64,000 nucleotides of DNA from the IMG/VR virus record IMGVR_UViG_3300033489_000513; one strand, given 5' to 3'. This DNA comes from a virus. The position numbers and the translations under genes were made by a program. Shown here one piece after another: positions 1 through 64,000 of this stretch; within the stretch, counting starts at the first letter, position 1, and each line of letters opens with the position of its first letter. The notes beneath the pieces are model-generated. The model saw only the letters and a program-made list of their open reading frames with translations. It made no database searches and had not been told where the DNA came from.

Positions 1-47
1 TCCAAATGCTTTTCAAATCTTCATCAGACGCCGTTTTCAACCATTCA

Positions 48-419
48 TCAAAGTTCATTTTGATTTCTCCATTTTTGGTTATATATCTCTTCGGTAATTA
101 ATCCCTTAGAATGCTCGAAGAATGCGGCCAACTCGCGAATCCATTGAATGGACTGTGGTGAATTCATATAGTCCTTCCGTTTGTTTCGATACCTGAAGAG
201 GGAGTAAAATTCCTGAAAGCTGTTTTCAATGCTCCACATTTCAAACAAGCGGGCCTTGTGCCGCAAAATGCGGGCAACTATTCGGCAATCTCGTCCACAG
301 AGGGGAGCATAGATCCCGCATTTAGATTGGAGTCCCCACGCCAACCAGACTAACGTATCATATCCATCCACGTTGAGATCGAATTGTTCTCCATTAACTC
401 CATAGAGTGTGGTTCCCAT
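48..419 (-). CDS. hypothetical protein
   Basis: 123-aa ORF in a tightly coupled minus-strand run (TAATG overlap with upstream ORF). Confidence 0.6.
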   Translation of the reverse strand: MGTTLYGVNGEQFDLNVDGYDTLVWLAWGLQSKCGIYAPLCGRDCRIVARILRHKARLFEMWSIENSFQEFYSLFRYRNKRKDYMNSPQSIQWIRELAAFFEHSKGLITEEIYNQKWRNQNEL

Positions 420-580
420 TATTCAATCACCTTTTCCATAAATATACGATGAAGTTCAATATCAATATGATGACACTTTGGGCAAAAAGTGAGGGAAGAT
501 TTCCCGCCAATATCCCAGAAAGTTTGGCAACACCAATTACAAAATCCTTCATAGAGGGGGATGAGTTTTATCGTGTTCAT
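419..580 (-). CDS. small Zn-ribbon protein (53 aa, below ORF-track cutoff)
   Basis: manual translation MNTIKLIPLYEGFCNWCCQTFW...FCPKCHH; overlaps both neighbours by stop/start coupling. Confidence 0.55.
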   Translation of the reverse strand: MNTIKLIPLYEGFCNWCCQTFWDIGGKSSLTFCPKCHHIDIELHRIFMEKVIE

Positions 581-762
581 TTTATCAGTTCCGTCATATC
601 AATTTGGAGTTTGCCCTTCATAGGAATAGCTTCCTTCCGCCATTTTTCAATTTCAACCATACACGCATCTAAATCCAGAGAATCCGAATGAAAAACTCTC
701 TTCCCCCGAAAGCGGATGGTGATTTTAAAAAGGGATATTTCATTCATCATTTTCATCTTCAT
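577..762 (-). CDS. hypothetical protein
   Basis: 61-aa ORF, ATGA overlap with next gene. Confidence 0.5.
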   Translation of the reverse strand: MKMKMMNEISLFKITIRFRGKRVFHSDSLDLDACMVEIEKWRKEAIPMKGKLQIDMTELIK

Positions 763-1081
763 TTATTTGGATTAAGAGACCCTTAATAGTTTCCCTCAGA
801 AAGAAGTTTTCCTGCATTTGATACGCAGGATCACAATTTGTTTCTATATTATGAATATAATCACGGATTGGAAGTGGGAGATGGTTGATATTATCGGGCG
901 AAGGAGTCCAATTTTGATATCTCAATTTATTATTATAAATTCCAAAAAGCACTCCCGAAATCATCCCAATTGTAGCCGCATTCATATTATTGGGAATCCA
1001 AAGATAAATTATGAGTCCTATTAAAAATCCCCAAAGGAAGGGAAAAATGAAAAATTGCCAAATTGGTTTGAGTGATTGCAT
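740..1081 (-). CDS. putative membrane protein
   Basis: two N-terminal hydrophobic segments. Confidence 0.55.
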   Translation of the reverse strand: MQSLKPIWQFFIFPFLWGFLIGLIIYLWIPNNMNAATIGMISGVLFGIYNNKLRYQNWTPSPDNINHLPLPIRDYIHNIETNCDPAYQMQENFFLRETIKGLLIQINEDENDE

Positions 1082-1244
1082 TAATCTTCCTCCTTTTCTC
1101 GTTTATGCCGTTCGTTAATCCCTTCGAGAATGTGAAGCATTTTTTCGTGGTCTTCTTTTCCATAACCATTCATTTCAGCAGTACATTTTACCGCATCATT
1201 GAGATGAACACGAAATTTAGATGGTTTTTTGCCCATAAAGATAC

Positions 1245-1706
1245 CTACAATCCTGGTAACATTGGCGGCATTTTACCCGCCTTCAAGAGAGTTTCAAGTT
1301 GGGGACCTAAATATTCTCGGACGGTTTGTTTGTTGGGGAGCATCATATGAGGAAGAAACTCGTTTTCAAGGGTGGTGATTCCCTCCTGAATTGCTTCCCA
1401 TTTTGCTTTAATCATTAAGATGAGAGCCCGCCATAACCGCATACGTTCTTGTTGTAATACTCGATTGGTTTGTTCTTCGGTTCTCTCGCGACCAGTTGGT
1501 GTTTTAGAAAAACGTTCAGGATGAATGGGGGGAATCTTCATTTTGATTACAAATCCTTTCACTTTAAATCCAATTATTTCCCCTCCTTCGCCACTATACG
1601 TCATATAATCTGTCGCGCCCATAGTCCCAACTAATCGTTCTAATTCCATTTTAGAGTGCTCAACAGATACTTTAGTTTTTTTTGCGAAAGTGTATTCTTC
1701 GGACAT
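1245..1706 (-). CDS. conserved phage-type hypothetical protein
   Basis: likely start MSEEYTF; motif WRALILMIKAKWEAIQEGITTLENEFLPHMMLP resembles a widespread phage family (recognised from memory). Confidence 0.65.
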   Translation of the reverse strand: MSEEYTFAKKTKVSVEHSKMELERLVGTMGATDYMTYSGEGGEIIGFKVKGFVIKMKIPPIHPERFSKTPTGRERTEEQTNRVLQQERMRLWRALILMIKAKWEAIQEGITTLENEFLPHMMLPNKQTVREYLGPQLETLLKAGKMPPMLPGL

Positions 1707-1716
1707 AAGTTTTACC

Positions 1717-2013
1717 TCAAAACTGGGGGAAATGAAGTCTTTCAGGACCATAAAGAGCAATGAGATCCGCCCAATAATGCCGTAAACATTCGATGAAAGA
1801 ATGGGTGATAGTTATCATAATCAATCGTTTCTCTTCTTCGCTCGCGGACGAATAGATTTTCTCCCATTCCAACCAAGATTTAGGGAGGAGGGGATATCCC
1901 GCGAATTCTTTCTGAGATTCAAATTCTGCTTTGATTTTCTCAATCCATTCTCGAAAATTATCGTAATTTGTTAATTCGCGGGTTCCTTTTTCATCTTGTA
2001 CATAAGTGGGCAT
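1717..2013 (-). CDS. hypothetical protein
   Basis: 98-aa ORF in operon-like run. Confidence 0.55.
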   Translation of the reverse strand: MPTYVQDEKGTRELTNYDNFREWIEKIKAEFESQKEFAGYPLLPKSWLEWEKIYSSASEEEKRLIMITITHSFIECLRHYWADLIALYGPERLHFPQF

Positions 2014-2425
2014 TTAATCTCGCCTCGAATTTTTTCCAACGTTTGATTCTAAACTTCTTGATATCGGGAATGTCTTTAATCCTATCGATTGAGATTTTGA
2101 TCCATCGGGGAAGCAAAAAAGTCCAATGTGTGGACATTGCCCAATTATCGCGAGTCATCTTCTTTTCCCAATAGAACATTACTCGTAAAAACCGAAATCG
2201 GGTTAATTCCCAAACCGTACCCTTCACAGTATTGTAATCGTTTTGATCATAATGGGGTGGGACATAATCGCTATCTAAATGCCACCAATGAAATCGTTTT
2301 CCATGTGCTAACCAGAAAAGAAAGCGAGCTCGCGCGGGATTTCGACTAATCCAGAAGATGGGATATTTCGTGAATAATTCTTTCGTTGTTTTTCGTTCCT
2401 GCATAGAATTGTTCAAATTTTTCAT
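1991..2425 (-). CDS. hypothetical protein (Trp/Arg-rich)
   Basis: 144-aa ORF in run. Confidence 0.5.
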   Translation of the reverse strand: MKNLNNSMQERKTTKELFTKYPIFWISRNPARARFLFWLAHGKRFHWWHLDSDYVPPHYDQNDYNTVKGTVWELTRFRFLRVMFYWEKKMTRDNWAMSTHWTFLLPRWIKISIDRIKDIPDIKKFRIKRWKKFEARLNAHLCTR

Positions 2426-2437
2426 TTATTTCACCCA

Positions 2438-2980
2438 TCAAAATAACTTCTGGGATTTGCCAGCTTCTTGCCGTAATTTCTCGCGTTCAATCCGATGTTT
2501 TTTTTCCTCGGTATTTTCTTTTTCTTCTTCTTCCATCTCTTCTTGGGAAAAATCACTTTCGCTCAACTGGTGTTGCATTCGATAAAGCACCCGTTTGAGG
2601 ATAATGTCAAATTCTACGGGAGAAAGATGAGTTGACCCAATGAAAAACTCGCGTTGCTCGTGGGTGATAGAAATAGAACAACTTTCATAATCTTCTGTCT
2701 CATTAATTTCAAATATTTCTGCGCGATCTCCATTCCAATGGAGGATTTTGTAAAAACGTAACTCGTTATAATCTTCATCATCCCACTCTACTTTACAACA
2801 CGATCCTTCATCAAGTCCAAGCTTGAGAATGGACATCTCTTTTTCAAGAAATGCCTGTTCTAAAGAAAGAGGGAGAAGTTGCTCCCGCCAGAACTTGTCG
2901 CGTTCCTTGTCAAGTTTTGCACGTTTTTCGTTCAATTCTGCCAATTTGGTTTCTAAGATCTTAACATCTTTTTCTTCCAT
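2438..2980 (-). CDS. hypothetical coiled-coil/acidic protein
   Basis: 180-aa ORF, N-terminal heptad pattern. Confidence 0.6.
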   Translation of the reverse strand: MEEKDVKILETKLAELNEKRAKLDKERDKFWREQLLPLSLEQAFLEKEMSILKLGLDEGSCCKVEWDDEDYNELRFYKILHWNGDRAEIFEINETEDYESCSISITHEQREFFIGSTHLSPVEFDIILKRVLYRMQHQLSESDFSQEEMEEEEKENTEEKKHRIEREKLRQEAGKSQKLF

Positions 2981-2991
2981 AATCTCACAAC

Positions 2992-3513
2992 TTAAAATTG
3001 ATGATAGGGAAATTCTAATTTTTTAAATTTTTGTGCCACAGAGATATTTTCTTTCAACCAATGGAGAACTTTACCAATTCCTCCCAGACCGTCAGATCCA
3101 AAGAAATTAATACATCCAACTTTCCAAACGGGAGCGAGCAATTCTAAATATAATCTCCCCACAAATGCTTGAATGGAAGTATAAGGTTTCTCGAATATCT
3201 TTCGTAATTCCATTCTGAAAGTTATTTGGTTTAAGAATTGTTCGACTTTTTGGAAAGTCATTTGTTCATTATACGGCTTGATTACTTGGTCTGGATAAAG
3301 TATACCATATTTCGCGGAAAGGATCACAATATCCGCTTTGATGGATTCTGCATATTTGCAACCTAATTTAAAGAGAGTTCCTTGATACATTTCAATTGCT
3401 TTCGCTTTATGGTGAAGTTTTTCTTTCGAACATCCAAGGATGACCAAAGTTTTACGTTGGGCATTTAATTCATATGCAACGTGTTCAAGATGTTCAAGAT
3501 TCAGGTTTTTCAA
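2992..3513 (-). CDS. DUF6884/YaaA-like protein
   Basis: LVILGCSKEK...AIEMYQGTLF...ILSAKYGILYPDQVIKPYNEQM motif pattern. Confidence 0.6.
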   Translation of the reverse strand: MKNLNLEHLEHVAYELNAQRKTLVILGCSKEKLHHKAKAIEMYQGTLFKLGCKYAESIKADIVILSAKYGILYPDQVIKPYNEQMTFQKVEQFLNQITFRMELRKIFEKPYTSIQAFVGRLYLELLAPVWKVGCINFFGSDGLGGIGKVLHWLKENISVAQKFKKLEFPYHQF

Positions 3514-3519
3514 TTGATT

Positions 3520-4257
3520 TCACACCTTTGGTTTTAATTTGGACTTTGTACATAATAATTCCTGATTTCCAACGATAAATTCTGGGCCGATTCCTTCGAT
3601 ACGAGTTAGCTCATTATCTGGAATATTCCATCCTTTAATGATCTCACCTCTCTTACCCATATGTGTAACATTAGTATTACGAATCAATTCGAAGATAGTC
3701 ATTGGGTCGCCTAATGCATTCAGAAGGTCATAGGAACGTTCTTTGCAAAATCGCAAACCTTGAAGTAACCATAATTGTTCATCCGCGAGAGTCTTAAACT
3801 TTGGACTGGAACGGGCAATAATATGTTCCCCTTCTTTTTTGGGAGTTTGAAGTTGTTTGACAACTGTTCGAAGGAAAAGAGCTGTACCATCCATATCTTT
3901 TACAGGAAGAATAGGGACGCGGAATTTAATCATCACGGTGCATAACGCGCCATAGATCGCCTGAGGGAGAACCCTCGTTTTCGTAAAAGCAGAATCAAAA
4001 TCTTCCAGAAGGAGAATGGGGATTTCATATGCATTCTTTAACCGCCCAATTTCATCAAAGAGACGACCATCAAGAATGGAAGCTGTAAAATCACTTCCCT
4101 TCTTCCGTTCAATTCCCACTCTCATCGAAGGAACGAAGTCGGCAACATCCAGAAGATCATCCGTTTTTACGTTGATTTCAGGATATTTTTTCATCTTCGA
4201 AATCACTGCTAATTCTCGGAAGTCTGCTAAGAGCGTATACATAGGCGTTGTAAGCAT
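3520..4257 (-). CDS. ERCC4-domain (XPF/Mus81/Hef-like) structure-specific nuclease
   Basis: GIERKKGSDF..SILDGRLFDEIGRL catalytic ERKxxxD motif; C-terminal HhH-like IEGIGP. Confidence 0.85.
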   Translation of the reverse strand: MLTTPMYTLLADFRELAVISKMKKYPEINVKTDDLLDVADFVPSMRVGIERKKGSDFTASILDGRLFDEIGRLKNAYEIPILLLEDFDSAFTKTRVLPQAIYGALCTVMIKFRVPILPVKDMDGTALFLRTVVKQLQTPKKEGEHIIARSSPKFKTLADEQLWLLQGLRFCKERSYDLLNALGDPMTIFELIRNTNVTHMGKRGEIIKGWNIPDNELTRIEGIGPEFIVGNQELLCTKSKLKPKV

Positions 4258-5348
4258 TACGAACTTTCCCCTTTAACCCATCCTTCTTTATACATTTTTA
4301 CTGCACGAAACACGGAATCGGCATATTCTTTTCCCCCTTTATTCGTGCAATAAATGAGATCATCTTCCACACGATTAATCGTAACAAAGGCAGATCCTCT
4401 TGTCCACCGAGTTCCTTGAACGAATAGACGTATGGCGTTCGCGCGCGCCCTTTTACAAACTTCAGAACATGGTTTGTCGAAAATTAAACGGGGTTCTTTG
4501 AGAGGTTCTACTTCTTCATGAGTTTCACTGAGCGGACAATATCGACAATCATAATCGGAGTCTCCCGTGAAATACCGAAAATCATCCGTGGAAAAATGAG
4601 TTAATACTGCGTTTTGGCGTAATTCATCCGCGAGCAATAATTCCCGTTGACGTTTTACTTGGAGAGCCTTCCATTTTGCCTCATCCCACTTAAATAAAAC
4701 CGTAAATTTATGGGCATTTGCTTTATTCAAAAAGAGAAATTCCATACTCGGTAATCCAGTAGCCTTCAGATAAGGAAGGCCTTGATCTTCATGTTCTTCA
4801 GATAATCCTTCCAGTTCGTAATTATGAAACGCAAAAATAGGCGAAGCGGATTTTATGTCCCAGATTTTAACCCATTTCGCATCGGGATGCTTGAACTTAC
4901 CCATCCCCCTGTAACCTTCAAATTGAACTTCCTTTTCGATAAATCCTGGTTGAGTTACTAATGCGCCATCTATTGGGCTTCTAACTTTCCTGCCAGGAAT
5001 AAGTTCCGTTTCGATGTAAACTTCATCCCCATAGACAAGATCAGGATAGAGTTTCTGCCATTTTGTTGCATATATCTCACGAAAGGCAGGTTGAATAATT
5101 AAACTATGCCACATCGTTCCAACTCGCATCGGACCTTTATCGGCTTTGATGCCAGCCACGGGAGGAATCGGCAAGCCTGCTTCTTTATATGCCCGGAAAA
5201 ACGTGCATTTTCCGAGAGATGAAGCACCTTCCCATCCTTCTGGATGGATGTGATACTTTGCATTTTTGCGTCCGAGTTCAACCCAATAATCTTCCAAATC
5301 CGCGCAAAGATCAATGTTAAGATTTGGATAAATTGCAATTTCGCTCAT
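4257..5348 (-). CDS. Cas4/RecB-like PD-(D/E)XK exonuclease
   Basis: ASSLGKC N-terminal Cys, GTMWH, IDG...WDIKS, Q-x-x-x-Y helix, C-terminal CRYCP..C cluster. Confidence 0.7.
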   Translation of the reverse strand: MSEIAIYPNLNIDLCADLEDYWVELGRKNAKYHIHPEGWEGASSLGKCTFFRAYKEAGLPIPPVAGIKADKGPMRVGTMWHSLIIQPAFREIYATKWQKLYPDLVYGDEVYIETELIPGRKVRSPIDGALVTQPGFIEKEVQFEGYRGMGKFKHPDAKWVKIWDIKSASPIFAFHNYELEGLSEEHEDQGLPYLKATGLPSMEFLFLNKANAHKFTVLFKWDEAKWKALQVKRQRELLLADELRQNAVLTHFSTDDFRYFTGDSDYDCRYCPLSETHEEVEPLKEPRLIFDKPCSEVCKRARANAIRLFVQGTRWTRGSAFVTINRVEDDLIYCTNKGGKEYADSVFRAVKMYKEGWVKGESS

Positions 5349-5350
5349 AA

Positions 5351-5722
5351 TTATTCCTCAGCATTGAGAAAAATCTCGGCAAGATCTTTCATTGGAACTT
5401 CGATCCGTTTTTCCTGCTTGAGTTGTTGGAGCAAGAATTTCACTCTGACAAATTTTTCCAATTTCAACACGAGTATCTCTGGATAAAAACCAGCGGAAAG
5501 AGATTTAATGAAATTAGACCATTGAAAAGTTCTTGTATCATCTTCAGAATCTACAGTTTTCATATCATCTTCAATGGCATGAATGAGATCTGCTACTTTC
5601 ACGATTTTCTTGAGATTAACCAACATATATTTTGGTTCAAGTTTTTTCCACTTTCGGATTGGCATTTTTCTTCTCTTCCAAATGATTTTCTTCTTCAAAT
5701 TGATCGAGACATTCTTCGCCAA
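5351..5722 (-). CDS. hypothetical basic protein
   Basis: 123-aa ORF; overlaps upstream ORF so true start uncertain. Confidence 0.45.
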   Translation of the reverse strand: MAKNVSINLKKKIIWKRRKMPIRKWKKLEPKYMLVNLKKIVKVADLIHAIEDDMKTVDSEDDTRTFQWSNFIKSLSAGFYPEILVLKLEKFVRVKFLLQQLKQEKRIEVPMKDLAEIFLNAEE

Positions 5723-6152
5723 GTGGTTCCCGTTCTAACCGACCACCACAAGCATCATTATTACATTCCACGCAATCTTCAGACATCTTCAAGTGAGGAG
5801 CAGACATATCTGCGTCAGGATTATAATAAACAATCAAATCCAATACTGTTTCTTCCCCTTTAAACCAAGGATCCTTCTTATATGCGCTAAGAAGGAAATC
5901 CTTCAATTTCTCAGGAGTGGTTTGAGCATCGAATATAGCTATATCTTCATTAATTTCTTTGAGGAGAAGCGAGCGAAAGGCGATAATTAAACGGGGACCC
6001 AAGATTTTGGCTTGGTCTGCTTTCCGCCAGCTTCCAAGTTTGTGTTCTTCCCACTCCATCACTTTAATTGGGATGGATTTATGCATTCGGATGGTCGTAT
6101 AAATGGGCCAATTTAACTTAAGCCAATTATAGGAAAAATAGCGAGGTTTCAT
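5637..6152 (-). CDS. hypothetical protein
   Basis: 171-aa ORF directly downstream of a CTCACAAACC-TTTATAT promoter. Confidence 0.6.
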   Translation of the reverse strand: MKPRYFSYNWLKLNWPIYTTIRMHKSIPIKVMEWEEHKLGSWRKADQAKILGPRLIIAFRSLLLKEINEDIAIFDAQTTPEKLKDFLLSAYKKDPWFKGEETVLDLIVYYNPDADMSAPHLKMSEDCVECNNDACGGRLEREPLGEECLDQFEEENHLEEKKNANPKVEKT

Positions 6153-6176
6153 ATGAAAGGATATTTGTGACAGAAA

Positions 6177-6195
6177 ATATAAAGGTTTGTGAGAG
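6177..6195 (-). promoter_or_regulatory. class C promoter (CTCTCACAAACC-TTTATAT)
   Basis: TATA ~25 nt upstream of ATG at 6152; same arrangement near 24312, 35746, 39604, 43317, 44071. Confidence 0.6.
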
Positions 6196-6364
6196 TCTAT
6201 CCCTTATCTTTTTCAATAATAGGGTTTGTTTTTTCTTCTTTGTTTCCGCCTTCTTCTTCATCACAACCATTCGGACAGTGAAAAGCTTTGTCGGAGCCTA
6301 ATTGCATAAAAAAATTACATTTATGACAAACCGATATCATTGGATTATTGGGGGACATATAGAA

Positions 6365-6673
6365 TTAAGCAGGTTTCTGATCGGGTGCAGGCGCAGGCAC
6401 AGGTGCAGGCGCAGGTTCGGGCGGAGTAGCGGGAGTCGGGGATTGTGGAATAACTGGAGTCTCTTTCTTCCCCTTCATCTTCATTTCGGAAATTTCTTTT
6501 GCAATCGCATCCGCAATTGCCTGTTCCGAGATATTATGAACTTTTGCCCAGCAAGCGCCAGCATCCTTAAGGAACTCTAACCAATTCTCTTGCGAGATTG
6601 TTTTCAAAGCTTTAAGTCGATATCCGTCAACAGGCGGGAATGATTGTGCAACATATACTGGTTTCTCAGACAT
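6365..6673 (-). CDS. hypothetical protein with Pro/Ala-rich C-terminal tail
   Basis: PATPPEPAPAPVPAPAP tail; TATA-TTCTCAC promoter upstream. Confidence 0.6.
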   Translation of the reverse strand: MSEKPVYVAQSFPPVDGYRLKALKTISQENWLEFLKDAGACWAKVHNISEQAIADAIAKEISEMKMKGKKETPVIPQSPTPATPPEPAPAPVPAPAPDQKPA

Positions 6674-6724
6674 ATTATTTCACAATTAAAAGGAGAGTGT
6701 GAGAATATTAAAAGTTAATGATTT

Positions 6725-7054
6725 CTAAGAAATTTTCTTTACATTAATTATGTCAATAAATTGAAAGCTACTTGTCGCATGGGGACCAAACCCTTTTTTA
6801 TAGGGATATATGAGCGCTTCAAATCGCACGCGATCTCCAATTTGGAATGGCGCAAAGGGAATTGCTTCTGCCCACATATGATCAATGTATTTTTTATCCA
6901 CTCTTATTTCTTTCAATAAGATTCGCTGATGACTTTCAGGTGTGAAACCCCACGAAAAATCAATAGTAGATTGGGCAGTAATGTTTCCATAACAAAGGCA
7001 ACGCTTTCCCGAACAATCCAGCAGGCATTTTCGTTCCCAGCGTTGGTGCTTCAT
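6725..7054 (-). CDS. hypothetical protein, possible OB-like fold
   Basis: DHMW...FQIGDRVRFEALIYPYKKG pattern seen in phage proteins. Confidence 0.5.
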   Translation of the reverse strand: MKHQRWERKCLLDCSGKRCLCYGNITAQSTIDFSWGFTPESHQRILLKEIRVDKKYIDHMWAEAIPFAPFQIGDRVRFEALIYPYKKGFGPHATSSFQFIDIINVKKIS

Positions 7055-7056
7055 AA

Positions 7057-7758
7057 TTATCCTCCAATGGAATGTAATTTAACCTCAAACCCACCTTGAA
7101 TAGTTCCTGGAATCGGAGTTTGAACCTGCCGTTTTGGTTCAATCTCGCTAAGGAGATGCTTATTTTTGGGATGACCTTTTTCAAACACTCCGATATCCAC
7201 TGCGGGATATTTTTTCCGAATTTGTTCGTGAATAATTTTTCCCGATTCTTTGCTCTTTTTCACGATAATATGATATCCCCCACGAGTCTCCGCAGTATAG
7301 AGAATATGTCCACTCAAGATATCAGATATTTCTTGCAAAAGAGAAGATTCTTTCTTATCCACGTCTACAAGAGAATAAAGGGTTCGAGAATTATTTCGAT
7401 GAACACAAGAATACCATTCTCGCCCAACCAATCGCAAAGTAGGTAATTGATTGGCAGCGATTGCATCTAACCCATATTTCATCACATCCCGAAAAGCTTT
7501 GATGAGAGATTTGGGATTTAAATCCATATAGAATACATACGCTTCCTCTGGGAAACCTAATCGTTTTGTAGTATAATCCACTCTTTCAAGAGTTGAAGTC
7601 AATCGTTCTAACGTAACTTCTTCAAATGTTCCAAATTCGACTCCCCGCGTGGTTTTCGCTGCTTCACAATATTTCTTTCGAGCAGCTCCGAAGAGAATAT
7701 ATACCTCTCCTTCTTGAAGAGGTTCCAAGAGCGAAATAAATCGTGGATCAATATTCAT
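7057..7758 (-). CDS. AEP (archaeo-eukaryotic primase) superfamily-like protein
   Basis: LVDVD (DxD) and ETRGGYH motifs in AEP order and spacing. Confidence 0.5.
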   Translation of the reverse strand: MNIDPRFISLLEPLQEGEVYILFGAARKKYCEAAKTTRGVEFGTFEEVTLERLTSTLERVDYTTKRLGFPEEAYVFYMDLNPKSLIKAFRDVMKYGLDAIAANQLPTLRLVGREWYSCVHRNNSRTLYSLVDVDKKESSLLQEISDILSGHILYTAETRGGYHIIVKKSKESGKIIHEQIRKKYPAVDIGVFEKGHPKNKHLLSEIEPKRQVQTPIPGTIQGGFEVKLHSIGG

Positions 7759-7787
7759 AATCTCACGATAACTAATGGGAAGGCAAG

Positions 7788-7807
7788 TTTTTAAGGGTTT
7801 GTGAGAG
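7788..7807. promoter_or_regulatory. divergent promoter (TTTTAA + TTGTGAGAG) between AEP-like and HNH genes
   Basis: single T/A box 22-30 nt from both divergent start codons (7758 and 7817). Confidence 0.5.
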
Positions 7808-7816
7808 AATAAGATT

Positions 7817-8500
7817 ATGGATGTTTTGAAAAAATGTCATCATTGTATGGAATATTATTTAGGGCAATTAATGAATCCAATGGCATATTGTCCGAAACCA
7901 GATTGTCAAAAGGTATGGAAGCGAGTTTTAGTTAGTATAATTCATCAAAGATACCATTTAATGGAGGACTTGGATGTTTGGTCTCCTACTTTGAAGGATG
8001 ATTATGGGTTTCCTCGAAGAGTCTGCCGGATTTGTGGGGGACTTCTTCGATATACTAAGAAAGGGCGCGTGTCTCAGTCGAGATATTGTGATGAATGTCG
8101 CGCCAAGGAGGGTGATGGATTATTTCGTAAAATATTTGCTATGTTTGAATGGAATGAAGCTCGCGCTGCATTTATGCGCCAAAAGAGAATTGCGTGGGAT
8201 GGTAAAGATGTTTATGAATGTGAAGGGTGTCACGAATTCTTTCCCGCATCTAAAGTAGATGTGCATCATATCAAACCCGTCCATACTCTCGATGAAACAA
8301 ACTATCGTCTTACGTGGGATCCTTCGAATTTCACGATTCGTTGTGCAAAATGCCATGGTATCGCACATCGAAAAGCGGAGAAGATTTCTCCTTCTGAATT
8401 GTACAAACAACAAATGAGAAAAGTCCACCTTTCATTGGATAGATTCTTGCCTTCAACGCAAGTTTTGAAAGAAATAAAAAAGGAAGAAGCGTCACGATAA
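7817..8500 (+). CDS. HNH endonuclease with Zn fingers
   Basis: CEGC...VDVHHIKPVH...DPSNF..RCAKCHGIAH. Confidence 0.85.
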   Translation: MDVLKKCHHCMEYYLGQLMNPMAYCPKPDCQKVWKRVLVSIIHQRYHLMEDLDVWSPTLKDDYGFPRRVCRICGGLLRYTKKGRVSQSRYCDECRAKEGDGLFRKIFAMFEWNEARAAFMRQKRIAWDGKDVYECEGCHEFFPASKVDVHHIKPVHTLDETNYRLTWDPSNFTIRCAKCHGIAHRKAEKISPSELYKQQMRKVHLSLDRFLPSTQVLKEIKKEEASR

Positions 8501-8541
8501 AGGCGAAAACTAGCGCTTTGAGTGAAACGATCATTCGCTTC
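8486..8541 (-). ncRNA. k-turn-closed guide-like sRNA kt1
   Basis: GAAGCG-AAU-GA-UCG [31 nt] CG-U-GA-CGCUUC; no own promoter, lies 7 nt past stop of ORF 8548-8871. Confidence 0.65.
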
Positions 8542-8547
8542 GAGAAT

Positions 8548-8871
8548 CTAACGTTTTCGGGTTGGTTTCTTAGAAACGGGTTTTGCTTTCAATGTAGAAG
8601 AGAGATCCGCAAATAAATTCTTTAGATTTTCATCAACCTGTGTAATCTCCGTTTTAAATTTCTTCTCAAGAGCTTCATCCCGTTTGATGGAAAGTTCATC
8701 TATTGAACCAAGTTTACGTTCAAAACGGGCACGATCTTCTTGAAGATCTGCGATAGCAGAATTAATGCCCGCCAAACTCTTTATATAAATTTCAACTTCT
8801 GCTTGGAGACTTTTAAATGCGTTTATATCAACTTTCTCAGTTTTATTTCGTTTAAAGAGATCCATATGCAA
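8548..8871 (-). CDS. coiled-coil hypothetical protein
   Basis: 107 aa, heptad pattern. Confidence 0.6.
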   Translation of the reverse strand: MHMDLFKRNKTEKVDINAFKSLQAEVEIYIKSLAGINSAIADLQEDRARFERKLGSIDELSIKRDEALEKKFKTEITQVDENLKNLFADLSSTLKAKPVSKKPTRKR

Positions 8872-8884
8872 ACCTTCTAAGTTT

Positions 8885-8903
8885 GTGAGAGATATCCTCT
8901 CAC
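8885..8903. promoter_or_regulatory. perfect dyad GTGAGAG-N5-CTCTCAC
   Basis: inverted pair of the genome-wide GTGAG half-site next to a TATA box. Confidence 0.55.
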
Positions 8904-8925
8904 GGATATAAAAAGATTGGGAAAA

Positions 8926-9471
8926 TTATTTACTTTTAAAATATTTGTTTTTTGAGAAACTCATCATAGTCGTGTCTCCTATTTGTGAGAAGAGATGCTG
9001 ATCCTTTGTATTATCGGACATCCATGTGGTCCACGTATATTCTTTAGGTGGCCAATCATAATGAGTTGGTGGCCATCTAGTGGGTTCGTGTGATGGGGGT
9101 TCGGGCGATGGGATAATATAGGGTTGAATGATAACTTTAACCGGTTCTGGTTTGAATGTTTCCACGGGAGTTTCTTTAGGTTTAGGAAGTTTATATCCAC
9201 GCCGATTGAAAATCTGGTGTAAGAAGGAGAAAACGAGGGATCCAATTCGATATCCAAACCCTGAACTCCGTTTTTGTTGGGTTAGAATAATATCGAGTTT
9301 CATATTTAACTCCGCTATTGCGCGGAAGAGCATTTCATCCATCTTTGGCGCGGGAGGAACGTTTTCACCAAGCATCCCACAAATTTTGCAAGGGGACTTT
9401 TCCCATTTCGCGCCACAACCTGGGCAATATTTAATGTCTGATGTCGATTCTTCTGAAATATGAATCACCAC
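8926..9471 (-). CDS. Zn-ribbon + Pro-rich hypothetical protein
   Basis: CPGC..CKIC N-terminus. Confidence 0.55.
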   Translation of the reverse strand: MVIHISEESTSDIKYCPGCGAKWEKSPCKICGMLGENVPPAPKMDEMLFRAIAELNMKLDIILTQQKRSSGFGYRIGSLVFSFLHQIFNRRGYKLPKPKETPVETFKPEPVKVIIQPYIIPSPEPPSHEPTRWPPTHYDWPPKEYTWTTWMSDNTKDQHLFSQIGDTTMMSFSKNKYFKSK

Positions 9472-9500
9472 AATGAGATAGTTCTCACAATTATAAAAAC

Positions 9501-9872
9501 TTACTTAATAATGAAGAAAAGAGATTCAAAGAATACAAATACAAATATCAACGTTATCAATAATTTCCAATACTTTAATTGTTTTTTATTTTTCTGGCTA
9601 TCCAAATGCAACTCCTGAAACTCCGCTTGTAATTGAACTAATTTCGAGTTTTGTTGTAGGATATATTCCTTATCTTCCTTTGCTCGTTGTGCGCTTATCT
9701 TTTGTTCTTCTTCTCGCATTTGTATGATATAATTTGAAGGATTTAATCCACCTAACCAATAGTGAATATCTGCACCGCAAGAAGTACAATAGCGAATGGT
9801 ATTTAGAACGAGATGCCCGCAGGCAGGACAATTATCTTTAGTTGTGTCTAGTTCAAACATATTATTCCCCAT
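9501..9872 (-). CDS. double Zn-ribbon, coiled-coil, C-terminal TM protein
   Basis: CPAC..CTSC; hydrophobic C-terminal 20 aa. Confidence 0.6.
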   Translation of the reverse strand: MGNNMFELDTTKDNCPACGHLVLNTIRYCTSCGADIHYWLGGLNPSNYIIQMREEEQKISAQRAKEDKEYILQQNSKLVQLQAEFQELHLDSQKNKKQLKYWKLLITLIFVFVFFESLFFIIK

Positions 9873-9900
9873 ATTTTTAAAAATAAAGAAAATTAAAAGA

Positions 9901-10155
9901 TTACTTTTCCTTTAGAATGAAAACAACTATAGGTCTCCCGCGCTTGCTATTTTGGGTAGGATATTTATCCACGATATTCCGATTCATTAATTTAGATAAT
10001 GTATCGTAAATCGTAGTCCTCGCAGTTTTGAGTTGGACTACTATATCCCCGCGAGTCATTGGACCTTTAGATCCCAAGAGTTCGACAATATCCTTCTCTA
10101 AATCCGAATTTAGGACATATTGATTTCCTTTCTGGTATATGGTTGAAATTACCAT
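9901..10155 (-). CDS. TrmB-like winged-helix transcription regulator
   Basis: GPMTRGDIVVQLKTARTTIYDTLSKLMNRNIV...KRGRP. Confidence 0.75.
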   Translation of the reverse strand: MVISTIYQKGNQYVLNSDLEKDIVELLGSKGPMTRGDIVVQLKTARTTIYDTLSKLMNRNIVDKYPTQNSKRGRPIVVFILKEK

Positions 10156-10205
10156 AGGCTCTCACAAATCATTTATTACAAGTTATATATTAAAATGTCG
10201 GTTAT

Positions 10206-10718
10206 TTATAGATGAGATTCTTCTTCTTGTTCTTCTTCCTCTTCCTCTTCCTCTTCCTCATTTATTTTGTAGGGGTGTTTATTGAAAAAATCTTCAATAA
10301 GAGAGAGACTTCTTTCCCCAAAAGTTTCACGACTTTTATCCTGCCAAGGTTTATCTCGTGAAGGTCTTATACCTTCTGCGTTATCATCCGTGCGACCAAT
10401 ACAAACTTTTACGGATCCCCTAACTCGTTGTCCATAACAGATTTTAATTGCACGAGCATAGTAGGGATTATCTGATGATTCGTGACAACATCCCGCTCCA
10501 CCAAATGATATTTCGTCCCAGTTTTTATTCACGGATTTCGCATAGAAAATAGGATCATTCATTATGATATTTTGGGAAACACATCCATAATTCCAAGAAA
10601 TCGTGAGATCGGGAATTTCAAGGATCATCTTTTTCGCGAGTTCTAATTGTTCATTCATACTTTTACTCATTTCATCATATTTCGTTTTTTCCTGGGTTAT
10701 TTCAGAGATTATGTCCAT
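10206..10718 (-). CDS. hypothetical protein with poly-Glu tail
   Basis: likely start MDIISE; EEEEEEEEEQEEE tail. Confidence 0.55.
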   Translation of the reverse strand: MDIISEITQEKTKYDEMSKSMNEQLELAKKMILEIPDLTISWNYGCVSQNIIMNDPIFYAKSVNKNWDEISFGGAGCCHESSDNPYYARAIKICYGQRVRGSVKVCIGRTDDNAEGIRPSRDKPWQDKSRETFGERSLSLIEDFFNKHPYKINEEEEEEEEEEQEEESHL

Positions 10719-11490
10719 TTTTATCACCAAGCGATTTTGATGGTAAACGCTCATCCTCACAGAATTGTTTGAGATAGTTAGAATCTTGAGTGAAAACAGG
10801 AATTTCCAAATCTACCACCCATTTCGGGCGGGAGATAAATCCTTGAAAATGCTCATTTTTAACTTCATATGTTTGTTCTCTTTTAATAATACACCGCCCA
10901 TTCTTTAAAATTGTCGGAAGATTAGCCCAGTTCTGTCCCTTTGCAAAGCATAGTTCATGCAATTCCGATTTCTTCTTCCCCGCCAAATGTCGGTGGGAAT
11001 AAAGAGAACGAGCCAACATCTGGAGAGAATTGCGGGACCAATCGTTTTGTCGATGAATAAAGTAGTTCTGAATCTCATATGGAGGAAGTATGAAAGCGCG
11101 GCTATCAAACGTTACAATGTAATTTGGTTTGAAATCGTGTTCATATTTCCATTTCATTGTCGCGGCTGCGGCCAAACTCGCGGAGATACTACAAAGTTTC
11201 GCATAAACATTTCCAAACCACGGTTCTTGCGGGGATTGATTGTAAACGAGAAGATTTATTTCATCCGATTGGAGATAAGCAACTTTTGTATTACTTATTT
11301 CCTTACATAAGGCAATGCCTACGGTATTCATTAATTCAATTAATTGAAAATCAAATGGTTTTTCCATCCCTCTCGTAAATTTATGAAAACAATGGCCATC
11401 CACGCGAATGATGAGGGGAAAATTGGGCGGAAGAATAAGGTGGGTTGTTTCCTCATATTTCTTCATCCGATCCCCGAGCGAATCATCCAT
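10702..11490 (-). CDS. thg1: tRNA(His) guanylyltransferase Thg1-like protein (3'-5' polymerase)
   Basis: LGDRMKKYE, IIRVDGHCFHKFT, YLQSDEI, FDSRAF, RQNDWSRNS motifs; start at MDDSL. Confidence 0.92.
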   Translation of the reverse strand: MDDSLGDRMKKYEETTHLILPPNFPLIIRVDGHCFHKFTRGMEKPFDFQLIELMNTVGIALCKEISNTKVAYLQSDEINLLVYNQSPQEPWFGNVYAKLCSISASLAAAATMKWKYEHDFKPNYIVTFDSRAFILPPYEIQNYFIHRQNDWSRNSLQMLARSLYSHRHLAGKKKSELHELCFAKGQNWANLPTILKNGRCIIKREQTYEVKNEHFQGFISRPKWVVDLEIPVFTQDSNYLKQFCEDERLPSKSLGDKNGHNL

Positions 11491-11513
11491 AGTTAAACCT
11501 CTCACGCAGAATT

Positions 11514-11738
11514 TCACTGATATTTTTTAGCGAATTGTGATTCGGGATATAATTTAATTGTTTCCTTGATAATTTCTTTTGTGATTTTGGAGATGTTAGA
11601 AAGTAATAAGGGATTAGGTTTCCATCCATTAAGATCATCACCAAATTTAACTTCAATCCCCGCATCCCAAAACCACGAAATTTGGAGGTTGATCTCGGAA
11701 TTATAAAGGTCTTGAAGAACTGTTTCTAATTTATGCAT
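11514..11738 (-). CDS. hypothetical protein
   Basis: 74-aa ORF, ISWFWDAGIEVKFGD pattern. Confidence 0.55.
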   Translation of the reverse strand: MHKLETVLQDLYNSEINLQISWFWDAGIEVKFGDDLNGWKPNPLLLSNISKITKEIIKETIKLYPESQFAKKYQ

Positions 11739-11750
11739 AAGATATCCTTC

Positions 11751-12161
11751 TTACTTGGTTTCATCATCAAAAAATCCCGCGCGATCATATTCTTTAATTT
11801 GTTTAATAATTTCTGCATAAAATTCATCATTAGTGATTTCAATTAAATCTTTATGAGCACGGGGATGATTACGTAATTCTAGTTCAATCTTAAGGATGTT
11901 AGGATGATAAAAATCCACTATCAGAATATGAGCCTGTGAATTATCGTATAAAGGTCGATTAAGATATTTAATTAAGGACTCTTCTCCTTTAAAACAACAC
12001 CCACGCAAATTCTTTAATTCTTTAATGTTCTGGGTTGCTTTCAACTCTTTAAGATCTTCTTCTAATTGCATAATTTCGCGGAAATATGGACGATATTGAG
12101 CATTCTTTTCCGTGATTTCTTTTTCTTTTGCTTGAATTAAATTTGAAGCAGTTTCATCCAT
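11751..12161 (-). CDS. hypothetical protein
   Basis: 136-aa ORF. Confidence 0.55.
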   Translation of the reverse strand: MDETASNLIQAKEKEITEKNAQYRPYFREIMQLEEDLKELKATQNIKELKNLRGCCFKGEESLIKYLNRPLYDNSQAHILIVDFYHPNILKIELELRNHPRAHKDLIEITNDEFYAEIIKQIKEYDRAGFFDDETK

Positions 12162-12328
12162 TTTTTAATTCCTCTTAATACCGAGATTATGTATCTTCAA
12201 GGTTAGCACAATCGAAGGCAAAGACCTCGCGGCAAGCACTTTCCAGAATGCATCCCTCGCATTTACAGCCACAATCATCAATTTCCATACATAATGCTTC
12301 GAGACGTTTATATTGCTCAACAGACAAT

Positions 12329-13120
12329 TTAGTCTCCTTCATAACTCTCTTCCTCGCTAACCCGAGGCGCTAAGAAATAAATGATCTTTCCCTTTTCTTT
12401 TACATCGGGGACGGAAATATCAAATTCAAATTTTAGAGGGGAGTTTTCCGCAATATTAAGCGTAACCTTATCTACAATCGAAGAAACCTTGAGGATATTC
12501 TTCAAGAACGACAAGGAAAATACGCCCCTCCCATCTTTCTGGATGTCTGCCGCTTCGAGATGATCTTGATCCAGTTGATACTCAATATCCCCAACTTCGC
12601 CTTCAGCAGTCATCTTGAGTCCATCTTTATTAATTTGAATTTCCAAAGTATCTTGGTAAATTTCTGCATCTTTGATTGCTTGATCCAAGATATCAATATC
12701 GAAGGTTACTTTTGCCTCGAATTTTACGTCTAATTCTGTGGAAGGAGGTATTTTTTCGGCATCAACATCAATAAGACGCAAGCTGAAAGTTCGAGTTCCA
12801 CGACCCTTCATTTGAACTTGGAATTTTTCGGACTCTTTCTGGTGCTTAAACTCAATCGCATCAGATCCGCCCGCGCGCTTCATAATTTTGGTCATATCTT
12901 CTAAGTTAATGCCCAATTTCACTTGCTCTTTGCATTCATATCCCCCATTAAAAAGTTCTTTGGGAAGAGTCATACTCATTAGGCATATATGACTTTCATC
13001 CATCGCGTCCAGTTTCAAGCCCTTTTCATCCGCCACAAAATAGGTTTCATCAATAATGGCTGAAACAGCATCGATTATGCCTTTCAGAAGTTTGGAATCT
13101 TGCATTTTAGCAGATAACAT
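12329..13120 (-). CDS. pcn: archaeal DNA polymerase sliding clamp PCNA
   Basis: KGIIDAVSAIIDE...LDAMDESHICLM...LGINLEDM..FSLSFLKNILK...NSPLKFEF...YFLAPR; start at MLSAK. Confidence 0.95.
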   Translation of the reverse strand: MLSAKMQDSKLLKGIIDAVSAIIDETYFVADEKGLKLDAMDESHICLMSMTLPKELFNGGYECKEQVKLGINLEDMTKIMKRAGGSDAIEFKHQKESEKFQVQMKGRGTRTFSLRLIDVDAEKIPPSTELDVKFEAKVTFDIDILDQAIKDAEIYQDTLEIQINKDGLKMTAEGEVGDIEYQLDQDHLEAADIQKDGRGVFSLSFLKNILKVSSIVDKVTLNIAENSPLKFEFDISVPDVKEKGKIIYFLAPRVSEEESYEGD

Positions 13121-13176
13121 AAAGGATCCTCTAAAAGTTCTATATGAGAAATTTAGACGTGGGAGTATTTTAATAT

Positions 13177-13195
13177 TTGTGAGAAGAGTTATTAA
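13177..13195 (+). promoter_or_regulatory. class A promoter TTGTGAGAAGAG-TTATTAA
   Basis: TATA 23 nt upstream of ligase ATG. Confidence 0.6.
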
Positions 13196-13218
13196 CCCGA
13201 ACATTTAATCAATGACAT

Positions 13219-14280
13219 ATGTTGGAACACGAATTCGAAATTTGTTGGGATGATCTAAAACCAATTCTCGCGGCTCACAAAGAATTTGCCGTGAAAGAGG
13301 AAGTAGTAAATGGACACTTCTTGAAGATCGTGTGTTATATTTATCAAGAGGAAGAAACTTTCGATTCTCCCATTGCGCGTGAACTTAGGGGAATCGTTTT
13401 CGATGAAGATGGGACTTGTATTTGCCGTCCCTTCCACAAATTCTTTAATGTGGGAGAAATCCAGATGAAAAAGACCGTTGAGCCAAACTGGGCCAAAGCA
13501 ACGTTCTCCCAGAAATGGGATGGGAGTATACTTATGCCTGTTTTATTGGATGGTAAAGTTTTTTGGAAAAGTCGGAAGAGTTTCTATTCTGATACCGTGG
13601 TAAAAGCAAAGCAATTTACTTGCCAATTAGAATATTTGGATCTTGTAATGAAATATTTGGAAAAAGGACAAACGCCTCTTTTTGAATTGGTAGGTCCTCA
13701 TAATCCTCTCGTTATTCAATATGAAAAAGATGATCTTGTTTTTCTCGCGGCTCGTGATATGAAATCGGGACATTATACTGAATTTTGCGATCAATTTCCT
13801 ATGAAATGGGTGGATGTCCCTGCGATGGAAGGTGTGGAAGGATTTGTCGTGTGGGACACTCAGGAACTCTATAAATTAAAAACGAAATGGTATATGGAAC
13901 GATTCCGCGTGACAATGGGAAAAAGTGTTCGATCTATCGTAGAAGCCGCCCTCGCGAATAAGATTGATGATATGCTTCCTTTGGTAACAACTCTCACGTG
14001 GAAAGAAGAAATCCAACAAATCGCCAAGAATGTATACTATGATTTGGATCAGAAGTTGACTGCAATTGAAGTTGCCTATGCATCCATTGATCATACTTTC
14101 TCCCAAAAGGATTTTGCAATGGACGTGAATGCCAAATATTCCTCTCTCTCCAAATACATTTTTATGCGAAGAGCAGGAAAAGACGAAAAATGTATTCAGA
14201 AAGTTAAAGAGGATATAGCGAGAGATTGGCGAAAATATATCGTTTCACCAGATAATCCCTTAGATCCAGAGGGAGATTAA
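13219..14280 (+). CDS. T4 Rnl1-like RNA ligase
   Basis: RELRGIVF..RPFHKFFNVGE, motif I KWDGS, FELVGPHNPLV, EGFVV, KLKTKWY. Confidence 0.85.
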   Translation: MLEHEFEICWDDLKPILAAHKEFAVKEEVVNGHFLKIVCYIYQEEETFDSPIARELRGIVFDEDGTCICRPFHKFFNVGEIQMKKTVEPNWAKATFSQKWDGSILMPVLLDGKVFWKSRKSFYSDTVVKAKQFTCQLEYLDLVMKYLEKGQTPLFELVGPHNPLVIQYEKDDLVFLAARDMKSGHYTEFCDQFPMKWVDVPAMEGVEGFVVWDTQELYKLKTKWYMERFRVTMGKSVRSIVEAALANKIDDMLPLVTTLTWKEEIQQIAKNVYYDLDQKLTAIEVAYASIDHTFSQKDFAMDVNAKYSSLSKYIFMRRAGKDEKCIQKVKEDIARDWRKYIVSPDNPLDPEGD

Positions 14281-14771
14281 TGCCATTCAAATATGATGAA
14301 CATAGAAAAAAATGTAAATCTCAAACAGGAGAATTATGTGAAGGATTTCGATCAGCAGTAAAACAAGGGATTATCATTTTAGTTGAAAATGAACGCGCAT
14401 TTTATTTGGTAAAAGAAGACCCTACATATGATAGATTTTGTTGGTTGAAAGAGAATTGGGGTAAACCTCCAACTCCTTATTCTCCGCTCGCGTTAAAAGA
14501 AGGATATTTATTTCATACTATAGTGCTCGCCAAGAAACTCGAATTTTGTCCGTTCTGTGGCGTGAAAATTAATTTACTTCCCAAACGATGTCAACATTGC
14601 CATAAAAAAACGAAAAAGATTCTCTATTGGAATGAAATAATAATGGAATCGGCAGATGCGATTCTCTGTTTATGTAAAAAATGTGCCGATTCTATCTATG
14701 ATAGTTATGGGCGGGAAGCAGAAGAATATCAACAGATGGAAGAAAAGAAAAGAAAAGAATTGTATGATTGA
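14280..14771 (+). CDS. Cys-rich hypothetical protein
   Basis: FCPFCG, CQHC, CKKC. Confidence 0.55.
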   Translation: MPFKYDEHRKKCKSQTGELCEGFRSAVKQGIIILVENERAFYLVKEDPTYDRFCWLKENWGKPPTPYSPLALKEGYLFHTIVLAKKLEFCPFCGVKINLLPKRCQHCHKKTKKILYWNEIIMESADAILCLCKKCADSIYDSYGREAEEYQQMEEKKRKELYD

Positions 14772-14775
14772 GAGG

Positions 14776-14792
14776 TTGTGAGAAGGTTTAAA
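14776..14792 (+). promoter_or_regulatory. class A promoter TTGTGAGAAGG-TTTAAA
   Basis: 25 nt upstream of ATG 14818; identical core at 20612-20628. Confidence 0.6.
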
Positions 14793-14817
14793 AAATCTAT
14801 CGTCCTTTCATATTTGT

Positions 14818-15006
14818 ATGTCCAAGAAAGTTTCAGACCAGCCTCTCATCCGAAAGGGACCTAAATTTTTAGATGAAGAAATAGATGAAATTGCTCTTTC
14901 CAAATTGGGGAAATGTTTAAGGTGTGGGTGTGATAAGTCCCGAATGGGAAAATCTATATTCTGTAAAGAACATCAAATAACTCTTGAAGATGTGAAAGAT
15001 TTATGA
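14818..15006 (+). CDS. small Zn-finger protein
   Basis: CLRC...FCKEH. Confidence 0.55.
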   Translation: MSKKVSDQPLIRKGPKFLDEEIDEIALSKLGKCLRCGCDKSRMGKSIFCKEHQITLEDVKDL

Positions 15007-17813
15007 GCGATATAATAAAATGTGTATGTTGTAATTCTAACGAAAATGCACCATATACTTTACATGGGTATCCGTTCTGTGAGACTTGTTGTAATCTCGG
15101 ATATTATGTTTCCCCCGAATACAAATATCTAACCACATTAAATATATCTGAACGAATTGGTGCTTACAAAGAGGCCATATATGCTTACGTGCGGCGGTTC
15201 CGAAAAGAACATTGTACCCATTATATTACAATAGGAACGTTTGTATGTGGTATTACAATGAGAAATGGATTCGATTGTTGGGGTTGCGGGGCGTTTAACG
15301 CGAAAACGCCCGCTGAAAAGGAAAAGAAGTCTACTGATTGTCGGAAATGCGTTCATTGGTTCACGAAAAATCAAATATGTGATCAAATTCCTGATATTCA
15401 AGAGGATAATTGTTTGAAATTTATTGCGCGGGCGTGTGAAAACTGTGCAAACGAAAAAGCTCAAACATGTTATGGAGTAATAGGTCATTGTTTCGATTAT
15501 AATCTTTGGCAACCCCACAAGGAAATATCCTGCAGACATTGTGGGAAGTTTCATAGTTCAGGAGAGAGAACTTGTGATAATTGTGGGAGCAAGTGTGGGA
15601 TTGGAATATGTACCAAACATTCCCAGTGGACATCAAAAATAATAAAACAAGAAGAGAAACCAGTGAAGAAAAAGGAGGTTTGTGGAAATTGTGTGAAGTG
15701 GATGCAATGTCCCACGGGAGATTCCAACTATGGAAAATGTTCTGATCCTACAGGTTACGTAAGTAATCCTAGAAAGGATTGTACTCCTATGACTACTACC
15801 TGCTTCACGCTCCGCCCGATGAATGCCGTAAAACCGATTCAAGACAAGTTCACGGATTGTATCACGAATCATCTTTTTTCCGCGTGTTATGTAAAAAACA
15901 AAGAATGTCTCGAACAACCTAAATGTATCCTTTGTGGAGAACGCGTGTGTTATCTTCAATCTTATCATAGTAATAACGAACATTTATGCAAAAAATGTTT
16001 TGATGACGGAAAAGGTTGGGAGAAAGTGGAGAAACTCAAAGAAAAGCTAGAATTAATTCAACCTAAATCCTGCGGTATATGTATGCATTTTCATGAAGAT
16101 GCTTCCTTTAAAACAAAGGGTACGGATCTTGAAGGATATTGCGATGTTAAGAATAGAAGGATACCCGTGGGAAAGAAATGGGGTAACGCCTGCACGGAAG
16201 GATTTGTTAAAAAAAGACAGCCCTCGCCGCGTACCTGCGAGACTTGCGGGCACTTTCACATAGTAAACGATAAAGATTTTCCGCAGCGGGGTGGATATTG
16301 TGATGCGATGGCAGGTAAATCAAAAGAAGGTTATTTTACCATCGCCAAAGAACACTTGATTAACCTATGTTGTGTGGATGCGGATGGTATTAACCAATAC
16401 ATCCCAATTACTTCGCCAGTATGCGCGCGGTGTGGTGGTTCAGAACAGATAGTAGGCGAAATAGATATTGCGGAAGGACAACCGCCTCATCTCGTGAAAA
16501 TTTGTAAAATATGTTCCTCCAAATTAAACACGAAACAAGGACCTAGAAGTTGGTATTCAATATATCAAGAGGAAACCCGCGCGAGTAAAGTACGGCACTG
16601 CGATAAGGACAAACAAGTAGAACTAACCCAACCGTGCGTGAGATGTGGTAATGCATCAACTCATAAAGAATTTGCATTTGAGTGGAATGGAGAAATAAGC
16701 GAATCCACCCACATCCCGATATGTTACAAATGTTCGGAAGAATTTAAGGCAATAAAAACTAATTTATATTTCCAACAGCTTCGAGAAAAAGAGCGCGCGG
16801 CGGGAAGAATCTGGTACTGCGATAAATCTCCAAAAGAACAAAATAAATTTATGAAAGATTTATGTGATGAAATTATGACTCCGCAAATGTGGACATATGA
16901 ATGTACTGAATGGGGATCAACCAAAGAATGTGGGGATTGCTCGTGCCGTATAGAATACCCTTTCAAAAGCGGTGAACCAACCACAGATGAAGAGAAGATT
17001 AACTTGATTTGTCATTTCGATTGTGATGCGAAACATACCAAGAAATTTATCCGAATCAAAGAAAAGGAAGTGAAAATGAAAATGAAATGTCCAAATTGTG
17101 GAAAAATAGATGAAGCAGGACAAAAATATTGTGAAGGTTGTGGATCGCTTCTCCAAGATCCGCAAGTAGCGAAAGAAACCGCTGATTTGATGAAAGAAAA
17201 TGAATTGTTACTCAAGGAACAAGTGGAATATTTTGAAAAATGGCAGGGAGCGGAAGGGATAATAAAGAAGAATGATGAGACTATAAATGCATTAAATGAA
17301 AAAAATCAAGCATTAACAGAGGAGAATGCCAAATTGAAGCACAATGGTATCCCACGCCACTGCCATAAATGTATTGACCTCAAAATCGGGGAGTGGCCGT
17401 GTAAATATTGGCAACACGATGATACTTGGATGAATCCCTTTCATTTCCATTGCGCTAAACCCAAACACAAACCAAAGAAAACTACTTCCATCAATCATCT
17501 TCAGCGACAGATTAAAACCCACATACAACAAGTTAAATCTAAACAACATAAAATCGAGAATGAAGCAAAAAGAATCGTCCGCCAAATATATCGCGTTTGG
17601 AAAATAGTGCCAAATAATCTTTCATTTGGAGATTTTGAATATAAAGATAGTACTTACTTCTATTGGAAAGGTAATTATATTCTAAAATATGATACGGATG
17701 GTTTGTTTTTGAACTCTGTTGAAATCAAAGATTTCGAAAAATATGAAGAATGCAAACATCTCATCGAACCCGCCCTCCAAAAATATCTGGAAGAGAAACT
17801 TGCGGAGGGATAA
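15003..17813 (+). CDS. large multi-Zn-finger protein (936 aa)
   Basis: about 20 CxxC motifs, coiled coil near C-terminus. Confidence 0.75.
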   Translation: MSDIIKCVCCNSNENAPYTLHGYPFCETCCNLGYYVSPEYKYLTTLNISERIGAYKEAIYAYVRRFRKEHCTHYITIGTFVCGITMRNGFDCWGCGAFNAKTPAEKEKKSTDCRKCVHWFTKNQICDQIPDIQEDNCLKFIARACENCANEKAQTCYGVIGHCFDYNLWQPHKEISCRHCGKFHSSGERTCDNCGSKCGIGICTKHSQWTSKIIKQEEKPVKKKEVCGNCVKWMQCPTGDSNYGKCSDPTGYVSNPRKDCTPMTTTCFTLRPMNAVKPIQDKFTDCITNHLFSACYVKNKECLEQPKCILCGERVCYLQSYHSNNEHLCKKCFDDGKGWEKVEKLKEKLELIQPKSCGICMHFHEDASFKTKGTDLEGYCDVKNRRIPVGKKWGNACTEGFVKKRQPSPRTCETCGHFHIVNDKDFPQRGGYCDAMAGKSKEGYFTIAKEHLINLCCVDADGINQYIPITSPVCARCGGSEQIVGEIDIAEGQPPHLVKICKICSSKLNTKQGPRSWYSIYQEETRASKVRHCDKDKQVELTQPCVRCGNASTHKEFAFEWNGEISESTHIPICYKCSEEFKAIKTNLYFQQLREKERAAGRIWYCDKSPKEQNKFMKDLCDEIMTPQMWTYECTEWGSTKECGDCSCRIEYPFKSGEPTTDEEKINLICHFDCDAKHTKKFIRIKEKEVKMKMKCPNCGKIDEAGQKYCEGCGSLLQDPQVAKETADLMKENELLLKEQVEYFEKWQGAEGIIKKNDETINALNEKNQALTEENAKLKHNGIPRHCHKCIDLKIGEWPCKYWQHDDTWMNPFHFHCAKPKHKPKKTTSINHLQRQIKTHIQQVKSKQHKIENEAKRIVRQIYRVWKIVPNNLSFGDFEYKDSTYFYWKGNYILKYDTDGLFLNSVEIKDFEKYEECKHLIEPALQKYLEEKLAEG

Positions 17814-18116
17814 ATGGTGAAAATAATTCTCCCTAAAATTTCTAAGGAAGAATATGAAGAAATCGTACAGATTCTACAAGCAGAATTTTTCTTACTTGAC
17901 TCTGGTTGGGAAACGGAATCCGCATATTTTATTCTTCCAAATGGGTGGATAGTTCCCTCTCTCTTACAACCTTATATCGAACTAAATGTTCAATTATCCA
18001 AAGCTAAATATTTCGCCAAAATAAAAAGAATGCCTCTTTCCGAAGTATTCACGGATGAAATTCCCAAAGGTTTTTGGGAGGATATTTTCAATGGTGAGAA
18101 AAATGAAGATGTCTGA
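17814..18116 (+). CDS. hypothetical protein
   Basis: 100-aa ORF abutting previous stop. Confidence 0.55.
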   Translation: MVKIILPKISKEEYEEIVQILQAEFFLLDSGWETESAYFILPNGWIVPSLLQPYIELNVQLSKAKYFAKIKRMPLSEVFTDEIPKGFWEDIFNGEKNEDV

Positions 18117-18342
18117 AGATATAATTAAATGCGGACATTGTCCAATGCAAACGAAGGGAAATCCACATTCGGGGAAAGATGTGATCGATGCAGGATTTCA
18201 CTTCATTAATTCATTTAGAAGAAGTTGGTCTATTCTCTGTGATACGTGTTATCAAAAAGTGCGAAAGTTAGCTGAAGAAATTCTGAAATATATTCCTGAC
18301 AAGGATCTTTATTTTCCTGCATTATTTGAGAATAAGGAATAA
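18103..18342 (+). CDS. small Zn-finger protein
   Basis: likely start MKMSED; CGHC..CDTC. Confidence 0.5.
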   Translation: MKMSEDIIKCGHCPMQTKGNPHSGKDVIDAGFHFINSFRRSWSILCDTCYQKVRKLAEEILKYIPDKDLYFPALFENKE

Positions 18343-18456
18343 ATCCCCATTTTTGTCCGAATGTTCCTTTTTTTGTCCGAACCTAGAAAATTATTATAAG
18401 GCTCCCGCCTAATAGTGATCTGCTCGCTGTCGTTCTCACAATTTGGAGGAACATTT

Positions 18457-20610
18457 GTGAATGACCAAATACGCACACTAATTTTATCCTTGAAAGAAGT
18501 TCCCATGGAATCTAAAGAGTGGGGTGAAAAATTCACCGAAATTTGCCAAGAAAGTCTGCTCATCAAAGATGATAATATTGAACGAGAGCGACTTCTGAAA
18601 GTTCTCGCGGATGCAACGAAATTGAGTCAAAATGCTATCAAGAAAGAATTAACGAAGCGATGGGAGGAACTCGCGCCTCCCCCACAGAAAACGGAAATTG
18701 TAACGAGCGATGAACTCGAAGAGGAAGATGAAGAAGATTTTGATGATAAAGTTCCCCTCGTCCAATATCGGACGGGGGATTCGTATTTATTCGAGTGGTT
18801 TAATACTGGCATCTTGATGCGACAAACAAGGAGAAAAACGACCACACGTGATTATTGTTGGAAATGGAATAGCTTCCAACTTGATTTTATTTACGATGGC
18901 GAATTTAAAAATTACATTGCATATGATTTTACGATAAATGGGATTCCATACCAATATATTACATCAAAACATATAGCTTCCCGGTTGTCCAATTTTAATC
19001 CCATCCGTAATTGGAGTCACATTTTAGAAGTAATGATTGAACTCTATGCGAATAAATTCGCGGTAACAATCCCTCATCGATTATATGGTAGATTTTGTGG
19101 TTATACTTCTGACGGATTTCAATTACCAGATAAATTCCATTTTCCCGCTTCAACAACCGAAACAATTCAAAGCATTCACAAAAATATCCTGAATATCACG
19201 AAACCTCCCGTCATACCTTACGAAGAAATTAAGCAAAAAGTAATTAATCTCTATAATGCAACCCACATCCGAATGAAGGATCTCCTATTCGCCTGGGCGA
19301 TGGTGAGTTATCTCGAAACCGCTCTTCTTCCTTATACGAATGTGCGGATGTGGTTTGCCCTTTTCGCGCCAAGCGGGGCTACGGGAAAGACAAAAGCTTT
19401 AAAAAGTGTGACGTGGAAATTTTGGAATAACATGGATGGAAAAAAGGAAGTTCTCTCGAAGGATAACGCGATGTCAGAATCCCGCCTTCAAGAATATCTC
19501 GCGGCTGATGCATTTCCAAAAGTTATCGATGATTGTGGGGAATTGGGGGAAACTTGTATGAGTACCATTAAAACGTATTGCACGGAAGATTCGGGATTTT
19601 ATCGGAAATCCTCAGATCAGTCAATTAAAATTAATGCTCCCCTCATCGCGCCTCTCGGATTCACGTTTAATACTATCCCTACTATGTTTTTTGAAGAAGC
19701 ATTCCTCACTCGTGGCATAATTATACTCGCAGACCGGCATTTTAGCGCAGAAGAAACAGAAGAATATCTCACAGCATATAATAATTTACGAGAAGGATTA
19801 GCTGGGCAATATATTATCCACTGTATGGAAGAACGTTTCTCCACTTTCAAGGAAATTCTGGATTTATTTGAACAAATGCCGAAACCCCCATCCCATTTCA
19901 AAGATCGTCAACGACCGATTTGGAAATTGCTCTGTTTGGGAGCTACTTTTTTTCAAATGTTTTTTGGGCAATCTCTCGACATTCAAAAGCTCCTTCCTGA
20001 AGCTATCGAGTATATGGATAAACTCGGAGACGAAGAACTATTTTCTTTCGTAATTGAGATGCGGAATTGTTTTGAAGCAGGAGATGGAGTTAAACCAAAA
20101 TGGTTGAAAACGGGGATTTTTGAAATAACTACCGTGAATGATGAACCGGCGTATACCTTTTCAGCATCAGCATATTATGATATTTGCGCATTTCTCCGCA
20201 AGCCATACAAAGAAAAACTTTCTTTTACGAACATTGAACAGAATCTTAAAAAACGATGGCCAGGAACGAAATATAAAAACGTTAGAACTAGAAATACTAA
20301 ATCTCCAGTTCACCAAATTGTTATTCCAAAATCTGATATAGATATTACTAATCCACTCGATTCTGTACAAGATGTGTTAACTGCTGACCCAACGCATATT
20401 GAAAAAGGGGAAAGAGTTTTAAAAGAAATGTACAAAGAATCGGAATATAAATCCTTCGATTTAGATACTTTCCGCGAGAGATTGAAATTAGATTTGCCCG
20501 AAACGTCCATCGAAGCAGTAATTCATACTCTTCTCAATATGGGAAAAGCTAAAAAGTTTGTTGTGGAAAATATAAGTCCCGCGAATTATGAGGGGGAAAA
20601 TGAAAATTGA
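18457..20610 (+). CDS. P-loop NTPase, putative replicative helicase (SF3/DUF927-like)
   Basis: GTG start after GGAGG; Walker A-like APSGATGKT, Walker B-like VIDD, GFTFN sensor-like motif, C-terminal wHTH-like segment. Confidence 0.55.
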   Translation: MNDQIRTLILSLKEVPMESKEWGEKFTEICQESLLIKDDNIERERLLKVLADATKLSQNAIKKELTKRWEELAPPPQKTEIVTSDELEEEDEEDFDDKVPLVQYRTGDSYLFEWFNTGILMRQTRRKTTTRDYCWKWNSFQLDFIYDGEFKNYIAYDFTINGIPYQYITSKHIASRLSNFNPIRNWSHILEVMIELYANKFAVTIPHRLYGRFCGYTSDGFQLPDKFHFPASTTETIQSIHKNILNITKPPVIPYEEIKQKVINLYNATHIRMKDLLFAWAMVSYLETALLPYTNVRMWFALFAPSGATGKTKALKSVTWKFWNNMDGKKEVLSKDNAMSESRLQEYLAADAFPKVIDDCGELGETCMSTIKTYCTEDSGFYRKSSDQSIKINAPLIAPLGFTFNTIPTMFFEEAFLTRGIIILADRHFSAEETEEYLTAYNNLREGLAGQYIIHCMEERFSTFKEILDLFEQMPKPPSHFKDRQRPIWKLLCLGATFFQMFFGQSLDIQKLLPEAIEYMDKLGDEELFSFVIEMRNCFEAGDGVKPKWLKTGIFEITTVNDEPAYTFSASAYYDICAFLRKPYKEKLSFTNIEQNLKKRWPGTKYKNVRTRNTKSPVHQIVIPKSDIDITNPLDSVQDVLTADPTHIEKGERVLKEMYKESEYKSFDLDTFRERLKLDLPETSIEAVIHTLLNMGKAKKFVVENISPANYEGENEN

Positions 20611-20657
20611 GTTGTGAGAAGGTTTAAATTTACCAAAAAGGATAGATATATGGTTTT

Positions 20658-20879
20658 ATGATTATGATTTGTAAACAATTACAACAAAAACCTCCATTGG
20701 GTCCATCACATCCTGAAGATAAGACTGCCAAAATTCCTGAAAAATGTCCGCTTTGTGGTGCGCCCACGGTTGTAGATTACATTTCTTTAAGTCCCCTAAA
20801 AATTGCTGTTTGGTGTGGAAGCGACAAGAACTCAATAAATGAAGATGAAAATTGCCAGTGGGGATTTGAAATTGAGTGA
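20658..20879 (+). CDS. Zn-ribbon protein
   Basis: CPLCG..WC..C; own class A promoter 20612-20628. Confidence 0.55.
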   Translation: MIMICKQLQQKPPLGPSHPEDKTAKIPEKCPLCGAPTVVDYISLSPLKIAVWCGSDKNSINEDENCQWGFEIE

Positions 20880-21240
20880 TTTACCATACAGAGAATGGTT
20901 AAAACAAACCGAATGGTTTGGAAAGGCAGGAATCATCTTTTCCGATTGCGAATTTTGTTATAAAGAATACAATCATCTTGGAATTATGGTTTGGTGTGGT
21001 ATCCAACAACGAAATGAATGTTCTAATTGTCCAAAATATAAACCGACAGAACCTCAGGATCTCTGTCCTTTCACGCAATATTTCACTGTGGGCTGTCCAT
21101 ATCCGTGTCCTAATATGAGTGATGAAGATTGTCATTTACCCCACGAAGATGCGGCAAAATTGGAAAAGGAACTCGAAAATCTGCCTAAACCTTTTCGTTT
21201 TCGTTCAGTTTATGAACTTGCTTTGAAATGGTCCGATTAA
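20839..21240 (+). CDS. Cys-rich hypothetical protein
   Basis: CEFC, CSNC, CPYPC. Confidence 0.5.
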   Translation: MKMKIASGDLKLSDLPYREWLKQTEWFGKAGIIFSDCEFCYKEYNHLGIMVWCGIQQRNECSNCPKYKPTEPQDLCPFTQYFTVGCPYPCPNMSDEDCHLPHEDAAKLEKELENLPKPFRFRSVYELALKWSD

Positions 21241-21250
21241 GATTCAGGCA

Positions 21251-21327
21251 CGGTTCATCCCCGCACTCAAAATATACAATGCTTTCTCCATTACTTTTCG
21301 GTTCATCCCCGCACATATGGGCGAGAC
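21251..21327 (-). CRISPR. degenerate type I-E-like repeat-spacer-half repeat
   Basis: CGGTTCATCCCCGCAC at 21251-21266 and 21299-21314, 32-nt interval; second copy extends to a 29-nt I-E-like repeat. Confidence 0.4.
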
Positions 21328-21555
21328 CCTAACATCTCGACCTATTTATCCATAACATCGAGATGCATAACCATCGCCTTTGTATGGGGTTCCAGTGTTA
21401 TAGACTGAGGGCATAACCGTATGCCCGCTATCCCTCCCGCGAATGCGTTTGGGACTACCTTTCGGATGATAGATTTTTTGCTTTGTGACAAAGCGAAGAT
21501 AATTCAGGAGTTTTTTCGACTCGTTTTTGAGTTACAATTTTTATATTATTTCCTC

Positions 21556-21885
21556 CTATTGAGGCACTTTAAAGCACGAATTATGTTTTGTAAAACCAAG
21601 GCGTTTGCCGAAATCTTTGGAATATTTTGCGGAGGATGTATTAAATAATATATTTTTAGATTCTCCCGATTCGCTAGCCCATAAGATAAGAAGGAGAAAA
21701 TCCCGCCCGTGTTTTTTATTGGGAATCCACCCAAAGATATCAAAAAACCAAGAATCGTCATCTATCTGCCAATCATCATCGTCATCCGTTACCATCTTAC
21801 AAGTATAACGATCCCACGTCACTTCAGGAAGGTCTTTGCGTAAACCTTTCATAATATCTTGAATAACATAATCAATTTTAGTCAT
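21556..21885 (-). CDS. hypothetical protein
   Basis: 109 aa, starts 19 nt downstream of kt2. Confidence 0.6.
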   Translation of the reverse strand: MTKIDYVIQDIMKGLRKDLPEVTWDRYTCKMVTDDDDDWQIDDDSWFFDIFGWIPNKKHGRDFLLLILWASESGESKNILFNTSSAKYSKDFGKRLGFTKHNSCFKVPQ

Positions 21886-21903
21886 TTGGATTCCTCAGAT
21901 TCA

Positions 21904-21965
21904 AGTAGTCACGAAAAAGAATGGACCCAATTGTTGAGTTTGAAAGTACAAACGATCATCCTACC
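21904..21965 (-). ncRNA. k-turn-closed guide-like sRNA kt2
   Basis: GGUAG-GAU-GA-UCG [39 nt] CG-U-GA-CUACU; TATA 21989-21994. Confidence 0.7.
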
Positions 21966-21977
21966 AAGCATTGTTAT

Positions 21978-21994
21978 TTGTGAGAATATTTAAA
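21978..21994. promoter_or_regulatory. bidirectional TTGTGAGAATA-TTTAAA promoter
   Basis: TTTAAA is 26 nt from + ATG 22021 and 23 nt from the 5' end of kt2 on the minus strand. Confidence 0.55.
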
Positions 21995-22020
21995 TATTTG
22001 TTCCTAAAAGAGATTATCAT

Positions 22021-22287
22021 ATGCTAATTCTTATTTCGACAAAAGGGGAATTGGATGCATTTTACGCAAAGGAAGGCCATCAATGGGACAATAAAGAATG
22101 GGAAGATCGCGTGTGGGAAATAATCAAACGGGGATTACCTAATATTGATTCGTTAAAATGTGAAGACATTGCTTGTAAAAAAACCGTGTGGAAATTTCGT
22201 TATAATATGGCGGGGGAAATTCACTATATTTATTGTAAAAAACATTGGAATGAAATTATGCCACACGTTAAATTCTTTTCAGTATGA
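22021..22287 (+). CDS. hypothetical Zn-finger protein
   Basis: CEDIAC..YCKKH. Confidence 0.55.
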   Translation: MLILISTKGELDAFYAKEGHQWDNKEWEDRVWEIIKRGLPNIDSLKCEDIACKKTVWKFRYNMAGEIHYIYCKKHWNEIMPHVKFFSV

Positions 22288-22448
22288 AAATAAACGGAGA
22301 TTGAGAATTGAGGATTTTCGATGGAAAGTGAAATCAATCGTTCGAATTGCAATGAAGAATGTTATGGTTGTTGCCATTCAGCTTGCCATAAATGTGTTGA
22401 AGTAGAGTATTGCGGGAAAGCATACAATGTGGCGAATTGTAATAATAT

Positions 22449-22709
22449 TTGTCGAGTGCATATGTTATGGTAAATCCAGCAGACCAGCGAGTCCCCAAGC
22501 AGATAAAAGATGAGATCGAATTAATCGTGCAATGGTTGGACAACGACCGAATCGCGCCCTTATCTTCGGGCGAGCGGGCGCTATTTTACTTCATTCGGGA
22601 CGTGAATTTCGATGTCGAAGATTTTGGAGTAATTCTGAAAGAGCATTTTCCTGGGTTATGGTATCGCTTAGTTGGGGAGGCTCAGTTATACAAAAAACGG
22701 AGCAGGTAA
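22449..22709 (+). CDS. hypothetical protein
   Basis: ORF in + run; start may be the second Met. Confidence 0.45.
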   Translation: MSSAYVMVNPADQRVPKQIKDEIELIVQWLDNDRIAPLSSGERALFYFIRDVNFDVEDFGVILKEHFPGLWYRLVGEAQLYKKRSR

Positions 22710-22710
22710 T

Positions 22711-22941
22711 ATGGAAACGTTTCAAAAAGAATTGGAAGAACAGTTTTTTAATTGGTGTCAATTTCGTTTCAAGCATTCCACAGAATTGCCCGCTAAACCT
22801 CCTGTAATAAAAGAATTTATGCTAAGTTTACCTGATGAAACACTAAATAAACTCTGGAAAGTCTTTGCTCAAGAATGGAAAAAGAAATTCGTTAAAAGAT
22901 GGATAAAGGAGAAAGATTTGAATGAAAAAAGAAGCACCTAA
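22711..22941 (+). CDS. hypothetical protein
   Basis: likely start METFQK one base after previous stop. Confidence 0.5.
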   Translation: METFQKELEEQFFNWCQFRFKHSTELPAKPPVIKEFMLSLPDETLNKLWKVFAQEWKKKFVKRWIKEKDLNEKRST

Positions 22942-23266
22942 ACGGGGAACGCTTGTTCCCGTGGAAATTGAAGGTTATAGTCCCACCCGCCGTTTTGAAG
23001 TATGGTATTATGGACATAGATTAACACCCCAAGAAATCTTCCACCCGCCTGCGGATGGATCGTATGCGTGGGAGAAGAGTTTTAGAGATATAGATGATGG
23101 AAAATTAAGTGAATCTGATTTTGAGTATATCATCTATGAAGAATGGTGGCGCTGGGGAATTTGTACTTGTGGGGATGACCATAACCGTGATATTTATGAA
23201 GCAGAACCCCACGCCCGAGGAGCATTTCCCGTTACCCGTATTAATTTCAAACAAAAAGATTCTTAA
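22922..23266 (+). CDS. hypothetical protein
   Basis: 114 aa. Confidence 0.55.
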   Translation: MKKEAPKRGTLVPVEIEGYSPTRRFEVWYYGHRLTPQEIFHPPADGSYAWEKSFRDIDDGKLSESDFEYIIYEEWWRWGICTCGDDHNRDIYEAEPHARGAFPVTRINFKQKDS

Positions 23267-23270
23267 TTTT

Positions 23271-23504
23271 TTAGGATTTTTCCGAACAAGCGTTACATTT
23301 ATTTTCGGATACTTCGCGGGTAAAAGGAACGTATTTCAATAAATCCAACGCCGATAAAATGAGTTTTTGGGCTTCTCTCAATCTGTCTTCAATCATTTTT
23401 CGTTCCAATACGCAGTCAACTTGTTTCATTGCATTGCGGAGAATTTCATTTTTATCTTCTCCAACTATTTTTTCAGATTCTTTCATTATATCCCACTTCC
23501 ACAT
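23271..23504 (-). CDS. hypothetical protein
   Basis: 77 aa, convergent with + run. Confidence 0.45.
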   Translation of the reverse strand: MWKWDIMKESEKIVGEDKNEILRNAMKQVDCVLERKMIEDRLREAQKLILSALDLLKYVPFTREVSENKCNACSEKS

Positions 23505-24004
23505 TCTTCACGAGGGATGTTACATCCCATACATAGTGGTTCATTTCGAGAAAGGCAAACTAATTTAATAATGAAAGGAAGAGAACATCGTGTGGATTGC
23601 CAGGGTTTTTCATTTATATTAATTGAAATAACTTCTTTTCCATTTTTCCAGATAACTTCTGTTCTTGCGCCATAGCCCCGCCGAACAGAAATTTCATCAT
23701 TTCCAAGATACATGGATGTTTTCCACGGAAATAAGGTTAATCGTGAATCTTCCATCCCACTAGCTGCTTCGCAGAGGATTGAATCTGGGTCATAATCCAC
23801 GCCAAGCGAAGAAACCCTTCTTTTTTGGAGGATTGAACATAATTCTTTTTCAAATTGTTCCAGTTGTGTAGGTGTAGGCGATCCTGATTTGGCGAAGATC
23901 ATAGTATTAAGACTTGCCGCCGTTAAATCTTTCGCCCCATTATCAAAATGAGGATTCTTCAATTGTTCACCCCACCAGTGGGCGGCAAAAGCATATTGAT
24001 CCAT
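23486..24004 (-). CDS. conserved phage-type hypothetical protein
   Basis: AAHWW..DNG...LGVDYDPDSIL.EAA...FPWKTSM...VRRGYGA pattern. Confidence 0.65.
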   Translation of the reverse strand: MDQYAFAAHWWGEQLKNPHFDNGAKDLTAASLNTMIFAKSGSPTPTQLEQFEKELCSILQKRRVSSLGVDYDPDSILCEAASGMEDSRLTLFPWKTSMYLGNDEISVRRGYGARTEVIWKNGKEVISININEKPWQSTRCSLPFIIKLVCLSRNEPLCMGCNIPREECGSGI

Positions 24005-24331
24005 TTCGGTTCAATCCATCATTATTTCATCGATGTGATATATTTCTTTTTCCCAACCATATTTTCCCCACTGGATGCAGAGAATCATTCGATGGTTGTA
24101 AATTATGATGTAGTGAGTTCGGTAATCGTTTCCCGCGTTGTATTCCTTGATTTTCCCGAGAAAAATCTTCATAAGATACTCTTCAGACATTAATTATTCA
24201 TCCTTTCTTGTTGTCATTTCTCTTTTGTAGAAGCACTCTCTTTTGTATTTCCAAAAGCTGAAATTCATATTTTCACTTTCCTCTTTTGTGAGAAGTAGTA
24301 GTAAAAAGGGATATATAAGGTTTGTGAGAGA

Positions 24332-24388
24332 GACCATCACGTTAAAAATTACACAAAAACACTTGGACTATGAGCCGATCATTTGGTC
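24332..24388 (-). ncRNA. k-turn-closed guide-like sRNA kt3
   Basis: GACCA-AAU-GA-UCG [34 nt] CG-U-GA-UGGUC; promoter 24404-24419 overprinted on the upstream gene end. Confidence 0.7.
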
Positions 24389-24398
24389 GTGAATAGTT

Positions 24399-25100
24399 TT
24401 AGATGTGAGAACATTTAAAAGTTTGTTGTTTGATATATCCAAAACTTCCACGTAATAATTTTGGTTTCACGATTGTAAATTTCCCTAATTCATGTATTAA
24501 TCGCATAACTTTATCTAAAGAAGGTTCGGGGAGATTACAGTTTTTCGTATCAAATCCAACATATACTCGCATAGGATCTATATTCCGAACCATATCTACG
24601 AGTTTTTCTAAATCAAATTCCAGGATTGGTTCGATTGTCACAATATCAATATTCCCCGTTTGGATCGCGAGGGCATATCTCACAGAAGGAGAGGGAGCTT
24701 TAGAAATGAGATTATATCCTACATCCCGATTGGTTTCTAATGTAATTCCCCGCCAAACATTCTTGGGCCAATCATATTGAGAGAATGCAGATGGTTTTTT
24801 GGTTTGAAAAAAGAATTGTTTGTGATATAAATCGCTTACTCGTTTTAAGATTAATTTCATCCATTCTGGTTCTGCAAAGGAAAAATCCCCGCTGGCCCAC
24901 GCCCAAATAAATTGATCTCCCGAAGTAGTAGGGAGAGGTTGTCGCAATCGTTCAGGGTGGAAATGGGGCGTAAAATAATAACAACGTTCACAATTATGAA
25001 GCTGGCGTTTAGCCTGAGCTTGGAAGGATTTTACACAATATACGCATCCAAATAAACAACCTTGCCCAACGCTCCACCTTTTTACTGCGTCCGAATACAT
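24399..25100 (-). CDS. DUF5131/Gp37Gp68-like radical SAM protein
   Basis: GCLFGCVYC (CxxxCxxC), FAWASGDF, FQTKKP, VTIEPIL. Confidence 0.7.
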   Translation of the reverse strand: MYSDAVKRWSVGQGCLFGCVYCVKSFQAQAKRQLHNCERCYYFTPHFHPERLRQPLPTTSGDQFIWAWASGDFSFAEPEWMKLILKRVSDLYHKQFFFQTKKPSAFSQYDWPKNVWRGITLETNRDVGYNLISKAPSPSVRYALAIQTGNIDIVTIEPILEFDLEKLVDMVRNIDPMRVYVGFDTKNCNLPEPSLDKVMRLIHELGKFTIVKPKLLRGSFGYIKQQTFKCSHI

Positions 25101-25365
25101 ATTTTTAGGTGGAATCAGAGATATTCCCCACGTTTAACTTGTTTTTCCCACCGCGATTTATGCCAAAAATATAATTGAATATAATAATTAATAGAGCAGA
25201 ACATTTCTGAATCTGAATAGAAATTAGAAGCATAAGTCTCGCTGATGCTCCGATTGAGGAGGATATTGTCCAAATACCAATGCATTTTCGCGATGTGAGG
25301 ATATTTGCCGCCCATTTAAAACAGTCCTTTCAATTCATTTTTATCAACATCAAAAAGATCGACCA

Positions 25366-25623
25366 TTATTTATCCTCCTCTTCTTCAATCCATTCTTTAC
25401 TTTCCGCGCAGAAGAGCCCTTTCTCCAAGTCAATGATCTCGTACCGGGTCACGAGAGTTTTATGTTTCCCGTACAAGGTCTGCAGGATCAAAGGGGGTTG
25501 GAGCTTGCGCTCCTTATCCAGAAGGCGAATCTTGCGGCGGGTTTCATTCAACAAATCAACCAACTCATCGCGATCCCAAGACCACGATTCCAGAATTTTC
25601 ACGTTTTCCAATCCTTTAATCAT
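25366..25623 (-). CDS. hypothetical protein
   Basis: 85 aa in coupled run. Confidence 0.5.
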   Translation of the reverse strand: MIKGLENVKILESWSWDRDELVDLLNETRRKIRLLDKERKLQPPLILQTLYGKHKTLVTRYEIIDLEKGLFCAESKEWIEEEEDK

Positions 25624-25956
25624 TTAATCATCCCACGTATCTATATAAATAGCTTCTTCAAAATATTTGCAATGTTTCTTAGGACCTTTATTTCGGCTGA
25701 TATCTCCAAGATTGGATTTTCCCTTTACATTCCATTTAGGAGCCTTACAATGTTGATCTTCGTCCCCCCATCTGCAATGAGTACATAAACCCATATTGGA
25801 AAGGTGTTCCGATTCTGCTTCTTGAGAACGCCTTTCTTCTTCTTCCAGACAACCAGGACATTCATCATATACACCTTCCCAATGCCCGTGTTTAGAACAC
25901 GTTCCATCATAAGGATGCATTCGCTCCCATTCATCATTCGGATCTAGGAAACTCAT
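25624..25956 (-). CDS. Cys/His-rich hypothetical protein
   Basis: CSKHG..CPGC..CTHC..CKYF. Confidence 0.55.
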   Translation of the reverse strand: MSFLDPNDEWERMHPYDGTCSKHGHWEGVYDECPGCLEEEERRSQEAESEHLSNMGLCTHCRWGDEDQHCKAPKWNVKGKSNLGDISRNKGPKKHCKYFEEAIYIDTWDD

Positions 25957-26227
25957 AAGTTTTCCCTTCCACTATACCTTTTTTCGCTAAAAACCTTGCT
26001 CGTTCCATCTCTTCGGAAAGTTCTGTTTGTCGCTCCATTGAAATTGTATTACTAATATGCCATAATAAAGAATGAATTTTCTCAAAAAGGAATATATCTG
26101 CCTCTTCTTTTAAAGGAATCCCGGTGGAGTTATTATCTTCAATCTCATGGTAATATTGACAAATCTGCCACAAGATGGGAATTTCCTTCCCTTCGAATAC
26201 AACTTGAACATTTCCTTGAGTTTTCAT
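25934..26227 (-). CDS. hypothetical protein
   Basis: 97 aa, coupled. Confidence 0.5.
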   Translation of the reverse strand: MKTQGNVQVVFEGKEIPILWQICQYYHEIEDNNSTGIPLKEEADIFLFEKIHSLLWHISNTISMERQTELSEEMERARFLAKKGIVEGKTYEFPRSE

Positions 26228-26424
26228 TGTTTTTCACCTAATTCGATGCGCGAGATGTAATCCCCAAGTTCTTTTATTGTCATAGCATTTGGGATTTGCA
26301 CCACCCGCGATATTAAATCTTGTTGAACTTTTTTGCGGGAACACTCGATAATTTTGATGGTGTTACCATTTTCGATCCGATATCGGATGTAGGTTTTTCC
26401 TTCAAAGCATAAAGGGATATTCAT
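26224..26424 (-). CDS. hypothetical protein
   Basis: 66 aa, ATGA overlaps on both sides. Confidence 0.5.
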   Translation of the reverse strand: MNIPLCFEGKTYIRYRIENGNTIKIIECSRKKVQQDLISRVVQIPNAMTIKELGDYISRIELGEKQ

Positions 26425-26741
26425 TTTTCTTTCTCCGATTCTTCCTTTTCTTCTATTTCCATCAATGTGAAAATCTTTTCAACATCCGCCATCCCATTGA
26501 AGGAAATCCAATACGCGGGGGAAGTTGGACATAAGAATTGGTGTTGGAATGCATCGAAAGACGGGTAAAATCTGAGATCGAGAGTCCAGTCTTCCTCGTT
26601 CCAACTACGTTCAATGGTGATAATCCCCCCATTCGGCAATACATCCAAAATATACACCCAAAATGAACACATTTCGTCAAAACACATACCTGCGCGCGGG
26701 AAGAGAAAGGCGATCTTAGTATTAAAATCGGCATCCGTCAT
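26421..26741 (-). CDS. hypothetical protein
   Basis: 106 aa. Confidence 0.55.
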   Translation of the reverse strand: MTDADFNTKIAFLFPRAGMCFDEMCSFWVYILDVLPNGGIITIERSWNEEDWTLDLRFYPSFDAFQHQFLCPTSPAYWISFNGMADVEKIFTLMEIEEKEESEKEK

Positions 26742-26754
26742 TCAAATCTTTCCT

Positions 26755-26967
26755 TTATGAATCCTTTTTGGCAAATGGTTCCAAAAATCCCGTATTCTTG
26801 AGGATGGTGAGTAATTGCAGGCGATATTTTTCTTCTAAATTATTGAAAATAGATTTAACCACAGTAACTAGTTCACCATCATTAAGTTGTTTCCGAATTT
26901 TCTCATATATCTTTCCTGCTTTATTCCAATCTTCAAAAACCATAGTCTTATCCTTCTTCATAATCAA
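26755..26967 (-). CDS. hypothetical protein
   Basis: 70 aa. Confidence 0.5.
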   Translation of the reverse strand: MIMKKDKTMVFEDWNKAGKIYEKIRKQLNDGELVTVVKSIFNNLEEKYRLQLLTILKNTGFLEPFAKKDS

Positions 26968-27130
26968 TTTTATTTAGTTTAAAATATACGCTACAGATTT
27001 CTTCACAATCTAATTCTAAATTATTATGGAAGGGAGGACACAAATTACAGAAAACGCACATACAAGAATTGCAATTGCATTCCTCGGCAGTATCTTCGCA
27101 ATCCCCACATTGAAAATTAGAGGGGTGCAT
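26948..27130 (-). CDS. small Cys-rich protein
   Basis: nine Cys in 60 aa. Confidence 0.45.
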   Translation of the reverse strand: MHPSNFQCGDCEDTAEECNCNSCMCVFCNLCPPFHNNLELDCEEICSVYFKLNKIDYEEG

Positions 27131-27140
27131 TCCAACGTGT

Positions 27141-27326
27141 TCACAAGTCTTTTTGCCTATTGGATAAATCCCCCCATTTCCAATTCACTTCGTTAATAGG
27201 CCGGAGGGAAATAAGAAATACTTTATCTTCGCCTTCTTCTTTACACGGCCAAAGGTAGAATTTTTCTACACTTCCAAAGTATTTATCCAATTTTTTAAGG
27301 AGATCCTTTTCGAGTTGTTCGTTCAT
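27141..27326 (-). CDS. hypothetical protein
   Basis: 61 aa, starts 9 nt downstream of kt4. Confidence 0.5.
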   Translation of the reverse strand: MNEQLEKDLLKKLDKYFGSVEKFYLWPCKEEGEDKVFLISLRPINEVNWKWGDLSNRQKDL

Positions 27327-27334
27327 TATTATTA

Positions 27335-27394
27335 TAACCTCACGAATAGTTTTGTAGGCAGAAACTTAAGGAAATATGATACGATCATTGGTCA
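27335..27394 (-). ncRNA. k-turn-closed guide-like sRNA kt4
   Basis: UGACC-AAU-GA-UCG [37 nt] CG-U-GA-GGUUA; separated from its promoter by the TnpB element. Confidence 0.7.
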
Positions 27395-27399
27395 ACGTT

Positions 27400-35821: not shown

Positions 35822-37033
35822 TTAAGTTATTAAAGGATTGTATGGATACCTAAAAAATTGACGTATGTATTCTCCTATGCCTCGCATTCCCCGCTCGTTG
35901 AAGATATGGCTTAAGAGTTGTTCGTTTATGCCAACTCCCCGTAATCTCTCGGTTCGAATGCCAAGTATGAGAGAAAAAATGCCAAGTATGAGAGAAAAAT
36001 GCTCTAAACTATATATTTCGAAGTGAGGAGTTTCTTGGAGTTGGTTTTGAAAGGCGAGATCCGCAGTTTTTTCTTCCGATTGTTTTGGGGGGAAGAAAAT
36101 ATCAATTTTCGCCTTTGCGGATTCTGGGAGAGCTTGGAGAAAGGCATCATCAAATGTTTCTGTCATAAGATGGTAGGTACTTATGAGCAAATTAACCCGC
36201 GATTGCAACCATTCCACCGGCGCGGTCTCTAACAATTCCCCAATAACTCTTTGTTGGATGCTCTTCGCAGCGGCGGGACATAACTCTAGAAGACAATCTA
36301 AAATCTGTTTTTGCATAAGAGCATTGAATCCAAACGGTAAACCTAATGCAGAATCGGAATATCGGAGAGTGAACATTGCCTCCAAACCCATATCCGCGAT
36401 GCCTGCAACATATGATCGTAATGCCATAAAATGTTCTTCTGGTTCTAAATTCACTTGTTTGTTTTCCGAGGTCTGGCTGCCTTCCAAATTCAAATCCAGG
36501 GAATTACTAGTTTGGGCGATAGTTTCGGGTAATTGTTCGGGGGTAATCTGTGTGATAGCTATATGAACACACCCAACTTCCCGTTCTTTTGCGCTCAATC
36601 CATCTCGCATATAAAGAAGACAATCTTTTTCTAAACATTTGGAAGAAGGCGAATTGTAACCTCTGGAGCAAGGCGAGAACATGTTATCTCTTATGCAACT
36701 ATGAACACAGATATTGGGACGATGAAATACAATTCTAGAGTACATACTAGTACCCCAAGAACGTCTATACACCCGAGCCCCAATCATTATATTCGCTGCG
36801 AAGAGAGAAGGATCTTTGGTCAGTGGAAACCATACTTCCCATTTATAATCACCAAATAGTGCTACTGGTATTTTAGTAGCTATTGGATCCCATCCCCATA
36901 CTCGTTGGTAATATCGTCGTTTCTGCCGCGCGTGAAAGGCGGGAAGGATTCCTTCCTCTGCCTCCTTCCATTTTATCCACAATTCTTTACTGTTATCGAG
37001 TGCAGCTGTCTCAAAAAGTTTTATCACATTCAT
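35822..37033 (-). CDS. hypothetical protein (403 aa)
   Basis: long ORF, Cys cluster mid-protein. Confidence 0.65.
   Translation of the reverse strand: MNVIKLFETAALDNSKELWIKWKEAEEGILPAFHARQKRRYYQRVWGWDPIATKIPVALFGDYKWEVWFPLTKDPSLFAANIMIGARVYRRSWGTSMYSRIVFHRPNICVHSCIRDNMFSPCSRGYNSPSSKCLEKDCLLYMRDGLSAKEREVGCVHIAITQITPEQLPETIAQTSNSLDLNLEGSQTSENKQVNLEPEEHFMALRSYVAGIADMGLEAMFTLRYSDSALGLPFGFNALMQKQILDCLLELCPAAAKSIQQRVIGELLETAPVEWLQSRVNLLISTYHLMTETFDDAFLQALPESAKAKIDIFFPPKQSEEKTADLAFQNQLQETPHFEIYSLEHFSLILGIFSLILGIRTERLRGVGINEQLLSHIFNERGMRGIGEYIRQFFRYPYNPLIT
35957..35998. repeat. 21-bp perfect tandem duplication in coding frame
   Basis: AATGCCAAGTATGAGAGAAAA x2 giving FSLILGI-FSLILGI. Confidence 0.85.
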
Positions 37034-37272
37034 TGTTGTGCCTTCTTATTTTTGTGTTCTTCATTCAGTTTTGTGATGAATTGGGAGATCGTCATTAAAC
37101 ACCTATCCGAGTGAACTGTCTCGTTGGCAATTGTTGGAAAGAAACAATAATGTCTCCACGAACCATACCATTTTATCTTCCCGAGGATATCACCACTCAC
37201 TTTAGCTACAACCGCATAAACTCGCGTTTTTGCCTTTTGTTCCATCTCAATGAAATTCAACCATTCACTCAT
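37030..37272 (-). CDS. conserved phage-type hypothetical protein
   Basis: LGKIKWYGSWRHYCFFP...CL..ISQFI pattern. Confidence 0.6.
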   Translation of the reverse strand: MSEWLNFIEMEQKAKTRVYAVVAKVSGDILGKIKWYGSWRHYCFFPTIANETVHSDRCLMTISQFITKLNEEHKNKKAQQ

Positions 37273-37463
37273 AATTTGTCCTCACTAACTTTATTCCAAG
37301 ATATCCCACCATCTTGGAATTTCGGCAGGGTCACTTTCGAGATAAACTTGTGCATAGAGAATGTCGTGGGGATTATTCGAGTTATAATCAGAAATATCTA
37401 CCTCACGATCTTCGATTATTGTTACAACGTGATTCAAAATGCGGAGGAGGCGCAAATGAACCT

Positions 37464-37823
37464 TCATATAAAACGGAAACCCCCGAATTCACCTTCGTTT
37501 TTGGATTTTACTACTTGTATTTCGGGTGGCGAACAATCGTGAAGACTCCAACGCTCCTTAGCAAAGAAGAGAATTGCCTCCGCGTGAACTTTCACTCTAT
37601 TTCCTAATATATCCAAGATTGGATATTTCGGATTTTGCACTCGAACCCAGACATAACGATTGGGTACCACCGCTGAGGCATCTACTCGCCATTCTGGGAG
37701 CAGTATTTGAATAAGGTTGGCGATCGCTGCAGTTCGTTCTTCTTCTACTGTTTTCATATAGTCATATTCTTCTCCAATTTCTTGACCACATTTCCGACAT
37801 CTTGGCAACATTCGCCATCGCAT
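37464..37823 (-). CDS. hypothetical protein
   Basis: 119 aa, CRKC. Confidence 0.5.
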   Translation of the reverse strand: MRWRMLPRCRKCGQEIGEEYDYMKTVEEERTAAIANLIQILLPEWRVDASAVVPNRYVWVRVQNPKYPILDILGNRVKVHAEAILFFAKERWSLHDCSPPEIQVVKSKNEGEFGGFRFI

Positions 37824-37919
37824 TCATTATTATTATCATCATCATCCGTTTGTTCAATCTCTCCGTAAACATCGATGTAATCGGGAGGAATCCTCTCCCG
37901 CTTTTTCCCTTTTCTCTGC

Positions 37920-38108
37920 TCACTCATTGCGGCGGCCATCCACATTCCATTTAAACGCAAAACAAGTGCCTTTCTTAAGTTTTGGATTCACCCAAATGGG
38001 ATTATCTTGCTTGCCTTCTTTTTGGATCAGAAGAAATCCTTCCAACCCACAATGGGGTTTAAACGGGTTTCGGGAAGCACAATGCGTGCATTCTTGGAAA
38101 GAGGGCAT
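37920..38108 (-). CDS. small Cys-containing protein
   Basis: start MPSFQEC after GGAGG. Confidence 0.5.
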   Translation of the reverse strand: MPSFQECTHCASRNPFKPHCGLEGFLLIQKEGKQDNPIWVNPKLKKGTCFAFKWNVDGRRNE

Positions 38109-38258
38109 TTTACTCGCTCGCCCTCCAATTGTTGATGCCAGCCTCAACGACCGCGCGGATCGCATCATAGCAGTTCTGGCAGAAGTCACCCTTGCCAGGT
38201 AGCAATCGCGGGTCGACCAGGCGATGGCACATCTTGCATGATACGCTCGGGATGAGAC

Positions 38259-38423
38259 TCAAAACTGGTCGACCTCCTTGATACTCGTGACTTCCACATC
38301 GGCAGGTTCTATTTTCGAGCTCGCGAGCCCTTCGGCGCGGGCATATGCTTCCTCTTCGTCACACGCAGTCACGAGGAAACTCATATCCCGTTCGATGTGA
38401 ACCCATATGGTGTAGACGGGCAT
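38259..38423 (-). CDS. small hypothetical protein (paralog of 39089-39250)
   Basis: MPVYTIWVHI...VTACDEEEA after GGAGG. Confidence 0.55.
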   Translation of the reverse strand: MPVYTIWVHIERDMSFLVTACDEEEAYARAEGLASSKIEPADVEVTSIKEVDQF

Positions 38424-38558
38424 CTTACTCGCTCCCCTCCCGAAACTGTTGGGAGGCAAGACAATCTCTACAATACCAATGACCATTCAATATCGATTTA
38501 TATAATTTGGGTGGTGGTCTTTTTCCGCAAGTATAACAACGGTCTTTGGCATCAGGCA

Positions 38559-39020
38559 TTACTCACTCGCCTCCATCCGTTTGACAGAGGTAATCCATAC
38601 CCGTATGTCATCGTCTTTGATTGCATCTCGAATCATATCCATCGTTTCTGTTTTAAATAAGTAGTACAATAATTGTAAGTTGCCTTTAAGTCCCCAATCA
38701 TCTGCCTCGCCACATCGTTCCATTGTTTGGCAATAAATAATGCCCGCATCGCGTGCGAGTCGATTTATTGCCCGTGCCACGATCTCAAATATCTCAGTTG
38801 GTTGCTCTCCATCTTGCGCGTCAAATTCTGCGATTACCGAGCAATGATCTCTGACAACTTTCGCCTCTTTATCATTTTGGGGAATCAATTGGAGAATCGC
38901 GTTCTCTTGGGTAATACACACGGAAGCATTGAATGGATGCCCACGAAGCTCAAATCCGCTAAAATTAAGGGTTATAATGTTATTATTTTGTGTGAAAGTA
39001 CCAAGTTTGAAATCTCTCAT
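38559..39020 (-). CDS. hypothetical protein
   Basis: 153 aa. Confidence 0.55.
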   Translation of the reverse strand: MRDFKLGTFTQNNNIITLNFSGFELRGHPFNASVCITQENAILQLIPQNDKEAKVVRDHCSVIAEFDAQDGEQPTEIFEIVARAINRLARDAGIIYCQTMERCGEADDWGLKGNLQLLYYLFKTETMDMIRDAIKDDDIRVWITSVKRMEASE

Positions 39021-39088
39021 CTACTCATTCGCCCCCGCGGTTTGGATCGCTTGCACGTCCGCGAAGGACAATTGTTCGATGGTGGGCA

Positions 39089-39250
39089 TTACGGTTCCAC
39101 CTCAATTTTCTCTATATAACAAGTATTATCCGTGATTTCAGCAATCGCTCTCTTATATGCAATATCAACCGCGATATCTTCGTCATCCGCTGTCACATGG
39201 ACGATCGTATTCCATTTTCTGATACAAACCGTGATAGCATAGTTGGGCAT
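39089..39250 (-). CDS. small hypothetical protein (53 aa, manual)
   Basis: MPNYAITVCI...VTADDEDIA, similar to 38259-38423. Confidence 0.5.
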   Translation of the reverse strand: MPNYAITVCIRKWNTIVHVTADDEDIAVDIAYKRAIAEITDNTCYIEKIEVEP

Positions 39251-39633
39251 TGATTATGCCTCCCATTTTCGCTTAAAATCGATTAGAACCTGACTCGCCT
39301 CTTCCATATCTGTATAGAGAGTGCCGTCTAAATCCTGATCAATTTCATATTCAAGGGCGGTTTTCAAGACTTCATATTGCTTTTTCGTGAGAGTGATTGT
39401 TTTTTCTATTTGTTCTGTTTTTTCCATTTTAATTCCTCTCTATAATTTTTGGGTCAAGTCTCAATTCCATCCGAACCTTATTACATTCAGATCCATTCCA
39501 GAAGAAACAACTAAATTGCACGCAAGGGAATTCTTCATCTCTGGTATTATTAACAGACCAATAGCGAAAAGGACAAATCATAATGAAATATTGGAGACGA
39601 AAAATATAAAGGTTTGTGAGAATAGAAAAATCC

Positions 39634-39840
39634 TTAATTCTTCTTCTTCAATTTAATGATCGCAATTAAACAAGCAAATCCAAGAATAAACCAGAAAGCC
39701 GTCCAATAATCAATGATGAGGGCGCTTGACAGCATAATGGTTATTATTCCATTCCACCAAAGTTGGAATAATAATGCAATGCTGAGGAAGCCTACTATCA
39801 ATAATACAAAGAGTAGGGGGGTTAAATCTTCTTTATCCAT
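39634..39840 (-). CDS. small membrane protein
   Basis: 2-3 hydrophobic segments, basic C-terminus. Confidence 0.55.
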   Translation of the reverse strand: MDKEDLTPLLFVLLIVGFLSIALLFQLWWNGIITIMLSSALIIDYWTAFWFILGFACLIAIIKLKKKN

Positions 39841-40018
39841 TGTTCATTTTCACCTTTGAACTATTCTCCTTCAAATTCAATATTTCCGCTCTTAAATTAT
39901 CTTTATGATGAAAATCGAGATGAGTGCCTATCTGACCTTCAGGTATCTCTTTATTGCATAAACAACAGAGATAGAATATCCGTTCTCCATCGAGGAAGGC
40001 TTCAAAGACTTTGATCAT
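39833..40018 (-). CDS. small C2H2-like Zn-finger protein
   Basis: CCLC...HLDFHH. Confidence 0.5.
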   Translation of the reverse strand: MIKVFEAFLDGERIFYLCCLCNKEIPEGQIGTHLDFHHKDNLRAEILNLKENSSKVKMNNG

Positions 40019-40039
40019 ATGATTTACACTCGTTCAATT

Positions 40040-40444
40040 TTAATAATAAATACCTTCATTAAATGAGATATCCGCAAGCTGGGTTTCGTTTAAATCTATA
40101 CAATAACTTGCTTTCCATTTTGCGAAATTTAAGGGTTGCAATTGTTCTTTATGGTAAAGCGGTAATGCCTGCGTGATCTCATCAAAATCATATTGATAGG
40201 AACAATCAAAAAATTCGCAGATGCCGTGCATAAAATAATCGTGAACAATGCGTCCCTCACAGAGAGGACAAAGCATTTCATCATAAAGATCTTTGGGGCG
40301 TGCTCCCTCCGATTGGTTGTAAAATCCAATCTCGATTCCAGCCGCATAGTTCTCGCTCCAACTTCCTAACTTCCTAAAGAAGGAAATTCGTGCTCGATCC
40401 CACCACGTCAGCGGGTGAACGCGGGACTTCCGTTTCTTTGCCAT
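40040..40444 (-). CDS. Zn-ribbon hypothetical protein
   Basis: CPLC..C..FDC; downstream of kt9. Confidence 0.55.
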   Translation of the reverse strand: MAKKRKSRVHPLTWWDRARISFFRKLGSWSENYAAGIEIGFYNQSEGARPKDLYDEMLCPLCEGRIVHDYFMHGICEFFDCSYQYDFDEITQALPLYHKEQLQPLNFAKWKASYCIDLNETQLADISFNEGIYY

Positions 40445-40504
40445 CGATATTTCACATCTTGCTCTGTTAGTTGTTTCGCGATTTCAATTATTCTGACTTT
40501 TGGA

Positions 40505-40556
40505 GAGCAATCACGAAAGAAGGAACTTCTTGTATTATGGCTCGATCATTTTGCTC
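40505..40556 (-). ncRNA. k-turn-closed guide-like sRNA kt9
   Basis: GAGCAA-AAU-GA-UCG [27 nt] CG-U-GA-UUGCUC; promoter 40569-40585. Confidence 0.75.
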
Positions 40557-40600
40557 ATATGATGATTGTTGTGAGAAGTTTTATACTTATCGGAAAAAAA

Positions 40601-40688
40601 TTAATTCTCTCACGAAGACCCACCCCATTGCTTCCCGTCCGTTTTAAGGGAGTCCCTTTTGCCCTACAGAAGAAGACCCAGGGTAATT
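40601..40688. repeat. non-coding ~88-nt element, copy A
   Basis: blocks CTCTCACGAA, CATTGCT, TTAARGGAGTCCC, GGGTAATT shared with 45790-45878. Confidence 0.6.
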
Positions 40689-40716
40689 TCAAGATGTAAA
40701 AAGGAAAAAAAGAAAA

Positions 40717-41280
40717 TTAGGAGTACTTACTGTGTATTATGACGCAAATTATTATTGCGGCAATAGCACACCCCAATAAGATCCAGAACCATCCAGTAGT
40801 AGACGGATCGAAGGTATTCCAATACTGGATACTGTTTCCGACGCTGGGCGAGGATGCCAAGTGATCTGCCATCTCGTCACTGAATTTCTGCATATTCGTC
40901 ACTACAAGCTGATAGGTAGTATTTGCTTGGGGTATATCTTGGAAGACTTTGCAAGTATTGATGGCCTGCTGGAGGTTTGCCTTGATCATATCAAAGTCAG
41001 TATCTATAGTAGGTACGTATATATTCATCCAAACTGCTTGCCCGTTAAAAGGTTCCAGCAAGTCCAGAGCATTTTGAAAATAACCTGCCATCTGTGTCAG
41101 ATTTGTAGATGCACGTATTTCCCACATATAAGATTGTGCTTGTACGATATGTACCGTACTGGAATAGTATCTATTTACTGGAATTATGATCATTCCCACT
41201 GCACATAATATCGCTATTAACCCGCTGGCAATCACAGCTTTCTTCAAACTACTTTCTCTAATTTCGTAAGACATATTCAT
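40717..41280 (-). CDS. membrane protein with N- and C-terminal TM helices
   Basis: likely start MNMSYE; hydrophobic segments at both ends. Confidence 0.6.
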   Translation of the reverse strand: MNMSYEIRESSLKKAVIASGLIAILCAVGMIIIPVNRYYSSTVHIVQAQSYMWEIRASTNLTQMAGYFQNALDLLEPFNGQAVWMNIYVPTIDTDFDMIKANLQQAINTCKVFQDIPQANTTYQLVVTNMQKFSDEMADHLASSPSVGNSIQYWNTFDPSTTGWFWILLGCAIAAIIICVIIHSKYS

Positions 41281-41284
41281 ACCT

Positions 41285-41644
41285 CTAATAAAAATCTGGG
41301 TCCGCTCGCCCACGCTTGGAAACCAAGGCAGGTTTCGAGGAAAACGAATGATTTTGAATGAAACATTTTTCACATAAAACTCGTTCATTAAATGAAGAGG
41401 ACATATGATTGGATGCCCACATAAAAAGGGATATTCCCTCTTTCCCACAAAAATCACAAGGACGATGTCTAATGGTGATATAATCCCGAAAGGAATCAAC
41501 ACAGATTGAATAATCCCCATCACTCCAGAGTTTAATATCAATATGTCGGTCCTCAGGAAACCATCCCACTAGATCCGCCATTCGATTCAACAAATCAATT
41601 TCTTGTTGTAATTGGGAAGTTTTTAAATTATATTGAAGAATCAT
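41285..41644 (-). CDS. Zn-finger hypothetical protein
   Basis: CDFC..CEKC; start uncertain. Confidence 0.45.
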   Translation of the reverse strand: MILQYNLKTSQLQQEIDLLNRMADLVGWFPEDRHIDIKLWSDGDYSICVDSFRDYITIRHRPCDFCGKEGISLFMWASNHMSSSFNERVLCEKCFIQNHSFSSKPALVSKRGRADPDFY

Positions 41645-41672
41645 GTGGAAACCTCATATTCTATGATCTTTT

Positions 41673-41948
41673 TCATTTTTGGGTATTATAAAAACGTTGG
41701 TAAGCTTTGTGCATTAATTGGTGGTGTTCCTTGCGACATTTCGGACATCGTTTACAATAATAACCCACAAAATACTGCTTACATTCAATACATAACCAAG
41801 TTCTCTTTCGTCCCAATCCAGTCCGATATTTATGCCCGTTTGACCTGCGGCATCCATCACAGATCGGACTTGCCTTTGCGATAAACGGAGCCTTGCAGCG
41901 CGGACAAATAGTATGGTGATCCATATTTAACTTCCCAAAAGAGAGCAA
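41673..41948 (-). CDS. Cys-rich basic hypothetical protein
   Basis: several CxxC; downstream of kt10; start uncertain. Confidence 0.45.
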   Translation of the reverse strand: MLSFGKLNMDHHTICPRCKAPFIAKASPICDGCRRSNGHKYRTGLGRKRTWLCIECKQYFVGYYCKRCPKCRKEHHQLMHKAYQRFYNTQK

Positions 41949-41999
41949 TCACTAATTATGTCAAATAAGTATAATAATATGAAACCGATCATCTTGCTC
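41943..41999 (-). ncRNA. k-turn-closed guide-like sRNA kt10
   Basis: GAGCAA-GAU-GA-UCG [32 nt] AG-U-GA-UUGCUC; promoter 42013-42029. Confidence 0.72.
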
Positions 42000-42232
42000 C
42001 AGATAAAGATTGTTGTGAGAAGTTTTATACTTATCGGATCGGATTACTTTTCTTATGGACCCCGCTCTTTCTTCAAAGTATCCACGAGGAGAGTAGTCGT
42101 CTTCAATATAGACTCAATGTGATTGACCATTGTCCGCAACTCGGCTGCGAGTCCTCCAAGTTCTCTGAGAATCTTTTCTGTATATTCAAGATTATTGATT
42201 ATAACCATTTTAAATTCATCCTATTTGTCATA

Positions 42233-42430
42233 TTAAATTGTTACTTCCCGATGTGGAGGATTTTTCGTGAAAACTCTTAAATCACATTCTGTAACCGCTT
42301 TTTGCCATTCAATGCCATTTATTGAATCTGCACATAACACCATATGAAAGCGTTGTTTAAACTGTAAAGCAAATTTACAATCCAAGCAAAGATTGAATCC
42401 ACGTTGTTTCTTATTTAACTGTTTATTCAT
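42233..42430 (-). CDS. small Cys-containing protein
   Basis: CLDC..C..C. Confidence 0.5.
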   Translation of the reverse strand: MNKQLNKKQRGFNLCLDCKFALQFKQRFHMVLCADSINGIEWQKAVTECDLRVFTKNPPHREVTI

Positions 42431-42665
42431 TCTCCAATGCCTCTGCTACGATTTGATCGAACATTTCTAATTCTTCCCGTTGTTGTTTCAACGCCTTTTT
42501 CTTGATGTTGAAGTAAATCTGCGGTACAAACGCCCCATCGCCTTGATTTCTTCGCCACAATGCCGATGCGAGACACATAATTTCTCCGTATCCGTATTTT
42601 TCCCCCAATTCTTTGACAGATAATACTTGTTGTTTGATAAATTCCTTTGGAGATGTGTACGGCAT
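42423..42665 (-). CDS. conserved phage-type hypothetical protein
   Basis: GEKYGYGEIMCLASALWR...GAFVP. Confidence 0.6.
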   Translation of the reverse strand: MPYTSPKEFIKQQVLSVKELGEKYGYGEIMCLASALWRRNQGDGAFVPQIYFNIKKKALKQQREELEMFDQIVAEALENE

Positions 42666-42762
42666 AAAAAAAAGTTTACTCCTTCAATTTTTTAGGGGTT
42701 TCATTTTTATATTTCCTTGAAATTAACAAAGGAATAACATATTAAAAATGGTTTGTGAGAAC

Positions 42763-43278
42763 TTATATATGTTTAAGTTCATTTAAATGTTCTTCAAACA
42801 AAGCATCATTCACTGCTTTGGGTTTTTCCTTATCCTCTTTGCCATCAAATATTTGTCGGGTTTCGTCTTTATTTTCCCTTGGAATTAAATGAACGTCCAA
42901 AGACCTGAGCAAGACACTTTTCCGTTCCGCCAAAGCAATATTCTTTTCGGCGATTCCGAGTTTCCGGTTCCATTCCACTTCCCACCATTTTCCTCGTTCT
43001 CGTTCCAAAATAAAATGGTTTTTCATAATTTCTCGTTCTTTCTCAGAATATGGCGTATGAGTGGGATTATTTTTCCAGAACTCTTCCCATTCAGCGCGCC
43101 TTCTTTCGTCAAAAGTATGTCCAACAAGAACGTGTTTTGCCCAATCACGATCTTCGCGATATAGTTTTAACCGTTCCTCAACATCTTCAAGGATCTTCAA
43201 TAACCATTGGCGTATATCCATTTCTAGTCTTATAATTTCCGTTACTTCGTCAAATTTTTGTTCAACCATATTAATCAC
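42763..43278 (-). CDS. coiled-coil hypothetical protein
   Basis: 171 aa, class C promoter near 43317. Confidence 0.6.
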   Translation of the reverse strand: MINMVEQKFDEVTEIIRLEMDIRQWLLKILEDVEERLKLYREDRDWAKHVLVGHTFDERRRAEWEEFWKNNPTHTPYSEKEREIMKNHFILERERGKWWEVEWNRKLGIAEKNIALAERKSVLLRSLDVHLIPRENKDETRQIFDGKEDKEKPKAVNDALFEEHLNELKHI

Positions 43279-43347
43279 AAAACTTCTTAAGTAGAGGTAA
43301 TATAAGAATGGGAAAATATAAAGGTTTGTGAGAGGAACGTAAAAAAA

Positions 43348-43683
43348 TTAAATGGGGGTTACATTATTTAATATTTCGAGCAGAGATTTCCCAATGCCTG
43401 TTTGAATTTTGGTATAGCTCATAGTGTCTCCGCAATCCTTCGCGATCTCGGAAAGTAGGGGGAAAAGACGGGATTCAATCAAATCTAATCCAATAATAGA
43501 ATAATGTTGAATCATTCCCGCAAGACCCTCTTCTGTTTGGAGATAAGCGAGTATTTTTAATCCTATTTTCCGTCTCTTTTCTTCAGATTCAGGATCTTGG
43601 GCACACATTGTTTTAAAAAAGGACCAATTTTGGAGGATATTATATAACTCGTTCATATGCATACACTTCAATTGTTTGAACAA
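43348..43683 (-). CDS. hypothetical protein
   Basis: true start probably an internal Met just downstream of kt11. Confidence 0.5.
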   Translation of the reverse strand: MFKQLKCMHMNELYNILQNWSFFKTMCAQDPESEEKRRKIGLKILAYLQTEEGLAGMIQHYSIIGLDLIESRLFPLLSEIAKDCGDTMSYTKIQTGIGKSLLEILNNVTPI

Positions 43684-43745
43684 TCACGAATCTATGGAAT
43701 TGAGTAAAATCAATGAAAATATGTTAACACGATCATCTTGTTCAA
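43676..43745 (-). ncRNA. k-turn-closed guide-like sRNA kt11
   Basis: UUGAACAA-GAU-GA-UCG [41 nt] CG-U-GA-UUGUUCAA (compensatory G-C to A-U versus GAGCAA/UUGCUC); promoter 43757-43773. Confidence 0.78.
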
Positions 43746-43774
43746 GAGGGAAGTTATTGTGAGAACATTTAAAG

Positions 43775-44047
43775 TTATGTATCTTTTTTTATTTTCTTTT
43801 TGAATATCTTGAAAAAAAGAACTAACACCCAGAAGATCATCACGGGTAAGAGAAGGAGGACCGTGACCCAATCTGCGACCAACGAAAAATATGCCAAGAA
43901 TAAGATCTGACCAATCAGAATCCCGATCGCTCCTATCATACTGAAACTATCAATACTATCCCTATTTTTCACTATCGCAACAATGGAAGGTATGGTCCCA
44001 ATAAAGAGCGATAATGTTGCGATATTAGACAAGATAGAGATATCCAT
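43775..44047 (-). CDS. PQ-loop/SemiSWEET-like 3-TM protein
   Basis: TIPSIVAIVKNRDSIDSFS followed by two more TM helices. Confidence 0.5.
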   Translation of the reverse strand: MDISILSNIATLSLFIGTIPSIVAIVKNRDSIDSFSMIGAIGILIGQILFLAYFSLVADWVTVLLLLPVMIFWVLVLFFKIFKKKIKKDT

Positions 44048-44107
44048 GAAGGAATATTAGCGGGAGAAAATATAAAGATTGTGAGAAAAAGATAAAAAAC
44101 CGTCAAA

Positions 44108-44308
44108 CTATCCCTTATCAGGATATAATTTCTCGTCTTCCTTCAACCATATGAGGAAGGGCTCTTTCTCTGCGGGGATATGAGCGTGAGCCGCCCGTGT
44201 GAGTAATTGGATAATTTCGGGAGAGGAGTTCTTGAAAACTTCCAATGCGCCCGTGTCACTCAAACCATCCTCTATGGCGCTTTTAACCAACATATATAAT
44301 GTCATCAT
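44108..44308 (-). CDS. hypothetical protein
   Basis: 66 aa downstream of kt12. Confidence 0.5.
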   Translation of the reverse strand: MMTLYMLVKSAIEDGLSDTGALEVFKNSSPEIIQLLTRAAHAHIPAEKEPFLIWLKEDEKLYPDKG

Positions 44309-44348
44309 TTAGATCAAGGGTATCTTTTGGAGATGCCGATACTTTGTA

Positions 44349-44422
44349 TGAGCAATCACGAAAAAGGTGTCTTTCATAATTCATAAACTTGAATAAACAT
44401 ATGAACCCGATCATCTTGCTCA
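44349..44422 (-). ncRNA. k-turn-closed guide-like sRNA kt12
   Basis: UGAGCAA-GAU-GA-UCG [47 nt] CG-U-GA-UUGCUCA; promoter 44436-44450. Confidence 0.75.
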
Positions 44423-44468
44423 ATAGGAAGAAGGATGTGAGAATATAAATAATTTGTGGAAAAAGGAT

Positions 44469-44535
44469 GAGCAATCACGAAAGAAATTCAAGCAATATCA
44501 TAACATTATCAAAAGTGAACCCGATCATTTTGCTC
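44469..44535 (-). ncRNA. k-turn-closed guide-like sRNA kt13
   Basis: GAGCAA-AAU-GA-UCG [42 nt] CG-U-GA-UUGCUC then UUUUU; promoter 44549-44565; no ORF before the next promoter. Confidence 0.78.
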
Positions 44536-44588
44536 GATAGAAAGAAGGTTGTGAGAACGTTTAAACCTATGGAAAAAAAGAAAAAAAG

Positions 44589-44783
44589 TTAAAATATATC
44601 ATCCTCTTCCTCTTCAAAAGGGCAATAACGCTCATTTTCATTCACGGGGATAACATCCCCTTCGCGTATCCCTTGGACCGCTTTCACACATATGATTTGT
44701 CGGGGAGACCTTTCAAATCTGCCAGAACCTGAAAAAGTCGATTGTGATAGCATATGAATCACAAAGTTTCTCTCAAAGATCAA
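44589..44783 (-). CDS. small Cys-containing protein
   Basis: 64 aa. Confidence 0.45.
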   Translation of the reverse strand: MIFERNFVIHMLSQSTFSGSGRFERSPRQIICVKAVQGIREGDVIPVNENERYCPFEEEEDDIF

Positions 44784-45744
44784 GTTCCTTTCGTAATCTT
44801 GCTTCCAGAAGTGGTTTATTATCTACTTCAGTTGCTTCAATAGAGATTAGACGGATTCCTAAATAAGAATATAACCATTCTTTCCATTTACGATTTGAAT
44901 TATATTTAGGGTTTTCTTCAGGACCAAACCCCCAATATTCAATAACTGTTTTGGGAAAATCACGTATAAAAAAATCGGCAGTTACATATGCAGGAAGATA
45001 ACCCAAACCCCGCAAAATATCTGAAGGAATCATCTTTTTTACTTCTTCTTTATTAAATTGGATCGGAGCATTATATTGAATTTTCGCACCAATTTCTAAT
45101 AATTTTGAACTTAAAATCATTTCACCCCGACTTGAATAAAGAAATCCGTTACAATCAACCTTCGAAATTCCAATCTTTTGTTTTATTACTTCTCTATCTG
45201 TAAGCATTAATGTTTCTCCTTTTTCTATTTGAAGACTGTTCATTTTCTTAGAAACGAAATCGCCCCACCAATAATAAAATTGAATCGGAACTTCTGATTT
45301 AAATCGTGGTAAAAGCCTCCAAACCCCAGAAAAAGTGAGGAATATCTCCTCAATTGGGAGTCTTTCTGTGCGTTCCTGTGGGAAGGACAATTTGTCGTTC
45401 CCACCAGATATCTTATTTCGTTTTAGTTTAAAGTATTGAATATCTTCCTCAAAAATTAAATCTCCGCTGAACCTTCTTTTTTTTATTCTATGAAATGCTC
45501 GTTGAACAGAAGGGAAATTCATATTGATATATCGCGCAAAGTCTTTGAGAGTCATACACATTTTACCATTTATAGCGCGGAGATAAATCATCTCTCCATT
45601 AAATTTCCCAAATTCGTATTTAGCGAAATCGATATCTGCTTTTTCACTAAACTTCTCAATAAGGCGGGGAAGATAGTTAAATAAAGTATAATAACGAGAG
45701 ATAAGGTTTCCTTTTTTTATTTCAATAGTATCTTTTTTGGACAT
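44773..45744 (-). CDS. Bro-N-like DNA-binding + PD-(D/E)XK-like nuclease domain protein
   Basis: IFLTFSGVWRLL...FYYWW; C-terminal SRGE..., ADFF..VIEYWG..Y..RKWK..Y...GIRLISI. Confidence 0.5.
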   Translation of the reverse strand: MSKKDTIEIKKGNLISRYYTLFNYLPRLIEKFSEKADIDFAKYEFGKFNGEMIYLRAINGKMCMTLKDFARYINMNFPSVQRAFHRIKKRRFSGDLIFEEDIQYFKLKRNKISGGNDKLSFPQERTERLPIEEIFLTFSGVWRLLPRFKSEVPIQFYYWWGDFVSKKMNSLQIEKGETLMLTDREVIKQKIGISKVDCNGFLYSSRGEMILSSKLLEIGAKIQYNAPIQFNKEEVKKMIPSDILRGLGYLPAYVTADFFIRDFPKTVIEYWGFGPEENPKYNSNRKWKEWLYSYLGIRLISIEATEVDNKPLLEARLRKELDL

Positions 45745-45789
45745 AACTCAACCTTAAGTGAGAATGATTGTTTGTGAGTGTATTAAAAG

Positions 45790-45878
45790 TTAATCCTCTC
45801 ACGAAACCCCACCTCATTGCTCTCCGTTAGACTTAAAGGAGTCCCATTGTATTCTCAAAAAAGAGGAGGGGGGTAATT
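45790..45878. repeat. non-coding ~88-nt element, copy B
   Basis: homologous to 40601-40688. Confidence 0.6.
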
Positions 45879-46052
45879 ATTTATCTTCTTCAATAAAGGC
45901 GAGGAATCCGATTACTATTCCAAATAAAATCCCCACAAAATACATCAACCCTATAACCCACCCAGAGTAAATCCAGATCACAATGCCAAAAATAGACACA
46001 AGTATCGAAATAAGGATTGCTGCTTTTGTTTCATCGTTTATTCTTTTGTCAC

Positions 46053-46370
46053 TCATTCTAATCCGCTCTGCTCAAAAAGATGATCGAAACGTTCTTTGAT
46101 GTCTTTATCAAATAAACCAATAATTTCGGGATGTTCTTGGTTGTAATGTTCCCATAATTGCTTGAGAGTATCATCCGTAACGACCATTAGATTCAAAAAA
46201 CGGTAAGCGTATACTGTTCCACATAAACTACACTCAACTTTCACCATTTCTGGTGGAATGAAAACTATTTTTGCGATTGGTATATACTCTTTTAAATTAT
46301 ATCTTCTGTTATTATTCGAACGTAAAATGTAGATTACCATCCGCGCGCACGCCAAAACTATCGAGACCAA
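46053..46370 (-). CDS. Zn-finger hypothetical protein
   Basis: CSLC...HYNQEH; start uncertain. Confidence 0.45.
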   Translation of the reverse strand: MVSIVLACARMVIYILRSNNNRRYNLKEYIPIAKIVFIPPEMVKVECSLCGTVYAYRFLNLMVVTDDTLKQLWEHYNQEHPEIIGLFDKDIKERFDHLFEQSGLE

Positions 46371-46518
46371 GCTCTATAAAAATAGGAGTTTTCGATGGTT
46401 TTTCGATAGGCGCAGCCTCAATATGAATGTACCACTCATTTTGATCATTAATAATGAAACGTTCATTAAAGAGATATTTACCATCAGAACTAATAGTTGT
46501 TTTTTGTGCGACAATCAT
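46312..46518 (-). CDS. hypothetical protein
   Basis: 68 aa. Confidence 0.4.
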   Translation of the reverse strand: MIVAQKTTISSDGKYLFNERFIINDQNEWYIHIEAAPIEKPSKTPIFIELGLDSFGVRADGNLHFTFE

Positions 46519-46598
46519 TTCTTTTTCACTCAGAATTTTTGATAATCATAAAAGACATATGATACACTCTTATAAAAAGGTTGTGAGAGGGAGGAATT

Positions 46599-46799
46599 TC
46601 ATCGCGGAAGACCCCGCCGGCGTTGTTCGTTCCGAAGGATGGTTATTCGCAAGTTCCAAGATGCATCGTGCTCCAGTTGCTGCTCGACTGTCCGCGCCAA
46701 TGCCTGCAGCTCGGCATCGGGCAGTTTTTTTAAATCCGTGTAGGATAACAATTTGCCTTTTGACATAGATTTTTCATATTTCCGTTTTTCTTCAGACAT
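46599..46799 (-). CDS. hypothetical basic protein
   Basis: 66 aa. Confidence 0.5.
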   Translation of the reverse strand: MSEEKRKYEKSMSKGKLLSYTDLKKLPDAELQALARTVEQQLEHDASWNLRITILRNEQRRRGLPR

Positions 46800-46900
46800 A
46801 TGTTATGAGAGAAGCGAGGAATTAAAAATGCTTGTGAGAAAGGGAAAAATATAAAAGTTTCATAACTTGGATTAGATCTTTGTGAGAATGAAAGGGGAGG

Positions 46901-47158
46901 TTAAAATGGAACGCTCGTTTTCAACAGGCGCTCTAGTTTGGGGTTGTCTGGGAACACCCAAATAATAACGTGTCCATCATATATTATCTTGTTGGAACTT
47001 TCGAGGTATTCCAAGATTGTCTGGAATGTCGAGTATTGCACCTGTCGGGGAAGGCTCTTAAGGAGCGCCTTCTTGGTGGGATAGGATTTACTTTCCTTGA
47101 TCGCCTTCTCCACCATTAAGATGGTGTCGAGTTGCGGATTGTGTAACATCTTGATCAC
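46901..47158 (-). CDS. archaeal-type winged-helix protein
   Basis: HNPQLDTILMVEKAI...LPRQVQYSTFQTILEYLESSNKI...IIW..DNPKL. Confidence 0.65.
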   Translation of the reverse strand: MIKMLHNPQLDTILMVEKAIKESKSYPTKKALLKSLPRQVQYSTFQTILEYLESSNKIIYDGHVIIWVFPDNPKLERLLKTSVPF

Positions 47159-47740
47159 TTCTTGTTATAACACAAATCTTGTATAATCTATATTATGATA
47201 AATGACCCTATAAACTTATACAATGCCGTTAAAAAGTCTCCTTCCAATCCCAAGAATTAGGGTAATTATTGAGAGATTCGCTGGCGAATGAAATCGGCGG
47301 GAGATTGATTTTCCCCATAAAGTTCCCATTCATAAAATACACGAAGATACTCTGATCCTCCTAAAGAAGTGCAAATTCCTTCTTTGGATAAAGCTATCCA
47401 AGTGTTATCAAATTCACTCAGATTTGTATTCTTTTTCCACGGCTCAATATAAGCGAAAAGACCATTCCATAACCAAAAACTATTAAAGTTTTGGCATAAA
47501 AGGGTTTTTCCCGTTCAATTTCTTGTTGTGCCATTTCATATGTATCCCAAACTCCCCCAAAACTATGGATACTTTGGTCTGGATTTTTCCAGATAATAAC
47601 AAATATAATATCGCTTTTTTCCGTGAGAGACATAATTGTGAGATAAGGAAAGGGTAAAATAAATATCTTTGTGAGAGTGAAATAAAAGGAGTGTAGGAAG
47701 ATTTACACAAAAAAAGGGAGTATTTAAACCAAAAATAAAA

Positions 47741-47760
47741 GGGTTCGAACCCCAAAACCC
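47741..47760. repeat. 20-bp direct repeat copy 1 (GGGTTCGAACCCCAAAACCC)
   Basis: identical copy at 48298-48317; contains palindrome GGGTTCGAACCC. Confidence 0.85.
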
Positions 47761-48009
47761 CATCGCGATTGCGCCCGTCAGACTCATATTTCTGCTTTTC
47801 CTAAGACATTCATTTACAAGAAAAGGGGTATTTAAAGCAAAAAAGATAAAAACGGAGATCGCACGATCTGGAAACGATCTTTGGTTTCTTTCGTTCCATC
47901 GTTCTAAAGATCATTTTACCTTCTTTATGGAACGAAGAGAAGGGAAAGCTTGTCATCATTCAAATTCACCGCCGAGATGGGAGAAGGGGAAATTAAGGAG
48001 AAGAAAAAG

Positions 48010-48606
48010 TGTAGCAAACCTGTAGATTTGTATAAATAGTTATTTATGAGACAAAAAAGGAAATTGTTTGCTACAGGTTTGCTACAAACCTACTATAAAT
48101 ATTTCCTCAAAATCTTCGGAAAACTCGGCGAGCAAAACAGGTTTGCTACACCTTTCCTCGTCTCATTTGGGGTATATCACGCGGGAAGGAAGAAAAGATG
48201 GGAAAAAATATAGTCGGTATCAGGGGGAAGGGGGTTGCTACAACTTTGCTCGACTATTTAAAGCTTGTAGCAGACGGTTTGCTACAAGAACGGATCCGGG
48301 TTCGAACCCCAAAACCCGCGCCGTTTCTCACGGAAATTGAGATCGAGGGAAAATGACCCTTTTTTGTCGTGAAATGATCGTTCTACCTGCATCTACACGT
48401 GTACTCTGTTACCAACTAGCAAACAGGGACCAAACCAATCCGACCCAAATACATCTGCTCAATTCTGAACTTTTTGTAGCAGGCTTTCGCTCCAGGGAGC
48501 GAGAGCAACTTACGCGTGAGATCTAGCTATCTTCCATCTGCGCGTACTGTGAGAGAACCATATGTGCTTTCTCTCGCGGGGGTAAGATATGGTTTGCTCT
48601 GCTACA
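48010..48606. repeat. iteron-like TGCTACA/TGTAGCA cluster, candidate origin
   Basis: 9 copies in ~600 nt; 16-bp perfect inverted repeat 48010-48025/48071-48086 around an AT-rich spacer; (TA)n run near 48641-48657. Confidence 0.55.
48298..48317. repeat. 20-bp direct repeat copy 2
   Basis: identical to 47741-47760. Confidence 0.85.
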
Positions 48607-48766
48607 GGAGTACACACTACTAGCTAGCTACTAGTACAAGTTATATATATATATATACAGTTCATTCTAGGGTAGAGCAAACTTGTAGAAAACCCCCCCT
48701 TTTCTTGTAGTTTCTGTGTAGTAATACCTGCTCAACTTTATTACTCTGGCGTTCTATACTTTCCGT

Positions 48767-49159
48767 ATGGACGAAGTAAAATTACAACTCGTAATCGCCG
48801 CATTGAAGTCAAAACGACCGTATAAAACCTATCGGGATATCCAACAAGAGTTTCATATTAATTATACTACTATTAACTTAATTATCTCTGAGAATGAGAT
48901 TCAACGGAAAACAAAATCACCTCCTGCAGATAAGAATCTTGTGATTCAATCTCTCAGAGAACGAAAAACCTATGAAGAAATTCGGCAAATCTTTCATCTC
49001 AGTAAGACTACTATCGCTCAACTCATCAAAGAAAATAATATCCAACGAAGAAGAAAGTCTAAAACTTCCCTTCAATGGATTGGAAAAACCCCCGTTAAGA
49101 AATCAAGGAAAAAAATCTCGGATTATTTTCCCCATCGATTTATTGGGAAAGATCCTTAA
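48767..49159 (+). CDS. tandem helix-turn-helix DNA-binding protein
   Basis: two repeats KTYRDIQQEFHINYTTINLII / KTYEEIRQIFHLSKTTIAQLI. Confidence 0.7.
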   Translation: MDEVKLQLVIAALKSKRPYKTYRDIQQEFHINYTTINLIISENEIQRKTKSPPADKNLVIQSLRERKTYEEIRQIFHLSKTTIAQLIKENNIQRRRKSKTSLQWIGKTPVKKSRKKISDYFPHRFIGKDP

Positions 49160-49790
49160 AAATAATCTTTTAGTAACTCAACCTTAAATATACCCGACAT
49201 ATATCCTCTGTTCGGGGTGGCGCAACCTCGGATTCTCATACAGGCTATGGGTTTCGCGGATCAGCCGATCTGGACCCACATCAAAAAAACATTAAAAAAA
49301 TAAACATTAATAAACTTTTCTAAAAAAAGAATGAACAATGTATAGGGTAGTATAACCTACATCACATCAGGCTATATACACTAGAGCCAATCAGTTCCTG
49401 GGTTCAAAATAAAAAAGAAATAAGCTGATTGCATATGATAGGTCAATAGAAAGAGGCTACCCCTGGAGGGAGGGGGGGTATCTGGGGGTATATATAGCGA
49501 TAGACTGAAGCAAAAAAAGGAAGTTATCGCAGAATGTTTACTGTTTTACTCGTTTGTTCTTTGATGTGTTCAATCTGTTTGAACGCGAATTCTTCCTCGA
49601 TTTCCTGGAGGATTTTTTCTGCGGTTTTTTTGACCGGAAGAATTACCTTGAATTTTTTCTTAGGAAGGGGTTCCATGTTCTCACACCTATTTTACAATTT
49701 ATCCCTCTTTTTTTATATTTTTTAATATTTCATTTTATAAGCTTTTTACATAAGCTTCTCACTTAACGAATATATAGAATCAACGATTGT

Positions 49791-49809
49791 TTTTAAGGTC
49801 TTCTCACAA
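49791..49809 (-). promoter_or_regulatory. class A cassette promoter TTGTGAGAAGACC-TTAAAA
   Basis: motif repeated about 10 times in 49.8-59.3 kb. Confidence 0.65.
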
Positions 49810-50000
49810 ATAAATATTAAAAAAAAGGTTCATAAAAGGCTTCCAATGGCGATATGGAGAGCCTTTCTGGCAATATATAATTGATATTCAACGACATTAT
49901 CTTTCGTTAGTTCCGCAAGTTTACAAATTTCCTGATAGACGTTTTCTAACTGTTGTTTTTCAGATGTCATACTTTTTTTCCCTCTTTTTTTAAGAAGATA

Positions 50001-50261
50001 TTATTTTTCTTTTACCGAAAGGATTTCGATGGGAATAATCCATCCCACCCTTTTTAGCTGTTCTACTTCTTTGACGGCGCGCTCATAGGTTTCATGCCAT
50101 GCGAAGACACATTCTTCATAAATTCTGCCTTCATCATCAATTGGGCCTGTTAATCTTGGCGCGGTAGAGTGATATAAAGCAAATTTATATTCATATTTGA
50201 CAGAATTTCTTTTATAGGTTTTTCCGTTTTTTGTGACAATAAAGGTCCTTTTTTCTGGCAT
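50001..50261 (-). CDS. hypothetical protein
   Basis: 86 aa behind cassette promoter 50323-50342. Confidence 0.6.
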   Translation of the reverse strand: MPEKRTFIVTKNGKTYKRNSVKYEYKFALYHSTAPRLTGPIDDEGRIYEECVFAWHETYERAVKEVEQLKRVGWIIPIEILSVKEK

Positions 50262-50322
50262 TTTATTTTTCCCTTTCTTTGTATGCTTTTTTGTAGTGGT
50301 AAGAATATTAAGCCATCTTTCC

Positions 50323-50342
50323 CTTATAAGGTCTTCTCACAA
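50323..50342 (-). promoter_or_regulatory. class A cassette promoter TTGTGAGAAGACC-TTATAAG
   Basis: BRE-position GAGAA plus TATA. Confidence 0.65.
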
Positions 50343-50694
50343 ACAATTAATTAAATGATAAATCAAATAACTCGATTTCAGAGAGCGCAATCGGACATTC
50401 ATTAAAGTCAATTGTGCAATCGTTAATATGCGCACAGTGAGCCATCATACAAAGCTTGGATTTTGGCGCGGAGGTTTTTGATTTCATATTTTTTCTCTCA
50501 TTTTTTTATTAGAAACATTCATCGTGAAATTGGCACTCGATACAATCTCGCCCTTCTCGCGATTCGAAGAAGCAATATTTGCGTTTATTATTTTTCGGGG
50601 TTTTTGGTATAGAAGATTTTTTTTGATTCATATTTTTCACATTGGTTTTTTGTACAGTTTTCTGTAGGATTAAATATATTAAAGAGGCTCTGCC

Positions 50695-50713
50695 CTATAA
50701 GGTCTTCTCACAA
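50695..50713 (-). promoter_or_regulatory. class A cassette promoter
   Basis: TTGTGAGAAGACC-TTATAG. Confidence 0.6.
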
Positions 50714-51579
50714 TCCACGTCAACCCTAAACATCTCGGCGCGAATAGAGGGGAGCAGATAGTAGTATCTTGTGAGATATCTCCGAGGAAATAACCGTCCT
50801 GGCGCGAGAAGGGGCGAGCAGATATTGAGGTTTGTTTATCCGTGAGAAACTTATTGTGAGTTATTTAATATTGAGATGTAATTAAATAACAGAATATGTG
50901 AGAAGCATTCGATTAAATATCGCTAAATTCTGAGAGAACAACCAAATGGTTGACGCTAACTCCCCGGAAATTGTCTCTTTTACGCGCCAAGATGGGGTGT
51001 TTTTTCGATGGAGACTAGATCTTCATCTCGGTTCACCTAGCTGAAAGGGGGCGAAGTTGTGAGAACTTTGCTCGAAAACACGGTCTTTTATTTTTATGGG
51101 TCCAAGCTGCGAGCCCTGAACTAGGGTCATACCTTGTGGATCGCTTCTTGGCGCGAATTTCTTCTCGGCGCGAAAAGGCTGGGCATCAGTTTTATCGAGG
51201 ATATCTCCCTTTCCTTTCACGCATAGACGAGCCCTGGGACCTTCAATTTTTCACTAAGGTCCCTTCGATCTTTTTTGGGTTTCGCTTCCCGATATCACGC
51301 GCCGGGAGAAAAGTCATATTCTATGATCATTTTGTGGGTTCTATTTTTTTCCCGTTAGAAATCTTTCTCAATCCTAAAAAAAAAGGTTCTAGAAAATATT
51401 TTTTATTTTCGCCCCCCTTCCAGGGACCCTTCCCTTTATATGCATCCCCGATCACCTTTTGCTCTATTCGCGCAAGCACGAATCAATCAGTTCCTCGGAA
51501 GAAAGGGTTATCCTACTTTATTCTACCCAATCCTACCTTTCCTCATTTTACTATGTAGTAGCCTATCTATCGAAGTCGA

Positions 51580-51659
51580 TATGTAGAGACTATGCATAGC
51601 TATGTAGAGTCTGTGCATAGCTATGTAGAGCCTGTGCATAGCTATGTAGTGACTATATC
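51580..51659. repeat. 21-bp tandem repeat x3.8
   Basis: TATGTAGAGNCT(A/G)TGCATAGC units. Confidence 0.85.
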
Positions 51660-51719
51660 GCTACCCACATATGTTCCTCATTTTGGTGAGCCCTGAGCCG
51701 AAGTAATCAAGAAGAGAAT

Positions 51720-51791
51720 CGTAATAACCGTTGTACTAATAATGGTACTAACAACGGTAATAACCGCGGTTCTAACCGCGGTTCTAACCGA
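51720..51791. repeat. imperfect 12-bp tandem repeat x6
   Basis: GGT(A/T)(A/C)TAAC(C/A)(G/A)C-like units, e.g. GGTTCTAACCGC. Confidence 0.7.
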
Positions 51792-51871
51792 CAATAAACA
51801 TCTTGGCGGAAATACGTACAGTATAGAAGTATACGTGCTTTTTCCCCCCAAAAGGTCTTTTTCCCGAAAGG

Positions 51872-52066
51872 TTATTTGCGATAACTAAGACCGATTTCAA
51901 CAAGGACGTTATCAAACTGCTCTTCGGTTTTTAGTAAGAGATCGAAGATCTGCTTGAGAGTTTCATTTTCGCCTATTTCCCGCTTTAAGAGATAGTATCT
52001 ATTCCCAATCTTCTCCGTGAGATTAAAAAAAGAATGGGCATAACCCTTAATTTTATCAAAGTCCAT
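51872..52066 (-). CDS. hypothetical protein
   Basis: 64 aa. Confidence 0.5.
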   Translation of the reverse strand: MDFDKIKGYAHSFFNLTEKIGNRYYLLKREIGENETLKQIFDLLLKTEEQFDNVLVEIGLSYRK

Positions 52067-52070
52067 TCTT

Positions 52071-52259
52071 TCAACTCTCCATCGTTTTCGTTAATGCGTC
52101 AAGTATTGCGCGTTGCGCGGGGCTCACATAGAGGGAAAAATGCTTGCTTGTCTTGTGAGTTTTCATATATTGTTCTTTCTGGAGTTGGTATTCGGCGGCT
52201 GCAGTGGTTTGAGCTAATTCTTGGAGGAATTTTCTCAATTCTTTTTTATCTAATCCCAT
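52071..52259 (-). CDS. hypothetical protein, possible RHH-like C-terminus
   Basis: KHFSLYVSPAQRAILDAL. Confidence 0.45.
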   Translation of the reverse strand: MGLDKKELRKFLQELAQTTAAAEYQLQKEQYMKTHKTSKHFSLYVSPAQRAILDALTKTMES

Positions 52260-52757
52260 ATTGGTTCAACTCTGTTTTTAGAAGGTATTTCTGTTCTCAT
52301 TAATCCCCTTTAAAAAGGAATTAAAAAGAAAAGAAAATTCAAGTCACTGCCCCGATCCTACAAGTCTGCACGGCTTTAGGAGGAGCTAAACAATATTGCG
52401 CACAGTAAATATATTGCCCACAAGTCTGTAGGAAGTTACATTCACAACATTTTTTTGGTGTGTAGGTATCTACCATATTTCTTTCATCTCTCTAAGAGAA
52501 AAGTAAAAAAGGGTTCTAAATTTGATCTGGGTGAATACATTTTTCATCCATTTTATTCATCTCATTTTTGTGTGATATTTTGTATTAAAGAGATAGAATC
52601 AAGTCTCTCGCGAGATGCGAGGGGGTTTGAGACGAGCAGATTCTTTGCACTGGCTTCACGGAGTTTTGCCATCATCGCTCGCGGGGAAACCTGCGAATCT
52701 CCCCCCTTAAATTCTAGATTGATTGATAATTACAGTAAATCTTAACTCTCCATCTTT

Positions 52758-52985
52758 TTATTTGGCAACGAAATCGGCCACAATCATCTTGAATTGTTCC
52801 AAAGAGAGCTTAATCTCGCTCCGCTCGCAAATATCCGTGAGCAGGGTTCGAATTTCACTCTGCTCTTCCATAATCTCGGCTGCAGCGCGGAGAAGACTCG
52901 CTCTAATAGACATATCCTCACAAACTAATGACTGATCGCGGAGTTGTTTGGCGATGGAGACTGCGTTATCATAATCTAATGCCAT
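52758..52985 (-). CDS. hypothetical protein
   Basis: 75 aa behind cassette promoter 53046-53065. Confidence 0.6.
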   Translation of the reverse strand: MALDYDNAVSIAKQLRDQSLVCEDMSIRASLLRAAAEIMEEQSEIRTLLTDICERSEIKLSLEQFKMIVADFVAK

Positions 52986-53092
52986 ATTTTTTCACGTTTT
53001 TGTTTTTGTAATGTTTTTTGTATGATCTATCTAACGCAAGTCTCGCTTATAAACTCTTCTCACAACTTATATCAAATAATAACAAAAAAAGA

Positions 53093-53413
53093 TTAGCCAT
53101 AAATGTGGAGAATGGATAGGGACTTATGAGCTGATTGATGCTCGTTTTCATCTTCGTTTGGGACAACAAAGGATCCAAATACCCCATCATAGGTCCAATT
53201 AATCCTCCGGAGCTTTCCCGCCACCGCCTGGCGGACAAGGCGGAGATAATATTCAACACACCCGCTCGGGGGGCGCTGATCCCGCGCATATTCGGATTGC
53301 CCTTCCCGGATAAACAAGAAGGTCAATGGAACGCGACAATAATTTATGTCGCTCGCGGTAGTCTCAATCTTCAAACATTCTACGTTGCCATAAAACACAA
53401 TAGATTCTTTCAT
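53093..53413 (-). CDS. hypothetical protein
   Basis: 106 aa. Confidence 0.5.
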   Translation of the reverse strand: MKESIVFYGNVECLKIETTASDINYCRVPLTFLFIREGQSEYARDQRPPSGCVEYYLRLVRQAVAGKLRRINWTYDGVFGSFVVPNEDENEHQSAHKSLSILHIYG

Positions 53414-53499
53414 ATTTTTTCAACTCGTTTCTATTCTCGTTAATGTTCCAGTGGAACATTAAAGAGAAAAGAAAAAATATTATTCTTGGTGGGTGAAAA

Positions 53500-53763
53500 T
53501 TAAATTTTGGTTACGATATAGGTTACCGCGACAATGCTCATCGCCCCACAAACATAGAGTTCGATGGCAATGATATCGTTAGGCAGGTTAGCCAGTATTA
53601 CACCATACCCGCCTATTCCATTCACGAACGAATCCAATAGCTCGTGAAACATCTCAAAGCCCTCAGTAACTGCGATGAGAGATACGAGCGCGATGCAATA
53701 TCCAACAATAATCGTTTTTTTCAGCGTTTTTTTCAGCATTTTTTTCCATTTTATTTCAATCAT
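53500..53763 (-). CDS. small membrane protein
   Basis: hydrophobic segments; full cassette 53764-53843 upstream. Confidence 0.6.
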   Translation of the reverse strand: MIEIKWKKMLKKTLKKTIIVGYCIALVSLIAVTEGFEMFHELLDSFVNGIGGYGVILANLPNDIIAIELYVCGAMSIVAVTYIVTKI

Positions 53764-53843
53764 ATTTTTTTCACTTTCTATTTTGTATGATATTCTGTAT
53801 TAAGATAATAGAATCAATTCTCGCCTATAAGCTCTTCTCACAA
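53764..53843 (-). repeat. ~80-bp promoter-leader cassette
   Basis: TTGTGAGAAGAGC-TTATAG-GCGAGAATTGATTCTATTATCTTAATACAGAATATCATACAAAA..AAAGTGAAAAA-ATG; near-identical at 54121-54201, 58465-58545, 59245-59313, partial at 52566-52613. Confidence 0.8.
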
Positions 53844-53859
53844 ATAAAAAAAGACATAA

Positions 53860-54120
53860 TTAATCAGAGTATATTTGTTCATTGGAATGAATAGCGGGAT
53901 TGTAAACTTGGGTCTTCCTAATTGTATCATTGTATTTCAAATATAATGTTAATTCCGCATTCTCGATAAACTCTCCGCGATCCTTTTCCTCCCCTTCGAA
54001 CATTGCATTGAGGAGGGTGGTGCGAAGCCAATCTGGCCGACCGAATTTGTGCACTGCGAGTAATGTCACAAAAATGCCAATCAAAATACCGACAAAATAT
54101 TCATATACCATTTTTTTCAC
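53860..54120 (-). CDS. small membrane-anchored protein
   Basis: N-terminal TM; cassette upstream. Confidence 0.55.
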   Translation of the reverse strand: MKKMVYEYFVGILIGIFVTLLAVHKFGRPDWLRTTLLNAMFEGEEKDRGEFIENAELTLYLKYNDTIRKTQVYNPAIHSNEQIYSD

Positions 54121-54224
54121 CTTATTTTTATTTGGGTTTTTTGTATAACATTCTGTATTAAGATAATAGAATCAAGTCTCACTTATAAGGTCTTCTCACA
54201 AAAAAAGGTAGAGATTAGATTATT

Positions 54225-54419
54225 TTATTCCTCCAAAGTGAAGATGAAATCATCTCTATCATCGAGAGAATCTATCTCTTTCAGAAGGGTTCCATATTCC
54301 CTCATATCTGAAGGTCCTAACAGCGAGAGGATATTCTGATAAAGAAAATCAATCGCTTTTTCTAAAATTCGACATTTTTTGATGGCATATTCGCCTTCAT
54401 TCATTTTTTTCACTCTCAT
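54225..54419 (-). CDS. hypothetical protein
   Basis: about 60 aa. Confidence 0.45.
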   Translation of the reverse strand: MRVKKMNEGEYAIKKCRILEKAIDFLYQNILSLLGPSDMREYGTLLKEIDSLDDRDDFIFTLEE

Positions 54420-54873
54420 TTTGTTTTTCTATTTCTTGCATTTTTTCAAGCAATAATTCAATTTTATTCCATTCTAGTTCCGTTTTTGAGGTTATTTCCG
54501 CGAAAATATCCGCGTGAGCAAGATAAACTAAATCCTCGAGCCGAGAACGATGATTTCGCAAAAATCGTTTAATTGCTCGGATATTCTGAGAAGGTAAATT
54601 GACGAGATTATAAAGCGAGTGATGATATCGAATTAAATCCACTTCCCATTGCTCGAATCCTAATCGCTCTGCGATCTGAGCCCCGAGCTCGGGGTGATCG
54701 TTTCCGCTTTGGATTCTTCCAACATCATGATAAAGAGCTGCTCTTTTCAATCGAATAGGAACGAGCTTAGAGCTGTGAAGTCCATGAGAGAGTATGGTTT
54801 CTCCAGAATGGGGTGAAGGCATATCGATAAAGGTCATTAAATTGAGGACCTTTTCAATATCATATTGCGTCAT
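54397..54873 (-). CDS. HD-domain phosphohydrolase
   Basis: HGLHS, AALYHDVGR, HPELGA, IRYHH, LAHADI. Confidence 0.8.
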   Translation of the reverse strand: MTQYDIEKVLNLMTFIDMPSPHSGETILSHGLHSSKLVPIRLKRAALYHDVGRIQSGNDHPELGAQIAERLGFEQWEVDLIRYHHSLYNLVNLPSQNIRAIKRFLRNHRSRLEDLVYLAHADIFAEITSKTELEWNKIELLLEKMQEIEKQNESEKNE

Positions 54874-54886
54874 TTTTCTTTCCCCC

Positions 54887-55390
54887 TCAAAAAATTGTAA
54901 ATTTTAAAGGATTCATCCGTTTTTGATCTATAGGAACTCGCTCGAATCCTTTGGCGGGAGTCATTGCGGCTACTTTTCCTGGATAAGTTTGGGCTGCGAT
55001 AATGCTCCCCACAATCACACCACCTAACTTTTTCTGTAGCGGTATTATCGCTGCAAGGAAGCGTTCACCAACTGGATCGGCTACAAACTTCGTCCGAACA
55101 AAGGAAATTCCATCTTCTTTTTTTACCTCTTCCTCCTCTGGTTTTGCATTAAGGAGGAAGCCGCATGGACGAACAATAAATTCAGTACCATTCTCCTCAC
55201 GGAAATTTATATCATGAGATGTAGTATTGAGAATCTTTTCAATCGCAAGAGATTCCGCCCAATTCTCGATTTGAGCATCAAATTCTCCGTGAGAAGGTTT
55301 TTGGAATTTCCGATTTGTGAATTCTTCATCACAAGCTTCTCGTTCATTATCATTAAAACGAGAGTCTGAGGGGGGTTTTAATTGTGGCAT
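54887..55390 (-). CDS. conserved phage-type hypothetical protein
   Basis: NTTSHDINF..PCGFLLNA...IVGSIIAAQTYPG..MTPAKGFER...KRM..KFTIF. Confidence 0.6.
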   Translation of the reverse strand: MPQLKPPSDSRFNDNEREACDEEFTNRKFQKPSHGEFDAQIENWAESLAIEKILNTTSHDINFREENGTEFIVRPCGFLLNAKPEEEEVKKEDGISFVRTKFVADPVGERFLAAIIPLQKKLGGVIVGSIIAAQTYPGKVAAMTPAKGFERVPIDQKRMNPLKFTIF

Positions 55391-55561
55391 ATTAATATTC
55401 CTCTTTAGGTATTTTCATAGTAAAAGTAGTTATCGCATTTTTAGATTCAATAAAATCAATTCCAATTCCGGGATATAGTTTAATTCGCAGTTCTTTGCTA
55501 TGAACTTTCAAGTAATCATAAATTTCCTTGGGGGAAGCTTGGATTTTTTGAGCGAGATACA

Positions 55562-55786
55562 TTAAGATTCCTCTTTTCGGAATATAGGAAAATGGTTTAT
55601 TGCTTCCTCAAAATTGGTGAAGTCCGCGTGAGTGTGATTCGAGGAAAGATTCTCAGAAAATAGAGTATATAAAGTGATGTAGATCATATTATTCATCTTC
55701 CTCATTATCAGGCTGGCCGATTTTGAGGATTTCGGCATAGCGGTGGGTTTCCACAGCAGTAGGGGTATATTCCATATTTTTTGCAC
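55562..55786 (-). CDS. hypothetical protein
   Basis: 74 aa behind cassette promoter 55826-55844; frame uncertain. Confidence 0.35.
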   Translation of the reverse strand: MQKIWNIPLLLWKPTAMPKSSKSASLIMRKMNNMIYITLYTLFSENLSSNHTHADFTNFEEAINHFPIFRKEES

Positions 55787-55847
55787 CTTTTTTTGTATTC
55801 ATATAGAATATAAGGAAACTCTCACTTTTAAGGTCTTCTCACAATCC

Positions 55848-56162
55848 TCATTTTTCTATTTCTTGCCCATCCAATTCTAATAATGCATAACATTTAGGGC
55901 ATCGGATAGCCCCTTCGTCAATTTCTGGTTCGGAGTGAATTTGGCGATGGCAAAATCGGCACTTCCAAAGTCCCTTCTCATAATAATCTGTATAGACTTC
56001 TTGGAGGAGACTCAATTCTACATCTGTTATTGAATTTATGCACCCTAAAATTTGGGCTTCTCCTTTATCCCCCGCTTTTTCAATTTTCAGTTTATTGTAT
56101 TGAATTGAATTTTGCTGATCTTTGATTAGCTTTTTTAAATCCTTTTTGCGTAAGTAAAACAA
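55848..56162 (-). CDS. hypothetical protein with C-terminal Zn ribbon
   Basis: CRFC..CPKC. Confidence 0.5.
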   Translation of the reverse strand: MFYLRKKDLKKLIKDQQNSIQYNKLKIEKAGDKGEAQILGCINSITDVELSLLQEVYTDYYEKGLWKCRFCHRQIHSEPEIDEGAIRCPKCYALLELDGQEIEK

Positions 56163-56186
56163 AATAAGCCCCTCTTCGGAAAAGGA

Positions 56187-56720
56187 TTATTCTGGATAAA
56201 GTTTGATAAGGAAGCTAATTGCCTCCTCATTCTCCGTCTCACGCGCAATTTTGAGCGCTTGTTCTGTATTCTTGCTCGTAATTTGCTCATAATCATAAAC
56301 AGCGCGGGGATAGCCACAAGGAAGATGATAGATGGTATTGTTTTTGTAGTATTCAGCATGTTCGGGGGTTTCAAGCTCAATGTTCTGCTCTCCACAGCTT
56401 GGACATTTAACAATGTAAGCCGAATAGGGATCTAAACAACCCTTACAAAGTCCTTCAATCTCACGAATAAGGTCCTTAATTTCTTCCTTTTCTTCAGGAT
56501 CTTCGATTGTTTCTTTCAGTTCGAGGTTTACGTAAAAATGTCCTTGTTCTGTCTCTGAACTCCACGAAAAAGCAATTCCCGTTGCGGGGAAAATGGAAGA
56601 CATTGCATCAATAAACTGATCTTCGAAGTTCTCTTCATCGCTCAAATTGAGCACATATTTTTCATCGCATTTTTTTATTGCGTCTCGGATTTCAATAAGT
56701 TGTGTTTTTAGTTCGGTCAT
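56187..56720 (-). CDS. acidic protein with Zn ribbon
   Basis: CKGC, CPSCG, HLPCG. Confidence 0.6.
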   Translation of the reverse strand: MTELKTQLIEIRDAIKKCDEKYVLNLSDEENFEDQFIDAMSSIFPATGIAFSWSSETEQGHFYVNLELKETIEDPEEKEEIKDLIREIEGLCKGCLDPYSAYIVKCPSCGEQNIELETPEHAEYYKNNTIYHLPCGYPRAVYDYEQITSKNTEQALKIARETENEEAISFLIKLYPE

Positions 56721-57049
56721 TTTATTTCACTCCAATTTTTTTTTTGATTTTTTTGTGTATTTATTTTTTTTCTGCTCTCGTTTAACCTCTCGAAGAGAGA
56801 TTAAAAGAGAAAAGAAATTAATTGTGGAAATTCACGAATTTAACGCGATAGCCGTTGACGGTCCAAATTAGGACGATTTCGGCGCGGTATTGAATTTCTT
56901 CGTTGCCTTCCGCATCGAAATACCATTCTATCTGCCCATTATAAGGGGAAGTATTGAAGGCACAGATTTTTTTAATTGCTTCGTCATTCGGAGTAGAGGG
57001 GTTCCGCGATGATGCCAGCGGCGGCTGCCTTGGTTTTCTCGAACATAAG

Positions 57050-57205
57050 TTTCATCTCCCCCCCCGCGAAATGCGGGGAGGTCTGGGAGAAAAAATTACA
57101 AGAGAACCAGCATAGCCCGCACTGAAGCGGGGCGTGGTTTGCTGGAGTTTCGGGGACATTTTTTTCATCTCCCCCCCCGCGAAATGCGGGGGGGTCTGGG
57201 AGAAA
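57050..57205. repeat. 43-bp GC-rich hairpin direct repeat x2 (57050-57092, 57163-57205)
   Basis: TTTCATCTCCCCCCCCGCGAAATGCGGGG(A/G)GGTCTGGGAGAAA, one mismatch. Confidence 0.85.
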
Positions 57206-57306
57206 CGAAAAACTATGGATATTTCGCGCGCACGAGAATCACGTGCGAGCGGGGGGCGCCAGGCAAGAGACGATATTTTTACCCTTTTTTTCAGATCGGT
57301 TTTTGG

Positions 57307-57684
57307 TTAATTGCTCATCCTGTCATAACAGTCTGGGCAAGACGTGCCCATCGAGGCGCTCATGACGCTCCCCTTGGGCACTCGGTGCCCGCACGAGCAT
57401 AGCACAAGTTCCACGGGTTTCACGACACGAGGCATAGGTTTAGCCCGCACGTTGTCATACCAGTCACTTCCCGTGCTAATTTCCACCCCGGGGTGGGCGG
57501 CGAGGAACGCGAGGACCTCCGCGGCAGTCGCGAAGTGGAGGAATCCCTGCTTCGCGTGGACCGCCGGGCAATAAACTTTCTCTTTTTTACTGATAGCAAT
57601 TGCATAATTCTCCGCTTGCTCCCGCGTGAGGTCCACCCACGCGGCGTTGGAGAGCATATATTGATAGGTTGTCATTTTTTTCAC
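57307..57684 (-). CDS. GC-rich hypothetical protein with C-terminal Zn finger
   Basis: CSCGH..CPDC; cassette promoter 57725-57743. Confidence 0.6.
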   Translation of the reverse strand: MKKMTTYQYMLSNAAWVDLTREQAENYAIAISKKEKVYCPAVHAKQGFLHFATAAEVLAFLAAHPGVEISTGSDWYDNVRAKPMPRVVKPVELVLCSCGHRVPKGSVMSASMGTSCPDCYDRMSN

Positions 57685-57726
57685 TCGTTTTTTTTGTTCT
57701 TAATACTCTTAGGGAGAGTCTCGCTT

Positions 57727-57996
57727 TTAAGGTCTTCTCACAAGCTCTTTCTCTATCTTATCACAAACTTTATTGTATTCCACTTTCAATTTTTCTACTT
57801 CTTTTCCGCCAAACAAGAATTCTATTATCGGGTGTGATTTATTTCCTTCTTTTTCTTGAGCAATATGGTATTTTTCTTCTTCAACCCAATTTGGCCAATC
57901 ACAATTCATTCGGCCAAGAACATACGATAGAGCGGTACGAATGATGATTAAATCATCTTCAGTTAACCTCATAATTTCACTTGCTTTATCTTTCAT
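57727..57996 (-). CDS. hypothetical protein
   Basis: 89 aa; last codons ELVRRP* encode the next promoter. Confidence 0.55.
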   Translation of the reverse strand: MKDKASEIMRLTEDDLIIIRTALSYVLGRMNCDWPNWVEEEKYHIAQEKEGNKSHPIIEFLFGGKEVEKLKVEYNKVCDKIEKELVRRP

Positions 57997-58474
57997 ATTG
58001 AGTTAAGATTTCCCATTGCCTTGGAGAGAAGGGGGAATTGTACGCGTGATTCTCTTCCGAGAGCCATTTTGCGAGCTGATTTTTTAAACTCTCGCGAAAA
58101 GAGCTCCGGAATTTCTTCACCGAGAGAAGCTTCAGAGCTGCGTGAGTTCGCTTGGATTCTTCCTCACAAATGCGGAGAAGGTTGAAAAGCTGAGTCCTGG
58201 TAAAATCCGAGAGAGGAAAATGGGCTCGGATTATGTCACAATAAAAGAAATTTCGGATATATTCATCGGCTGTTAAGAGCCCAATATCAAAATCCCGAAC
58301 CTCATAGAGGTTCACATAACTTCCTTGACCGGGGGCTGTATCTAACGACCAATCACAATATTTCTGGGTTTTTAAATCGCCCTTGAATTGATCGAGAGCG
58401 CAGATAGGCTGTTTAGGGGTAGGAACCCATGAACCGAGATGCTCGAAAACTATTTGTGTCATATAATTTTTCAC
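57986..58474 (-). CDS. hypothetical protein (paralog of 59581-60078)
   Basis: C-terminal SL..QL..WL....Y.SPFSP.QW..L. Confidence 0.65.
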   Translation of the reverse strand: MKNYMTQIVFEHLGSWVPTPKQPICALDQFKGDLKTQKYCDWSLDTAPGQGSYVNLYEVRDFDIGLLTADEYIRNFFYCDIIRAHFPLSDFTRTQLFNLLRICEEESKRTHAALKLLSVKKFRSSFRESLKNQLAKWLSEENHAYNSPFSPRQWEILTQYER

Positions 58475-58545
58475 TTTTCTGTTTTTGTATGATATTTTGT
58501 ATTAAAGAGATAGAATCAAGTCTCGCCTATAAGGTCTTCTCACAA
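58465..58545 (-). repeat. ~80-bp promoter-leader cassette
   Basis: 31-nt block identical to 52576-52606. Confidence 0.8.
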
Positions 58546-58574
58546 CTTTGCTTAGTTCTATAACGAAAAAAAGA

Positions 58575-58892
58575 TTATAAAATGAGCTTATCTTCCTCTG
58601 GAAGAGGAACTACTTTCTTGATTCCAAGAATTTCGTGCTCACGATACCAAACCTTCCTTTTTAAGGTGGTTTGGAGAGTCCGGGCTTTCGCGATAAAGGA
58701 CCTATACAGATCTTCGAGCTCATGGGTCTTTGCAATCATCCCATAAGCATTATGTTGCATAGCAATGTCCGATTTCTTCATCACCATTATTTTTAATTCT
58801 AATAGCTTACAAATGAGTATCTCAAAATAAAACACTCGGAATTTGAGCTCTTCGATTTCGAGCTTTGCATTTTTCACAGTCATCGTTTTCAC
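58575..58892 (-). CDS. hypothetical protein
   Basis: 105 aa. Confidence 0.55.
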   Translation of the reverse strand: MKTMTVKNAKLEIEELKFRVFYFEILICKLLELKIMVMKKSDIAMQHNAYGMIAKTHELEDLYRSFIAKARTLQTTLKRKVWYREHEILGIKKVVPLPEEDKLIL

Positions 58893-58921
58893 TTCTTTGT
58901 TTTTTAAGGAATAGGTTTATT

Positions 58922-59572
58922 CTAAAAAAATTGGTCGTAAAAGTCAAAATCGTTTGTGATATCATTCAGGAAATCTTGAATTTCGTCATCAGTATATTCA
59001 CTGATATTTCCTTTCATATCCGCAAATTGCGCGGTGGGAGAATTCTGATTCTTCACAGCCGTTAGCGTAAAATGGCTCACGGCTGGAAATTGCGCTTTGA
59101 GTTTTTCCTCGATCGCGCTAATCATTGCGTCAAAATCTATGTGAGACTCGTTGTCGCTCGTAAATATCGAATCATCACAATCGAAATTAATGAGTACTTC
59201 GTCCTTTTCAATTACGTAGTTTAGCCACATCATTTGTTTCACGTTCTCATTTTTGTATGATATTTTGTGTTGAGTATCTTGAATCAAGTCGCTCTTATAA
59301 GCTCTTCTCACAAACTCTTCTTCCAATCTCCGCAAAATTTGGAGAGACACAAATTTGGGGAAATCTATTTTATATTTTTTGCAAATTTCCTTGAATTTAT
59401 TGGTGTGTAAAAACCTTTGAGCCTCCTTAAAAATAAAATCTGCGCAATATTTAAGCGTCAGTGAGTGAGGGAGAATTATATCCAAGCTTTCCTTAATTGC
59501 GTCTTCCTCGTTGACACAGCCTTCCGCAATGTCAACGTCACGCAATATAGAGGGTGATTTTATTTTTATCAT
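58922..59572 (-). CDS. hypothetical protein containing an internal promoter cassette
   Basis: 216-aa open frame reads through cassette 59245-59313. Confidence 0.5.
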   Translation of the reverse strand: MIKIKSPSILRDVDIAEGCVNEEDAIKESLDIILPHSLTLKYCADFIFKEAQRFLHTNKFKEICKKYKIDFPKFVSLQILRRLEEEFVRRAYKSDLIQDTQHKISYKNENVKQMMWLNYVIEKDEVLINFDCDDSIFTSDNESHIDFDAMISAIEEKLKAQFPAVSHFTLTAVKNQNSPTAQFADMKGNISEYTDDEIQDFLNDITNDFDFYDQFF

Positions 59573-59580
59573 ATTTTAAT

Positions 59581-60078
59581 CTACCTCGAATCTCCGAGAG
59601 CCGCCCATTGTTGTGGGGAAAAAGGCGAATCATAGGGAGAGTCTTGGGAAACCAACCAATTTTCTAATGTTCCACAGAGCGAAGCTTTAAAACCAGCGAG
59701 CGAGTCTTCTCTCGCGAGTAATTGTAAACATAATTGAATTTTATATGGATCTCGGAGAAAACGGTATAAAAGCGCGAGCTTTCGTTGTATTTGAGCATTA
59801 AATGCGGTTTTTGGACACATATACCAAAGCGATTCATAAATATTTTGTTTTTGAATATATTCCTCTATAGAAAGCCATATTGGGAGAGTAATAACCTTCA
59901 ATGAGAACTTCCGGATATATCTCCAATCCGTCTTTATGTCGGATCGCATCGAATCATATTGTTCATATGAAAATCGAGCAATCCATTCACCATTCACCAT
60001 TTCTCCCGCTATTTTCACTACTTTCACTTGTGATCGAAGTGGAACTTTGATTAGGAGAGGATAGAGAGAATTGAGCAT
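59581..60078 (-). CDS. hypothetical protein (paralog of 57986-58474)
   Basis: C-terminal SLCGTLENWL...YDSPFSPQQWAAL. Confidence 0.65.
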   Translation of the reverse strand: MLNSLYPLLIKVPLRSQVKVVKIAGEMVNGEWIARFSYEQYDSMRSDIKTDWRYIRKFSLKVITLPIWLSIEEYIQKQNIYESLWYMCPKTAFNAQIQRKLALLYRFLRDPYKIQLCLQLLAREDSLAGFKASLCGTLENWLVSQDSPYDSPFSPQQWAALGDSR

Positions 60079-60912
60079 TTAGATTTCCCCCCGGCAAGCT
60101 ATGTAGATTTCGTGGGAGCCGATGATAGCTGGGCATTTTAACCGGGGATTATCCAGAATTTCAAATTCGAGCATTATCGGCTGGCCTCCGATATCTTCGA
60201 GCTTTATCCTCATTTCTTTGCTCATTTTAGCGATAGGAAGCATTTCTCGGAGGAAACTTGCGGAAAAGAGCTTAGGTCCTATATATTCATTAAATTCTTC
60301 ATCGAGTTCTAAGGTGGTTTCATCCATCCCCCCCTCGAATTCTGCTTGAAAATGAAGCTCGTTAAGATTGTGATCTTGCGTTCCGATGGCAAAAACATCA
60401 TATCTCTTCTTGTTCTTGAATTTCTGGATTACTTTAACAAATTTGGAAGCCTGACAAGCCACAGATCGATTTTCATACCCAAAATCGAACTCTTTTAAAC
60501 AGTACTCCTTATTTGCATTCAATTTAGTTTCAATATTGAATTCTTCTTGAATTCCAGGAATTGATATGAGAACTTTATCGTTTCGTTGAACGACAAACAT
60601 TTTTATGAAGGAGTTCTGGGTGAGCTTGCGATCCTTCAATCGTTTTTTTAATTGCTTGTAAAATTCTCTCACTGGAAAATCCAAGTGTGTTGTCTTCGTA
60701 TAGATTATTTGTTCCAAAAAAACTCGGTGAAGGCTAATTTTGCAATCATCGAGGAATTCAATCTCGGCTTTGGAATATCCTCGGCTCGGGTAAAAATTTA
60801 CTTCGATGCAATCTGTGAATTTCGCGAGCACAGAGAATATCGTACAAACTCTATTTGCTTCCAGAATTTCAATAACCTGATCTGTTTGTTCTGTTATTTG
60901 CATTTTAATCAT
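60079..60912 (-). CDS. divergent PCNA/sliding-clamp-like protein
   Basis: 277 aa; FSVLAKFTDCIEVNF..FLDDCKISL, LFSASFLREML..SKEMRIKL...QPIMLEFEI...IYIACR align to the PCNA pattern. Confidence 0.6.
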   Translation of the reverse strand: MIKMQITEQTDQVIEILEANRVCTIFSVLAKFTDCIEVNFYPSRGYSKAEIEFLDDCKISLHRVFLEQIIYTKTTHLDFPVREFYKQLKKRLKDRKLTQNSFIKMFVVQRNDKVLISIPGIQEEFNIETKLNANKEYCLKEFDFGYENRSVACQASKFVKVIQKFKNKKRYDVFAIGTQDHNLNELHFQAEFEGGMDETTLELDEEFNEYIGPKLFSASFLREMLPIAKMSKEMRIKLEDIGGQPIMLEFEILDNPRLKCPAIIGSHEIYIACRGEI

Positions 60913-60995
60913 CTTCTTCGATGGTATTTTTTTTACTGTCTTTATTTTTTCGTGTTATTTTTTGTATTGTGAATATGAAAAGGAAACGCGCTTAT

Positions 60996-61943
60996 TTAAG
61001 GTCTAGGATTACTTCCTTCATTTTTTTTGAAATAAACGGAGACTTTTTCCTCCGCAAATTTATAGAGTTTCTCAAAATCCGAAAGCGAGATTTCCTTTGA
61101 GAGATTTTGATTCCAGATTTGGGAATAAGTAAAATTAAATTCCACGTTAAATTTTTGGTGGATGAAAAAGCTCACAATCTCTGCGAGCAATTCATTTGTC
61201 GCATATTCGTTCTGTGTTGAATAAGTCAGCGAATGACCAAATTCGTGGATAAGGGTCCGGGAAGGAGTGGGGGCGATCTTCAAATTCACAACAATTTTAT
61301 GCTCGGAAGGGACATAGTATCCATTCTCTCCTTCCAGCTTGCTCGAATCTTCCTCGAACTTCAATTCCCCGCTTTTTAAACTGGGTTGAATTATTGCCTT
61401 CGCTTTCTCATAATCGAAGGCGCTTGAGCAAGCTAAATTATTGAGGTTCACGTGAGCTTTCTTCCAAGTGGCATAGCCCGATGTCTGAGAAACATCGAAG
61501 ACATTAACCAACCAGAAGATAAGACGCTTTTTCTCATTTTTGTTTTCTTCTTCGATTTCGATTGAAGAATCCTCGGTCTTTTTCGCCTTGCTTTCGACCA
61601 TCATTGGTGCGAAAATTTTGAAAGCTTTTTCGCCTTTTTGAACTTGAAAAATTTCATCAATTCCCTTCTCGTTTTTGAAGGTATCTTTGCGCCATTGTTG
61701 ATAGCCCTTCAGACAATATTCGATATTCTTTCCATTCATCGAAGTCTGGAGAGCGATGAAGAGGAGATTGTGGAAGCTATAGGAGTGCCCTTTTCCACCA
61801 ACGATCCCCATAATTTTCTCCAAATTTATGTTCTTCGTAAAATTCTCATAAGTTTTCTTCAATTCTATAGCGCTAGCCTTAGCTTGCGCTTTGTATTGTT
61901 CTCTATTTGCATAATAAAGCGGTTTTTGAATTTGAGCTGCCAT
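60996..61943 (-). CDS. ArdC-like ssDNA-binding/antirestriction protein with zincin-like domain
   Basis: YSFHNLL, GYQQW..VQKGEKA.KIFAP, VFDVSQT, TLIHEFGH, ELLAE; start MAAQ after GGAGG. Confidence 0.8.
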   Translation of the reverse strand: MAAQIQKPLYYANREQYKAQAKASAIELKKTYENFTKNINLEKIMGIVGGKGHSYSFHNLLFIALQTSMNGKNIEYCLKGYQQWRKDTFKNEKGIDEIFQVQKGEKAFKIFAPMMVESKAKKTEDSSIEIEEENKNEKKRLIFWLVNVFDVSQTSGYATWKKAHVNLNNLACSSAFDYEKAKAIIQPSLKSGELKFEEDSSKLEGENGYYVPSEHKIVVNLKIAPTPSRTLIHEFGHSLTYSTQNEYATNELLAEIVSFFIHQKFNVEFNFTYSQIWNQNLSKEISLSDFEKLYKFAEEKVSVYFKKNEGSNPRP

Positions 61944-61944
61944 T

Positions 61945-62172
61945 TTATATTCCTCCAAGTAATTGTTCACATTTTTCATAATAATCTGCCGCAAGAATAT
62001 TTTTATCTTCACGAAGAGCTGCCCGAGCCATAGAAAGATAACCTCTAGCTCGTTCAAAAAGCGCGAAATCTAAATTTATTTTTTCTATTAAAAAATCATC
62101 AAGCTGGCTGAACTGCGGAGAATTAACTCGCAGATCAAAATCCATAGGTTTTACGTAAAAGATTCTTTCCAT
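61945..62172 (-). CDS. hypothetical protein
   Basis: 75 aa ending just before the ArdC-like start. Confidence 0.5.
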   Translation of the reverse strand: MERIFYVKPMDFDLRVNSPQFSQLDDFLIEKINLDFALFERARGYLSMARAALREDKNILAADYYEKCEQLLGGI

Positions 62173-62857
62173 AATTTTTTCACATCTTTTTTGTATACGT
62201 TAATAGGTAAATGCACCCATTTAAAATCCACCCTATCCGACCAGATATGTCGCGACTCATCGATTAGTATAGATTCCCATCTATAATCAAAAAAAAATGC
62301 TGAAATTCGCTTCTTTTTTTTGTGTGAGATATCTAAAAAACCGTCATTGTGAGAATTTCCTCCCTTAATTCCTCGCTCTAAATCTAAATCCCTTTAAGGA
62401 AACAAAAATTTTCGTTTATTCTTCTCCCAGGAAATAGACCGTAGCCGTTCTTTTCGCGTGGTATATTGTGAGAAGCATTATAGAACACCACAGAAACCTT
62501 ATAAGGGAGACTTTCCTTATTTAATTGTGAGAAAGCATTCTCACGAGGTTTCGCGTCTCTCGCGCGCGGTTCCTTGGGTCGTAAAGTTCCCTAAATACCG
62601 CAAATAGGAGAGCAAGCCGGGCTCGGGCTTGCGGGGGAAAAGACCCTCGATGAGAGATAACTGGAACTATGACGGGGGTTTCTAATTTTTATTGTGTAAT
62701 TACTTTTACACACAAAATTTGTTTATGTAAATATTTTTCCATAAACGTTCTTTTATATAAACGTTCCCTTCAATAAACATTCCTTTATATAAATATCTCC
62801 CTATATAAAAACAATTAAAAAGATATACTAGTCGCTATACTGCTTTTTTTTCTTCTT

Positions 62858-63094
62858 CTAAAAATCATTTCCTACTGCATATTTTCGCATAGAGGAATAT
62901 TCGGTTTCTTCCTTGCCAATCTCAAAAGTTCCACCAGAATTATAATAGACGGGATTATTCTCTAAAATTGAGAAGGATTGAAAAAATGGACAATGTTCGG
63001 GATAATGCTCAAAACTTAAATGAGCTTCCCGCGCGGGGCATTGTTTTTGGATACATTTTTGGCAAGGGGGGGGTAATTCGGGGGGGTAATTCAT
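62858..63094 (-). CDS. small Cys-containing protein
   Basis: CQKC..C..HCPF. Confidence 0.5.
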   Translation of the reverse strand: MNYPPELPPPCQKCIQKQCPAREAHLSFEHYPEHCPFFQSFSILENNPVYYNSGGTFEIGKEETEYSSMRKYAVGNDF

Positions 63095-63263
63095 TTTAGA
63101 TATATCTCAACACCATCTTGTGAAGACAATTGTATTGCAGTGTTTATATATGGCTCGAAGTACGCAACCAAAATGGTTGTGATTCTTGTTGCGTCCGCAT
63201 CTTTCGCCCGCTCCGCATCATCTTGGAGTTGGTGGAGACAGTCATATATCTCTCTAAGCTTGT

Positions 63264-63707
63264 TTAGGTGGGAGACATTCGTAATTTGGTCATCTCCTTA
63301 TCCTTATTGCACCAATTTATTATTTCTTTGTCCATACTCTCTACAATCGGGCCTGTTTGTGCCAAGTTCTTTTCATCCCGTACTGCTTGAAATTGGTGGT
63401 AATTGCAGAAAACTTGTATAGGGCACGTCTTACATGCTAATACCCCATTTTTCATAGGACACACGAGGGAGAAGCAATTCTCTACTTGTGCCGTCATTGG
63501 TGCTACTTCCACGGACCTAATTGCCCAATTTGCATCCAAGAAAAATGTCATACTGACATTCAACATAGGATGTCGCCATGCGAATTTTCCAGGTAGGCGA
63601 TCTACCGTTACTTCGATCTCGTGCCATAAGTTGATTCCGTTTTTCAAACATCGTGGACATGGGAAACTAATTATTTTTTTTTCCATATTTTTCACCTTCA
63701 ATTTCAA
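63264..63707 (-). CDS. Cys-rich hypothetical protein
   Basis: CPRC, CPMK..CKTCP..C. Confidence 0.55.
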   Translation of the reverse strand: MKLKVKNMEKKIISFPCPRCLKNGINLWHEIEVTVDRLPGKFAWRHPMLNVSMTFFLDANWAIRSVEVAPMTAQVENCFSLVCPMKNGVLACKTCPIQVFCNYHQFQAVRDEKNLAQTGPIVESMDKEIINWCNKDKEMTKLRMSPT

Positions 63708-63833
63708 TTTGATTTGCGTATTTTCCTAACAAACAACCTAAACATTGAAGCTCGGATTTTATTTTACACGTTCCTCCTGATTTCTCTGTACAAGAGTAAT
63801 AGTATTTTTTGCCATCTATGACGATTTCTTTTC

Positions 63834-64000
63834 TCATACTTTTCGCCTTTTTTTATTATTGGAGACCCAAATAGTCTGGATTTCATCAAATTCTTCGTGG
63901 GTGGGAGGTTCCAAATTTTGAATCATACGATCAAGAACTCCTTCTGGAACTTGTCTGTTTCGCTTTAAATTTCGTTCGTGGAAGAAAAGTGGATCCCCAT
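63834..64000 (-). CDS. C-terminal fragment of a PNK-like (AAA_33) kinase, truncated by window end
   Basis: manual translation ...HERNLKRNRQVPEGVLDRMIQNLEPPTHEEFDEI... Confidence 0.55.
   Translation of the reverse strand, partial: GDPLFFHERNLKRNRQVPEGVLDRMIQNLEPPTHEEFDEIQTIWVSNNKKRRKV

Follow-up and report, generated by a model that had tools for sequence, protein, structure and literature searches.

We identified a family of 13 RNA elements in the uncultivated genome of an archaeal virus-like element from soil, all of them on the minus strand, which is also the coding strand, of the 64,000-nt stretch of DNA that was analysed (the window). Their sequences suggest that they are promoter-coupled kink-turn hairpin RNAs that may serve as an L7Ae-recruiting 5´-terminal module, a tentative reading to which we assign a probability of about 0.4.

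The elements (kt) share one layout: a closing stem of 4-8 bp, a (G/A)AU bulge of 3 nt, GA, UCG, a loop of 26-47 nt that is different in each copy, CGUGA and the return stem, with an overall size of 51-74 nt. They are dispersed over about 36 kb (8486-44535) and are not tandem:

44469-44535, minus strand: kt44469, stem GAGCAA/UUGCUC, 42-nt loop; stand-alone, followed by a T5 run and the next promoter; 56.9 bits
44349-44422, minus strand: kt44349, stem UGAGCAA, 47-nt loop; leader of a 66-aa ORF (44108-44308)
43676-43745, minus strand: kt43676, stem UUGAACAA, 41-nt loop; leader, ATG 14-20 nt 3´ (ORF to 43348)
41942-42000, minus strand: kt41942, stem GGAGCAA, 32-nt loop, variant 3´ box UAGUGA; leader, ATG 17 nt 3´
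40505-40556, minus strand: kt40505, stem GAGCAA, 27-nt loop; leader, 134-aa ORF (40040-40444) 60 nt 3´
35258-35308, minus strand: kt35258, stem GAGCAA, 26-nt loop; leader, 174-aa ORF (34691-35215) 42 nt 3´
33609-33675, minus strand: kt33609, stem GGAGCAA, 40-nt loop; leader, 78-aa ORF (33336-33572) 36 nt 3´
28926-28992, minus strand: kt28926, stem AUGACUC/GAGUCAU, 40-nt loop; stand-alone, next promoter and kt unit 3´
28773-28824, minus strand: kt28773, stem GCCC/GGGC, 31-nt loop; stand-alone, followed by T4 and a promoter
27335-27394, minus strand: kt27335, stem UGACC/GGUUA, 37-nt loop; 61-aa ORF with ATG 8 nt 3´
24332-24388, minus strand: kt24332, stem GACCA/UGGUC, 34-nt loop; stand-alone, next gene with a separate promoter
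21904-21965, minus strand: kt21904, stem GGUAG/CUACU, 39-nt loop; leader of a 109-aa ORF (21556-21885), with a GAGG Shine-Dalgarno-like motif and ATG 18 nt 3´ of the element
8486-8541, minus strand: kt8486, stem GAAGCG/CGCUUC, 31-nt loop; stand-alone, without its own promoter, 7 nt past the stop of ORF 8548-8871 and just ahead of a T6 run (3´-UTR or terminator position)

The pattern ATGATCG-N20-50-GTGA has 13 matches in the window, on the minus strand only, compared with 1.27 expected and a maximum of 5 in 100 shuffles. Closing stems were delimited by extending outward from each core, and one was found at every core; this reproduced the coordinates of a preliminary description of this DNA to within 1-2 nt. 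A covariance model made from the 13 copies and run across the window without filters returned exactly these 13, at 34-57 bits. The 13 minus-strand elements of that description are thus confirmed, but the additional degenerate copy that it listed was not recovered: the best other match in the window scored 16.7 bits, and none of the weak matches inspected by eye had a recognisable core.

In the alignment of the 13 copies, 99% of stem cells are paired, and the closing stem, which is the Watson-Crick C helix preceding the bulge, is 100% paired. Both sides have changed in six of its eight pairs, giving 20 compensatory cells, a value reached by 0 of 500 shuffles, and shifting the 3´ partner by 1-3 columns lowers pairing to 24-51%. 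The stems therefore differ and yet always pair, as had been claimed. All four wobble pairs are G-U on the minus strand, where the plus-strand equivalent would be an A-C mismatch. The data support an RNA-level, strand-specific hairpin family.

All 13 cores carry (G/A)AU plus GA on the 5´ strand, in register with GA on the 3´ strand. In the NC helix past the G-A pairs, U-U at 3b:3n and a C-G pair are present in every copy and a G-C pair in 12. The core had been called invariant apart from one base in one copy, and this holds: the 3´ box is UAGUGA in kt41942 and UCGUGA in the other 12. Judged by its sequence, the core agrees with the consensus of the standard kink-turn, the type of site to which L7Ae, a kink-turn binder universal in archaea, attaches. 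It also shows the features proposed earlier: the 3-nt bulge, tandem G-A pairs, U-U pair and flipped box C/D G-C pair. The U-U 3b:3n pair, which is box C/D-like, predicts folding upon protein binding only.

A TATA+TCTCACA motif ends 11-15 nt (mode 13) ahead of the stem in 11 of the 13 copies, the spacing at which an archaeal start site is expected from a TATA promoter. With the promoter at this distance, transcription should begin at the first stem base, which we take as the predicted start. A pyrimidine/G junction is found at nine of these 11 promoter-coupled copies; the remaining two have T/A and T/T. TATA+TTCTCACA is the standard strong promoter motif of this genome; promoter positions without function have diverged to near-random. 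The promoters and an associated insertion are:

44550-44565, minus strand: promoter of kt44469, TATA (TTTAAACG) + TTCTCACA, motif end 14 nt from the stem
44436-44451, minus strand: promoter of kt44349, 13 nt from the stem
43758-43773, minus strand: promoter of kt43676, TTTAAATG+TTCTCACA
42014-42029, minus strand: promoter of kt41942
40570-40585, minus strand: promoter of kt40505
35322-35337, minus strand: promoter of kt35258
33689-33704, minus strand: promoter of kt33609, variant CTCTCACA
29004-29019, minus strand: promoter of kt28926
28838-28853, minus strand: promoter of kt28773, variant ATCTCACA
28738-28753, minus strand: orphan promoter, probably that of kt27335 before the TnpB insertion
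27400-28728, minus strand: TnpB (OrfB_IS605) insertion between the orphan promoter and kt27335; not a family member
24404-24419, minus strand: promoter of kt24332
21979-21994, minus strand: promoter of kt21904

The exception at kt27335 is explained by the TnpB insertion, which displaced its promoter; when the junctions are rejoined without the insertion, the spacing returns to 14 nt.

Eight of the 13 elements are 5´ leaders, 8-60 nt ahead of the start codons of unrelated small genes with no promoter between, and five stand alone. In the leaders, Shine-Dalgarno-like motifs and ATGs lie 5-60 nt past the 3´ stem and never within the hairpin. This position is at least as consistent with a leader that acts in cis or is processed as with a free-standing guide. 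The surrounding genes are of archaeal type (PCNA, ERCC4, Thg1, a TFIIB-type zinc ribbon, with TATA promoters), and in a search of the GenBank phage set the PCNA had matches in archaeal tailed viruses only. As described earlier, the elements are dispersed and come with no detectable effector: we detected no gene for a Nop, L7Ae or Cas protein in the window, and Pfam, NCBIfam and PDB sequence searches of its ~100 ORFs returned no Nop, Tas or IS110-like protein, a result that remote homologues could escape. No relatives were found in viral, metagenome or Asgard collections, and the family is seen in one contig only; nor did the databases and literature searched contain a comparable viral RNA family.

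Among the closest known counterparts are the L7Ae-bound kink-turn leaders of l7ae and nop5 (Daume et al., 2017, PMC5539422; Huang et al., 2019, PMC6298567). Both they and the kt elements are 5´-leader hairpins with a GAU-type 3-nt bulge, tandem G-A/A-G pairs and an upstream TATA promoter, and the GAU/AAU bulge itself is the same (PMC6298567, PMC5539422). The kt RNAs differ in forming a 13-member family in a virus-like element, in having the kink-turn right at the 5´ terminus, its canonical stem formed by the two ends of the RNA, in their 26-47 nt copy-specific loops and in the five copies without a downstream gene of their own. Moreover, the hairpin covers the ribosome-binding site in l7ae leaders, whereas kt leaders show no such overlap.

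In the model that we favour, archaeal RNA polymerase would initiate on the first base of the closing stem. Covariation shows that the first 12-19 nt of the RNA pair with its last 11-13 nt, the two ends forming a canonical helix, the 3-nt bulge, tandem sheared G-A pairs, U-U and two Watson-Crick pairs. Host L7Ae may then clamp this junction, giving a compact ribonucleoprotein that grips both RNA ends and exposes the unstructured, U-rich loop. In the eight leader copies, the bound kink-turn would be the 5´ end of the mRNA and would protect it, and translation or stability would depend on L7Ae, as for known L7Ae-regulated leaders. The five stand-alone small RNAs would be the same module made alone, and could act as an L7Ae sink or a trans-acting RNA. 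The particle would halt at L7Ae, with no methylating box C/D particle formed, because the C-G pair is flipped and there is no C´/D´. Several points count against this 5´-terminal module: a purely structural role would require no long and copy-specific loop, yet the kt loops are 26-47 nt, unalignable and biased towards CAU, no leader places its kink-turn over the ribosome-binding site, T4-T6 runs in several loops could end transcription early, no L7Ae gene was detected in the window, and the family comes from a single contig.

The loops contain ~10% G and 44% U, are unalignable (identity 0.52 compared with 0.50 for shuffles) and, where this was computed, fold no better than their own shuffles. 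CAU occurs near the loop 5´ end in nine of the 13 (2.25 expected, P about 1e-4 in a post hoc test), and CAU or CAC at loop positions 3-9 in 11. UCAU is complementary to the AUGA box of the elements themselves. About half of the copies have a T-rich tract directly 5´ of the 3´ box, and several loops contain T4-T6 runs, which could end archaeal transcription early. Neither 5´- nor 3´-anchored profiles of the 13 loops contained a conserved internal motif; UUGA is present in five, against ~2.5 expected (both by hand). Within the 64-kb window, complementarity was no better than for own shuffles for 12 of 13 loops. The exception is kt21904, for which 22 contiguous pairs (-31.9 kcal/mol) are possible with plus-strand RNA at ~15262-15285. 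The site is internal to an ORF and distant from the ORF start, and with 13 tests made the match is borderline. We found no convincing loop target within the window. Pairing of loops in cis with the downstream start region was not found. Loop reverse complements are slightly closer to start regions of this genome than shuffles are (P 0.02). Paired 10-nt half-site targets numbered four, no more than chance (1.95 ± 1.6).

These features bear on whether the RNAs act in trans, as antisense or guide RNAs whose loops would each pair with a different target, for example the start-codon region of host mRNAs or of viral genes beyond the window, while the constant kink-turn stabilises the RNA and presents the loop, which we consider unlikely but worth keeping in view. 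The five stand-alone units, with their own promoters except for kt8486 and followed by T-runs in three cases, are what such RNAs might look like, and G-poor, U-rich loops are the expected antisense of purine-rich mRNA. The loops differ from one another as much as random sequences do, while the adjoining stem halves of the GAGCAA subfamily are 88% identical; promoter positions without function are, however, near-random too, so that loop divergence could be neutral. Likewise, the CAU/CAC bias and the slight resemblance to start regions favour guiding, but UCAU also complements the AUGA box, and the 22-pair kt21904 match has to be set against its intra-ORF, borderline character, the 12 loops at shuffle level and the lack of cis pairing. 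Of the guide repertoire put forward in the preliminary description, then, the RNA-level, dispersed and promoter-driven hairpins with a kink-turn consensus core are supported, as are the unique loops, whereas the guide part is unsupported or unproven (no C´/D´, no Rfam box C/D match, no complementarity above shuffle level in the window for 12 of 13 loops, and eight of 13 as leaders). A role as L7Ae sponge appears improbable. Abundant kt RNAs would titrate L7Ae (possibly Nop5) and upset ribosome or small-RNP biogenesis or lift L7Ae-dependent repression; at least 13 consensus sites stand behind the standard strong promoter motif, free loop variation is what a decoy permits, and the flipped pair may block further assembly, a point on which Watkins et al. 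in 2002 reportedly addressed stem II. A decoy would nevertheless need no long loop, downstream-gene linkage or CAU bias, and L7Ae has very abundant substrates in the cell (rRNA, about 60 sRNAs; PMC5539422), so that titration would need extreme kt expression.

Among known guide systems, the stem-loop TIGR arrays with their Tas proteins (Faure et al., 2025, PMC12045711) resemble kt in variable palindromic closing stems, short conserved anchors (box C/D-like in TIGR), variable interiors, about 13 units per locus and occurrence in prokaryotic viruses, archaeal included. As the contig is 145,402 bp and the window covers 64 kb, a Nop-domain (Tas-like) effector for DNA or RNA targeting could lie in the other 81 kb, but we regard this as quite improbable. 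TIGR units are tandem, sit beside a tas gene and have CCA/UG boxes without a kink-turn and two 8-12 nt spacers (PMC12045711); kt units are dispersed over 36 kb, mostly with their own promoters, and have a true kink-turn, no internal second box pair, half-site targets at chance level and none of the Nop, Tas or IS110-like proteins sought. The palindromic variable stems agree, but the lack of a tandem array and of any Nop gene detected in the window argues against identity with TIGR-Tas. Genuine box C/D methylation guides, acting with host L7Ae, Nop5 and fibrillarin, are very unlikely. Archaeal box C/D sRNAs share the 51-74 nt size, terminal stem, U-U kink-turn formed from 5´ and 3´ boxes, variable interiors and frequent UTR location; in kt, by contrast, the 4b-4n pair is flipped (AUGAUCG/CGUGA compared with RUGAUGA/CUGA, GUGA replacing CUGA), C´/D´ is absent, no 12-nt guide is recognisable beside the 3´ box, where about half the copies have the T-rich tract in place of the variable guide expected, promoters are mostly dedicated, and such G-poor loops would make poor guides for rRNA or tRNA targets. 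Rfam 15 gave nothing at gathering scores across the window, and a search of 21000-45000 (12 of 13 copies) at E<=5 matched no kt; no described Rfam family thus matches, and box C/D identity was rejected. Finally, the promoter and stem cassette is clearly duplicated in part and contig assembly breaks at two kt copies, as might be expected of a dispersed DNA-level repeat (REP/MITE-like or a protein-binding palindrome). We nonetheless hold a DNA repeat, or chance, with no RNA function to be extremely unlikely: wholly different stems still pair, wobble and G-A pairs are meaningful for only one of the strands, the interiors are unique, and the single strand, promoter spacing and 13 matches against 1.27 exclude chance. 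A REP/MITE-like repeat was rejected, as whole units are not conserved in both orientations; interiors are unalignable, the stems covary and one strand is used.

Returning to function, the elements might, with a likelihood that we consider low, be virus-encoded programmable RNAs on a kink-turn/L7Ae scaffold, their loops pairing with start regions of mRNAs from host or virus, or with nucleic acid passed to a Nop-fold effector that the rest of the 145-kb genome might encode. If this were true, they would parallel box C/D and TIGR guides in a dispersed form with one spacer per unit.

Against an expectation of 1.27, the window has 13 matches to the core pattern ATGATCG-N20-50-GTGA, all on the minus strand, in sequence of 38% G+C where the majority of genes also lie on that strand. 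Extending the closing stem outward from each core reproduced the architecture proposed in the preliminary description for all 13 kink-turn hairpins (kt elements, each named by its start coordinate), with coordinates agreeing to within 1-2 nt. Each has a closing stem of 4-8 bp, a 3-nt bulge (GAU in seven, AAU in six), GA, UCG, an interior of 26-47 nt, CG-U-GA and the 3´ strand of the stem; kt41942 deviates in its 3´ box, which reads UA-G-U-GA. When the 13 copies were aligned with MAFFT, 99% of stem cells were paired, and changes on both sides were found in six of the eight closing-stem pairs (20 compensatory cells), values that none of 500 column shuffles matched. Stem pairing fell to 24-51% when the 3´ partner was shifted by 1-3 columns, and all four wobble pairs are G-U when read on the minus strand. 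A covariance model built from these copies, run unfiltered over both strands of the window, recovered the same 13 at 34-57 bits, with a wide gap to the next best match at 16.7 bits. Since the weaker matches all lack a recognizable core, we count 13 members in the window, and an additional degenerate copy suggested earlier was not confirmed. The kt elements thus form a strand-specific hairpin family under covariation constraint, and DNA contigs from the source sample are identical to the window sequence across them. A look for RNA runs that contain the region returned none.

As judged from sequence, the core corresponds to the standard simple kink-turn consensus, and every sequence feature expected of an L7Ae-type site is present. 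The closing stem corresponds to the C helix of kink-turn nomenclature, with G/A-A-U as loop bases L1-L3; positions 1b:1n and 2b:2n are G-A and A-G, 3b:3n is U-U, 4b:4n is C-G and 5b:5n is G-C. Archaeal l7ae mRNAs have leaders, bound by L7Ae, with the same GAU bulge and tandem G-A pairs (PMC6298567; PMC5539422). The U-U pair is shared with box C/D kink-turns, and these are reported to fold solely upon L7Ae binding (PMC5689011).

The family occupies a fixed position behind the standard promoter of this genome. Copies of the octamer TTCTCACA number 43 in the window, versus 2.5 expected; they usually lie ahead of genes and directly 3´ of a TATA-like box, TTTAAANN or TATAAANN. In 11 of the 13 kt elements the first stem base lies 11-15 nt (mode 13) past the end of the composite of TATA-like box and octamer, with a pyrimidine/G junction at the stem in nine of these 11 (T/A at kt28926, T/T at kt44349). 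Because the TATA box centers near -26 and the spacing is fixed, the first stem nucleotide is the predicted archaeal start site, and promoter geometry suggests that transcription of the kt elements begins at the stem. The lack of an adjacent promoter at kt27335 is explained by a TnpB-only insertion of the IS200/605 type (27400-28728), which separates this element, just 3´ of the TnpB (OrfB_IS605) gene, from an orphan promoter just 5´ of it; both junctions end in TGAT, and joining them regains a 14-nt promoter-to-element spacing. The flank of the insertion's 3´ end is the 5´ half of kt27335, and TnpB guide RNAs are normally read out at the 3´ flank of the insertion. kt8486 lies 7 nt past the stop codon of an upstream ORF.

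The 43 sites at which TTCTCACA(A) follows a TATA-like box span positions 6698-62533 and include two strand-specific classes. A minus-strand class, TTTAAANN+TTCTCACAA, extends from 6 to 47 kb, and a plus-strand class, GTCTCGCCTATAAGGTC+TTCTCACAA, in which the conserved upstream part is longer, from 49.8 to 59.3 kb. Since most long ORFs in the latter region lie on the opposite strand, the plus-strand transcripts may be antisense RNAs or may encode small orphan genes.

Eight kt elements precede the ATG of a small gene by 8-60 nt with no promoter between, and five stand alone:

kt44349, minus strand, followed by a small gene
kt43676, minus strand, followed by a small gene
kt41942, minus strand, followed by a small gene
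kt40505, minus strand, followed by a small gene
kt35258, minus strand, followed by a small gene
kt33609, minus strand, followed by a small gene
kt27335, minus strand, followed by a small gene
kt21904, minus strand, followed by a small gene
kt44469, minus strand, stand-alone; then a T5 run, then the next promoter
kt28926, minus strand, stand-alone; then the next promoter-kt unit
kt28773, minus strand, stand-alone; then T4, then a promoter
kt24332, minus strand, stand-alone; then the separate promoter of the next gene
kt8486, minus strand, stand-alone; a T6 run directly after

The genes led by kt elements are not paralogs, as they share no mutual similarity. Two coding explanations were also discarded: a mini-ORF running from the AUG of the 5´ box to the UGA of the 3´ box is in frame in three of 13 copies, which is the chance level, and plus-strand small ORFs beginning within the loops are short and inconsistent among copies. 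A low-depth contig from the source run (3.4x versus ~39x) connects 33740 with 40698 through 23 other letters, which suggests a minor variant in which ~7 kb with two kt units is missing or replaced. Between 40593 and 42009 the main assembly is broken, at repeated promoter and kt cassettes.

The genome that bears these elements, a 145,402-bp soil metagenome contig of which the window covers 64 kb, is archaeal in type. The window encodes PCNA, an ERCC4 nuclease, a Thg1-like enzyme, a T4-type RNA ligase, TnpB, a DUF2828/vWA Ro-like protein and a TFIIB-type zinc ribbon, with Shine-Dalgarno-like motifs ahead of many genes. Matches to the PCNA in the GenBank phage collection are limited to archaeal tailed viruses, at no more than 25% identity. 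As no capsid or terminase gene was seen within the window, "virus-like mobile element" is the safe term. The window also holds a set of RNA-repair and RNA-handling genes (10702-14280 and 29871-31388):

10702-11517, Thg1-like
13219-14280, T4-type RNA ligase 1
29871-31388, DUF2828/DUF7788/vWA Ro-like protein

Just upstream of the kt28926, kt28773 and kt27335 trio, a 260-aa protein (29038-29820, minus strand) has an invariant CxxxCxxC and a C-terminal CxxCGNC and belongs to a radical-SAM-like family; it was assigned no Pfam family and has 193 homologs in a representative library and 76 IMG/VR loci.

The search for relatives covered several collections. Loose promoter-plus-core patterns gave single chance matches in IMG/VR, none with a stem; the exact pattern of the GAGCAA subfamily (copies with GAGCAA-type closing stems) had no match in viral and JGI metagenome contigs; and a specific promoter-plus-core pattern that matches seven times in the window (0 expected) had none in viral or metagenome contigs. 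No homolog was found for the 936-aa zinc-ribbon ORF, and the one relative of the 403-aa ORF (46%) lies on a contig of 51% GC with neither a kt element nor the promoter motif. The covariance model detected no kt element in 1.1 Mb around 79 homologs of the radical-SAM-like gene, where the promoter motif is not enriched either. The nearest TnpB relatives, at just 41-43% identity, come from Heimdallarchaeota and Chloroflexota assemblies; Asgard genomes were sampled for this reason, and the model found no kt element in 151 of them. Because relatives were found nowhere we searched, the evidence for the family is confined to covariation within this genome. Our literature search returned no paper combining a kink-turn or L7Ae with archaeal viruses, and no report of a virus exploiting the L7Ae/kink-turn pair.

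We tentatively favor, at a probability of about 0.4, a reading in which the kt element is a cis-acting, L7Ae-dependent 5´ module. The transcript would start at the first stem base, host L7Ae would clamp the kink-turn to give a 5´-terminal ribonucleoprotein, and the stand-alone copies would be the same module made on its own; binding by host L7Ae and formation of this particle are what we infer from the motif and its position. This reading is ranked first because eight copies head mRNAs and because the action of L7Ae on leader kink-turns is an established form of archaeal translational control. A trans-acting antisense or guide role, which we rank second and consider unlikely, draws on the unique loops, on the stand-alone units and on a CAU bias, yet it has no target in its favor. 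The loops (44% U, 10% G) are no more alike than shuffled sequence (identity 0.52 versus 0.50 +/- 0.06), and three of them folded alone were no more structured than shuffles. Those of the seven GAGCAA-type copies are equally dissimilar, beside stem halves ~88% identical and upstream 45-nt regions 67% identical. This divergence looks spacer-like; neutral drift of an unconstrained loop is possible, since these copies are likewise nearly saturated at the non-motif positions of their promoters. In nine of 13 elements CAU falls among the first 10 nucleotides of the loop, versus 2.25 expected (P ~1e-4, post hoc), and CAU or CAC does so in 11 of 13; reverse-complemented loops resemble the genome's start regions slightly more than shuffles do (P 0.02). 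The complementarity of UCAU to the element's own AUGA box offers a second explanation for the bias, a small competing hairpin. With BLAST and a wobble-aware ungapped scan of both window strands, 12 of 13 loops matched at the level of shuffled loops. The kt21904 loop (21914-21952, minus strand) can form 22 contiguous pairs including G-U (-31.9 kcal/mol) with plus-strand RNA at ~15262-15285, inside the 936-aa ORF and 87 codons from its start, a result that is borderline after 13 tests; the loop's reverse complement differs from the site at seven positions, all transitions, five of which keep a wobble pair. Loops showed no preference for their own downstream start region (mean -9.0 versus -9.5 kcal/mol for others), and paired 10-nt half-sites of the TIGR style were not above chance in the window (4 versus 1.95 +/- 1.6). 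The kt44349 loop begins with 10-11 nt (GUUCAUAUGU, 44356-44366, minus strand) that are complementary to CAUAUGAAC in the start region of the gene that kt43676 leads (43650-43665, minus strand); the duplex has -19.6 kcal/mol, lower by ~3 SD than the average over 100 loop/start-region pairs, and may be due to chance.

The other readings are less probable again. Stem-loop TIGR units share with the kt elements variable palindromic stems and variable interiors, whereas they are tandem, adjoin a tas gene, and have CCA/UG boxes and no kink-turn (PMC12045711). A TIGR-like system would need a Nop effector outside the sequence seen; consistent with the earlier statement that the window has no Nop-domain or Cas effector, no L7Ae-, Nop-, fibrillarin-, Tas- or Cas-like protein was found when window ORFs were searched, 73 of them against Pfam, the 25 largest unassigned ones against NCBIfam and PHROGs, and four candidates against PDB sequences, and we regard this reading as improbable. 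Slightly ahead of it, at still long odds, is an L7Ae sponge. That the elements are true methylation guides seems very improbable. Neither their box C nor their box D follows the box C/D sRNA consensus, and the G-C pair is flipped, as was correctly remarked upon before; the conserved C´/D´ pair is absent; and a T-rich tract lies next to the 3´ box in about half of the copies, where box C/D sRNAs have the variable guide. Nor did a described Rfam family match them: Rfam 15 gave no match at gathering scores across the window, and none on any kt element at E<=5 over 21000-45000 (12 of 13 copies). They are therefore not box C/D sRNAs by definition, and we class them as kink-turn/L7Ae-type RNAs close to box C/D. 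A repeat acting at the DNA level is the least probable reading of an element whose stems covary.

L7Ae-bound kink-turns have a central role in archaeal ribosomes, in box C/D and H/ACA particles, in RNase P and in L7Ae autoregulation. The kt elements are short, and the relevant binding and reporter assays are already established; the flipped C-G pair provides a natural test of an L7Ae-only particle versus full box C/D assembly. Since the architecture, by its sequence features, lies between box C/D sRNAs and TIGR stem-loop guides, the family also bears on the evolution of RNA-guided systems. A viral genome with an L7Ae-type site on the 5´ ends of about a dozen transcripts would be a first case of viral access to the host kink-turn machinery, be it for regulating the virus's mRNAs, for depleting L7Ae or for deploying guide-like RNAs.

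Follow-up and report, generated by a model that had tools for sequence, protein, structure and literature searches.

Described k-turn RNAs and related units

Box C/D k-turns are unfolded in metal ions alone and fold on binding of L7Ae (PMC4382518). Archaeal C/D sRNA genes that lie in sense orientation at the 5′ ends of ORFs are co-transcribed with them and mostly encode orphan guides, and it has been proposed that RNP formation protects such 5′-end sRNAs, which are then cut out of the transcript (PMC6009581). According to two further reports, L7Ae binds k-turns in archaeal 5′ leaders and thereby regulates translation; those described there are single operators on l7ae and a few other genes (PMC5539422, PMC6298567). 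In TIGR units, CNA and YG boxes frame two spacers of 9 nt each; the units lack a k-turn and need the Nop-domain protein Tas, and independent promoters have been considered possible for them (PMC12045711; bioRxiv 10.64898/2026.09.09.750476). Finally, Snu13 binds the B/C k-turn of eukaryotic U3 snoRNA with high affinity, and a second protein dedicated to U3, Rrp9/U3-55K, is then recruited (PMC5499572).

A family of k-turn-closed hairpins in a virus-like element

The 64,000-nt stretch of DNA analyzed here (the window) comes from a virus-like element and carries, on its minus strand, 13 k-turn-closed RNA hairpins and one degenerate copy. They are spread across 36 kb, and each is oriented like the genes. 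Every element consists of a closing helix of 4-8 bp, a 3-nt bulge (GAU in eight copies, AAU in five), GA-U-CG, a loop of 26-47 nt, CG-U-GA and the second helix strand, for a total of 51-74 nt. The copies are listed below with their scores in a covariance model built from the family (R1).

8486..8541, minus strand: kt1, GAAGCG-AAU-GAUCG-31 nt-CGUGA-CGCUUC, no promoter, 6 nt past the stop codon of ORF 8548-8871, T6 directly after it; 42.9 bits
21904..21965, minus strand: kt2, stem GGUAG/CUACU, loop 39 nt, ORF 21556-21885 beginning 18 nt downstream; 51.8 bits
24332..24388, minus strand: kt3, stem GACCA/UGGUC, loop 34 nt, followed by more CTCACA promoters; 47.7 bits
27335..27394, minus strand: kt4, stem UGACC/GGUUA, loop 37 nt, no promoter, tnpB stop codon 12 nt before it and ATG of ORF 27141-27326 8 nt after it; 41 bits
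28773..28824, minus strand: kt5, stem GCCC/GGGC, loop 31 nt, own promoter, then the tnpB promoter with no intervening ORF; 45 bits
28869..28923, minus strand: degenerate 14th copy, AACCC-AA-GAUCG-33 nt-CAUGA-GGGUU, bulge of 2 nt, A in place of G at position 4n, promoter lacking; 12.7 bits
28926..28992, minus strand: kt6, stem AUGACUC/GAGUCAU (7 bp), loop 40 nt, promoter of its own, another promoter downstream with no intervening ORF; 41 bits
33609..33675, minus strand: kt7, stem (G)GAGCAA/UUGCUC(U), loop 40 nt, ORF 33336-33572 36 nt downstream; 52.5 bits
35258..35308, minus strand: kt8, stem GAGCAA/UUGCUC, loop 26 nt, ORF 34691-35215 42 nt downstream; 48.6 bits
40505..40556, minus strand: kt9, stem GAGCAA/UUGCUC, loop 27 nt, ORF 40040-40444 60 nt downstream; 50 bits
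41942..42000, minus strand: kt10, stem GAGCAA/UUGCUC, loop 32 nt, core variant AGUGA (mismatch at position 5n), ORF 41673-41924 17 nt downstream; 53.9 bits
43676..43745, minus strand: kt11, stem (UU)GAACAA/UUGUUC(AA), loop 41 nt, first ATG 13 nt downstream and in frame with ORF 43348-43683; 58.1 bits
44349..44422, minus strand: kt12, stem GAGCAA/UUGCUC, loop 47 nt, ORF 44108-44308 40 nt downstream; 55.1 bits
44469..44535, minus strand: kt13, stem GAGCAA/UUGCUC, loop 42 nt, then T5 and the kt12 promoter; 59 bits

The pattern TGATCG-N(20-50)-CGTGA matched 12 times, always on the minus strand, against 0.74 matches expected, and none of 100 shuffled sequences reached 12. The 13th copy is kt10, which has AGTGA where the others have CGTGA. 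R1 recovered exactly these 13 copies at 41-59 bits, while the next best match scored 16.7 bits. Six copies have the same stem, GAGCAA/TTGCTC, and the remaining stems are GAACAA, GAAGCG, GGTAG, GACCA, TGACC, GCCC and ATGACTC. Across the helix, 94% of cells are paired, compared to 27-54% when the partner strand is slid by 1-3 columns; changes on both sides occur at all six helix pairs, and the covariation score was reached in none of 500 shuffles. Because the family is seen in a single replicon, its only known source, all of this covariation is among paralogues. The core agrees with the k-turn consensus in its 3-nt bulge with U at L3, tandem G·A/A·G pairs and U·U pair; its C-G pair is flipped relative to box C/D. 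The NC stem (U·U, C-G, G-C) is the same in 12 of the 13 copies, kt10 being the sole exception.

These results bear out much of the initial annotation, which had proposed 13 minus-strand elements of one architecture (its start coordinates agree with ours to within 1 nt), stems that change and still pair, a core invariant but for one base in kt10, an additional degenerate copy and a box C/D k-turn with a flipped pair. No Rfam entry was matched, and a search for relatives found none. The family is real and undescribed. That the structure works at the RNA level is supported by the compensatory helix changes, by copies that are strand-specific and co-oriented with genes, and by promoter coupling in 11 of the 13.

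Promoters and downstream ORFs

A promoter of the form TATA-N3-CTCACA precedes these 11 copies:

21979..21998, minus strand: kt2 promoter (TATA region and CTCACA), 13 nt before the stem
24404..24423, minus strand: kt3 promoter, 15 nt before the stem
28838..28857, minus strand: kt5 promoter, 13 nt before the stem
29004..29023, minus strand: kt6 promoter, 11 nt before the stem
33689..33708, minus strand: kt7 promoter, 13 nt before the stem
35322..35341, minus strand: kt8 promoter, 13 nt before the stem
40570..40589, minus strand: kt9 promoter, 13 nt before the stem, with TATAAAA at -29 to -23 from the first stem G
42014..42033, minus strand: kt10 promoter, 13 nt before the stem
43758..43777, minus strand: kt11 promoter, 12 nt before the stem
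44436..44455, minus strand: kt12 promoter, 13 nt before the stem
44550..44569, minus strand: kt13 promoter, 14 nt before the stem

Counted from the base that opens the stem, the TATA element is centered at about -26, which is the standard archaeal geometry. Since the distance from CTCACA to the stem is fixed at 11-15 nt, transcription is expected to start at the first base of the helix.

Small ORFs begin 8-60 nt downstream of nine of the 13 copies. No such ORF follows kt3, kt5, kt6 or kt13, and for the last three another promoter intervenes. Most copies are not genes in their own right: nine form the 5′ leader of a small ORF, and another is located where a gene ends.

Host and gene content

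The host is a Lokiarchaeon (Lokiarchaeia, Asgard archaea), assigned through a PCNA that shares 82-86% identity with its cellular counterpart in CR_4-like MAGs. These MAGs have an L7Ae gene, and a virus-like element with an archaeal host has host L7Ae available to it. The leader of the host's L7Ae gene is conserved and GAUGA-rich, and its motif differs from the viral k-turn core.

Among about 120 ORFs in the window we detected no L7Ae, Nop, fibrillarin or Tas-like gene. The initial annotation had stated that the window has neither a Nop-domain nor a Cas effector; the former agrees with our search, but a TnpB (OrfB_IS605 with a Cas12f-like TNB) is encoded between kt5 and kt4. Counting a TnpB remnant as well, four copies have TnpB sequence nearby. 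None of 23 TnpB homologue loci elsewhere in Lokiarchaeia has a k-turn element, so a link between TnpB and the family is unlikely.

Composition of the loops and search for targets

The loops are rich in U (44%, p = 2e-9) and poor in G (10%, p = 2e-6), and CAU occurs within the first 10 loop nucleotides in nine of 13 copies compared to a background of 12% (p = 2e-6). A pyrimidine tract is anchored at the loop 3′ end and not at Shine-Dalgarno distance from CAU. Runs of T5-T6 are found within five loops (kt2, kt3, kt5, kt7 and kt12). The loops fold no better than shuffled sequence (z -2.2 to +1.0) and cannot be aligned, with a loop-to-loop identity of 0.52 versus 0.515 for shuffled sequence. In the 55-nt flanks upstream, identity between copies reaches 84%, and there is an abrupt change in similarity at either edge of the loop. 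The loops had been called unique spacers; they are indeed not alignable with each other, but neither are they free sequence.

Complementarity of the loops was at chance level within the window, at paired sites on DNA, at the cognate start regions, in Lokiarchaeal 16S/23S rRNA, in 17 Lokiarchaeal tRNAs and in G001. The same result was obtained when four loops were compared with 154 Lokiarchaeia genomes of the host order. Internal C′/D′ boxes were absent from all 13 copies.

Comparison with the described systems

The viral RNAs resemble archaeal box C/D sRNAs in their terminal helix, 3-nt bulge with a purine at L2 and U at L3, tandem G·A/A·G pairs, U·U pair, size and unstructured interior. Both kinds occur with their own promoters or, as in Pyrobaculum "category 1" (PMC6009581), at the 5′ end of an ORF, with which the viral RNAs, too, would be co-transcribed. 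They differ in box C (AUGAUCG versus RUGAUGA) and box D (GUGA versus CUGA), in the flipped G-C pair and one extra G-C pair, and in having no C′/D′ boxes, 12-nt guide spacing or rRNA/tRNA complementarity. A canonical example from the host lineage (G001, AUGAUGA-12 nt-CUGA-4 nt-UGAUGA-13 nt-CUGA, GCC/GGC stem) has all the features that the viral family lacks.

With TIGR units the family shares variable but always palindromic stems, short motifs beside the stem and a variable interior (PMC12045711; bioRxiv 10.64898/2026.09.09.750476), as well as flexible positions in a virus or mobile element. On the other hand, the units described here have a full k-turn, satisfy the CNA-9-YG rule at one end of only one of 13 units, are dispersed, mostly with their own promoters, and are accompanied by no detectable Nop-like protein in the window. 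As in the archaeal mRNA leaders described in PMC5539422 and PMC6298567, a stem-loop lies in the 5′ leader near the start codon and the k-turn is of a type predicted to need protein for folding. Unlike those leaders, this is a 13-member family with large loops, in which some units lack an ORF and another sits at a gene 3′ end.

Human U3 snoRNA box C (...GAUGAUCGU...) and box B (...GCGUGA...) presumably form the same core, GA-U-CG / CG-U-GA, as the viral family. We treat this likeness as a lead only. The topology is inverted, the U3 C stem being capped and its NC stem opening to the rest of the RNA, and U3 is a single-copy chaperone RNA.

Alternative explanations

The initial annotation saw in these elements a repertoire of guide RNAs with a constant scaffold and a variable guide. 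In such guide or antisense RNAs the k-turn would be the constant scaffold and the loop a programmable spacer, pairing in trans with nucleic acids of the host or of rival MGEs or with late viral ones, with L7Ae and a Nop5/fibrillarin-like or Tas-like effector or by plain antisense block of start-codon regions. The sharp borders of the loops are consistent with this, as are the three or four units without a downstream ORF, the parallel with TIGR stem-loops and the position of CAU, which is expected of antisense to AUG regions. The loops should also be accessible, being long, unstructured, U-rich and G-poor, and orphans make up 28% of genuine archaeal C/D guides (PMC6009581). Against it stand the missing C′/D′ boxes and CNA-9-YG periodicity, chance-level complementarity in every test run, the lack of a candidate effector gene among the ORFs and a pyrimidine tract placed without regard to CAU. 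We now consider a guide function rather unlikely; what stands of the earlier interpretation is an RNA-level k-turn structure in an archaeal virus-like element, but not separate-gene status for most copies.

Another possibility is that k-turn RNAs, numerous and strongly transcribed, titrate the L7Ae of the host, disturbing assembly of its ribosome, C/D RNPs and RNase P and progressively de-repressing k-turn-led viral mRNAs. A copy number of at least 13, strong consensus promoters on 11 of the copies and the ORF-less units would suit such a sponge or timer, as would the known autoregulation of archaeal L7Ae through leader k-turns and the conserved GAUGA-rich leader of the host gene. An invariant NC stem and long constrained loops would both be unnecessary, however, and the viral core is unlike the host motif, which makes this quite improbable. 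More doubtful still is attenuation, in which the U-rich loop and helix modulate archaeal transcription termination in or just after the element: T5-T6 runs occur inside five loops and directly past kt1 and kt13, but their number is, by our estimate, what 44% U predicts, most copies lack one after the helix, archaeal termination is not known to require hairpins and the k-turn core is left unexplained. The least credible explanation is a DNA-level repeat such as a MITE/PATE-like element, an IS200/605 end, a recombination site or an inverted-repeat operator. The ends are inverted repeats, TnpB sequences lie nearby and Pyrobaculum has MITE-like elements resembling C/D sRNAs (PMC6009581). Yet compensatory changes and a spacing that varies over 26-47 nt do not fit a protein-binding site, all copies occupy one strand in register with promoters, target-site duplications and shared internal sequence are absent and nothing similar occurs at the TnpB homologue loci.

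Proposed mechanism

The explanation we favor, at an even chance, is a k-turn RNP module that depends on L7Ae and is specific to the virus, an offshoot of archaeal box C/D sRNA architecture. The dedicated promoter class would start transcription at the first closing-helix base, and both helix strands, the bulge and the GA/GA pairs would form a box C/D-type k-turn to which host L7Ae probably binds. The k-turn should fold only upon this binding because its 3b·3n pair is U·U. The NC stem is dispensable for L7Ae but is nearly invariant here, which suggests that a second protein reads it; no candidate was found in the window. The RNP would clamp, and may protect, both ends of the RNA while exposing the loop. 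A purely cis-acting element, by comparison, needs neither a compositionally constrained 26-47 nt loop nor ORF-less units, which counts against a module that acts in cis alone.

On nine transcripts the RNP would sit 8-60 nt ahead of the start codon as a 5′-end cap or roadblock and might act as an L7Ae-dependent translation brake, although the variable distance to the start codon means that occlusion is possible for some copies only. Trimming might also release it as a stable sRNA, as happens to archaeal C/D sRNAs co-transcribed with mRNAs, and free sRNPs may arise from three or four units (kt13, kt6, kt5 and perhaps kt3) together with the 3′-terminal kt1.

A family of k-turn-closed elements

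A scan of the 64-kb window for TGATCG-N(20-50)-CGTGA returned 12 matches against 0.74 expected by chance, all 12 of them on the minus strand, and a 13th copy (kt10) carries AGUGA in place of CGUGA. The order of parts is the same in each of these small RNA elements (kt1 to kt13): closing helix, 3-nt bulge (GAU in eight copies, AAU in five), GAUCG, loop, CGUGA (AGUGA in kt10) and closing helix. The helix is GAGCAA/UUGCUC in 6 of the 13 copies and GAACAA, GAAGCG, GGUAG, GACCA, UGACC, GCCC or AUGACUC in the others; all of these pair. In A2, the 82-column alignment of the copies, standard pairs fill 94% of cells as compared to 27-54% when the 3' partner is slid, both-side changes occur at all six helix pairs, and the covariation score was matched by none of 500 shuffles. 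At the sequence level, the 13 copies fit the pattern of a putative k-turn (an L7Ae-class binding site), with a helix, a 3-nt bulge, tandem sheared G.A/A.G pairs and a non-canonical helix: helix-NAU-GA...GA-helix occurs in 13 of 13, and 1b.1n and 2b.2n are invariant.

The coordinates and anatomy that the initial annotation had proposed for the 13 elements were correct by pattern scan, flanks, alignment and R1, the covariance model built from the 13 copies. Such a model had been suggested as a check, and R1, run unfiltered, separates the copies (41-59 bits) from all else (16.7 bits or less). One degenerate copy was also found:

28869-28923, degenerate 14th copy directly after kt6, with a 2-nt bulge and CAUGA (12.7 bits with R1)

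The novelty of the family was upheld by Rfam, where nothing matched at the gathering score and no known family matched any element at E values up to 10. Two motif scans of IMG/VR gave 0 matches and 21 chance matches without closing helices, respectively, and motif scans of JGI metagenomes and GTDB genomes gave 0 matches each. Over 151 genomes of the host order (Lokiarchaeia, assigned via PCNA), the sole R1 match, at 30 bits, lacked the helix and was rejected; R1 found nothing in the Skoll virus or in other DUF2828-bearing virus-like contigs and loci. The literature search found no k-turn or C/D-like RNA family of an archaeal virus, and we know of none. The family is real, RNA-level, promoter-coupled and previously undescribed.

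Promoters and genomic position

A conserved promoter precedes 11 of the 13 elements, consisting of an A/T-rich TATA box, 3-4 nt and CTCACA(A), and the distance from the end of CTCACA to the closing helix in these 11 is 11-15 nt (mode 13). The TATAAAA of kt9 lies at -29 to -23 relative to the first G of the helix, which is the canonical archaeal distance from TATA to start. Given this spacing, the closing helix is the predicted 5' end of the transcript. The same class-A promoter (TATA-N3-CTCACA) also fronts element-free genes, among them tnpB, a 260-aa gene and PCNA; by our reading of the promoters, roughly half of class A bears an element.

Nine of the 13 elements are located 8-60 nt ahead of the start codon of a small ORF without assigned function. 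For kt13, kt6 and kt5 the next feature is another promoter, not an ORF, and T5 follows kt13; kt3 has no ORF of at least 30 aa inside the 130 nt downstream. The two elements without a promoter are kt1, which begins 6 nt past a stop codon and has T6 after it, and kt4, which is 12 nt past the tnpB stop codon and 8 nt ahead of the next ATG. A 34-aa ORF that starts 50 nt beyond the end region of kt1 is included in the nine. Since elements can be 5'-terminal, 3'-terminal, intercistronic or stand-alone, the module is autonomous as to position. Paralogy among the genes downstream of the elements was considered, and none was found.

CTCACA is strongly over-represented in the window (52 minus-strand and 26 plus-strand copies) and occurs in three fixed promoter-like arrangements. 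Class A, which is linked to the kt elements, is TATA-N3-CTCACAA; class B is CTCACAAACC followed directly by TTTATATT; class C, in minus-strand reading, is a T-run terminator and then TTGTGAG-AAGACC-TTATAAG-(C/T)GAGAC. As a set they suggest a temporal promoter code or, alternatively, a site that a viral transcription factor recognizes. A further site near kt9 looks as if both scaffold ends had been joined after loss of the interior, and it lacks a 3' helix strand; either a remnant or chance similarity could account for it.

6193, 24328, 39620, 43332 and 44085, minus strand, examples of CTCACA
49.8-59.3 kb (49803-59307, plus-strand coordinates), about ten copies of class C
40452-40464, minus strand, GAGCAAGATG joined to TGA, 45 nt downstream of kt9 and 8 nt ahead of the ATG of ORF 40040-40444

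Relation to known k-turn RNAs

The archaeal box C/D k-turn is the structural match: its bulge (L2 purine, L3 U), G.A/A.G pairs and U.U pair are identical in the kt elements, whereas the pair that follows them is reversed from G-C to C-G, and one more G-C comes after it. In place of box C (RUGAUGA) and box D (CUGA), all copies have AUGAUCG and GUGA. Box C agrees with the consensus over its first five bases and departs from it at positions 6-7, as box D does at its first base (D1); the changes at position 6 and D1 go together, and the pair is kept. The loops also differ from archaeal C/D sRNAs in lacking internal D'/C' boxes and guides of about 12 nt: none of the 13 loops has a UGA or UGAUGA at +12 from box C or at -12 from box D. 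In the host lineage, by contrast, one canonical C/D sRNA has D'/C' boxes and guides of 12-13 nt; it gave the sole strict C-D'-C' match in the 4.3 Mb of G001, a CR_4-like Lokiarchaeia genome:

L116 1497-1552 (G001:C203), GCC-G-AUGAUGA-12 nt-CUGA-CGCG-UGAUGA-13 nt-CUGA-GGC

TIGR stem-loop arrays share with the kt elements a variable palindromic stem, short boxes, a variable interior and occurrence in viruses. They are defined by two CNA-9 nt-YG intervals no more than 15 nt apart between palindromic stems and by the Nop protein Tas. However, no kt unit has both intervals (the 5' interval of kt5 alone fits, as CGA-ACCUCCAUU-UG), and no Pfam Nop match that would indicate Tas was obtained among about 120 window ORFs. 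The elements are best filed as a variant of the box C/D / L7Ae k-turn RNA kind, and not as members of the C/D sRNAs or of TIGR.

The eukaryotic U3 B/C motif probably has the same GA-U-CG/CG-U-GA core. Ions on their own leave box C/D k-turns unfolded, and L7Ae binding folds them (PMC4382518); by analogy, the kt elements are predicted to be L7Ae-dependent. Stem II, the non-canonical helix beyond the G.A pairs, is reported as required for eukaryotic Nop56/58 assembly in Watkins 2002, as cited in PMC4382518, and the title of that work states that its identity decides the secondary proteins on the Snu13-RNA complex; PMC5499572 describes one such case, in which U3 B/C recruits Rrp9. This stem is altered in the kt elements, where a non-standard form is conserved in 12 of 13 copies. 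As L7Ae does not require conservation of stem II, our main mechanistic inference is that a dedicated second protein would read it.

The closest precedent for the genome layout is found in archaeal C/D sRNA genes that overlap the 5' ends of ORFs in sense. They are co-transcribed and are mostly orphan guides, and two fates have been suggested for them: release from the transcript as protected RNPs, or recruitment of L7Ae that hampers translation (PMC6009581). A second precedent is regulation by L7Ae through k-turns in 5' leaders, as described in PMC5539422 and PMC6298567, with which the 9 of 13 kt elements that precede an ORF by 8-60 nt can be compared. The leader of the host L7Ae gene itself has two GAUGA motifs about 40-50 nt ahead of the start codon, an arrangement consistent with L7Ae autoregulation. 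Mimicry of this leader by the kt elements was rejected as its motif differs from the viral core.

L022 4240-4290 and L023 4070-4115 (host MAGs), 5' leader of the host L7Ae gene, conserved CUUGGCACAYAAGCCGAUGAUUAAUGAUGGGG

Loops and the guide hypothesis

Identity between loops (0.52) is that of shuffled loops (0.515), while the 55-nt upstream flanks are up to 84% identical and the core is invariant; similarity therefore ends exactly at the loop borders. Compared to same-strand intergenic DNA, the loops are rich in U (44% versus 31%, p = 2e-9) and poor in G (10.5% versus 18%, p = 2e-6), and 9 of the 13 have CAU in their first 10 nt (12% background, p = 2e-6). They do not fold better than shuffled sequence. 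The loops are thus non-random despite being unalignable. Plus-strand mini-ORFs starting in the loops were discarded as a candidate because they do not keep a constant frame with respect to the conserved core and have arbitrary lengths.

The initial annotation had interpreted the elements as a repertoire of guide RNAs. This reading is favored by the abrupt loss of similarity at the loop borders, by the composition of the loops and by the ORF-less units, but the searches for targets were negative throughout, in the window, in rRNA and tRNA of the host order and in host-order genomes. Complementarity of the loops to either strand of the window was at chance level, with longest exact runs of 10-13 nt, and loop ends treated as paired DNA sites (dual, TIGR-like guides) gave 4 cases in the window versus 0-9 in shuffles. 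Pairing in cis between loops and their cognate downstream start regions was no better than with 85 other start regions. Against two LSU rRNAs, one SSU rRNA and 17 tRNAs, the longest runs equaled those of shuffled loops, where the rRNAs (23S, 16S) are Lokiarchaeal and the tRNAs are those of G001, and so represent genomes of the host order and not the true host. Methylation guides for these rRNAs and tRNAs were rejected on the same chance-level complementarity. BLAST of the kt12-kt13 segment against G001 was at chance level, and BLAST of kt5, kt6, kt12 and kt13 against 154 host-order genomes gave scattered AT-rich matches only, with no recurring locus and with per-genome E values (3e-4 to 0.05) at chance level. 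The claim that the RNAs act as guides found no support in these searches, and we regard it as rather unlikely that the loops are guides. A fuller version is unlikely: a programmable repertoire with one promoter per unit, in which an L7Ae k-turn scaffold with a private stem II code would carry loops that direct an effector to host or rival nucleic acids, possibly to start-codon regions.

With regard to an effector, a Pfam scan of about 120 window ORFs gave no L7Ae, Nop, fibrillarin or other known k-turn partner. Feature and atlas searches with three mid-sized neighboring proteins returned DUF559/Bro-N-like, radical-SAM/GP88-like and unnamed clusters only, and the atlas look-ups of these proteins returned no Nop-like family. 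The earlier statement that the window has no Nop-domain or Cas effector therefore holds for Nop, by Pfam, but has to be qualified for the other half, as TnpB, a relative of RNA-guided nucleases, is encoded between kt5 and kt4. R1 gave no match at E values up to 0.6 on 23 Lokiarchaeal loci with a 50-59% identical TnpB, and so the adjacency of kt5 and kt4 to tnpB looks incidental. A TnpB omega-RNA or IS200-605 end was rejected because position is not conserved and 0 of the 23 homologue loci match R1. A link to Y RNA and Ro, raised by a TROVE-like gene 0.9 kb upstream of kt6, was likewise rejected: there is no similarity to the Ro site, and 11 copies are elsewhere.

A second, internally deleted tnpB is located just downstream of the kt2-led ORF, in which residues 2-29 and 378-415 of the intact TnpB (27408-28667) are fused, at 39-46% identity. 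Beside it, GTGCGGGGATGAACCG is present in its only two copies in the window; its 3' part presumably resembles the end of type I-E/I-F CRISPR repeats. This pair could be the remnant of a mini-array or an IS end.

21360-21544, minus strand, tnpB remnant
21249-21266 and 21297-21314, minus strand, two exact copies of GTGCGGGGATGAACCG, 48 nt apart in a convergent intergenic region

The replicon and its host

Short minus-strand ORFs crowd the window, which is part of a contig of 145,402 nt that has also been assembled from run SRR10376092. Recognizable genes encode PCNA, TnpB, a TROVE-like DUF2828/vWA protein, a T4 Rnl1-like RNA ligase, a Thg1-like enzyme, an ERCC4 nuclease, HNH endonucleases and an ArdC-like protein.

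12329-13204, minus strand, PCNA, 82-86% identical to cellular PCNAs of CR_4-like Promethearchaeota (Lokiarchaeia) MAGs
13219-14280, plus strand, 29871-31388, minus strand, and a Thg1-like ORF among 48-44308, RNA-repair-like gene set
15003-17813 (936 aa) and 18415-20610 (731 aa), plus strand, two large ORFs without family assignment

The identity of PCNA to its CR_4-like cellular counterparts suggests that it was captured recently from the host; within the host order, G001 alone reaches 82% and the remaining genomes 46% or less. In MAGs such as CR_4, whose cellular PCNAs are 84-86% identical to the viral one, the gene has primase, GINS and ribosomal protein genes as neighbors and L7Ae is encoded 6 kb away; the host lineage thus encodes L7Ae. 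As annotated, the viral PCNA ORF exceeds its homologues by about 28 codons. Because a class-A promoter is located inside this extension (CTCACA at 13183), the true start is probably downstream of the listed one.

The RNA-repair-like set comprises the T4 Rnl1-like ligase, a Thg1-like 3'-5' polymerase (Pfam 2e-29, PHROG 2e-70), the TROVE-like DUF2828/vWA protein and an HD-domain protein. DUF2828 homologues with 45-50% identity are common in Lokiarchaeal MAGs and occur in the Lokiarchaeota virus Skoll; no homologue of the TROVE-like protein exceeds 50%. The 936-aa protein is an ORFan that matched only itself among 5.8 billion proteins and has a weak TFIIB-type zinc-ribbon signal at residues 694-723. 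Megablast of the replicon against known phages gave no match. As the 64-kb window has no structural hallmark gene, the replicon is likely, short of proven, to be a virus, and the safe term is a virus-like mobile element of a Lokiarchaeon.

Proposed mechanism and significance

The mechanism that we prefer, to which we give an even chance when its four steps are taken together, is the following. Transcription would begin at the closing helix, and L7Ae, probably with a reader of stem II, would clamp the ends to yield a nuclease-resistant RNP. This RNP would either stay as a 5' module that controls stability and translation of small early-type genes or leave as an sRNP, and its U-rich loop would be held single-stranded for a partner.

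Among archaea, the lineage of the host is the closest to eukaryotes, in which the k-turn RNPs of L7Ae/Snu13 (snoRNPs, U3, U4) diversified. With its invariant, non-standard stem II, the viral family may have a second protein of its own, much as U3 B/C has Rrp9. In having one promoter per unit and swapped loops, the family is also similar to the TIGR stem-loop guides, which were described recently. Should the loops be guides, this would be a new programmable system; a programmable repertoire would join CRISPR and TIGR as a third natural guide architecture, and would possibly be the missing link from TIGR stem-loop guides to the k-turn-bearing C/D sno/sRNAs. If they are not, the family would be a clean natural case of a virus that has equipped a whole class of its transcripts with L7Ae-dependent 5' modules, and also an example of a very regular archaeal viral promoter code.

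What the first reader, a model, noticed from the sequence alone, without database searches (positions are those of the whole stretch)
21251..21327. Solitary degenerate type I-E-like repeat-spacer-half-repeat in a non-coding gap
SEEN: CGGTTCATCCCCGCAC occurs twice with exactly 32 nt between. The second copy extends to CGGTTCATCCCCGCACATATGGGCGAGAC (29 nt; 23/29 identical to the I-E-type repeat CGGTTCATCCCCACGCATGTGGGGAACAC as I recall it). On the minus strand this gives a 5' handle AUGAACCG + 32-nt spacer but a truncated 3' hairpin. No cas operon is present, only a distant Cas4-like gene. INFERENCE: a viral mini-array, a crRNA mimic (Racr-like anti-CRISPR) or a CreA/CreR-like regulator that borrows host Cascade.
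Basis: partly seen in the sequence, partly recalled or inferred. Interest (0 to 1): 0.6.

Follow-up and report, generated by a model that had tools for sequence, protein, structure and literature searches.

The report
Orphan CRISPR guide unit inside viral insertion
A soil virus of archaeal type carries a small, partly decayed piece of a type I-E CRISPR array (one 32-letter guide between two repeat remnants) inside a 316-base insertion; it may still supply one guide RNA, but no target, relative or transcript was found, so whether it works is open.

Summary
CGGTTCATCCCCGCAC occurs exactly twice in the window (21251-21266 and 21299-21314), with 32 nt between the copies. This 16-mer is letter for letter the last 16 nt (3' stem arm plus 8-nt 5' handle) of real type I-E repeats in fetched arrays.

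New here: the unit lies in a 316-bp indel (21252-21567) flanked by a 6-bp direct repeat, AGGCAC. The only relative (L019) lacks it. Removing it restores a gapless match and the same stop codon of a conserved 109-aa gene. On the minus strand the order is: structured GC-rich segment, degenerate repeat, 32-nt spacer, half repeat. Neither copy keeps the canonical Cas6e hairpin; a long-range substitute stem is predicted but is only weakly significant.

No spacer target was found in the window, L019, IMG/VR, JGI metagenomes or GenBank phages. No homologue of the unit was found. No RNA run was listed, so expression is untested.

My best reading (about 0.4) is an orphan crRNA-like unit feeding a type I-E Cascade. 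An inert relic is almost as likely (about 0.33).

Earlier scan notes place a Cas3-less I-E Cascade on the same contig; I could not verify this. The scan has already found cas-less I-E mini-arrays on other viral DNA.

The parts
21251..21266 (-). Half repeat (downstream copy in crRNA sense): GTGCGGGGATGAACCG, which is the 3' stem arm plus the 8-nt 5'-handle sequence of a type I-E repeat. The first 13 nt of a full repeat are absent.
   Evidence: Identical to the last 16 nt of real I-E repeats. The 13 nt before it match R1's 13-nt part at only 3 of 13 positions (read from the sequence).
21267..21298 (-). 32-nt spacer-like segment (crRNA sense AAAAGTAATGGAGAAAGCATTGTATATTTTGA), the canonical type I-E spacer length.
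   Evidence: No target in the window or L019, IMG/VR, JGI metagenomes or GenBank phages (E of 3 or more only).
21299..21327 (-). Degenerate 29-nt repeat (upstream copy, psiR1-like): GTCTCGCCCATAT + GTGCGGGGATGAACCG. The last 16 nt are canonical. The first 13 nt match 8 of 13 positions of the L001 repeat, so the canonical hairpin is broken.
21328..21470 (-). GC-rich (48%) structured leader-like segment. It contains CCCCAUAC (21389-21382), which is predicted to pair with the GUGCGGGG arm of the degenerate repeat.
   Evidence: z about -2.7 to -3.0; pair probabilities 0.89-0.99; GC; 4% of shuffles pair as well. No Rfam family. No similarity to leaders of real arrays.
21471..21561 (.). AT-rich end of the insertion. 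It has four T5-T6 runs on the + strand (21474-21542) and none on the minus strand, and supplies the new stop codon (21556-21558) of the 109-aa gene.
21246..21251 (.). Left copy of the 6-bp direct repeat AGGCAC that flanks the 316-bp indel.
21562..21567 (.). Right copy of the 6-bp direct repeat AGGCAC.
21556..21885 (-). Conserved 109-aa gene (75% identical to the 112-aa gene of L019). The indel replaces its last codons: ...FKVPQ* now, ...FKVPES* in the reconstructed empty site, ...KKVPAP* in L019.
21978..21995 (-). Nearest canonical viral promoter on the crRNA-sense strand (TATA box followed by TTCTCACAA). It is the likely source of read-through transcription into the unit; this is inferred.

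Best explanation
The element is an orphan, partly degenerate type I-E mini-CRISPR. It entered this virus as part of a 316-bp insertion (21252-21567, flanked by the 6-bp direct repeat AGGCAC) at the 3' end of a conserved 109-aa gene, in a variable junction between convergent genes.

On the minus strand it reads: an AT-rich end; a GC-rich folded leader-like segment; a repeat whose last 16 nt are canonical and whose first 13 nt are degenerate (as in the psiR1 of CreA/CreR-type elements); a 32-nt spacer; and a second copy of the same 16 nt.

Inferred mechanism:
- The minus strand is transcribed by read-through from the promoter at 21978-21995. There is no oligo-T stop on that strand.
- The canonical 3' arm GUGCGGGG pairs with a distal CCCCAUAC to rebuild a Cas6e-like stem base.
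- Cleavage after GGGG would give an RNA with the authentic 8-nt handle AUGAACCG and a full-length 32-nt guide.
- This RNA would load onto a type I-E Cascade: the virus's own, if the earlier scan notes are right, otherwise a host's.
- Because the guide is full length, it would most likely be aimed at a competing mobile element.

Shown: the CRISPR origin, the anatomy and the indel. Inferred: transcription, processing, loading and target.

The 16-nt duplication around a 32-nt insert also has the form expected of a spacer integration whose leader-side cut fell inside the degenerate repeat. This concerns origin only and is inference.
For: - Both 16-mers are exact, and the sequence is identical to the end of real I-E repeats.
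- The spacing is exactly 32 nt.
- All differences from real repeats fall in the 13-nt 5' part and none in the two 16-nt copies. This is the pattern described for psiR1 of CreA (PMC9458426) and CreR.
- The stem between GUGCGGGG and CCCCAUAC is predicted with P of 0.89-0.99.
- The region folds better than shuffles, z about -2.7.
- The minus strand has no T run of 5 or more between 21741 and 21100, and a canonical promoter lies upstream.
- Type I-E Cascade can carry crRNA-like RNAs with almost no 3' repeat part: CracrIE1 has a 5' handle, a 24-nt spacer and 4 nt of the next repeat.
- The region is contiguous in an independent Logan assembly of the same soil sample.
- The indel is flanked by a 6-bp repeat, and removing it restores the L019 arrangement.
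Against: - Neither copy has a canonical hairpin.
- 4% of shuffled upstream sequences pair the GGGG as well as observed, and 28% reach P of 0.8 or more.
- The downstream copy lacks the 3'-handle nucleotides that CreR-type psiR2 conserves.
- No spacer target was found anywhere searched.
- No promoter of the virus's own type lies inside the insertion.
- On the + strand the unit lies in the 3' part of the 73/133-aa transcription unit, ahead of four oligo-T runs, so the antisense strand may be the one mainly transcribed.
- The only relative lacks the element.
- No homologue exists to test conservation or covariation.
- I could not verify any Cascade on this contig.
Confidence: 0.4

Rival explanations
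1. It is an inert relic. A fragment of a type I-E array (flank, end repeat, one spacer, part of the next repeat) was captured during repair or recombination at a variable junction and is decaying. No Cas protein uses it.
For: The canonical hairpin is lost in both copies. No target was found. There is no canonical promoter in the insert. The relative lacks it. A second indel lies directly beside it, marking an indel hotspot. The substitute hairpin is only weakly significant.
Against: The differences are not spread as neutral decay predicts: 5 in 13 nt against 0 in 32 nt. The part that is missing from the second copy (its 5' 13 nt) is not what simple truncation of a captured fragment would remove. 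The 32-nt spacing is exact.
Confidence: 0.33
2. It is a repeat decoy or antisense anti-CRISPR, Racr-like in effect. Either the minus-strand RNA offers two Cas5/Cas7-binding handles without a usable hairpin and ties up Cascade subunits, or the + strand RNA (the 3' part of the 73/133-aa transcription unit) carries two copies of CGGUUCAUCCCCGCAC. That sequence is complementary to 16 nt of every pre-crRNA repeat and could block hairpin formation and Cas6e cutting.
For: The + strand unit ends with four oligo-T runs just after the element. In the centroid fold the first + strand 16-mer is unpaired. Viral solitary repeats are shown to inhibit I-E systems (PMC10651486). Two small ORFan proteins lie immediately upstream, the position where acr genes sit beside racr genes.
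Against: Racrs mimic the whole repeat in sequence and secondary structure; here the hairpin is missing. A 32-nt spacer is not needed for a decoy. If the virus has its own I-E Cascade with this repeat, the RNA would inhibit it too. I know of no precedent for an antisense-repeat anti-CRISPR (from memory).
Confidence: 0.1
3. It is a CreR/Cracr-type regulator. The crRNA-like RNA guides Cascade by partial, PAM-flanked complementarity to a promoter (a cas promoter or a CreT-like toxin) and represses it without cleavage.
For: The upstream repeat shows the psiR1 pattern: handle conserved, remainder degenerate. Viral Cracr units for type I-E exist.
Against: Type I-E CreR/Cracr pseudo-spacers are short (21-24 nt; 15 consecutive matching nt), whereas this one is 32 nt. 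psiR2 does not keep the 3'-handle nucleotides. No PAM-flanked seed match exists in the window. The cas promoter itself lies outside the window and could not be examined.
Confidence: 0.1
4. It is not CRISPR-related. The two 16-mers are binding sites or a local duplication that resembles an I-E repeat by chance.
For: Single chance copies of the 16-mer are common in very large databases.
Against: A close exact 16-nt repeat arose in 0.5% of simulated windows. It is an exact match to a specific repeat family, has the canonical 32-nt gap, and shows an 8/13 continuation of the repeat.
Confidence: 0.03

Closest known systems
Virus-borne mini-CRISPR arrays (portogloboviruses SPV1/SPV2, Medvedeva et al. 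2019; phage mini-arrays, Faure et al. 2019). Both cited from memory and via earlier scan notes; not read here.
   Same: It is carried by a virus with no adjacent cas genes. It has one spacer of canonical length between repeat-derived sequences and lies in a variable region.
   Different: Here the downstream repeat is only the last 16 nt and the upstream one has lost its hairpin arm. No matching protospacer in a related virus was found. The unit sits within a discrete 316-bp indel flanked by a 6-bp direct repeat.
CreA/CreR crRNA-like regulators and their viral copies, Cracr (bioRxiv 10.1101/2023.03.10.532045; 10.1101/2024.10.29.618823; PMC9458426)
   Same: It is a degenerate two-repeat mini-CRISPR. 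The upstream repeat keeps the 8 handle nucleotides while the Cas6-binding part has diverged. It is located in a virus, as Cracr is.
   Different: The spacer is 32 nt rather than about 21-24 nt. The downstream repeat keeps the handle and not the 3'-handle part, the reverse of psiR2. No promoter target has been identified.
Racr / solitary repeat units (Camara-Wilpert et al. 2023, PMC10651486)
   Same: It is repeat-derived RNA-coding DNA in an intergenic region of a virus, of subtype I-E, next to small genes of unknown function.
   Different: Racrs resemble the full repeat in sequence and fold and are solitary. This has two partial copies with a spacer, so SRUFinder's own rule would call it a mini-array, and it has no canonical hairpin.
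Non-canonical spacer integration creating new repeat-spacer units (Nivala et al. 2018; two-ruler model of type I-E repeat duplication, Goren et al. 2016). Both cited from memory.
   Same: An insert of spacer length is flanked by a duplicated stretch of repeat.
   Different: The duplicated stretch is 16 nt, not about 28-29 nt. No cas1-cas2 is known on this contig. This bears on origin, not on function.

Membership tests
Type I-E CRISPR repeat (sequence family) | A 29-nt repeat ending in ...GCGGGGAT(A/G)AACCG, giving an 8-nt 5' handle | tested here: met
   Both copies carry GTGCGGGGATGAACCG, identical to the end of real repeats in more than 20 fetched arrays.
Type I-E CRISPR repeat (sequence family) | An internal stem-loop (CCCCGC...GCGGGG) recognised by Cas6e | tested here: not met
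   The 5' arm is mutated in the 29-nt copy and absent from the 16-nt copy. Only a long-range substitute stem is predicted, and it is weakly significant.
CRISPR array / mini-array | Two or more full repeats at regular period (61 nt for I-E) flanking spacers of about 32 nt | tested here: inconclusive
   The spacer length of 32 nt is met. The period is 48 nt because the second repeat is a 16-nt half.
Virus-borne mini-array used in inter-viral conflict | The spacer matches a related virus or other mobile element | tested here: not met
   No match in L019, the window, IMG/VR, JGI metagenomes (exact patterns only) or GenBank phages. The database searches were exact-pattern or short BLAST searches, so diverged targets could be missed.
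CreR / Cracr crRNA-like regulators | psiR1 conserves the 5'-handle nucleotides while the rest degenerates | tested here: met
   16 of 16 conserved at the 3' end and 8 of 13 at the 5' end, set against the descriptions.
CreR / Cracr crRNA-like regulators | psiR2 conserves the 3'-handle nucleotides | tested here: not met
   The downstream copy lacks the first 13 nt of the repeat, set.
CreR / Cracr crRNA-like regulators | The pseudo-spacer is partially complementary to a PAM-flanked site at a cas or toxin promoter | not testable with these tools
   No seed match in the window. The reported cas operon lies outside the window and its DNA could not be fetched.
Racr / solitary repeat unit | A single repeat-like unit similar to the host repeat in sequence and secondary structure, with no second repeat nearby | tested here: not met
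   There are two copies 48 nt apart and the hairpin is not conserved. Criteria as described.
Transposable element insertion | A target-site duplication together with terminal inverted repeats or a transposase | tested here: inconclusive
   A 6-bp direct repeat flanks the indel. The element ends are not inverted repeats (read from the sequence) and there is no credible ORF inside. Microhomology-mediated insertion or deletion fits equally well.

The most novel reading that the evidence does not exclude
The 316-bp insertion is a self-contained, movable 'guide cassette' for the virus's own Cas3-less, nuclease-fused type I-E Cascade, which earlier notes report on this contig. In this reading, a split repeat whose hairpin is rebuilt over a 67-nt insert lets Cas6e release one handle-bearing guide far from the cas genes. 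The 16-nt duplication around the 32-nt spacer would record a spacer integration whose leader-side cut fell inside a degenerate repeat. That would be a natural failure of the two-ruler mechanism, in an archaeal-type virus carrying a bacterial-type repeat.
Probability: 0.1. Interest if true: 0.75.

Novelty: new variant of a known kind. Interest (0 to 1): 0.42.

Why it matters
Viral mini-arrays, repeat decoys and crRNA-like regulators are known. Nearly all described cases come from bacteria and their phages, or from Sulfolobales viruses, and keep at least one processable repeat.

This unit would be unusual in three ways if it is active:
- It sits on an archaeal-type virus (PCNA, Thg1, TFIIB-type ribbon, TrmB) but has a repeat end identical to those of proteobacterial type I-E arrays.
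- Both copies keep only the handle plus 3' arm.
- It arrived as a discrete insertion.

If it is active, type I-E guides can be produced from repeats without the canonical hairpin. It would also mean that guide units can move separately from cas genes. If it is a relic, it still records traffic of CRISPR fragments into a viral hypervariable junction.

Tried and rejected
- **Rfam:** no family at gathering score in the window, and only chance-level hits around the element at E up to 10. No tRNA or tmRNA.
- **Relatives of the locus:** none in GenBank phages or plasmids. IMG/VR had no relative of the 717-aa or 133-aa proteins. It had two distant relatives of the 109-aa gene with no repeat-like element downstream.
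- **The architecture 16-mer, N28-36, 16-mer:** absent from JGI metagenomes.
- **Spacer targets:** none. A 15/19 resemblance of the spacer to the promoter region at 21966-21984 (I3) is at chance level; the gapped local score is no better than for shuffled spacers. The idea that the spacer targets its own empty site in L019 (self-homing) was tested and is not supported.
- **Leader similarity to real type I-E arrays:** none.
- **Apparent L019 matches to CACATAT and GATGATAGAT inside the element:** rejected, because protein alignment places that L019 stretch opposite window 21556-21600.
- **Reaching the rest of the contig to check the reported cas operon:** failed. No genome is held, the ENA file is too large, the JGI copy is not on record, and word look-ups found nothing.
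- **Sequencing runs:** no RNA holder listed. The two DNA runs come from one soil sample that may be the source of this contig. Their contigs show no variant lacking the insertion.
- **AlphaFold model of the 133-aa neighbour:** unusable, pLDDT 37.
- **Bacterial-type promoter/terminator scan:** uninformative for an archaeal-type virus.
- **CCCCGC...GCGGGG hairpins at 57062 and 57175:** examined and set aside as unrelated because they have no handle.

Full report
**Observation.** The + strand reads ...GATTAAGATTCAGGCA CGGTTCATCCCCGCAC [32 nt] CGGTTCATCCCCGCAC ATATGGGCGAGAC.... The 16-mer occurs at 21251-21266 and 21299-21314, 48 nt start to start. With up to three mismatches allowed it occurs nowhere else on either strand of the window. 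An exact 16-nt direct repeat within 100 nt appeared in 0.5% of 200 Markov-simulated windows.

**Is it CRISPR-derived?** Scanning IMG/VR and one genome per prokaryotic species for the 16-mer returned many true arrays with 61-nt period. Their 29-nt repeat begins, in this orientation, with exactly these 16 nt: CGGTTCATCCCCGCAC-NNN-GCGGGGAAC-AC.
- In crRNA sense the 16-mer is GTGCGGGGATGAACCG, the 3' arm of the repeat hairpin plus the 8-nt 5' handle.
- All arrays with the exact 16-mer in the rows returned were from high-GC bacteria, mostly Pseudomonadota.
- Single copies in other genomes occur at the frequency expected by chance in databases of that size.
- The second copy continues as ATATGGGCGAGAC, which matches 8 of 13 positions of the L001 repeat, giving 24/29 overall. 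The 13 nt next to the first copy show no such similarity.
- Both copies therefore keep the 3' arm and handle perfectly. The 5' arm is mutated in one copy and missing from the other.
- Rfam finds no family here.

**Context.** The window is part of a 145-kb soil-metagenome contig. It has PCNA, Thg1, an ERCC4 nuclease, a T4-type RNA ligase, a TFIIB-type zinc ribbon, TrmB and TnpB, which is an archaeal-virus-like gene set. About 40 window ORFs scanned against Pfam gave no Cas family.

The only relative of this neighbourhood in 5.8 billion proteins is an 8.9-kb JGI contig, L019, about 76% identical in DNA. In L019 the 717-aa gene and a 112-aa minus-strand gene converge with 25 bp between them. The window has two extra segments at that junction:
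- 20611-21226, carrying two small Cys-rich ORFan genes.
- 21252-21567.

Deleting 21252-21567 gives a gapless alignment to L019 across the junction. It also restores a C-terminus (...FKVPES*) of the same length as L019's (...KKVPAP*), ending at the same TAA. The 316-bp segment is flanked by the direct repeat AGGCAC (21246-21251 and 21562-21567). Insertion in the window's lineage is the simpler reading. A deletion between the 6-bp repeats in the L019 lineage cannot be excluded with two genomes. The segment is contiguous in an independent Logan assembly of the same sample, with no variant forms.

**Anatomy of the 316 bp, minus strand (crRNA sense).**
- An AT-rich end (21567-21471, GC 32%) that supplies the gene's new stop codon.
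- A GC-rich folded segment (21470-21328, GC 48%). The 172 nt from 21299 to 21470 are at 51% GC, in the top 2% of windows of that size in this genome.
- The degenerate repeat (21327-21299).
- The 32-nt spacer (21298-21267).
- The half repeat (21266-21251), whose last base overlaps the flanking direct repeat.

The region folds better than shuffles on both strands, z of -2.7 and -3.0. In the minus-strand RNA the arm GUGCGGGG of the degenerate repeat pairs with CCCCAUAC at 21389-21382, with probability 0.89-0.99. This forms the base of an 83-nt composite hairpin with four C-G pairs directly before AUGAACCG, as in a Cas6e substrate. The support is modest: 4% of dinucleotide shuffles of the upstream 106 nt pair the GGGG as well, and 28% reach 0.8.

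**Transcription (inferred only).** The virus's promoter element, a TATA box followed directly by TTCTCACAA, is strongly over-represented: 90 hits against 26 expected. The insertion contains no canonical copy.
- The nearest copy on the minus strand is at 21978-21995, ahead of a small RNA and the 109-aa gene. The minus strand has no T run of 5 or more from 21741 down to 21100, so read-through into the unit is plausible.
- The + strand carries four T5-T6 runs at 21474-21542. Transcripts of the two Cys-rich genes would therefore cross the unit in antisense and stop there.
- No RNA run was listed for this DNA, which says nothing either way.

**Target and homologue searches.**
- The spacer has no match or PAM-flanked seed match in the window or L019.
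- No exact-pattern hit was found in IMG/VR or JGI metagenomes.
- Only chance-level hits were found in GenBank phages.
- The architecture 16-mer, N28-36, 16-mer is absent from JGI metagenomes.
- The insertion has no match in plasmids or phages, and no resemblance to leaders of real type I-E arrays.

**Interpretation.** The CRISPR origin is secure; the function is not.

The distribution of changes favours a still-usable crRNA-like unit. There are none in 2 x 16 nt and five in the 13-nt Cas6-binding part. That is the pattern reported for psiR1 of CreA and of type I-E CreR. In addition, the spacer has the exact type I-E length, and type I-E Cascade tolerates crRNA-like RNAs with almost no 3' repeat part (CracrIE1).

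Several points count against this: the missing canonical hairpin, a downstream copy that keeps the opposite part from psiR2, the absence of any target, the lack of a dedicated promoter, and absence from the only relative.

My estimates are:
- functional guide unit, about 0.4;
- inert relic, about 0.33;
- decoy or antisense anti-CRISPR, about 0.1;
- CreR/Cracr-type regulator, about 0.1;
- chance, about 0.03.

The pair 'full repeat, 32 nt, last 16 nt of the repeat' also has the form of a spacer-length insert with a 16-nt duplication. That could arise if the leader-side integration cut fell inside a repeat whose first anchor motif had decayed. This is an inference about origin only.

**Earlier notes of this scan (unverified by me).** The same contig is said to carry a Cas3-less cas8e-cas11-cas7-cas5-cas6e operon with a nuclease domain fused to Cas11, flanked by an array and a one-spacer mini-array, about 27-33 kb before the window start. 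If true, the unit need not borrow a host Cascade. The decisive comparison, repeat and leader of those arrays against this unit, is straightforward, but I had no access to that DNA. The scan has also reported cas-less type I-E mini-arrays on other viral genomes, so the kind is not new to it.

**Verdict.** This is a real, CRISPR-derived, single-spacer unit in a discrete viral indel. It is an unusual variant of a known kind, and whether it works is unresolved.

Noticed in passing
window 20611-21226: A second indel relative to L019 lies directly beside the first. It carries two overlapping small Cys-rich ORFan genes (73 aa, 20658-20879; 133 aa, 20839-21240) with their own TATA box near 20622. Small Cys-rich proteins in hypervariable regions of soil Asgard viruses have been likened to homing/restriction endonucleases (PMC11529989). 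My single-sequence fold of the 133-aa protein was unusable.
   Followed up: partly
window 20612-20633 (minus strand): A canonical viral promoter (aaatttaaacc-TTCTCACAA) sits at the left edge of that indel. It points antisense into the 3' end of the 717-aa gene, and no obvious gene follows it.
   Followed up: no
window 57004-57092 and 57117-57205: Two copies (113-nt period, 76% identical overall) of an element with an identical core, TTTCATCTCCCCCCCCGCGAAATGCGGGG, that contains a perfect CCCCGC/GCGGGG hairpin. On the minus strand the hairpin lies directly before GGAGATGAAA, a possible ribosome-binding site plus start codon. It is not type I-E-like because it has no handle.
   Followed up: partly
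whole window: TTCTCACAA, directly preceded by a TATA box, occurs 90 times with up to 1 mismatch, against 26 expected. This confirms a dominant virus-specific promoter element.
   Followed up: partly
window 35957-35999 and 51593-51650: Exact tandem direct repeats with a 21-nt period. Not examined further.
   Followed up: no
window 7817-8500 (+), 3520-4257 (-), 29871-31388 (-): A free-standing HNH endonuclease gene, an ERCC4-type nuclease gene, and a DUF2828/DUF7788/VWA (Ro60-like) gene.
   Followed up: no

Follow-up and report, generated by a model that had tools for sequence, protein, structure and literature searches.

A family of box C/D-type kink-turn units with their own promoters and variable loops in a virus-like element of a probably Loki-type archaeal host

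Archaea and eukaryotes share the C/D-type ribonucleoprotein (RNP) architecture, to which the guide RNAs of TIGR and IS110 are related, and archaeal C/D sRNA genes are found in flexible genomic contexts. In large viruses, early-gene promoter cassettes are known in which one conserved promoter module is reused before many unrelated small genes, and early anti-defence genes of archaeal viruses have reportedly been discovered via their regulatory sequences. In archaea, k-turns with a GAU-type bulge and G.A/A.G pairs also occur as short hairpins in the leaders of l7ae and other genes (PMC5539422, PMC6298567), where the Shine-Dalgarno sequence is part of the k-turn helix or adjoins it and is occluded when the helix folds (PMC6298567). 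TIGR-Tas loci of phages and archaeal viruses combine dual repeats of 8-12 nt with 9-nt spacers in a regular tandem array, the RNAs of which are processed from a single transcript, with a Nop-domain Tas gene adjoining, and were linked by evolution to C/D snoRNPs by their authors (PMC12045711). No regulatory RNA of Asgard archaeal viruses is described in the literature that we searched, and their promoters are uncharacterised there.

Here, we compare with these systems a family of k-turn units encoded in a 64,000-nt stretch of the virus record IMGVR_UViG_3300033489_000513 (hereafter the window). The PCNA of this element is 84-86% identical to the cellular PCNA of Promethearchaeota CR_4-type genomes, which points to a virus of a Lokiarchaeon, and the host of this virus-like element is thus probably a Loki-type (Asgard) archaeon. 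CR_4-type genomes also encode L7Ae, and one such genome, that of a host relative, has a small k-turn hairpin in its l7ae leader. The window itself encodes no homologue of L7Ae, Nop5 or fibrillarin, which counts against the reading that we favour below, and no Nop domain was found among its 85 ORFs with Pfam, which divergent Tas proteins could escape.

A structure-aware scan (a 5' stem, a single nucleotide and AUGAUCG, then 15-75 nt, CGUGA and a 3' stem complementary to the first) recovered 13 intact units in the window, all of them on the minus strand, against 0.42 by chance in Markov shuffles of the window. The preliminary description had counted 13 copies between 21904 and 44565; 12 of these are intact, the thirteenth is a degenerate copy (kt5b), and a further intact unit lies outside that range. 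Located by the A of AUGAUCG, the intact units stand at positions 8534, 21959, 24382, 27388, 28819, 28984, 33667, 35301, 40549, 41992, 43736, 44414, and 44528, spread over 36 kb and always on the strand of the surrounding genes. Each is 51-74 nt long and consists of a terminal stem of 4-8 bp, AUGAUCG, a unique loop of 26-47 nt, CGUGA, and the second stem arm; AUGAUCG is present in all 13 and CGUGA in 12, the remaining unit having AGUGA. In every unit the boxes can pair as a box C/D-type k-turn with a 3-nt bulge, tandem sheared G.A pairs and a U.U pair, in the order R-A-U bulge (GAU or AAU), G.A, A.G, U.U, C-G, and G-C, formed from AUGAUCG and CGUGA. With a covariance model, the 13 units reach 39.5-63.5 bits and the next match 15.8 bits. 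All six pairs of the terminal stem covary, changing on both sides in a way that is compensatory in the RNA sense (G-U pairs included), and 94.2% of the paired stem cells are complementary versus 71.8% in shuffles (0/500 attain 94.2%), while sliding the partner columns drops pairing to 31-56%. The whole window gave no Rfam match at or above the gathering threshold, and no relatives of the family were found in any collection searched.

Archaeal BRE/TATA promoters have a TATA box centred approximately 26-27 nt before the start, a purine-rich BRE upstream of it, and a pyrimidine-purine initiator. In 11 of the 13 units, a TATA-like hexamer is located 0-1 nt upstream of the 9-mer [T/C/A]TCTCACA[A/T]. 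It had been proposed that the k-turn RNAs have their own promoters at a fixed spacing, with 16-19 nt from the end of an octamer to AUGAUCG; this observation is confirmed for these 11 units, in which the same distance amounts to 17-20 nt from the end of the 9-mer. From the end of the motif to the stem base there are 10-14 nt (exactly 12 nt in 7/11), a distance kept although the spacer sequence differs between units, and for this reason the predicted start of transcription coincides with the first nucleotide of the stem or falls no more than 2 nt from the stem base. The TATA hexamer starts 26-30 nt ahead of the stem base, where a pyrimidine-purine step is found in 9/11, and CCGAAA or CCGATAA occurs upstream of several of the k-turn promoters. 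Position 29843 has a promoter of this geometry whose motif is followed after 14 nt by an ATG, which would suit a leaderless mRNA with its start at an equal distance. In total, about 17 credible minus-strand promoters with this TATA-then-motif geometry are present in the window, 12 of which belong to k-turn units and one more of which drives a different structured RNA. TCTCACAA is a general promoter motif of the element and is not specific to k-turn RNAs. Likewise, TTCTCACAA is not special to k-turn RNAs: it occurs 90 times across the window with at most one mismatch, versus 25.6 expected.

Following the minus strand, kt13 (44469-44535; stem GAGCAA/UUGCUC, 42-nt loop, 59.7 bits) is a stand-alone unit with a promoter at 44549-44564 (TATA as TTTAAAC, plus TTCTCACAA), with 13 nt between the end of the motif and the stem base. 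The UUUUU noted earlier after this unit lies four nt past its stem, and directly 3' of this terminator-like U-run comes the promoter of kt12 (44435-44449; TTTATA plus TTCTCACAT), then kt12 (44349-44422; 47-nt loop) and, 40 nt downstream, the beginning of ORF 44108-44308. The unit at 43676-43745 carries the compensatory stem variant UUGAACAA/UUGUUCAA (promoter 43757-43772; ORF 13 nt downstream), and unit 41992 (41942-42000; 32-nt loop; promoter 42013-42027; ORF 17 nt downstream) is the one with the box D variant AGUGA. They are followed by the units at 40505-40556 (27-nt loop; promoter 40569-40583; ORF 60 nt downstream) and 35258-35308 (26-nt loop; promoter 35321-35335; ORF 42 nt downstream) and by unit 33667 (33609-33675; 40-nt loop; ORF 36 nt downstream), which has a BRE-like CCGAAA upstream of its promoter (33688-33702). 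The stand-alone kt6 (28926-28992; stem AUGACUC/GAGUCAU; promoter 29003-29018) precedes the degenerate kt5b (~28870-28915; AAGAUCG...CAUGA, stem AACCC/GGGUU), which lacks its own promoter and gives no match to the covariance model, and next comes kt5 (28773-28824; stem GCCC/GGGC; promoter 28837-28851), again stand-alone and followed by UUUU and the next promoter. The tandem arrangement without an intervening ORF that had been described for kt13/kt12 (44349-44535) and kt6/kt5b/kt5 (28773-28992) was recovered in both places. Another stand-alone unit (24332-24388; stem GACCA/UGGUC; promoter 24403-24418) is directly followed by a promoter with the other geometry, in which the motif precedes TATA, and kt1 (21904-21965; stem GGUAG/CUACU; promoter 21978-21992 with a palindromic TATA) has an ORF 18 nt downstream with GAGG ahead of it. 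Unit 8534 (8486-8541; stem GAAGCG/CGCUUC), beyond the range 21904-44565, is without a promoter; it sits just 3' of ORF 8548-8865 and U-runs follow it. Stand-alone units tend to have U4-U6 runs next, but a run of at least four U follows only 3/5 of the units without an ORF behind, a point against the reading favoured below. By the stem boundaries used here, an ORF begins 8-60 nt past the unit in eight cases (9-61 nt in the preliminary description), and these downstream ORFs are unrelated to one another.

The twelfth promoter is separated from its unit. Between kt4 (27335-27394; stem UGACC/GGUUA; ORF 8 nt downstream) and an orphan promoter that was formerly its own (28737-28752; TTTAAATCA plus TTCTCACAA) lies a TnpB (OrfB_IS605) element of 1,329 bp (27400-28728), with TGAT at both junctions. 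Excising this element in silico restores a motif-to-box spacing of 19 nt for kt4 and, judging by the sequence, it was the TnpB insertion that parted the two. In units 33667 and 41992 the upstream flanks are 89% and the downstream flanks 83% identical, yet their loops are unrelated, a combination that argues for loop replacement or diversifying selection and not for slow drift. Among all loops, identity is at background (mean 0.544 vs. 0.529 for shuffled loops). The earlier idea of modular cassettes with swapped spacers is therefore supported as far as the modularity of promoter plus scaffold is concerned (constant spacing, unrelated genes behind the units, TnpB excision, and the flanks of 33667 and 41992), whereas no mechanism for spacer swapping was found. 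A conserved promoter module reused before unrelated genes, in a mosaic pattern suggesting recombination at the module, likens the family to the large-virus cassettes, from which it differs in that the module adds a structured RNA scaffold. The loops are not free of constraint, as CAU begins at loop position 3-7 in 9/13 (1.44 expected; 0/20,000 shuffles attain 9), U is enriched in the final five positions, and G is scarce in the loops. Most of them lack a stable predicted structure, and no loop targets were found within the window or, with BLAST, in the genome of the host relative. At the level of sequence comparison, the structure of the family, the geometry of its promoters, and its modularity can be regarded as demonstrated.

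We propose with moderate confidence that the units are small promoter-driven transcription units, the products of which are L7Ae-bound k-turn RNAs presenting a variable recognition loop; the start site, the binding of L7Ae, small-RNA release, and the function of the loop are what we infer. An archaeal-type promoter, made of a BRE-like purine stretch, TATA, and then the element's own TCTCACAA, would set the start at a purine at, or no more than 2 nt from, the base of the 4-8 bp helix. This helix would close the box C/D-type kink-turn, with the mostly unstructured loop held between the strands. By analogy to all archaeal k-turns of this kind, L7Ae of the host is expected to bind the kink and fold it. 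Stand-alone units would give rise to RNPs of 51-74 nt, and units ahead of ORFs to mRNAs carrying this RNP as a 5' cap, and trimming of such mRNAs might release the small RNA as well. The loop, which varies between units, may then serve as a single-stranded recognition (antisense or guide) segment with targets outside the window. Individually promoted guide RNAs of a C/D-derived, CRISPR-independent targeting system, used for the programmable shut-off of chosen genes in the Asgard host, would be another possibility, to which we give little weight. In such a case, the L7Ae-clamped k-turn would present an antisense loop, often opening with the anti-start-codon CAU, and the loop would steer the RNP to the translation-start regions of host or viral mRNAs, either alone or together with host Nop5-fibrillarin or an unrecognised viral Nop-type effector. 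The likeness to TIGR-Tas consists of virus-borne short RNA families with box C/D-like ends and variable segments; in contrast to TIGR-Tas, the k-turn units are dispersed, have their own promoters and long single loops, and are accompanied by no Nop domain detectable by Pfam in the window.

The preliminary description had also suggested L7Ae-responsive 5'UTRs, i.e., leaders in which the folded kink would repress or tune in cis the translation of the ORF behind, in the way that l7ae autoregulates in archaea. Given the predicted start site, the k-turn would indeed lie in a 5' UTR downstream of a promoter, 8-60 nt ahead of a same-strand ORF, in 8/13 units, the GAU/AAU bulge and tandem G.A pairs match published leader k-turns (PMC6298567, PMC5539422), and the k-turn hairpin in the l7ae leader of the host relative points in the same direction; leaders and units alike presumably fold only on L7Ae binding. 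We nevertheless consider this explanation improbable, since known leaders are short hairpins burying the ribosome-binding site, whereas the units enclose a long loop, their helix arms carry no Shine-Dalgarno sequence, and the ribosome-binding site lies outside the k-turn helix (GAGG, where seen, is beyond it), with the start codon outside the unit and 36-60 nt off in four cases. Moreover, the genes behind the units are unrelated ORFans, no ORF at all follows kt5b and four of the intact units, and loop-to-start-codon complementarity in cis is absent, pairing being no better for cognate than for non-cognate combinations (mean -8.05 vs. -8.46 kcal/mol). If, instead, the loops were uninformative, the units could be protein-binding caps or decoys, either titrating L7Ae from ribosome and sRNP assembly or shielding transcripts from exonucleases by a 5'-terminal L7Ae-k-turn. 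Many copies behind one conserved promoter type, a k-turn at the predicted extreme 5' end, loops that are mutually unrelated, very uneven in length and without detectable targets, and the position of unit 8534 at the 3' end of a gene would all be compatible with this. It remains doubtful in view of the constraint on the loops (CAU near their start, U-rich end, scarcity of G) and of the near-identical flanks around unrelated loops in 33667 and 41992.

Ordinary box C/D methylation guides for host fibrillarin-Nop5 on rRNA or tRNA would account for the terminal C/D-type k-turn geometry and the 51-74 nt size. Archaeal box C/D sRNAs and the units share the terminal helix, the 3-nt-bulge k-turn with tandem G.A/A.G and U.U pairs, their small size, and a range of locations (stand-alone genes, 5' UTRs, the 3' end of a gene). 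Canonical boxes are, however, RUGAUGA and CUGA, as opposed to AUGAUCG and CGUGA here, a difference that counts against our favoured reading as well; the fourth pair (G6-C1) is flipped from G-C to C-G and an extra G-C is present. There is no internal C'/D' pair, which likewise speaks against the favoured reading, no internal motif is shared among the loops, six of which are without any UGA, and there is no fixed 12-nt guide. When the loops are compared with the 23S rRNA from the host relative and with 16S rRNAs of the order (three sequences), the longest Watson-Crick runs are 6-9 nt, equal to shuffled loops, with no guide complementarity of at least 10 nt. Canonical box C/D candidates are absent from the window, each unit has a dedicated promoter, and the encoder is a virus-like element and not a cell. 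We regard methylation guides as highly improbable. An equally slight chance is given to DNA-level repeats, i.e., recombination or insertion sites or a miniature mobile element, with the promoter firing away on the plus strand. The opposite-strand reading of TATA plus motif has the motif-then-TATA geometry of the other promoter classes in the window, which speaks against the favoured reading, the kt1 promoter could also serve a plus-strand ORF that starts ~30 nt beyond its palindromic TATA, and public assemblies break at the repeated cassettes. On the other side stand the location of 13/13 units on the strand of the surrounding genes, the RNA-type compensatory stem changes with G-U pairs, the conserved motif-to-stem spacing, BRE-like purines positioned for transcription toward the unit, and the lack of a plus-strand ORF to serve at 10/11 promoters.

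Under the favoured reading of promoter-driven, L7Ae-bound k-turn RNAs, one element repeats a natural design in which an archaeal promoter and a fixed (predicted) start are combined with a kink that binds protein and a loop that can be exchanged. Loops acting as guides would amount to a new viral use of the C/D-type RNP architecture, and if they are uninformative, the family would still suggest that a ribosomal protein abundant in the host is exploited by a virus for capping or decoying RNA. In both cases, the geometry of the promoters is a practical key to annotating the transcription units of the element.

The window was scanned for a 5' stem, 1 nt, AUGAUCG, 15–75 nt, CGUGA and a complementary 3' stem, and 13 such k-turn units were recovered, all on the minus strand, where 0.42 units of this full architecture would be expected by chance (from Markov-shuffled window sequence); allowing one mismatch in the boxes yielded no additional units. 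The 13 copies that the preliminary description had counted inside 21904-44565 correspond to 12 intact units plus kt5b, a degenerate copy (AAGAUCG...CAUGA) seen by eye between two intact units (kt6/kt5b/kt5, 28773-28992), while a further intact minus-strand unit lies outside this range at 8486-8541. The terminal helix measures 4–8 bp and occurs in seven different sequences, all compensatory, with all six stem pairs changing on both sides in the MAFFT alignment. Stem pairing was found in 94.2% of the cells vs. 71.8% in column shuffles (0/500 reached 94.2%), and dropped to 31–56% when the partner columns were slid. The covariance model built from this alignment scored the 13 units at 39.5–63.5 bits and the rest of the window at ≤ 15.8 bits. 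The geometry is that of a box C/D type k-turn (helix, 3-nt bulge R-A-U, G.A, A.G, U.U, C-G, G-C); in ViennaRNA folds, the closing helix was present in 11 of the 13 minimum-energy structures and most units had no stable loop structure (z-scores – 2.3 to + 1.0). A coding reading was rejected upon direct inspection of the sequence, as plus-strand ATGs fall in differing frames and the minus-strand ORFs that begin with the AUG of box C are short and lack consistency. An HNH endonuclease ORF (7817-8500, plus strand) terminates within the promoter-less unit 8486-8541.

A promoter at fixed spacing had been proposed for 11 copies and was recovered: at 11 units, a TATA-like hexamer stands 0–1 nt upstream of the 9-mer [T/C/A]TCTCACA[A/T], here called the TCTCACAA motif. 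The distance from the end of the 9-mer is 17–20 nt to AUGAUCG and 10–14 nt to the stem base (12 nt in 7/11), the stem base lies 26–30 nt from the start of the TATA hexamer, and a pyrimidine|purine step is found at the stem base in 9/11 units. The sequence of the motif-to-stem spacer varies among subfamilies and its length is maintained, which argues for selection on spacing rather than merely recent copying. Several copies carry CCGAAA or CCGATAA just 5' of the TATA box, a BRE-like element that looks as if it orients the predicted transcription toward the unit. At 29843, a promoter of equal geometry precedes the ATG of a 260-aa ORF by 14 nt (counted from the motif), the distance expected of a leaderless mRNA started 12–14 nt after the motif, so that the predicted start of a unit would be the first nucleotide of its helix; the start site, like everything on transcription presented here, is a sequence-based prediction. 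In total, ~ 17 credible minus-strand promoters of the TATA-then-motif type were identified in the window, 12 of them belonging to k-turn units, including one split by a TnpB element. The TATA box of kt1 (21904-21965) forms a perfect palindrome (ATTTAAAT; 21978-22023, both strands), and a plus-strand ORF cluster (22021-23266) begins ~ 30 nt past it, hence this site may be a divergent promoter with one common TATA box.

Use of the TCTCACAA motif is not confined to the k-turn RNAs: it has 90 occurrences (≤ 1 mismatch) in the window vs. 25.6 expected. It occurs in three arrangements: TATA followed by the motif (used by the k-turn units and a small number of others), the motif followed by ACCTTTATA with an ATG ~ 25 nt later, and a long repeated cassette at 49.8–59.3 kb. 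The latter region (49791-59313) holds approximately 10 copies of a longer conserved cassette, with AGAATCAAGTCTCGCCTATAAGGTC and TTCTCACAA on the plus strand, standing ahead of small minus-strand genes and thus giving the motif its third geometry. The host relative's genome, that of a CR_4-type Lokiarchaeon, showed no enrichment (36 matches vs. 36 in the control), and the motif is therefore regarded as one of the element's own signals. Archaeal factors that bind upstream of the TATA box usually act as activators, and those with sites between TATA and the transcription start usually as repressors; one putative motif-binding factor could thus switch both promoter classes oppositely, repressing TATA-then-motif promoters and activating motif-then-TATA ones. 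Candidates for such a factor are the TrmB-, MarR- and HTH-type genes of the window. Another minus-strand TATA-then-motif promoter (31578-31595) drives a predicted, strongly structured RNA of ~ 200 nt (31362-31566, minus strand) ahead of the Ro-like (DUF2828) gene. This RNA has three stem units with a CAGCAA box in each (z = – 4.08, 0/200 shuffles fold as well), and is a possible Y-RNA-like partner.

Several observations support a modular build of promoter plus scaffold. The unit kt4 (27335-27394) has no nearby promoter, and an orphan TATA-plus-motif promoter is located at 28737-28752, ahead of the TnpB gene; in-silico deletion of 27400-28728 (1,329 bp, TGAT at both junctions) rejoins the two with a 19-nt spacing, within the normal range. 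The segment 27400-28728 (minus strand) is a TnpB-only IS605-type element inserted at TGAT between promoter and k-turn unit, and from its sequence context the captured promoter is now predicted to drive tnpB; the closest TnpB relatives (41–43% identical) come from Heimdallarchaeota and Ktedonobacteria genomes. Units 33667 and 41992 (named by the position of the A of AUGAUCG) share 89% identity across 45 nt upstream and 83% across 12 nt downstream, extending through the otherwise variable spacer, and their loops (40 and 32 nt) are unrelated. Over all pairs, loop identity was 0.544 vs. 0.529 ± 0.063 in shuffled loops. The eight ORFs behind units show no kinship to one another. Neither sequence variants at the units nor an empty TnpB site were found in two DNA sequencing runs. 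Public (Logan) assemblies made from the source sample are interrupted at ~ 40593 and ~ 42009, in the two near-identical promoter-k-turn cassettes, implying that the length and similarity of these repeats suffice to mislead assembly.

No relatives of the family were recovered. Rfam gave no match across the whole window, the exact pattern of the commonest stem and boxes was absent from viral, metagenome and genome collections (IMG/VR, JGI metagenomes, GTDB genomes), and viral contigs scanned with a loose motif gave single chance matches only. Scanning metagenome contigs for motif plus boxes gave 75 single matches, none scoring with the covariance model, which in 151 genomes of the host's order reached only chance level (≤ 27.7 bits, in coding DNA, no promoter). 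Among the element's proteins, the 936-aa one has no homologue beyond itself, neither the 403-aa protein nor the RNA ligase has relatives among viral contigs, the Thg1-like gene led to two viral contigs (both without units and without the motif), and the Ro-like homologues are ≤ 51% identical, the two contexts examined being cellular. In full-text literature searches, no description of small k-turn RNAs from viruses of Asgard or other archaea came up. The closest idea in the literature connects box C/D RNAs with the TIGR guide arrays carried by viruses (PMC12045711), whose architecture differs from that of the units.

The window encodes PCNA, a T4-type RNA ligase, a Thg1-like enzyme, the Ro-like (DUF2828) protein, ERCC4, HNH endonucleases, TnpB, an ArdC-like protein and numerous ORFans; as no capsid gene was recognised in it, the element is termed virus-like. 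There are no tRNA genes in the window, no nucleotide match to known phages, no Pfam family for most ORFs surrounding the units, and nothing informative in the atlas for the 403-aa and 323-aa ORFans. The PCNA (12332-13204, minus strand) is 84–86% identical to the cellular PCNA of Promethearchaeota (Lokiarchaeal) CR_4-type genomes, where the gene lies among primase, GINS and ribosomal protein genes, and about 42–44% identical to other Loki PCNAs. On this identity, the host is most likely a close relative of the CR_4 lineage; the PCNA gene was probably captured from it, and the sequences suggest that this was recent. Pfam detected no L7Ae, Nop or fibrillarin domain in 85 window ORFs, and L7Ae is encoded in the host relative's genome at L129:4312-4671. 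There, a small hairpin in the l7ae leader (L129:4250-4312), CC-GAU-GA-UUAA-UGA-UGG, resembles the k-turn described for L7Ae autoregulation. The same genome has AUGAUCG...CGUGA strings, none with a closing stem, and no copies of the family.

Canonical C/D guides were rejected as an explanation of the units: the box sequences are different, a C'/D' pair is lacking, UGA is missing from six loops, and complementarity to the host relative's 23S rRNA and to 16S rRNAs from the host's order is no greater than in shuffled loops; no canonical C/D candidates were found elsewhere in the window. A cis translational role is one main rival reading, and the preliminary description had suggested L7Ae-responsive 5'UTRs. 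In the published L7Ae leader switch, the ribosome-binding site is in or beside the helix (PMC6298567), a layout that the units do not fit, with start codons 8–60 nt past the unit. Cognate loop-to-start pairing was no stronger than non-cognate. For the intact units 44528, 28984, 28819 and 24382, the next feature is another promoter or unit and no ORF; U4–U6 runs follow two of these four, as well as unit 8534.

In the other main rival reading, the units would be decoys or protective caps. CAU starts at loop position 3–7 in 9/13 loops (e.g., 44407-44403, 41985-41981 and 40545-40543) vs. 1.44 expected (0/20,000 shuffles reach 9), with CAC at this position in two further loops and a local consensus kUUCAUAU; this excess indicates that the loops are under constraint. 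The CAU may be an anti-start codon or, equally, this consensus may be an extended part of the scaffold. G is rare in the loops, and their last 5 nt, just 5' of CGUGA, are U-rich (6–11/13 per position, often CCUUUUU), a composition that might reflect binding of an Sm-like protein or weak internal termination. No loop targets above shuffled controls were found in the window, in cis or in the host relative's genome; these searches are weak, with the element's other 81 kb (of a 145-kb soil metagenome contig) and the true host outside their coverage. Our preferred reading is that the units would be promoter-driven small RNPs, bound by L7Ae as predicted from sequence, with the loops acting as recognition segments whose targets would lie outside the window, and that the same predicted RNPs would also cap certain mRNAs.
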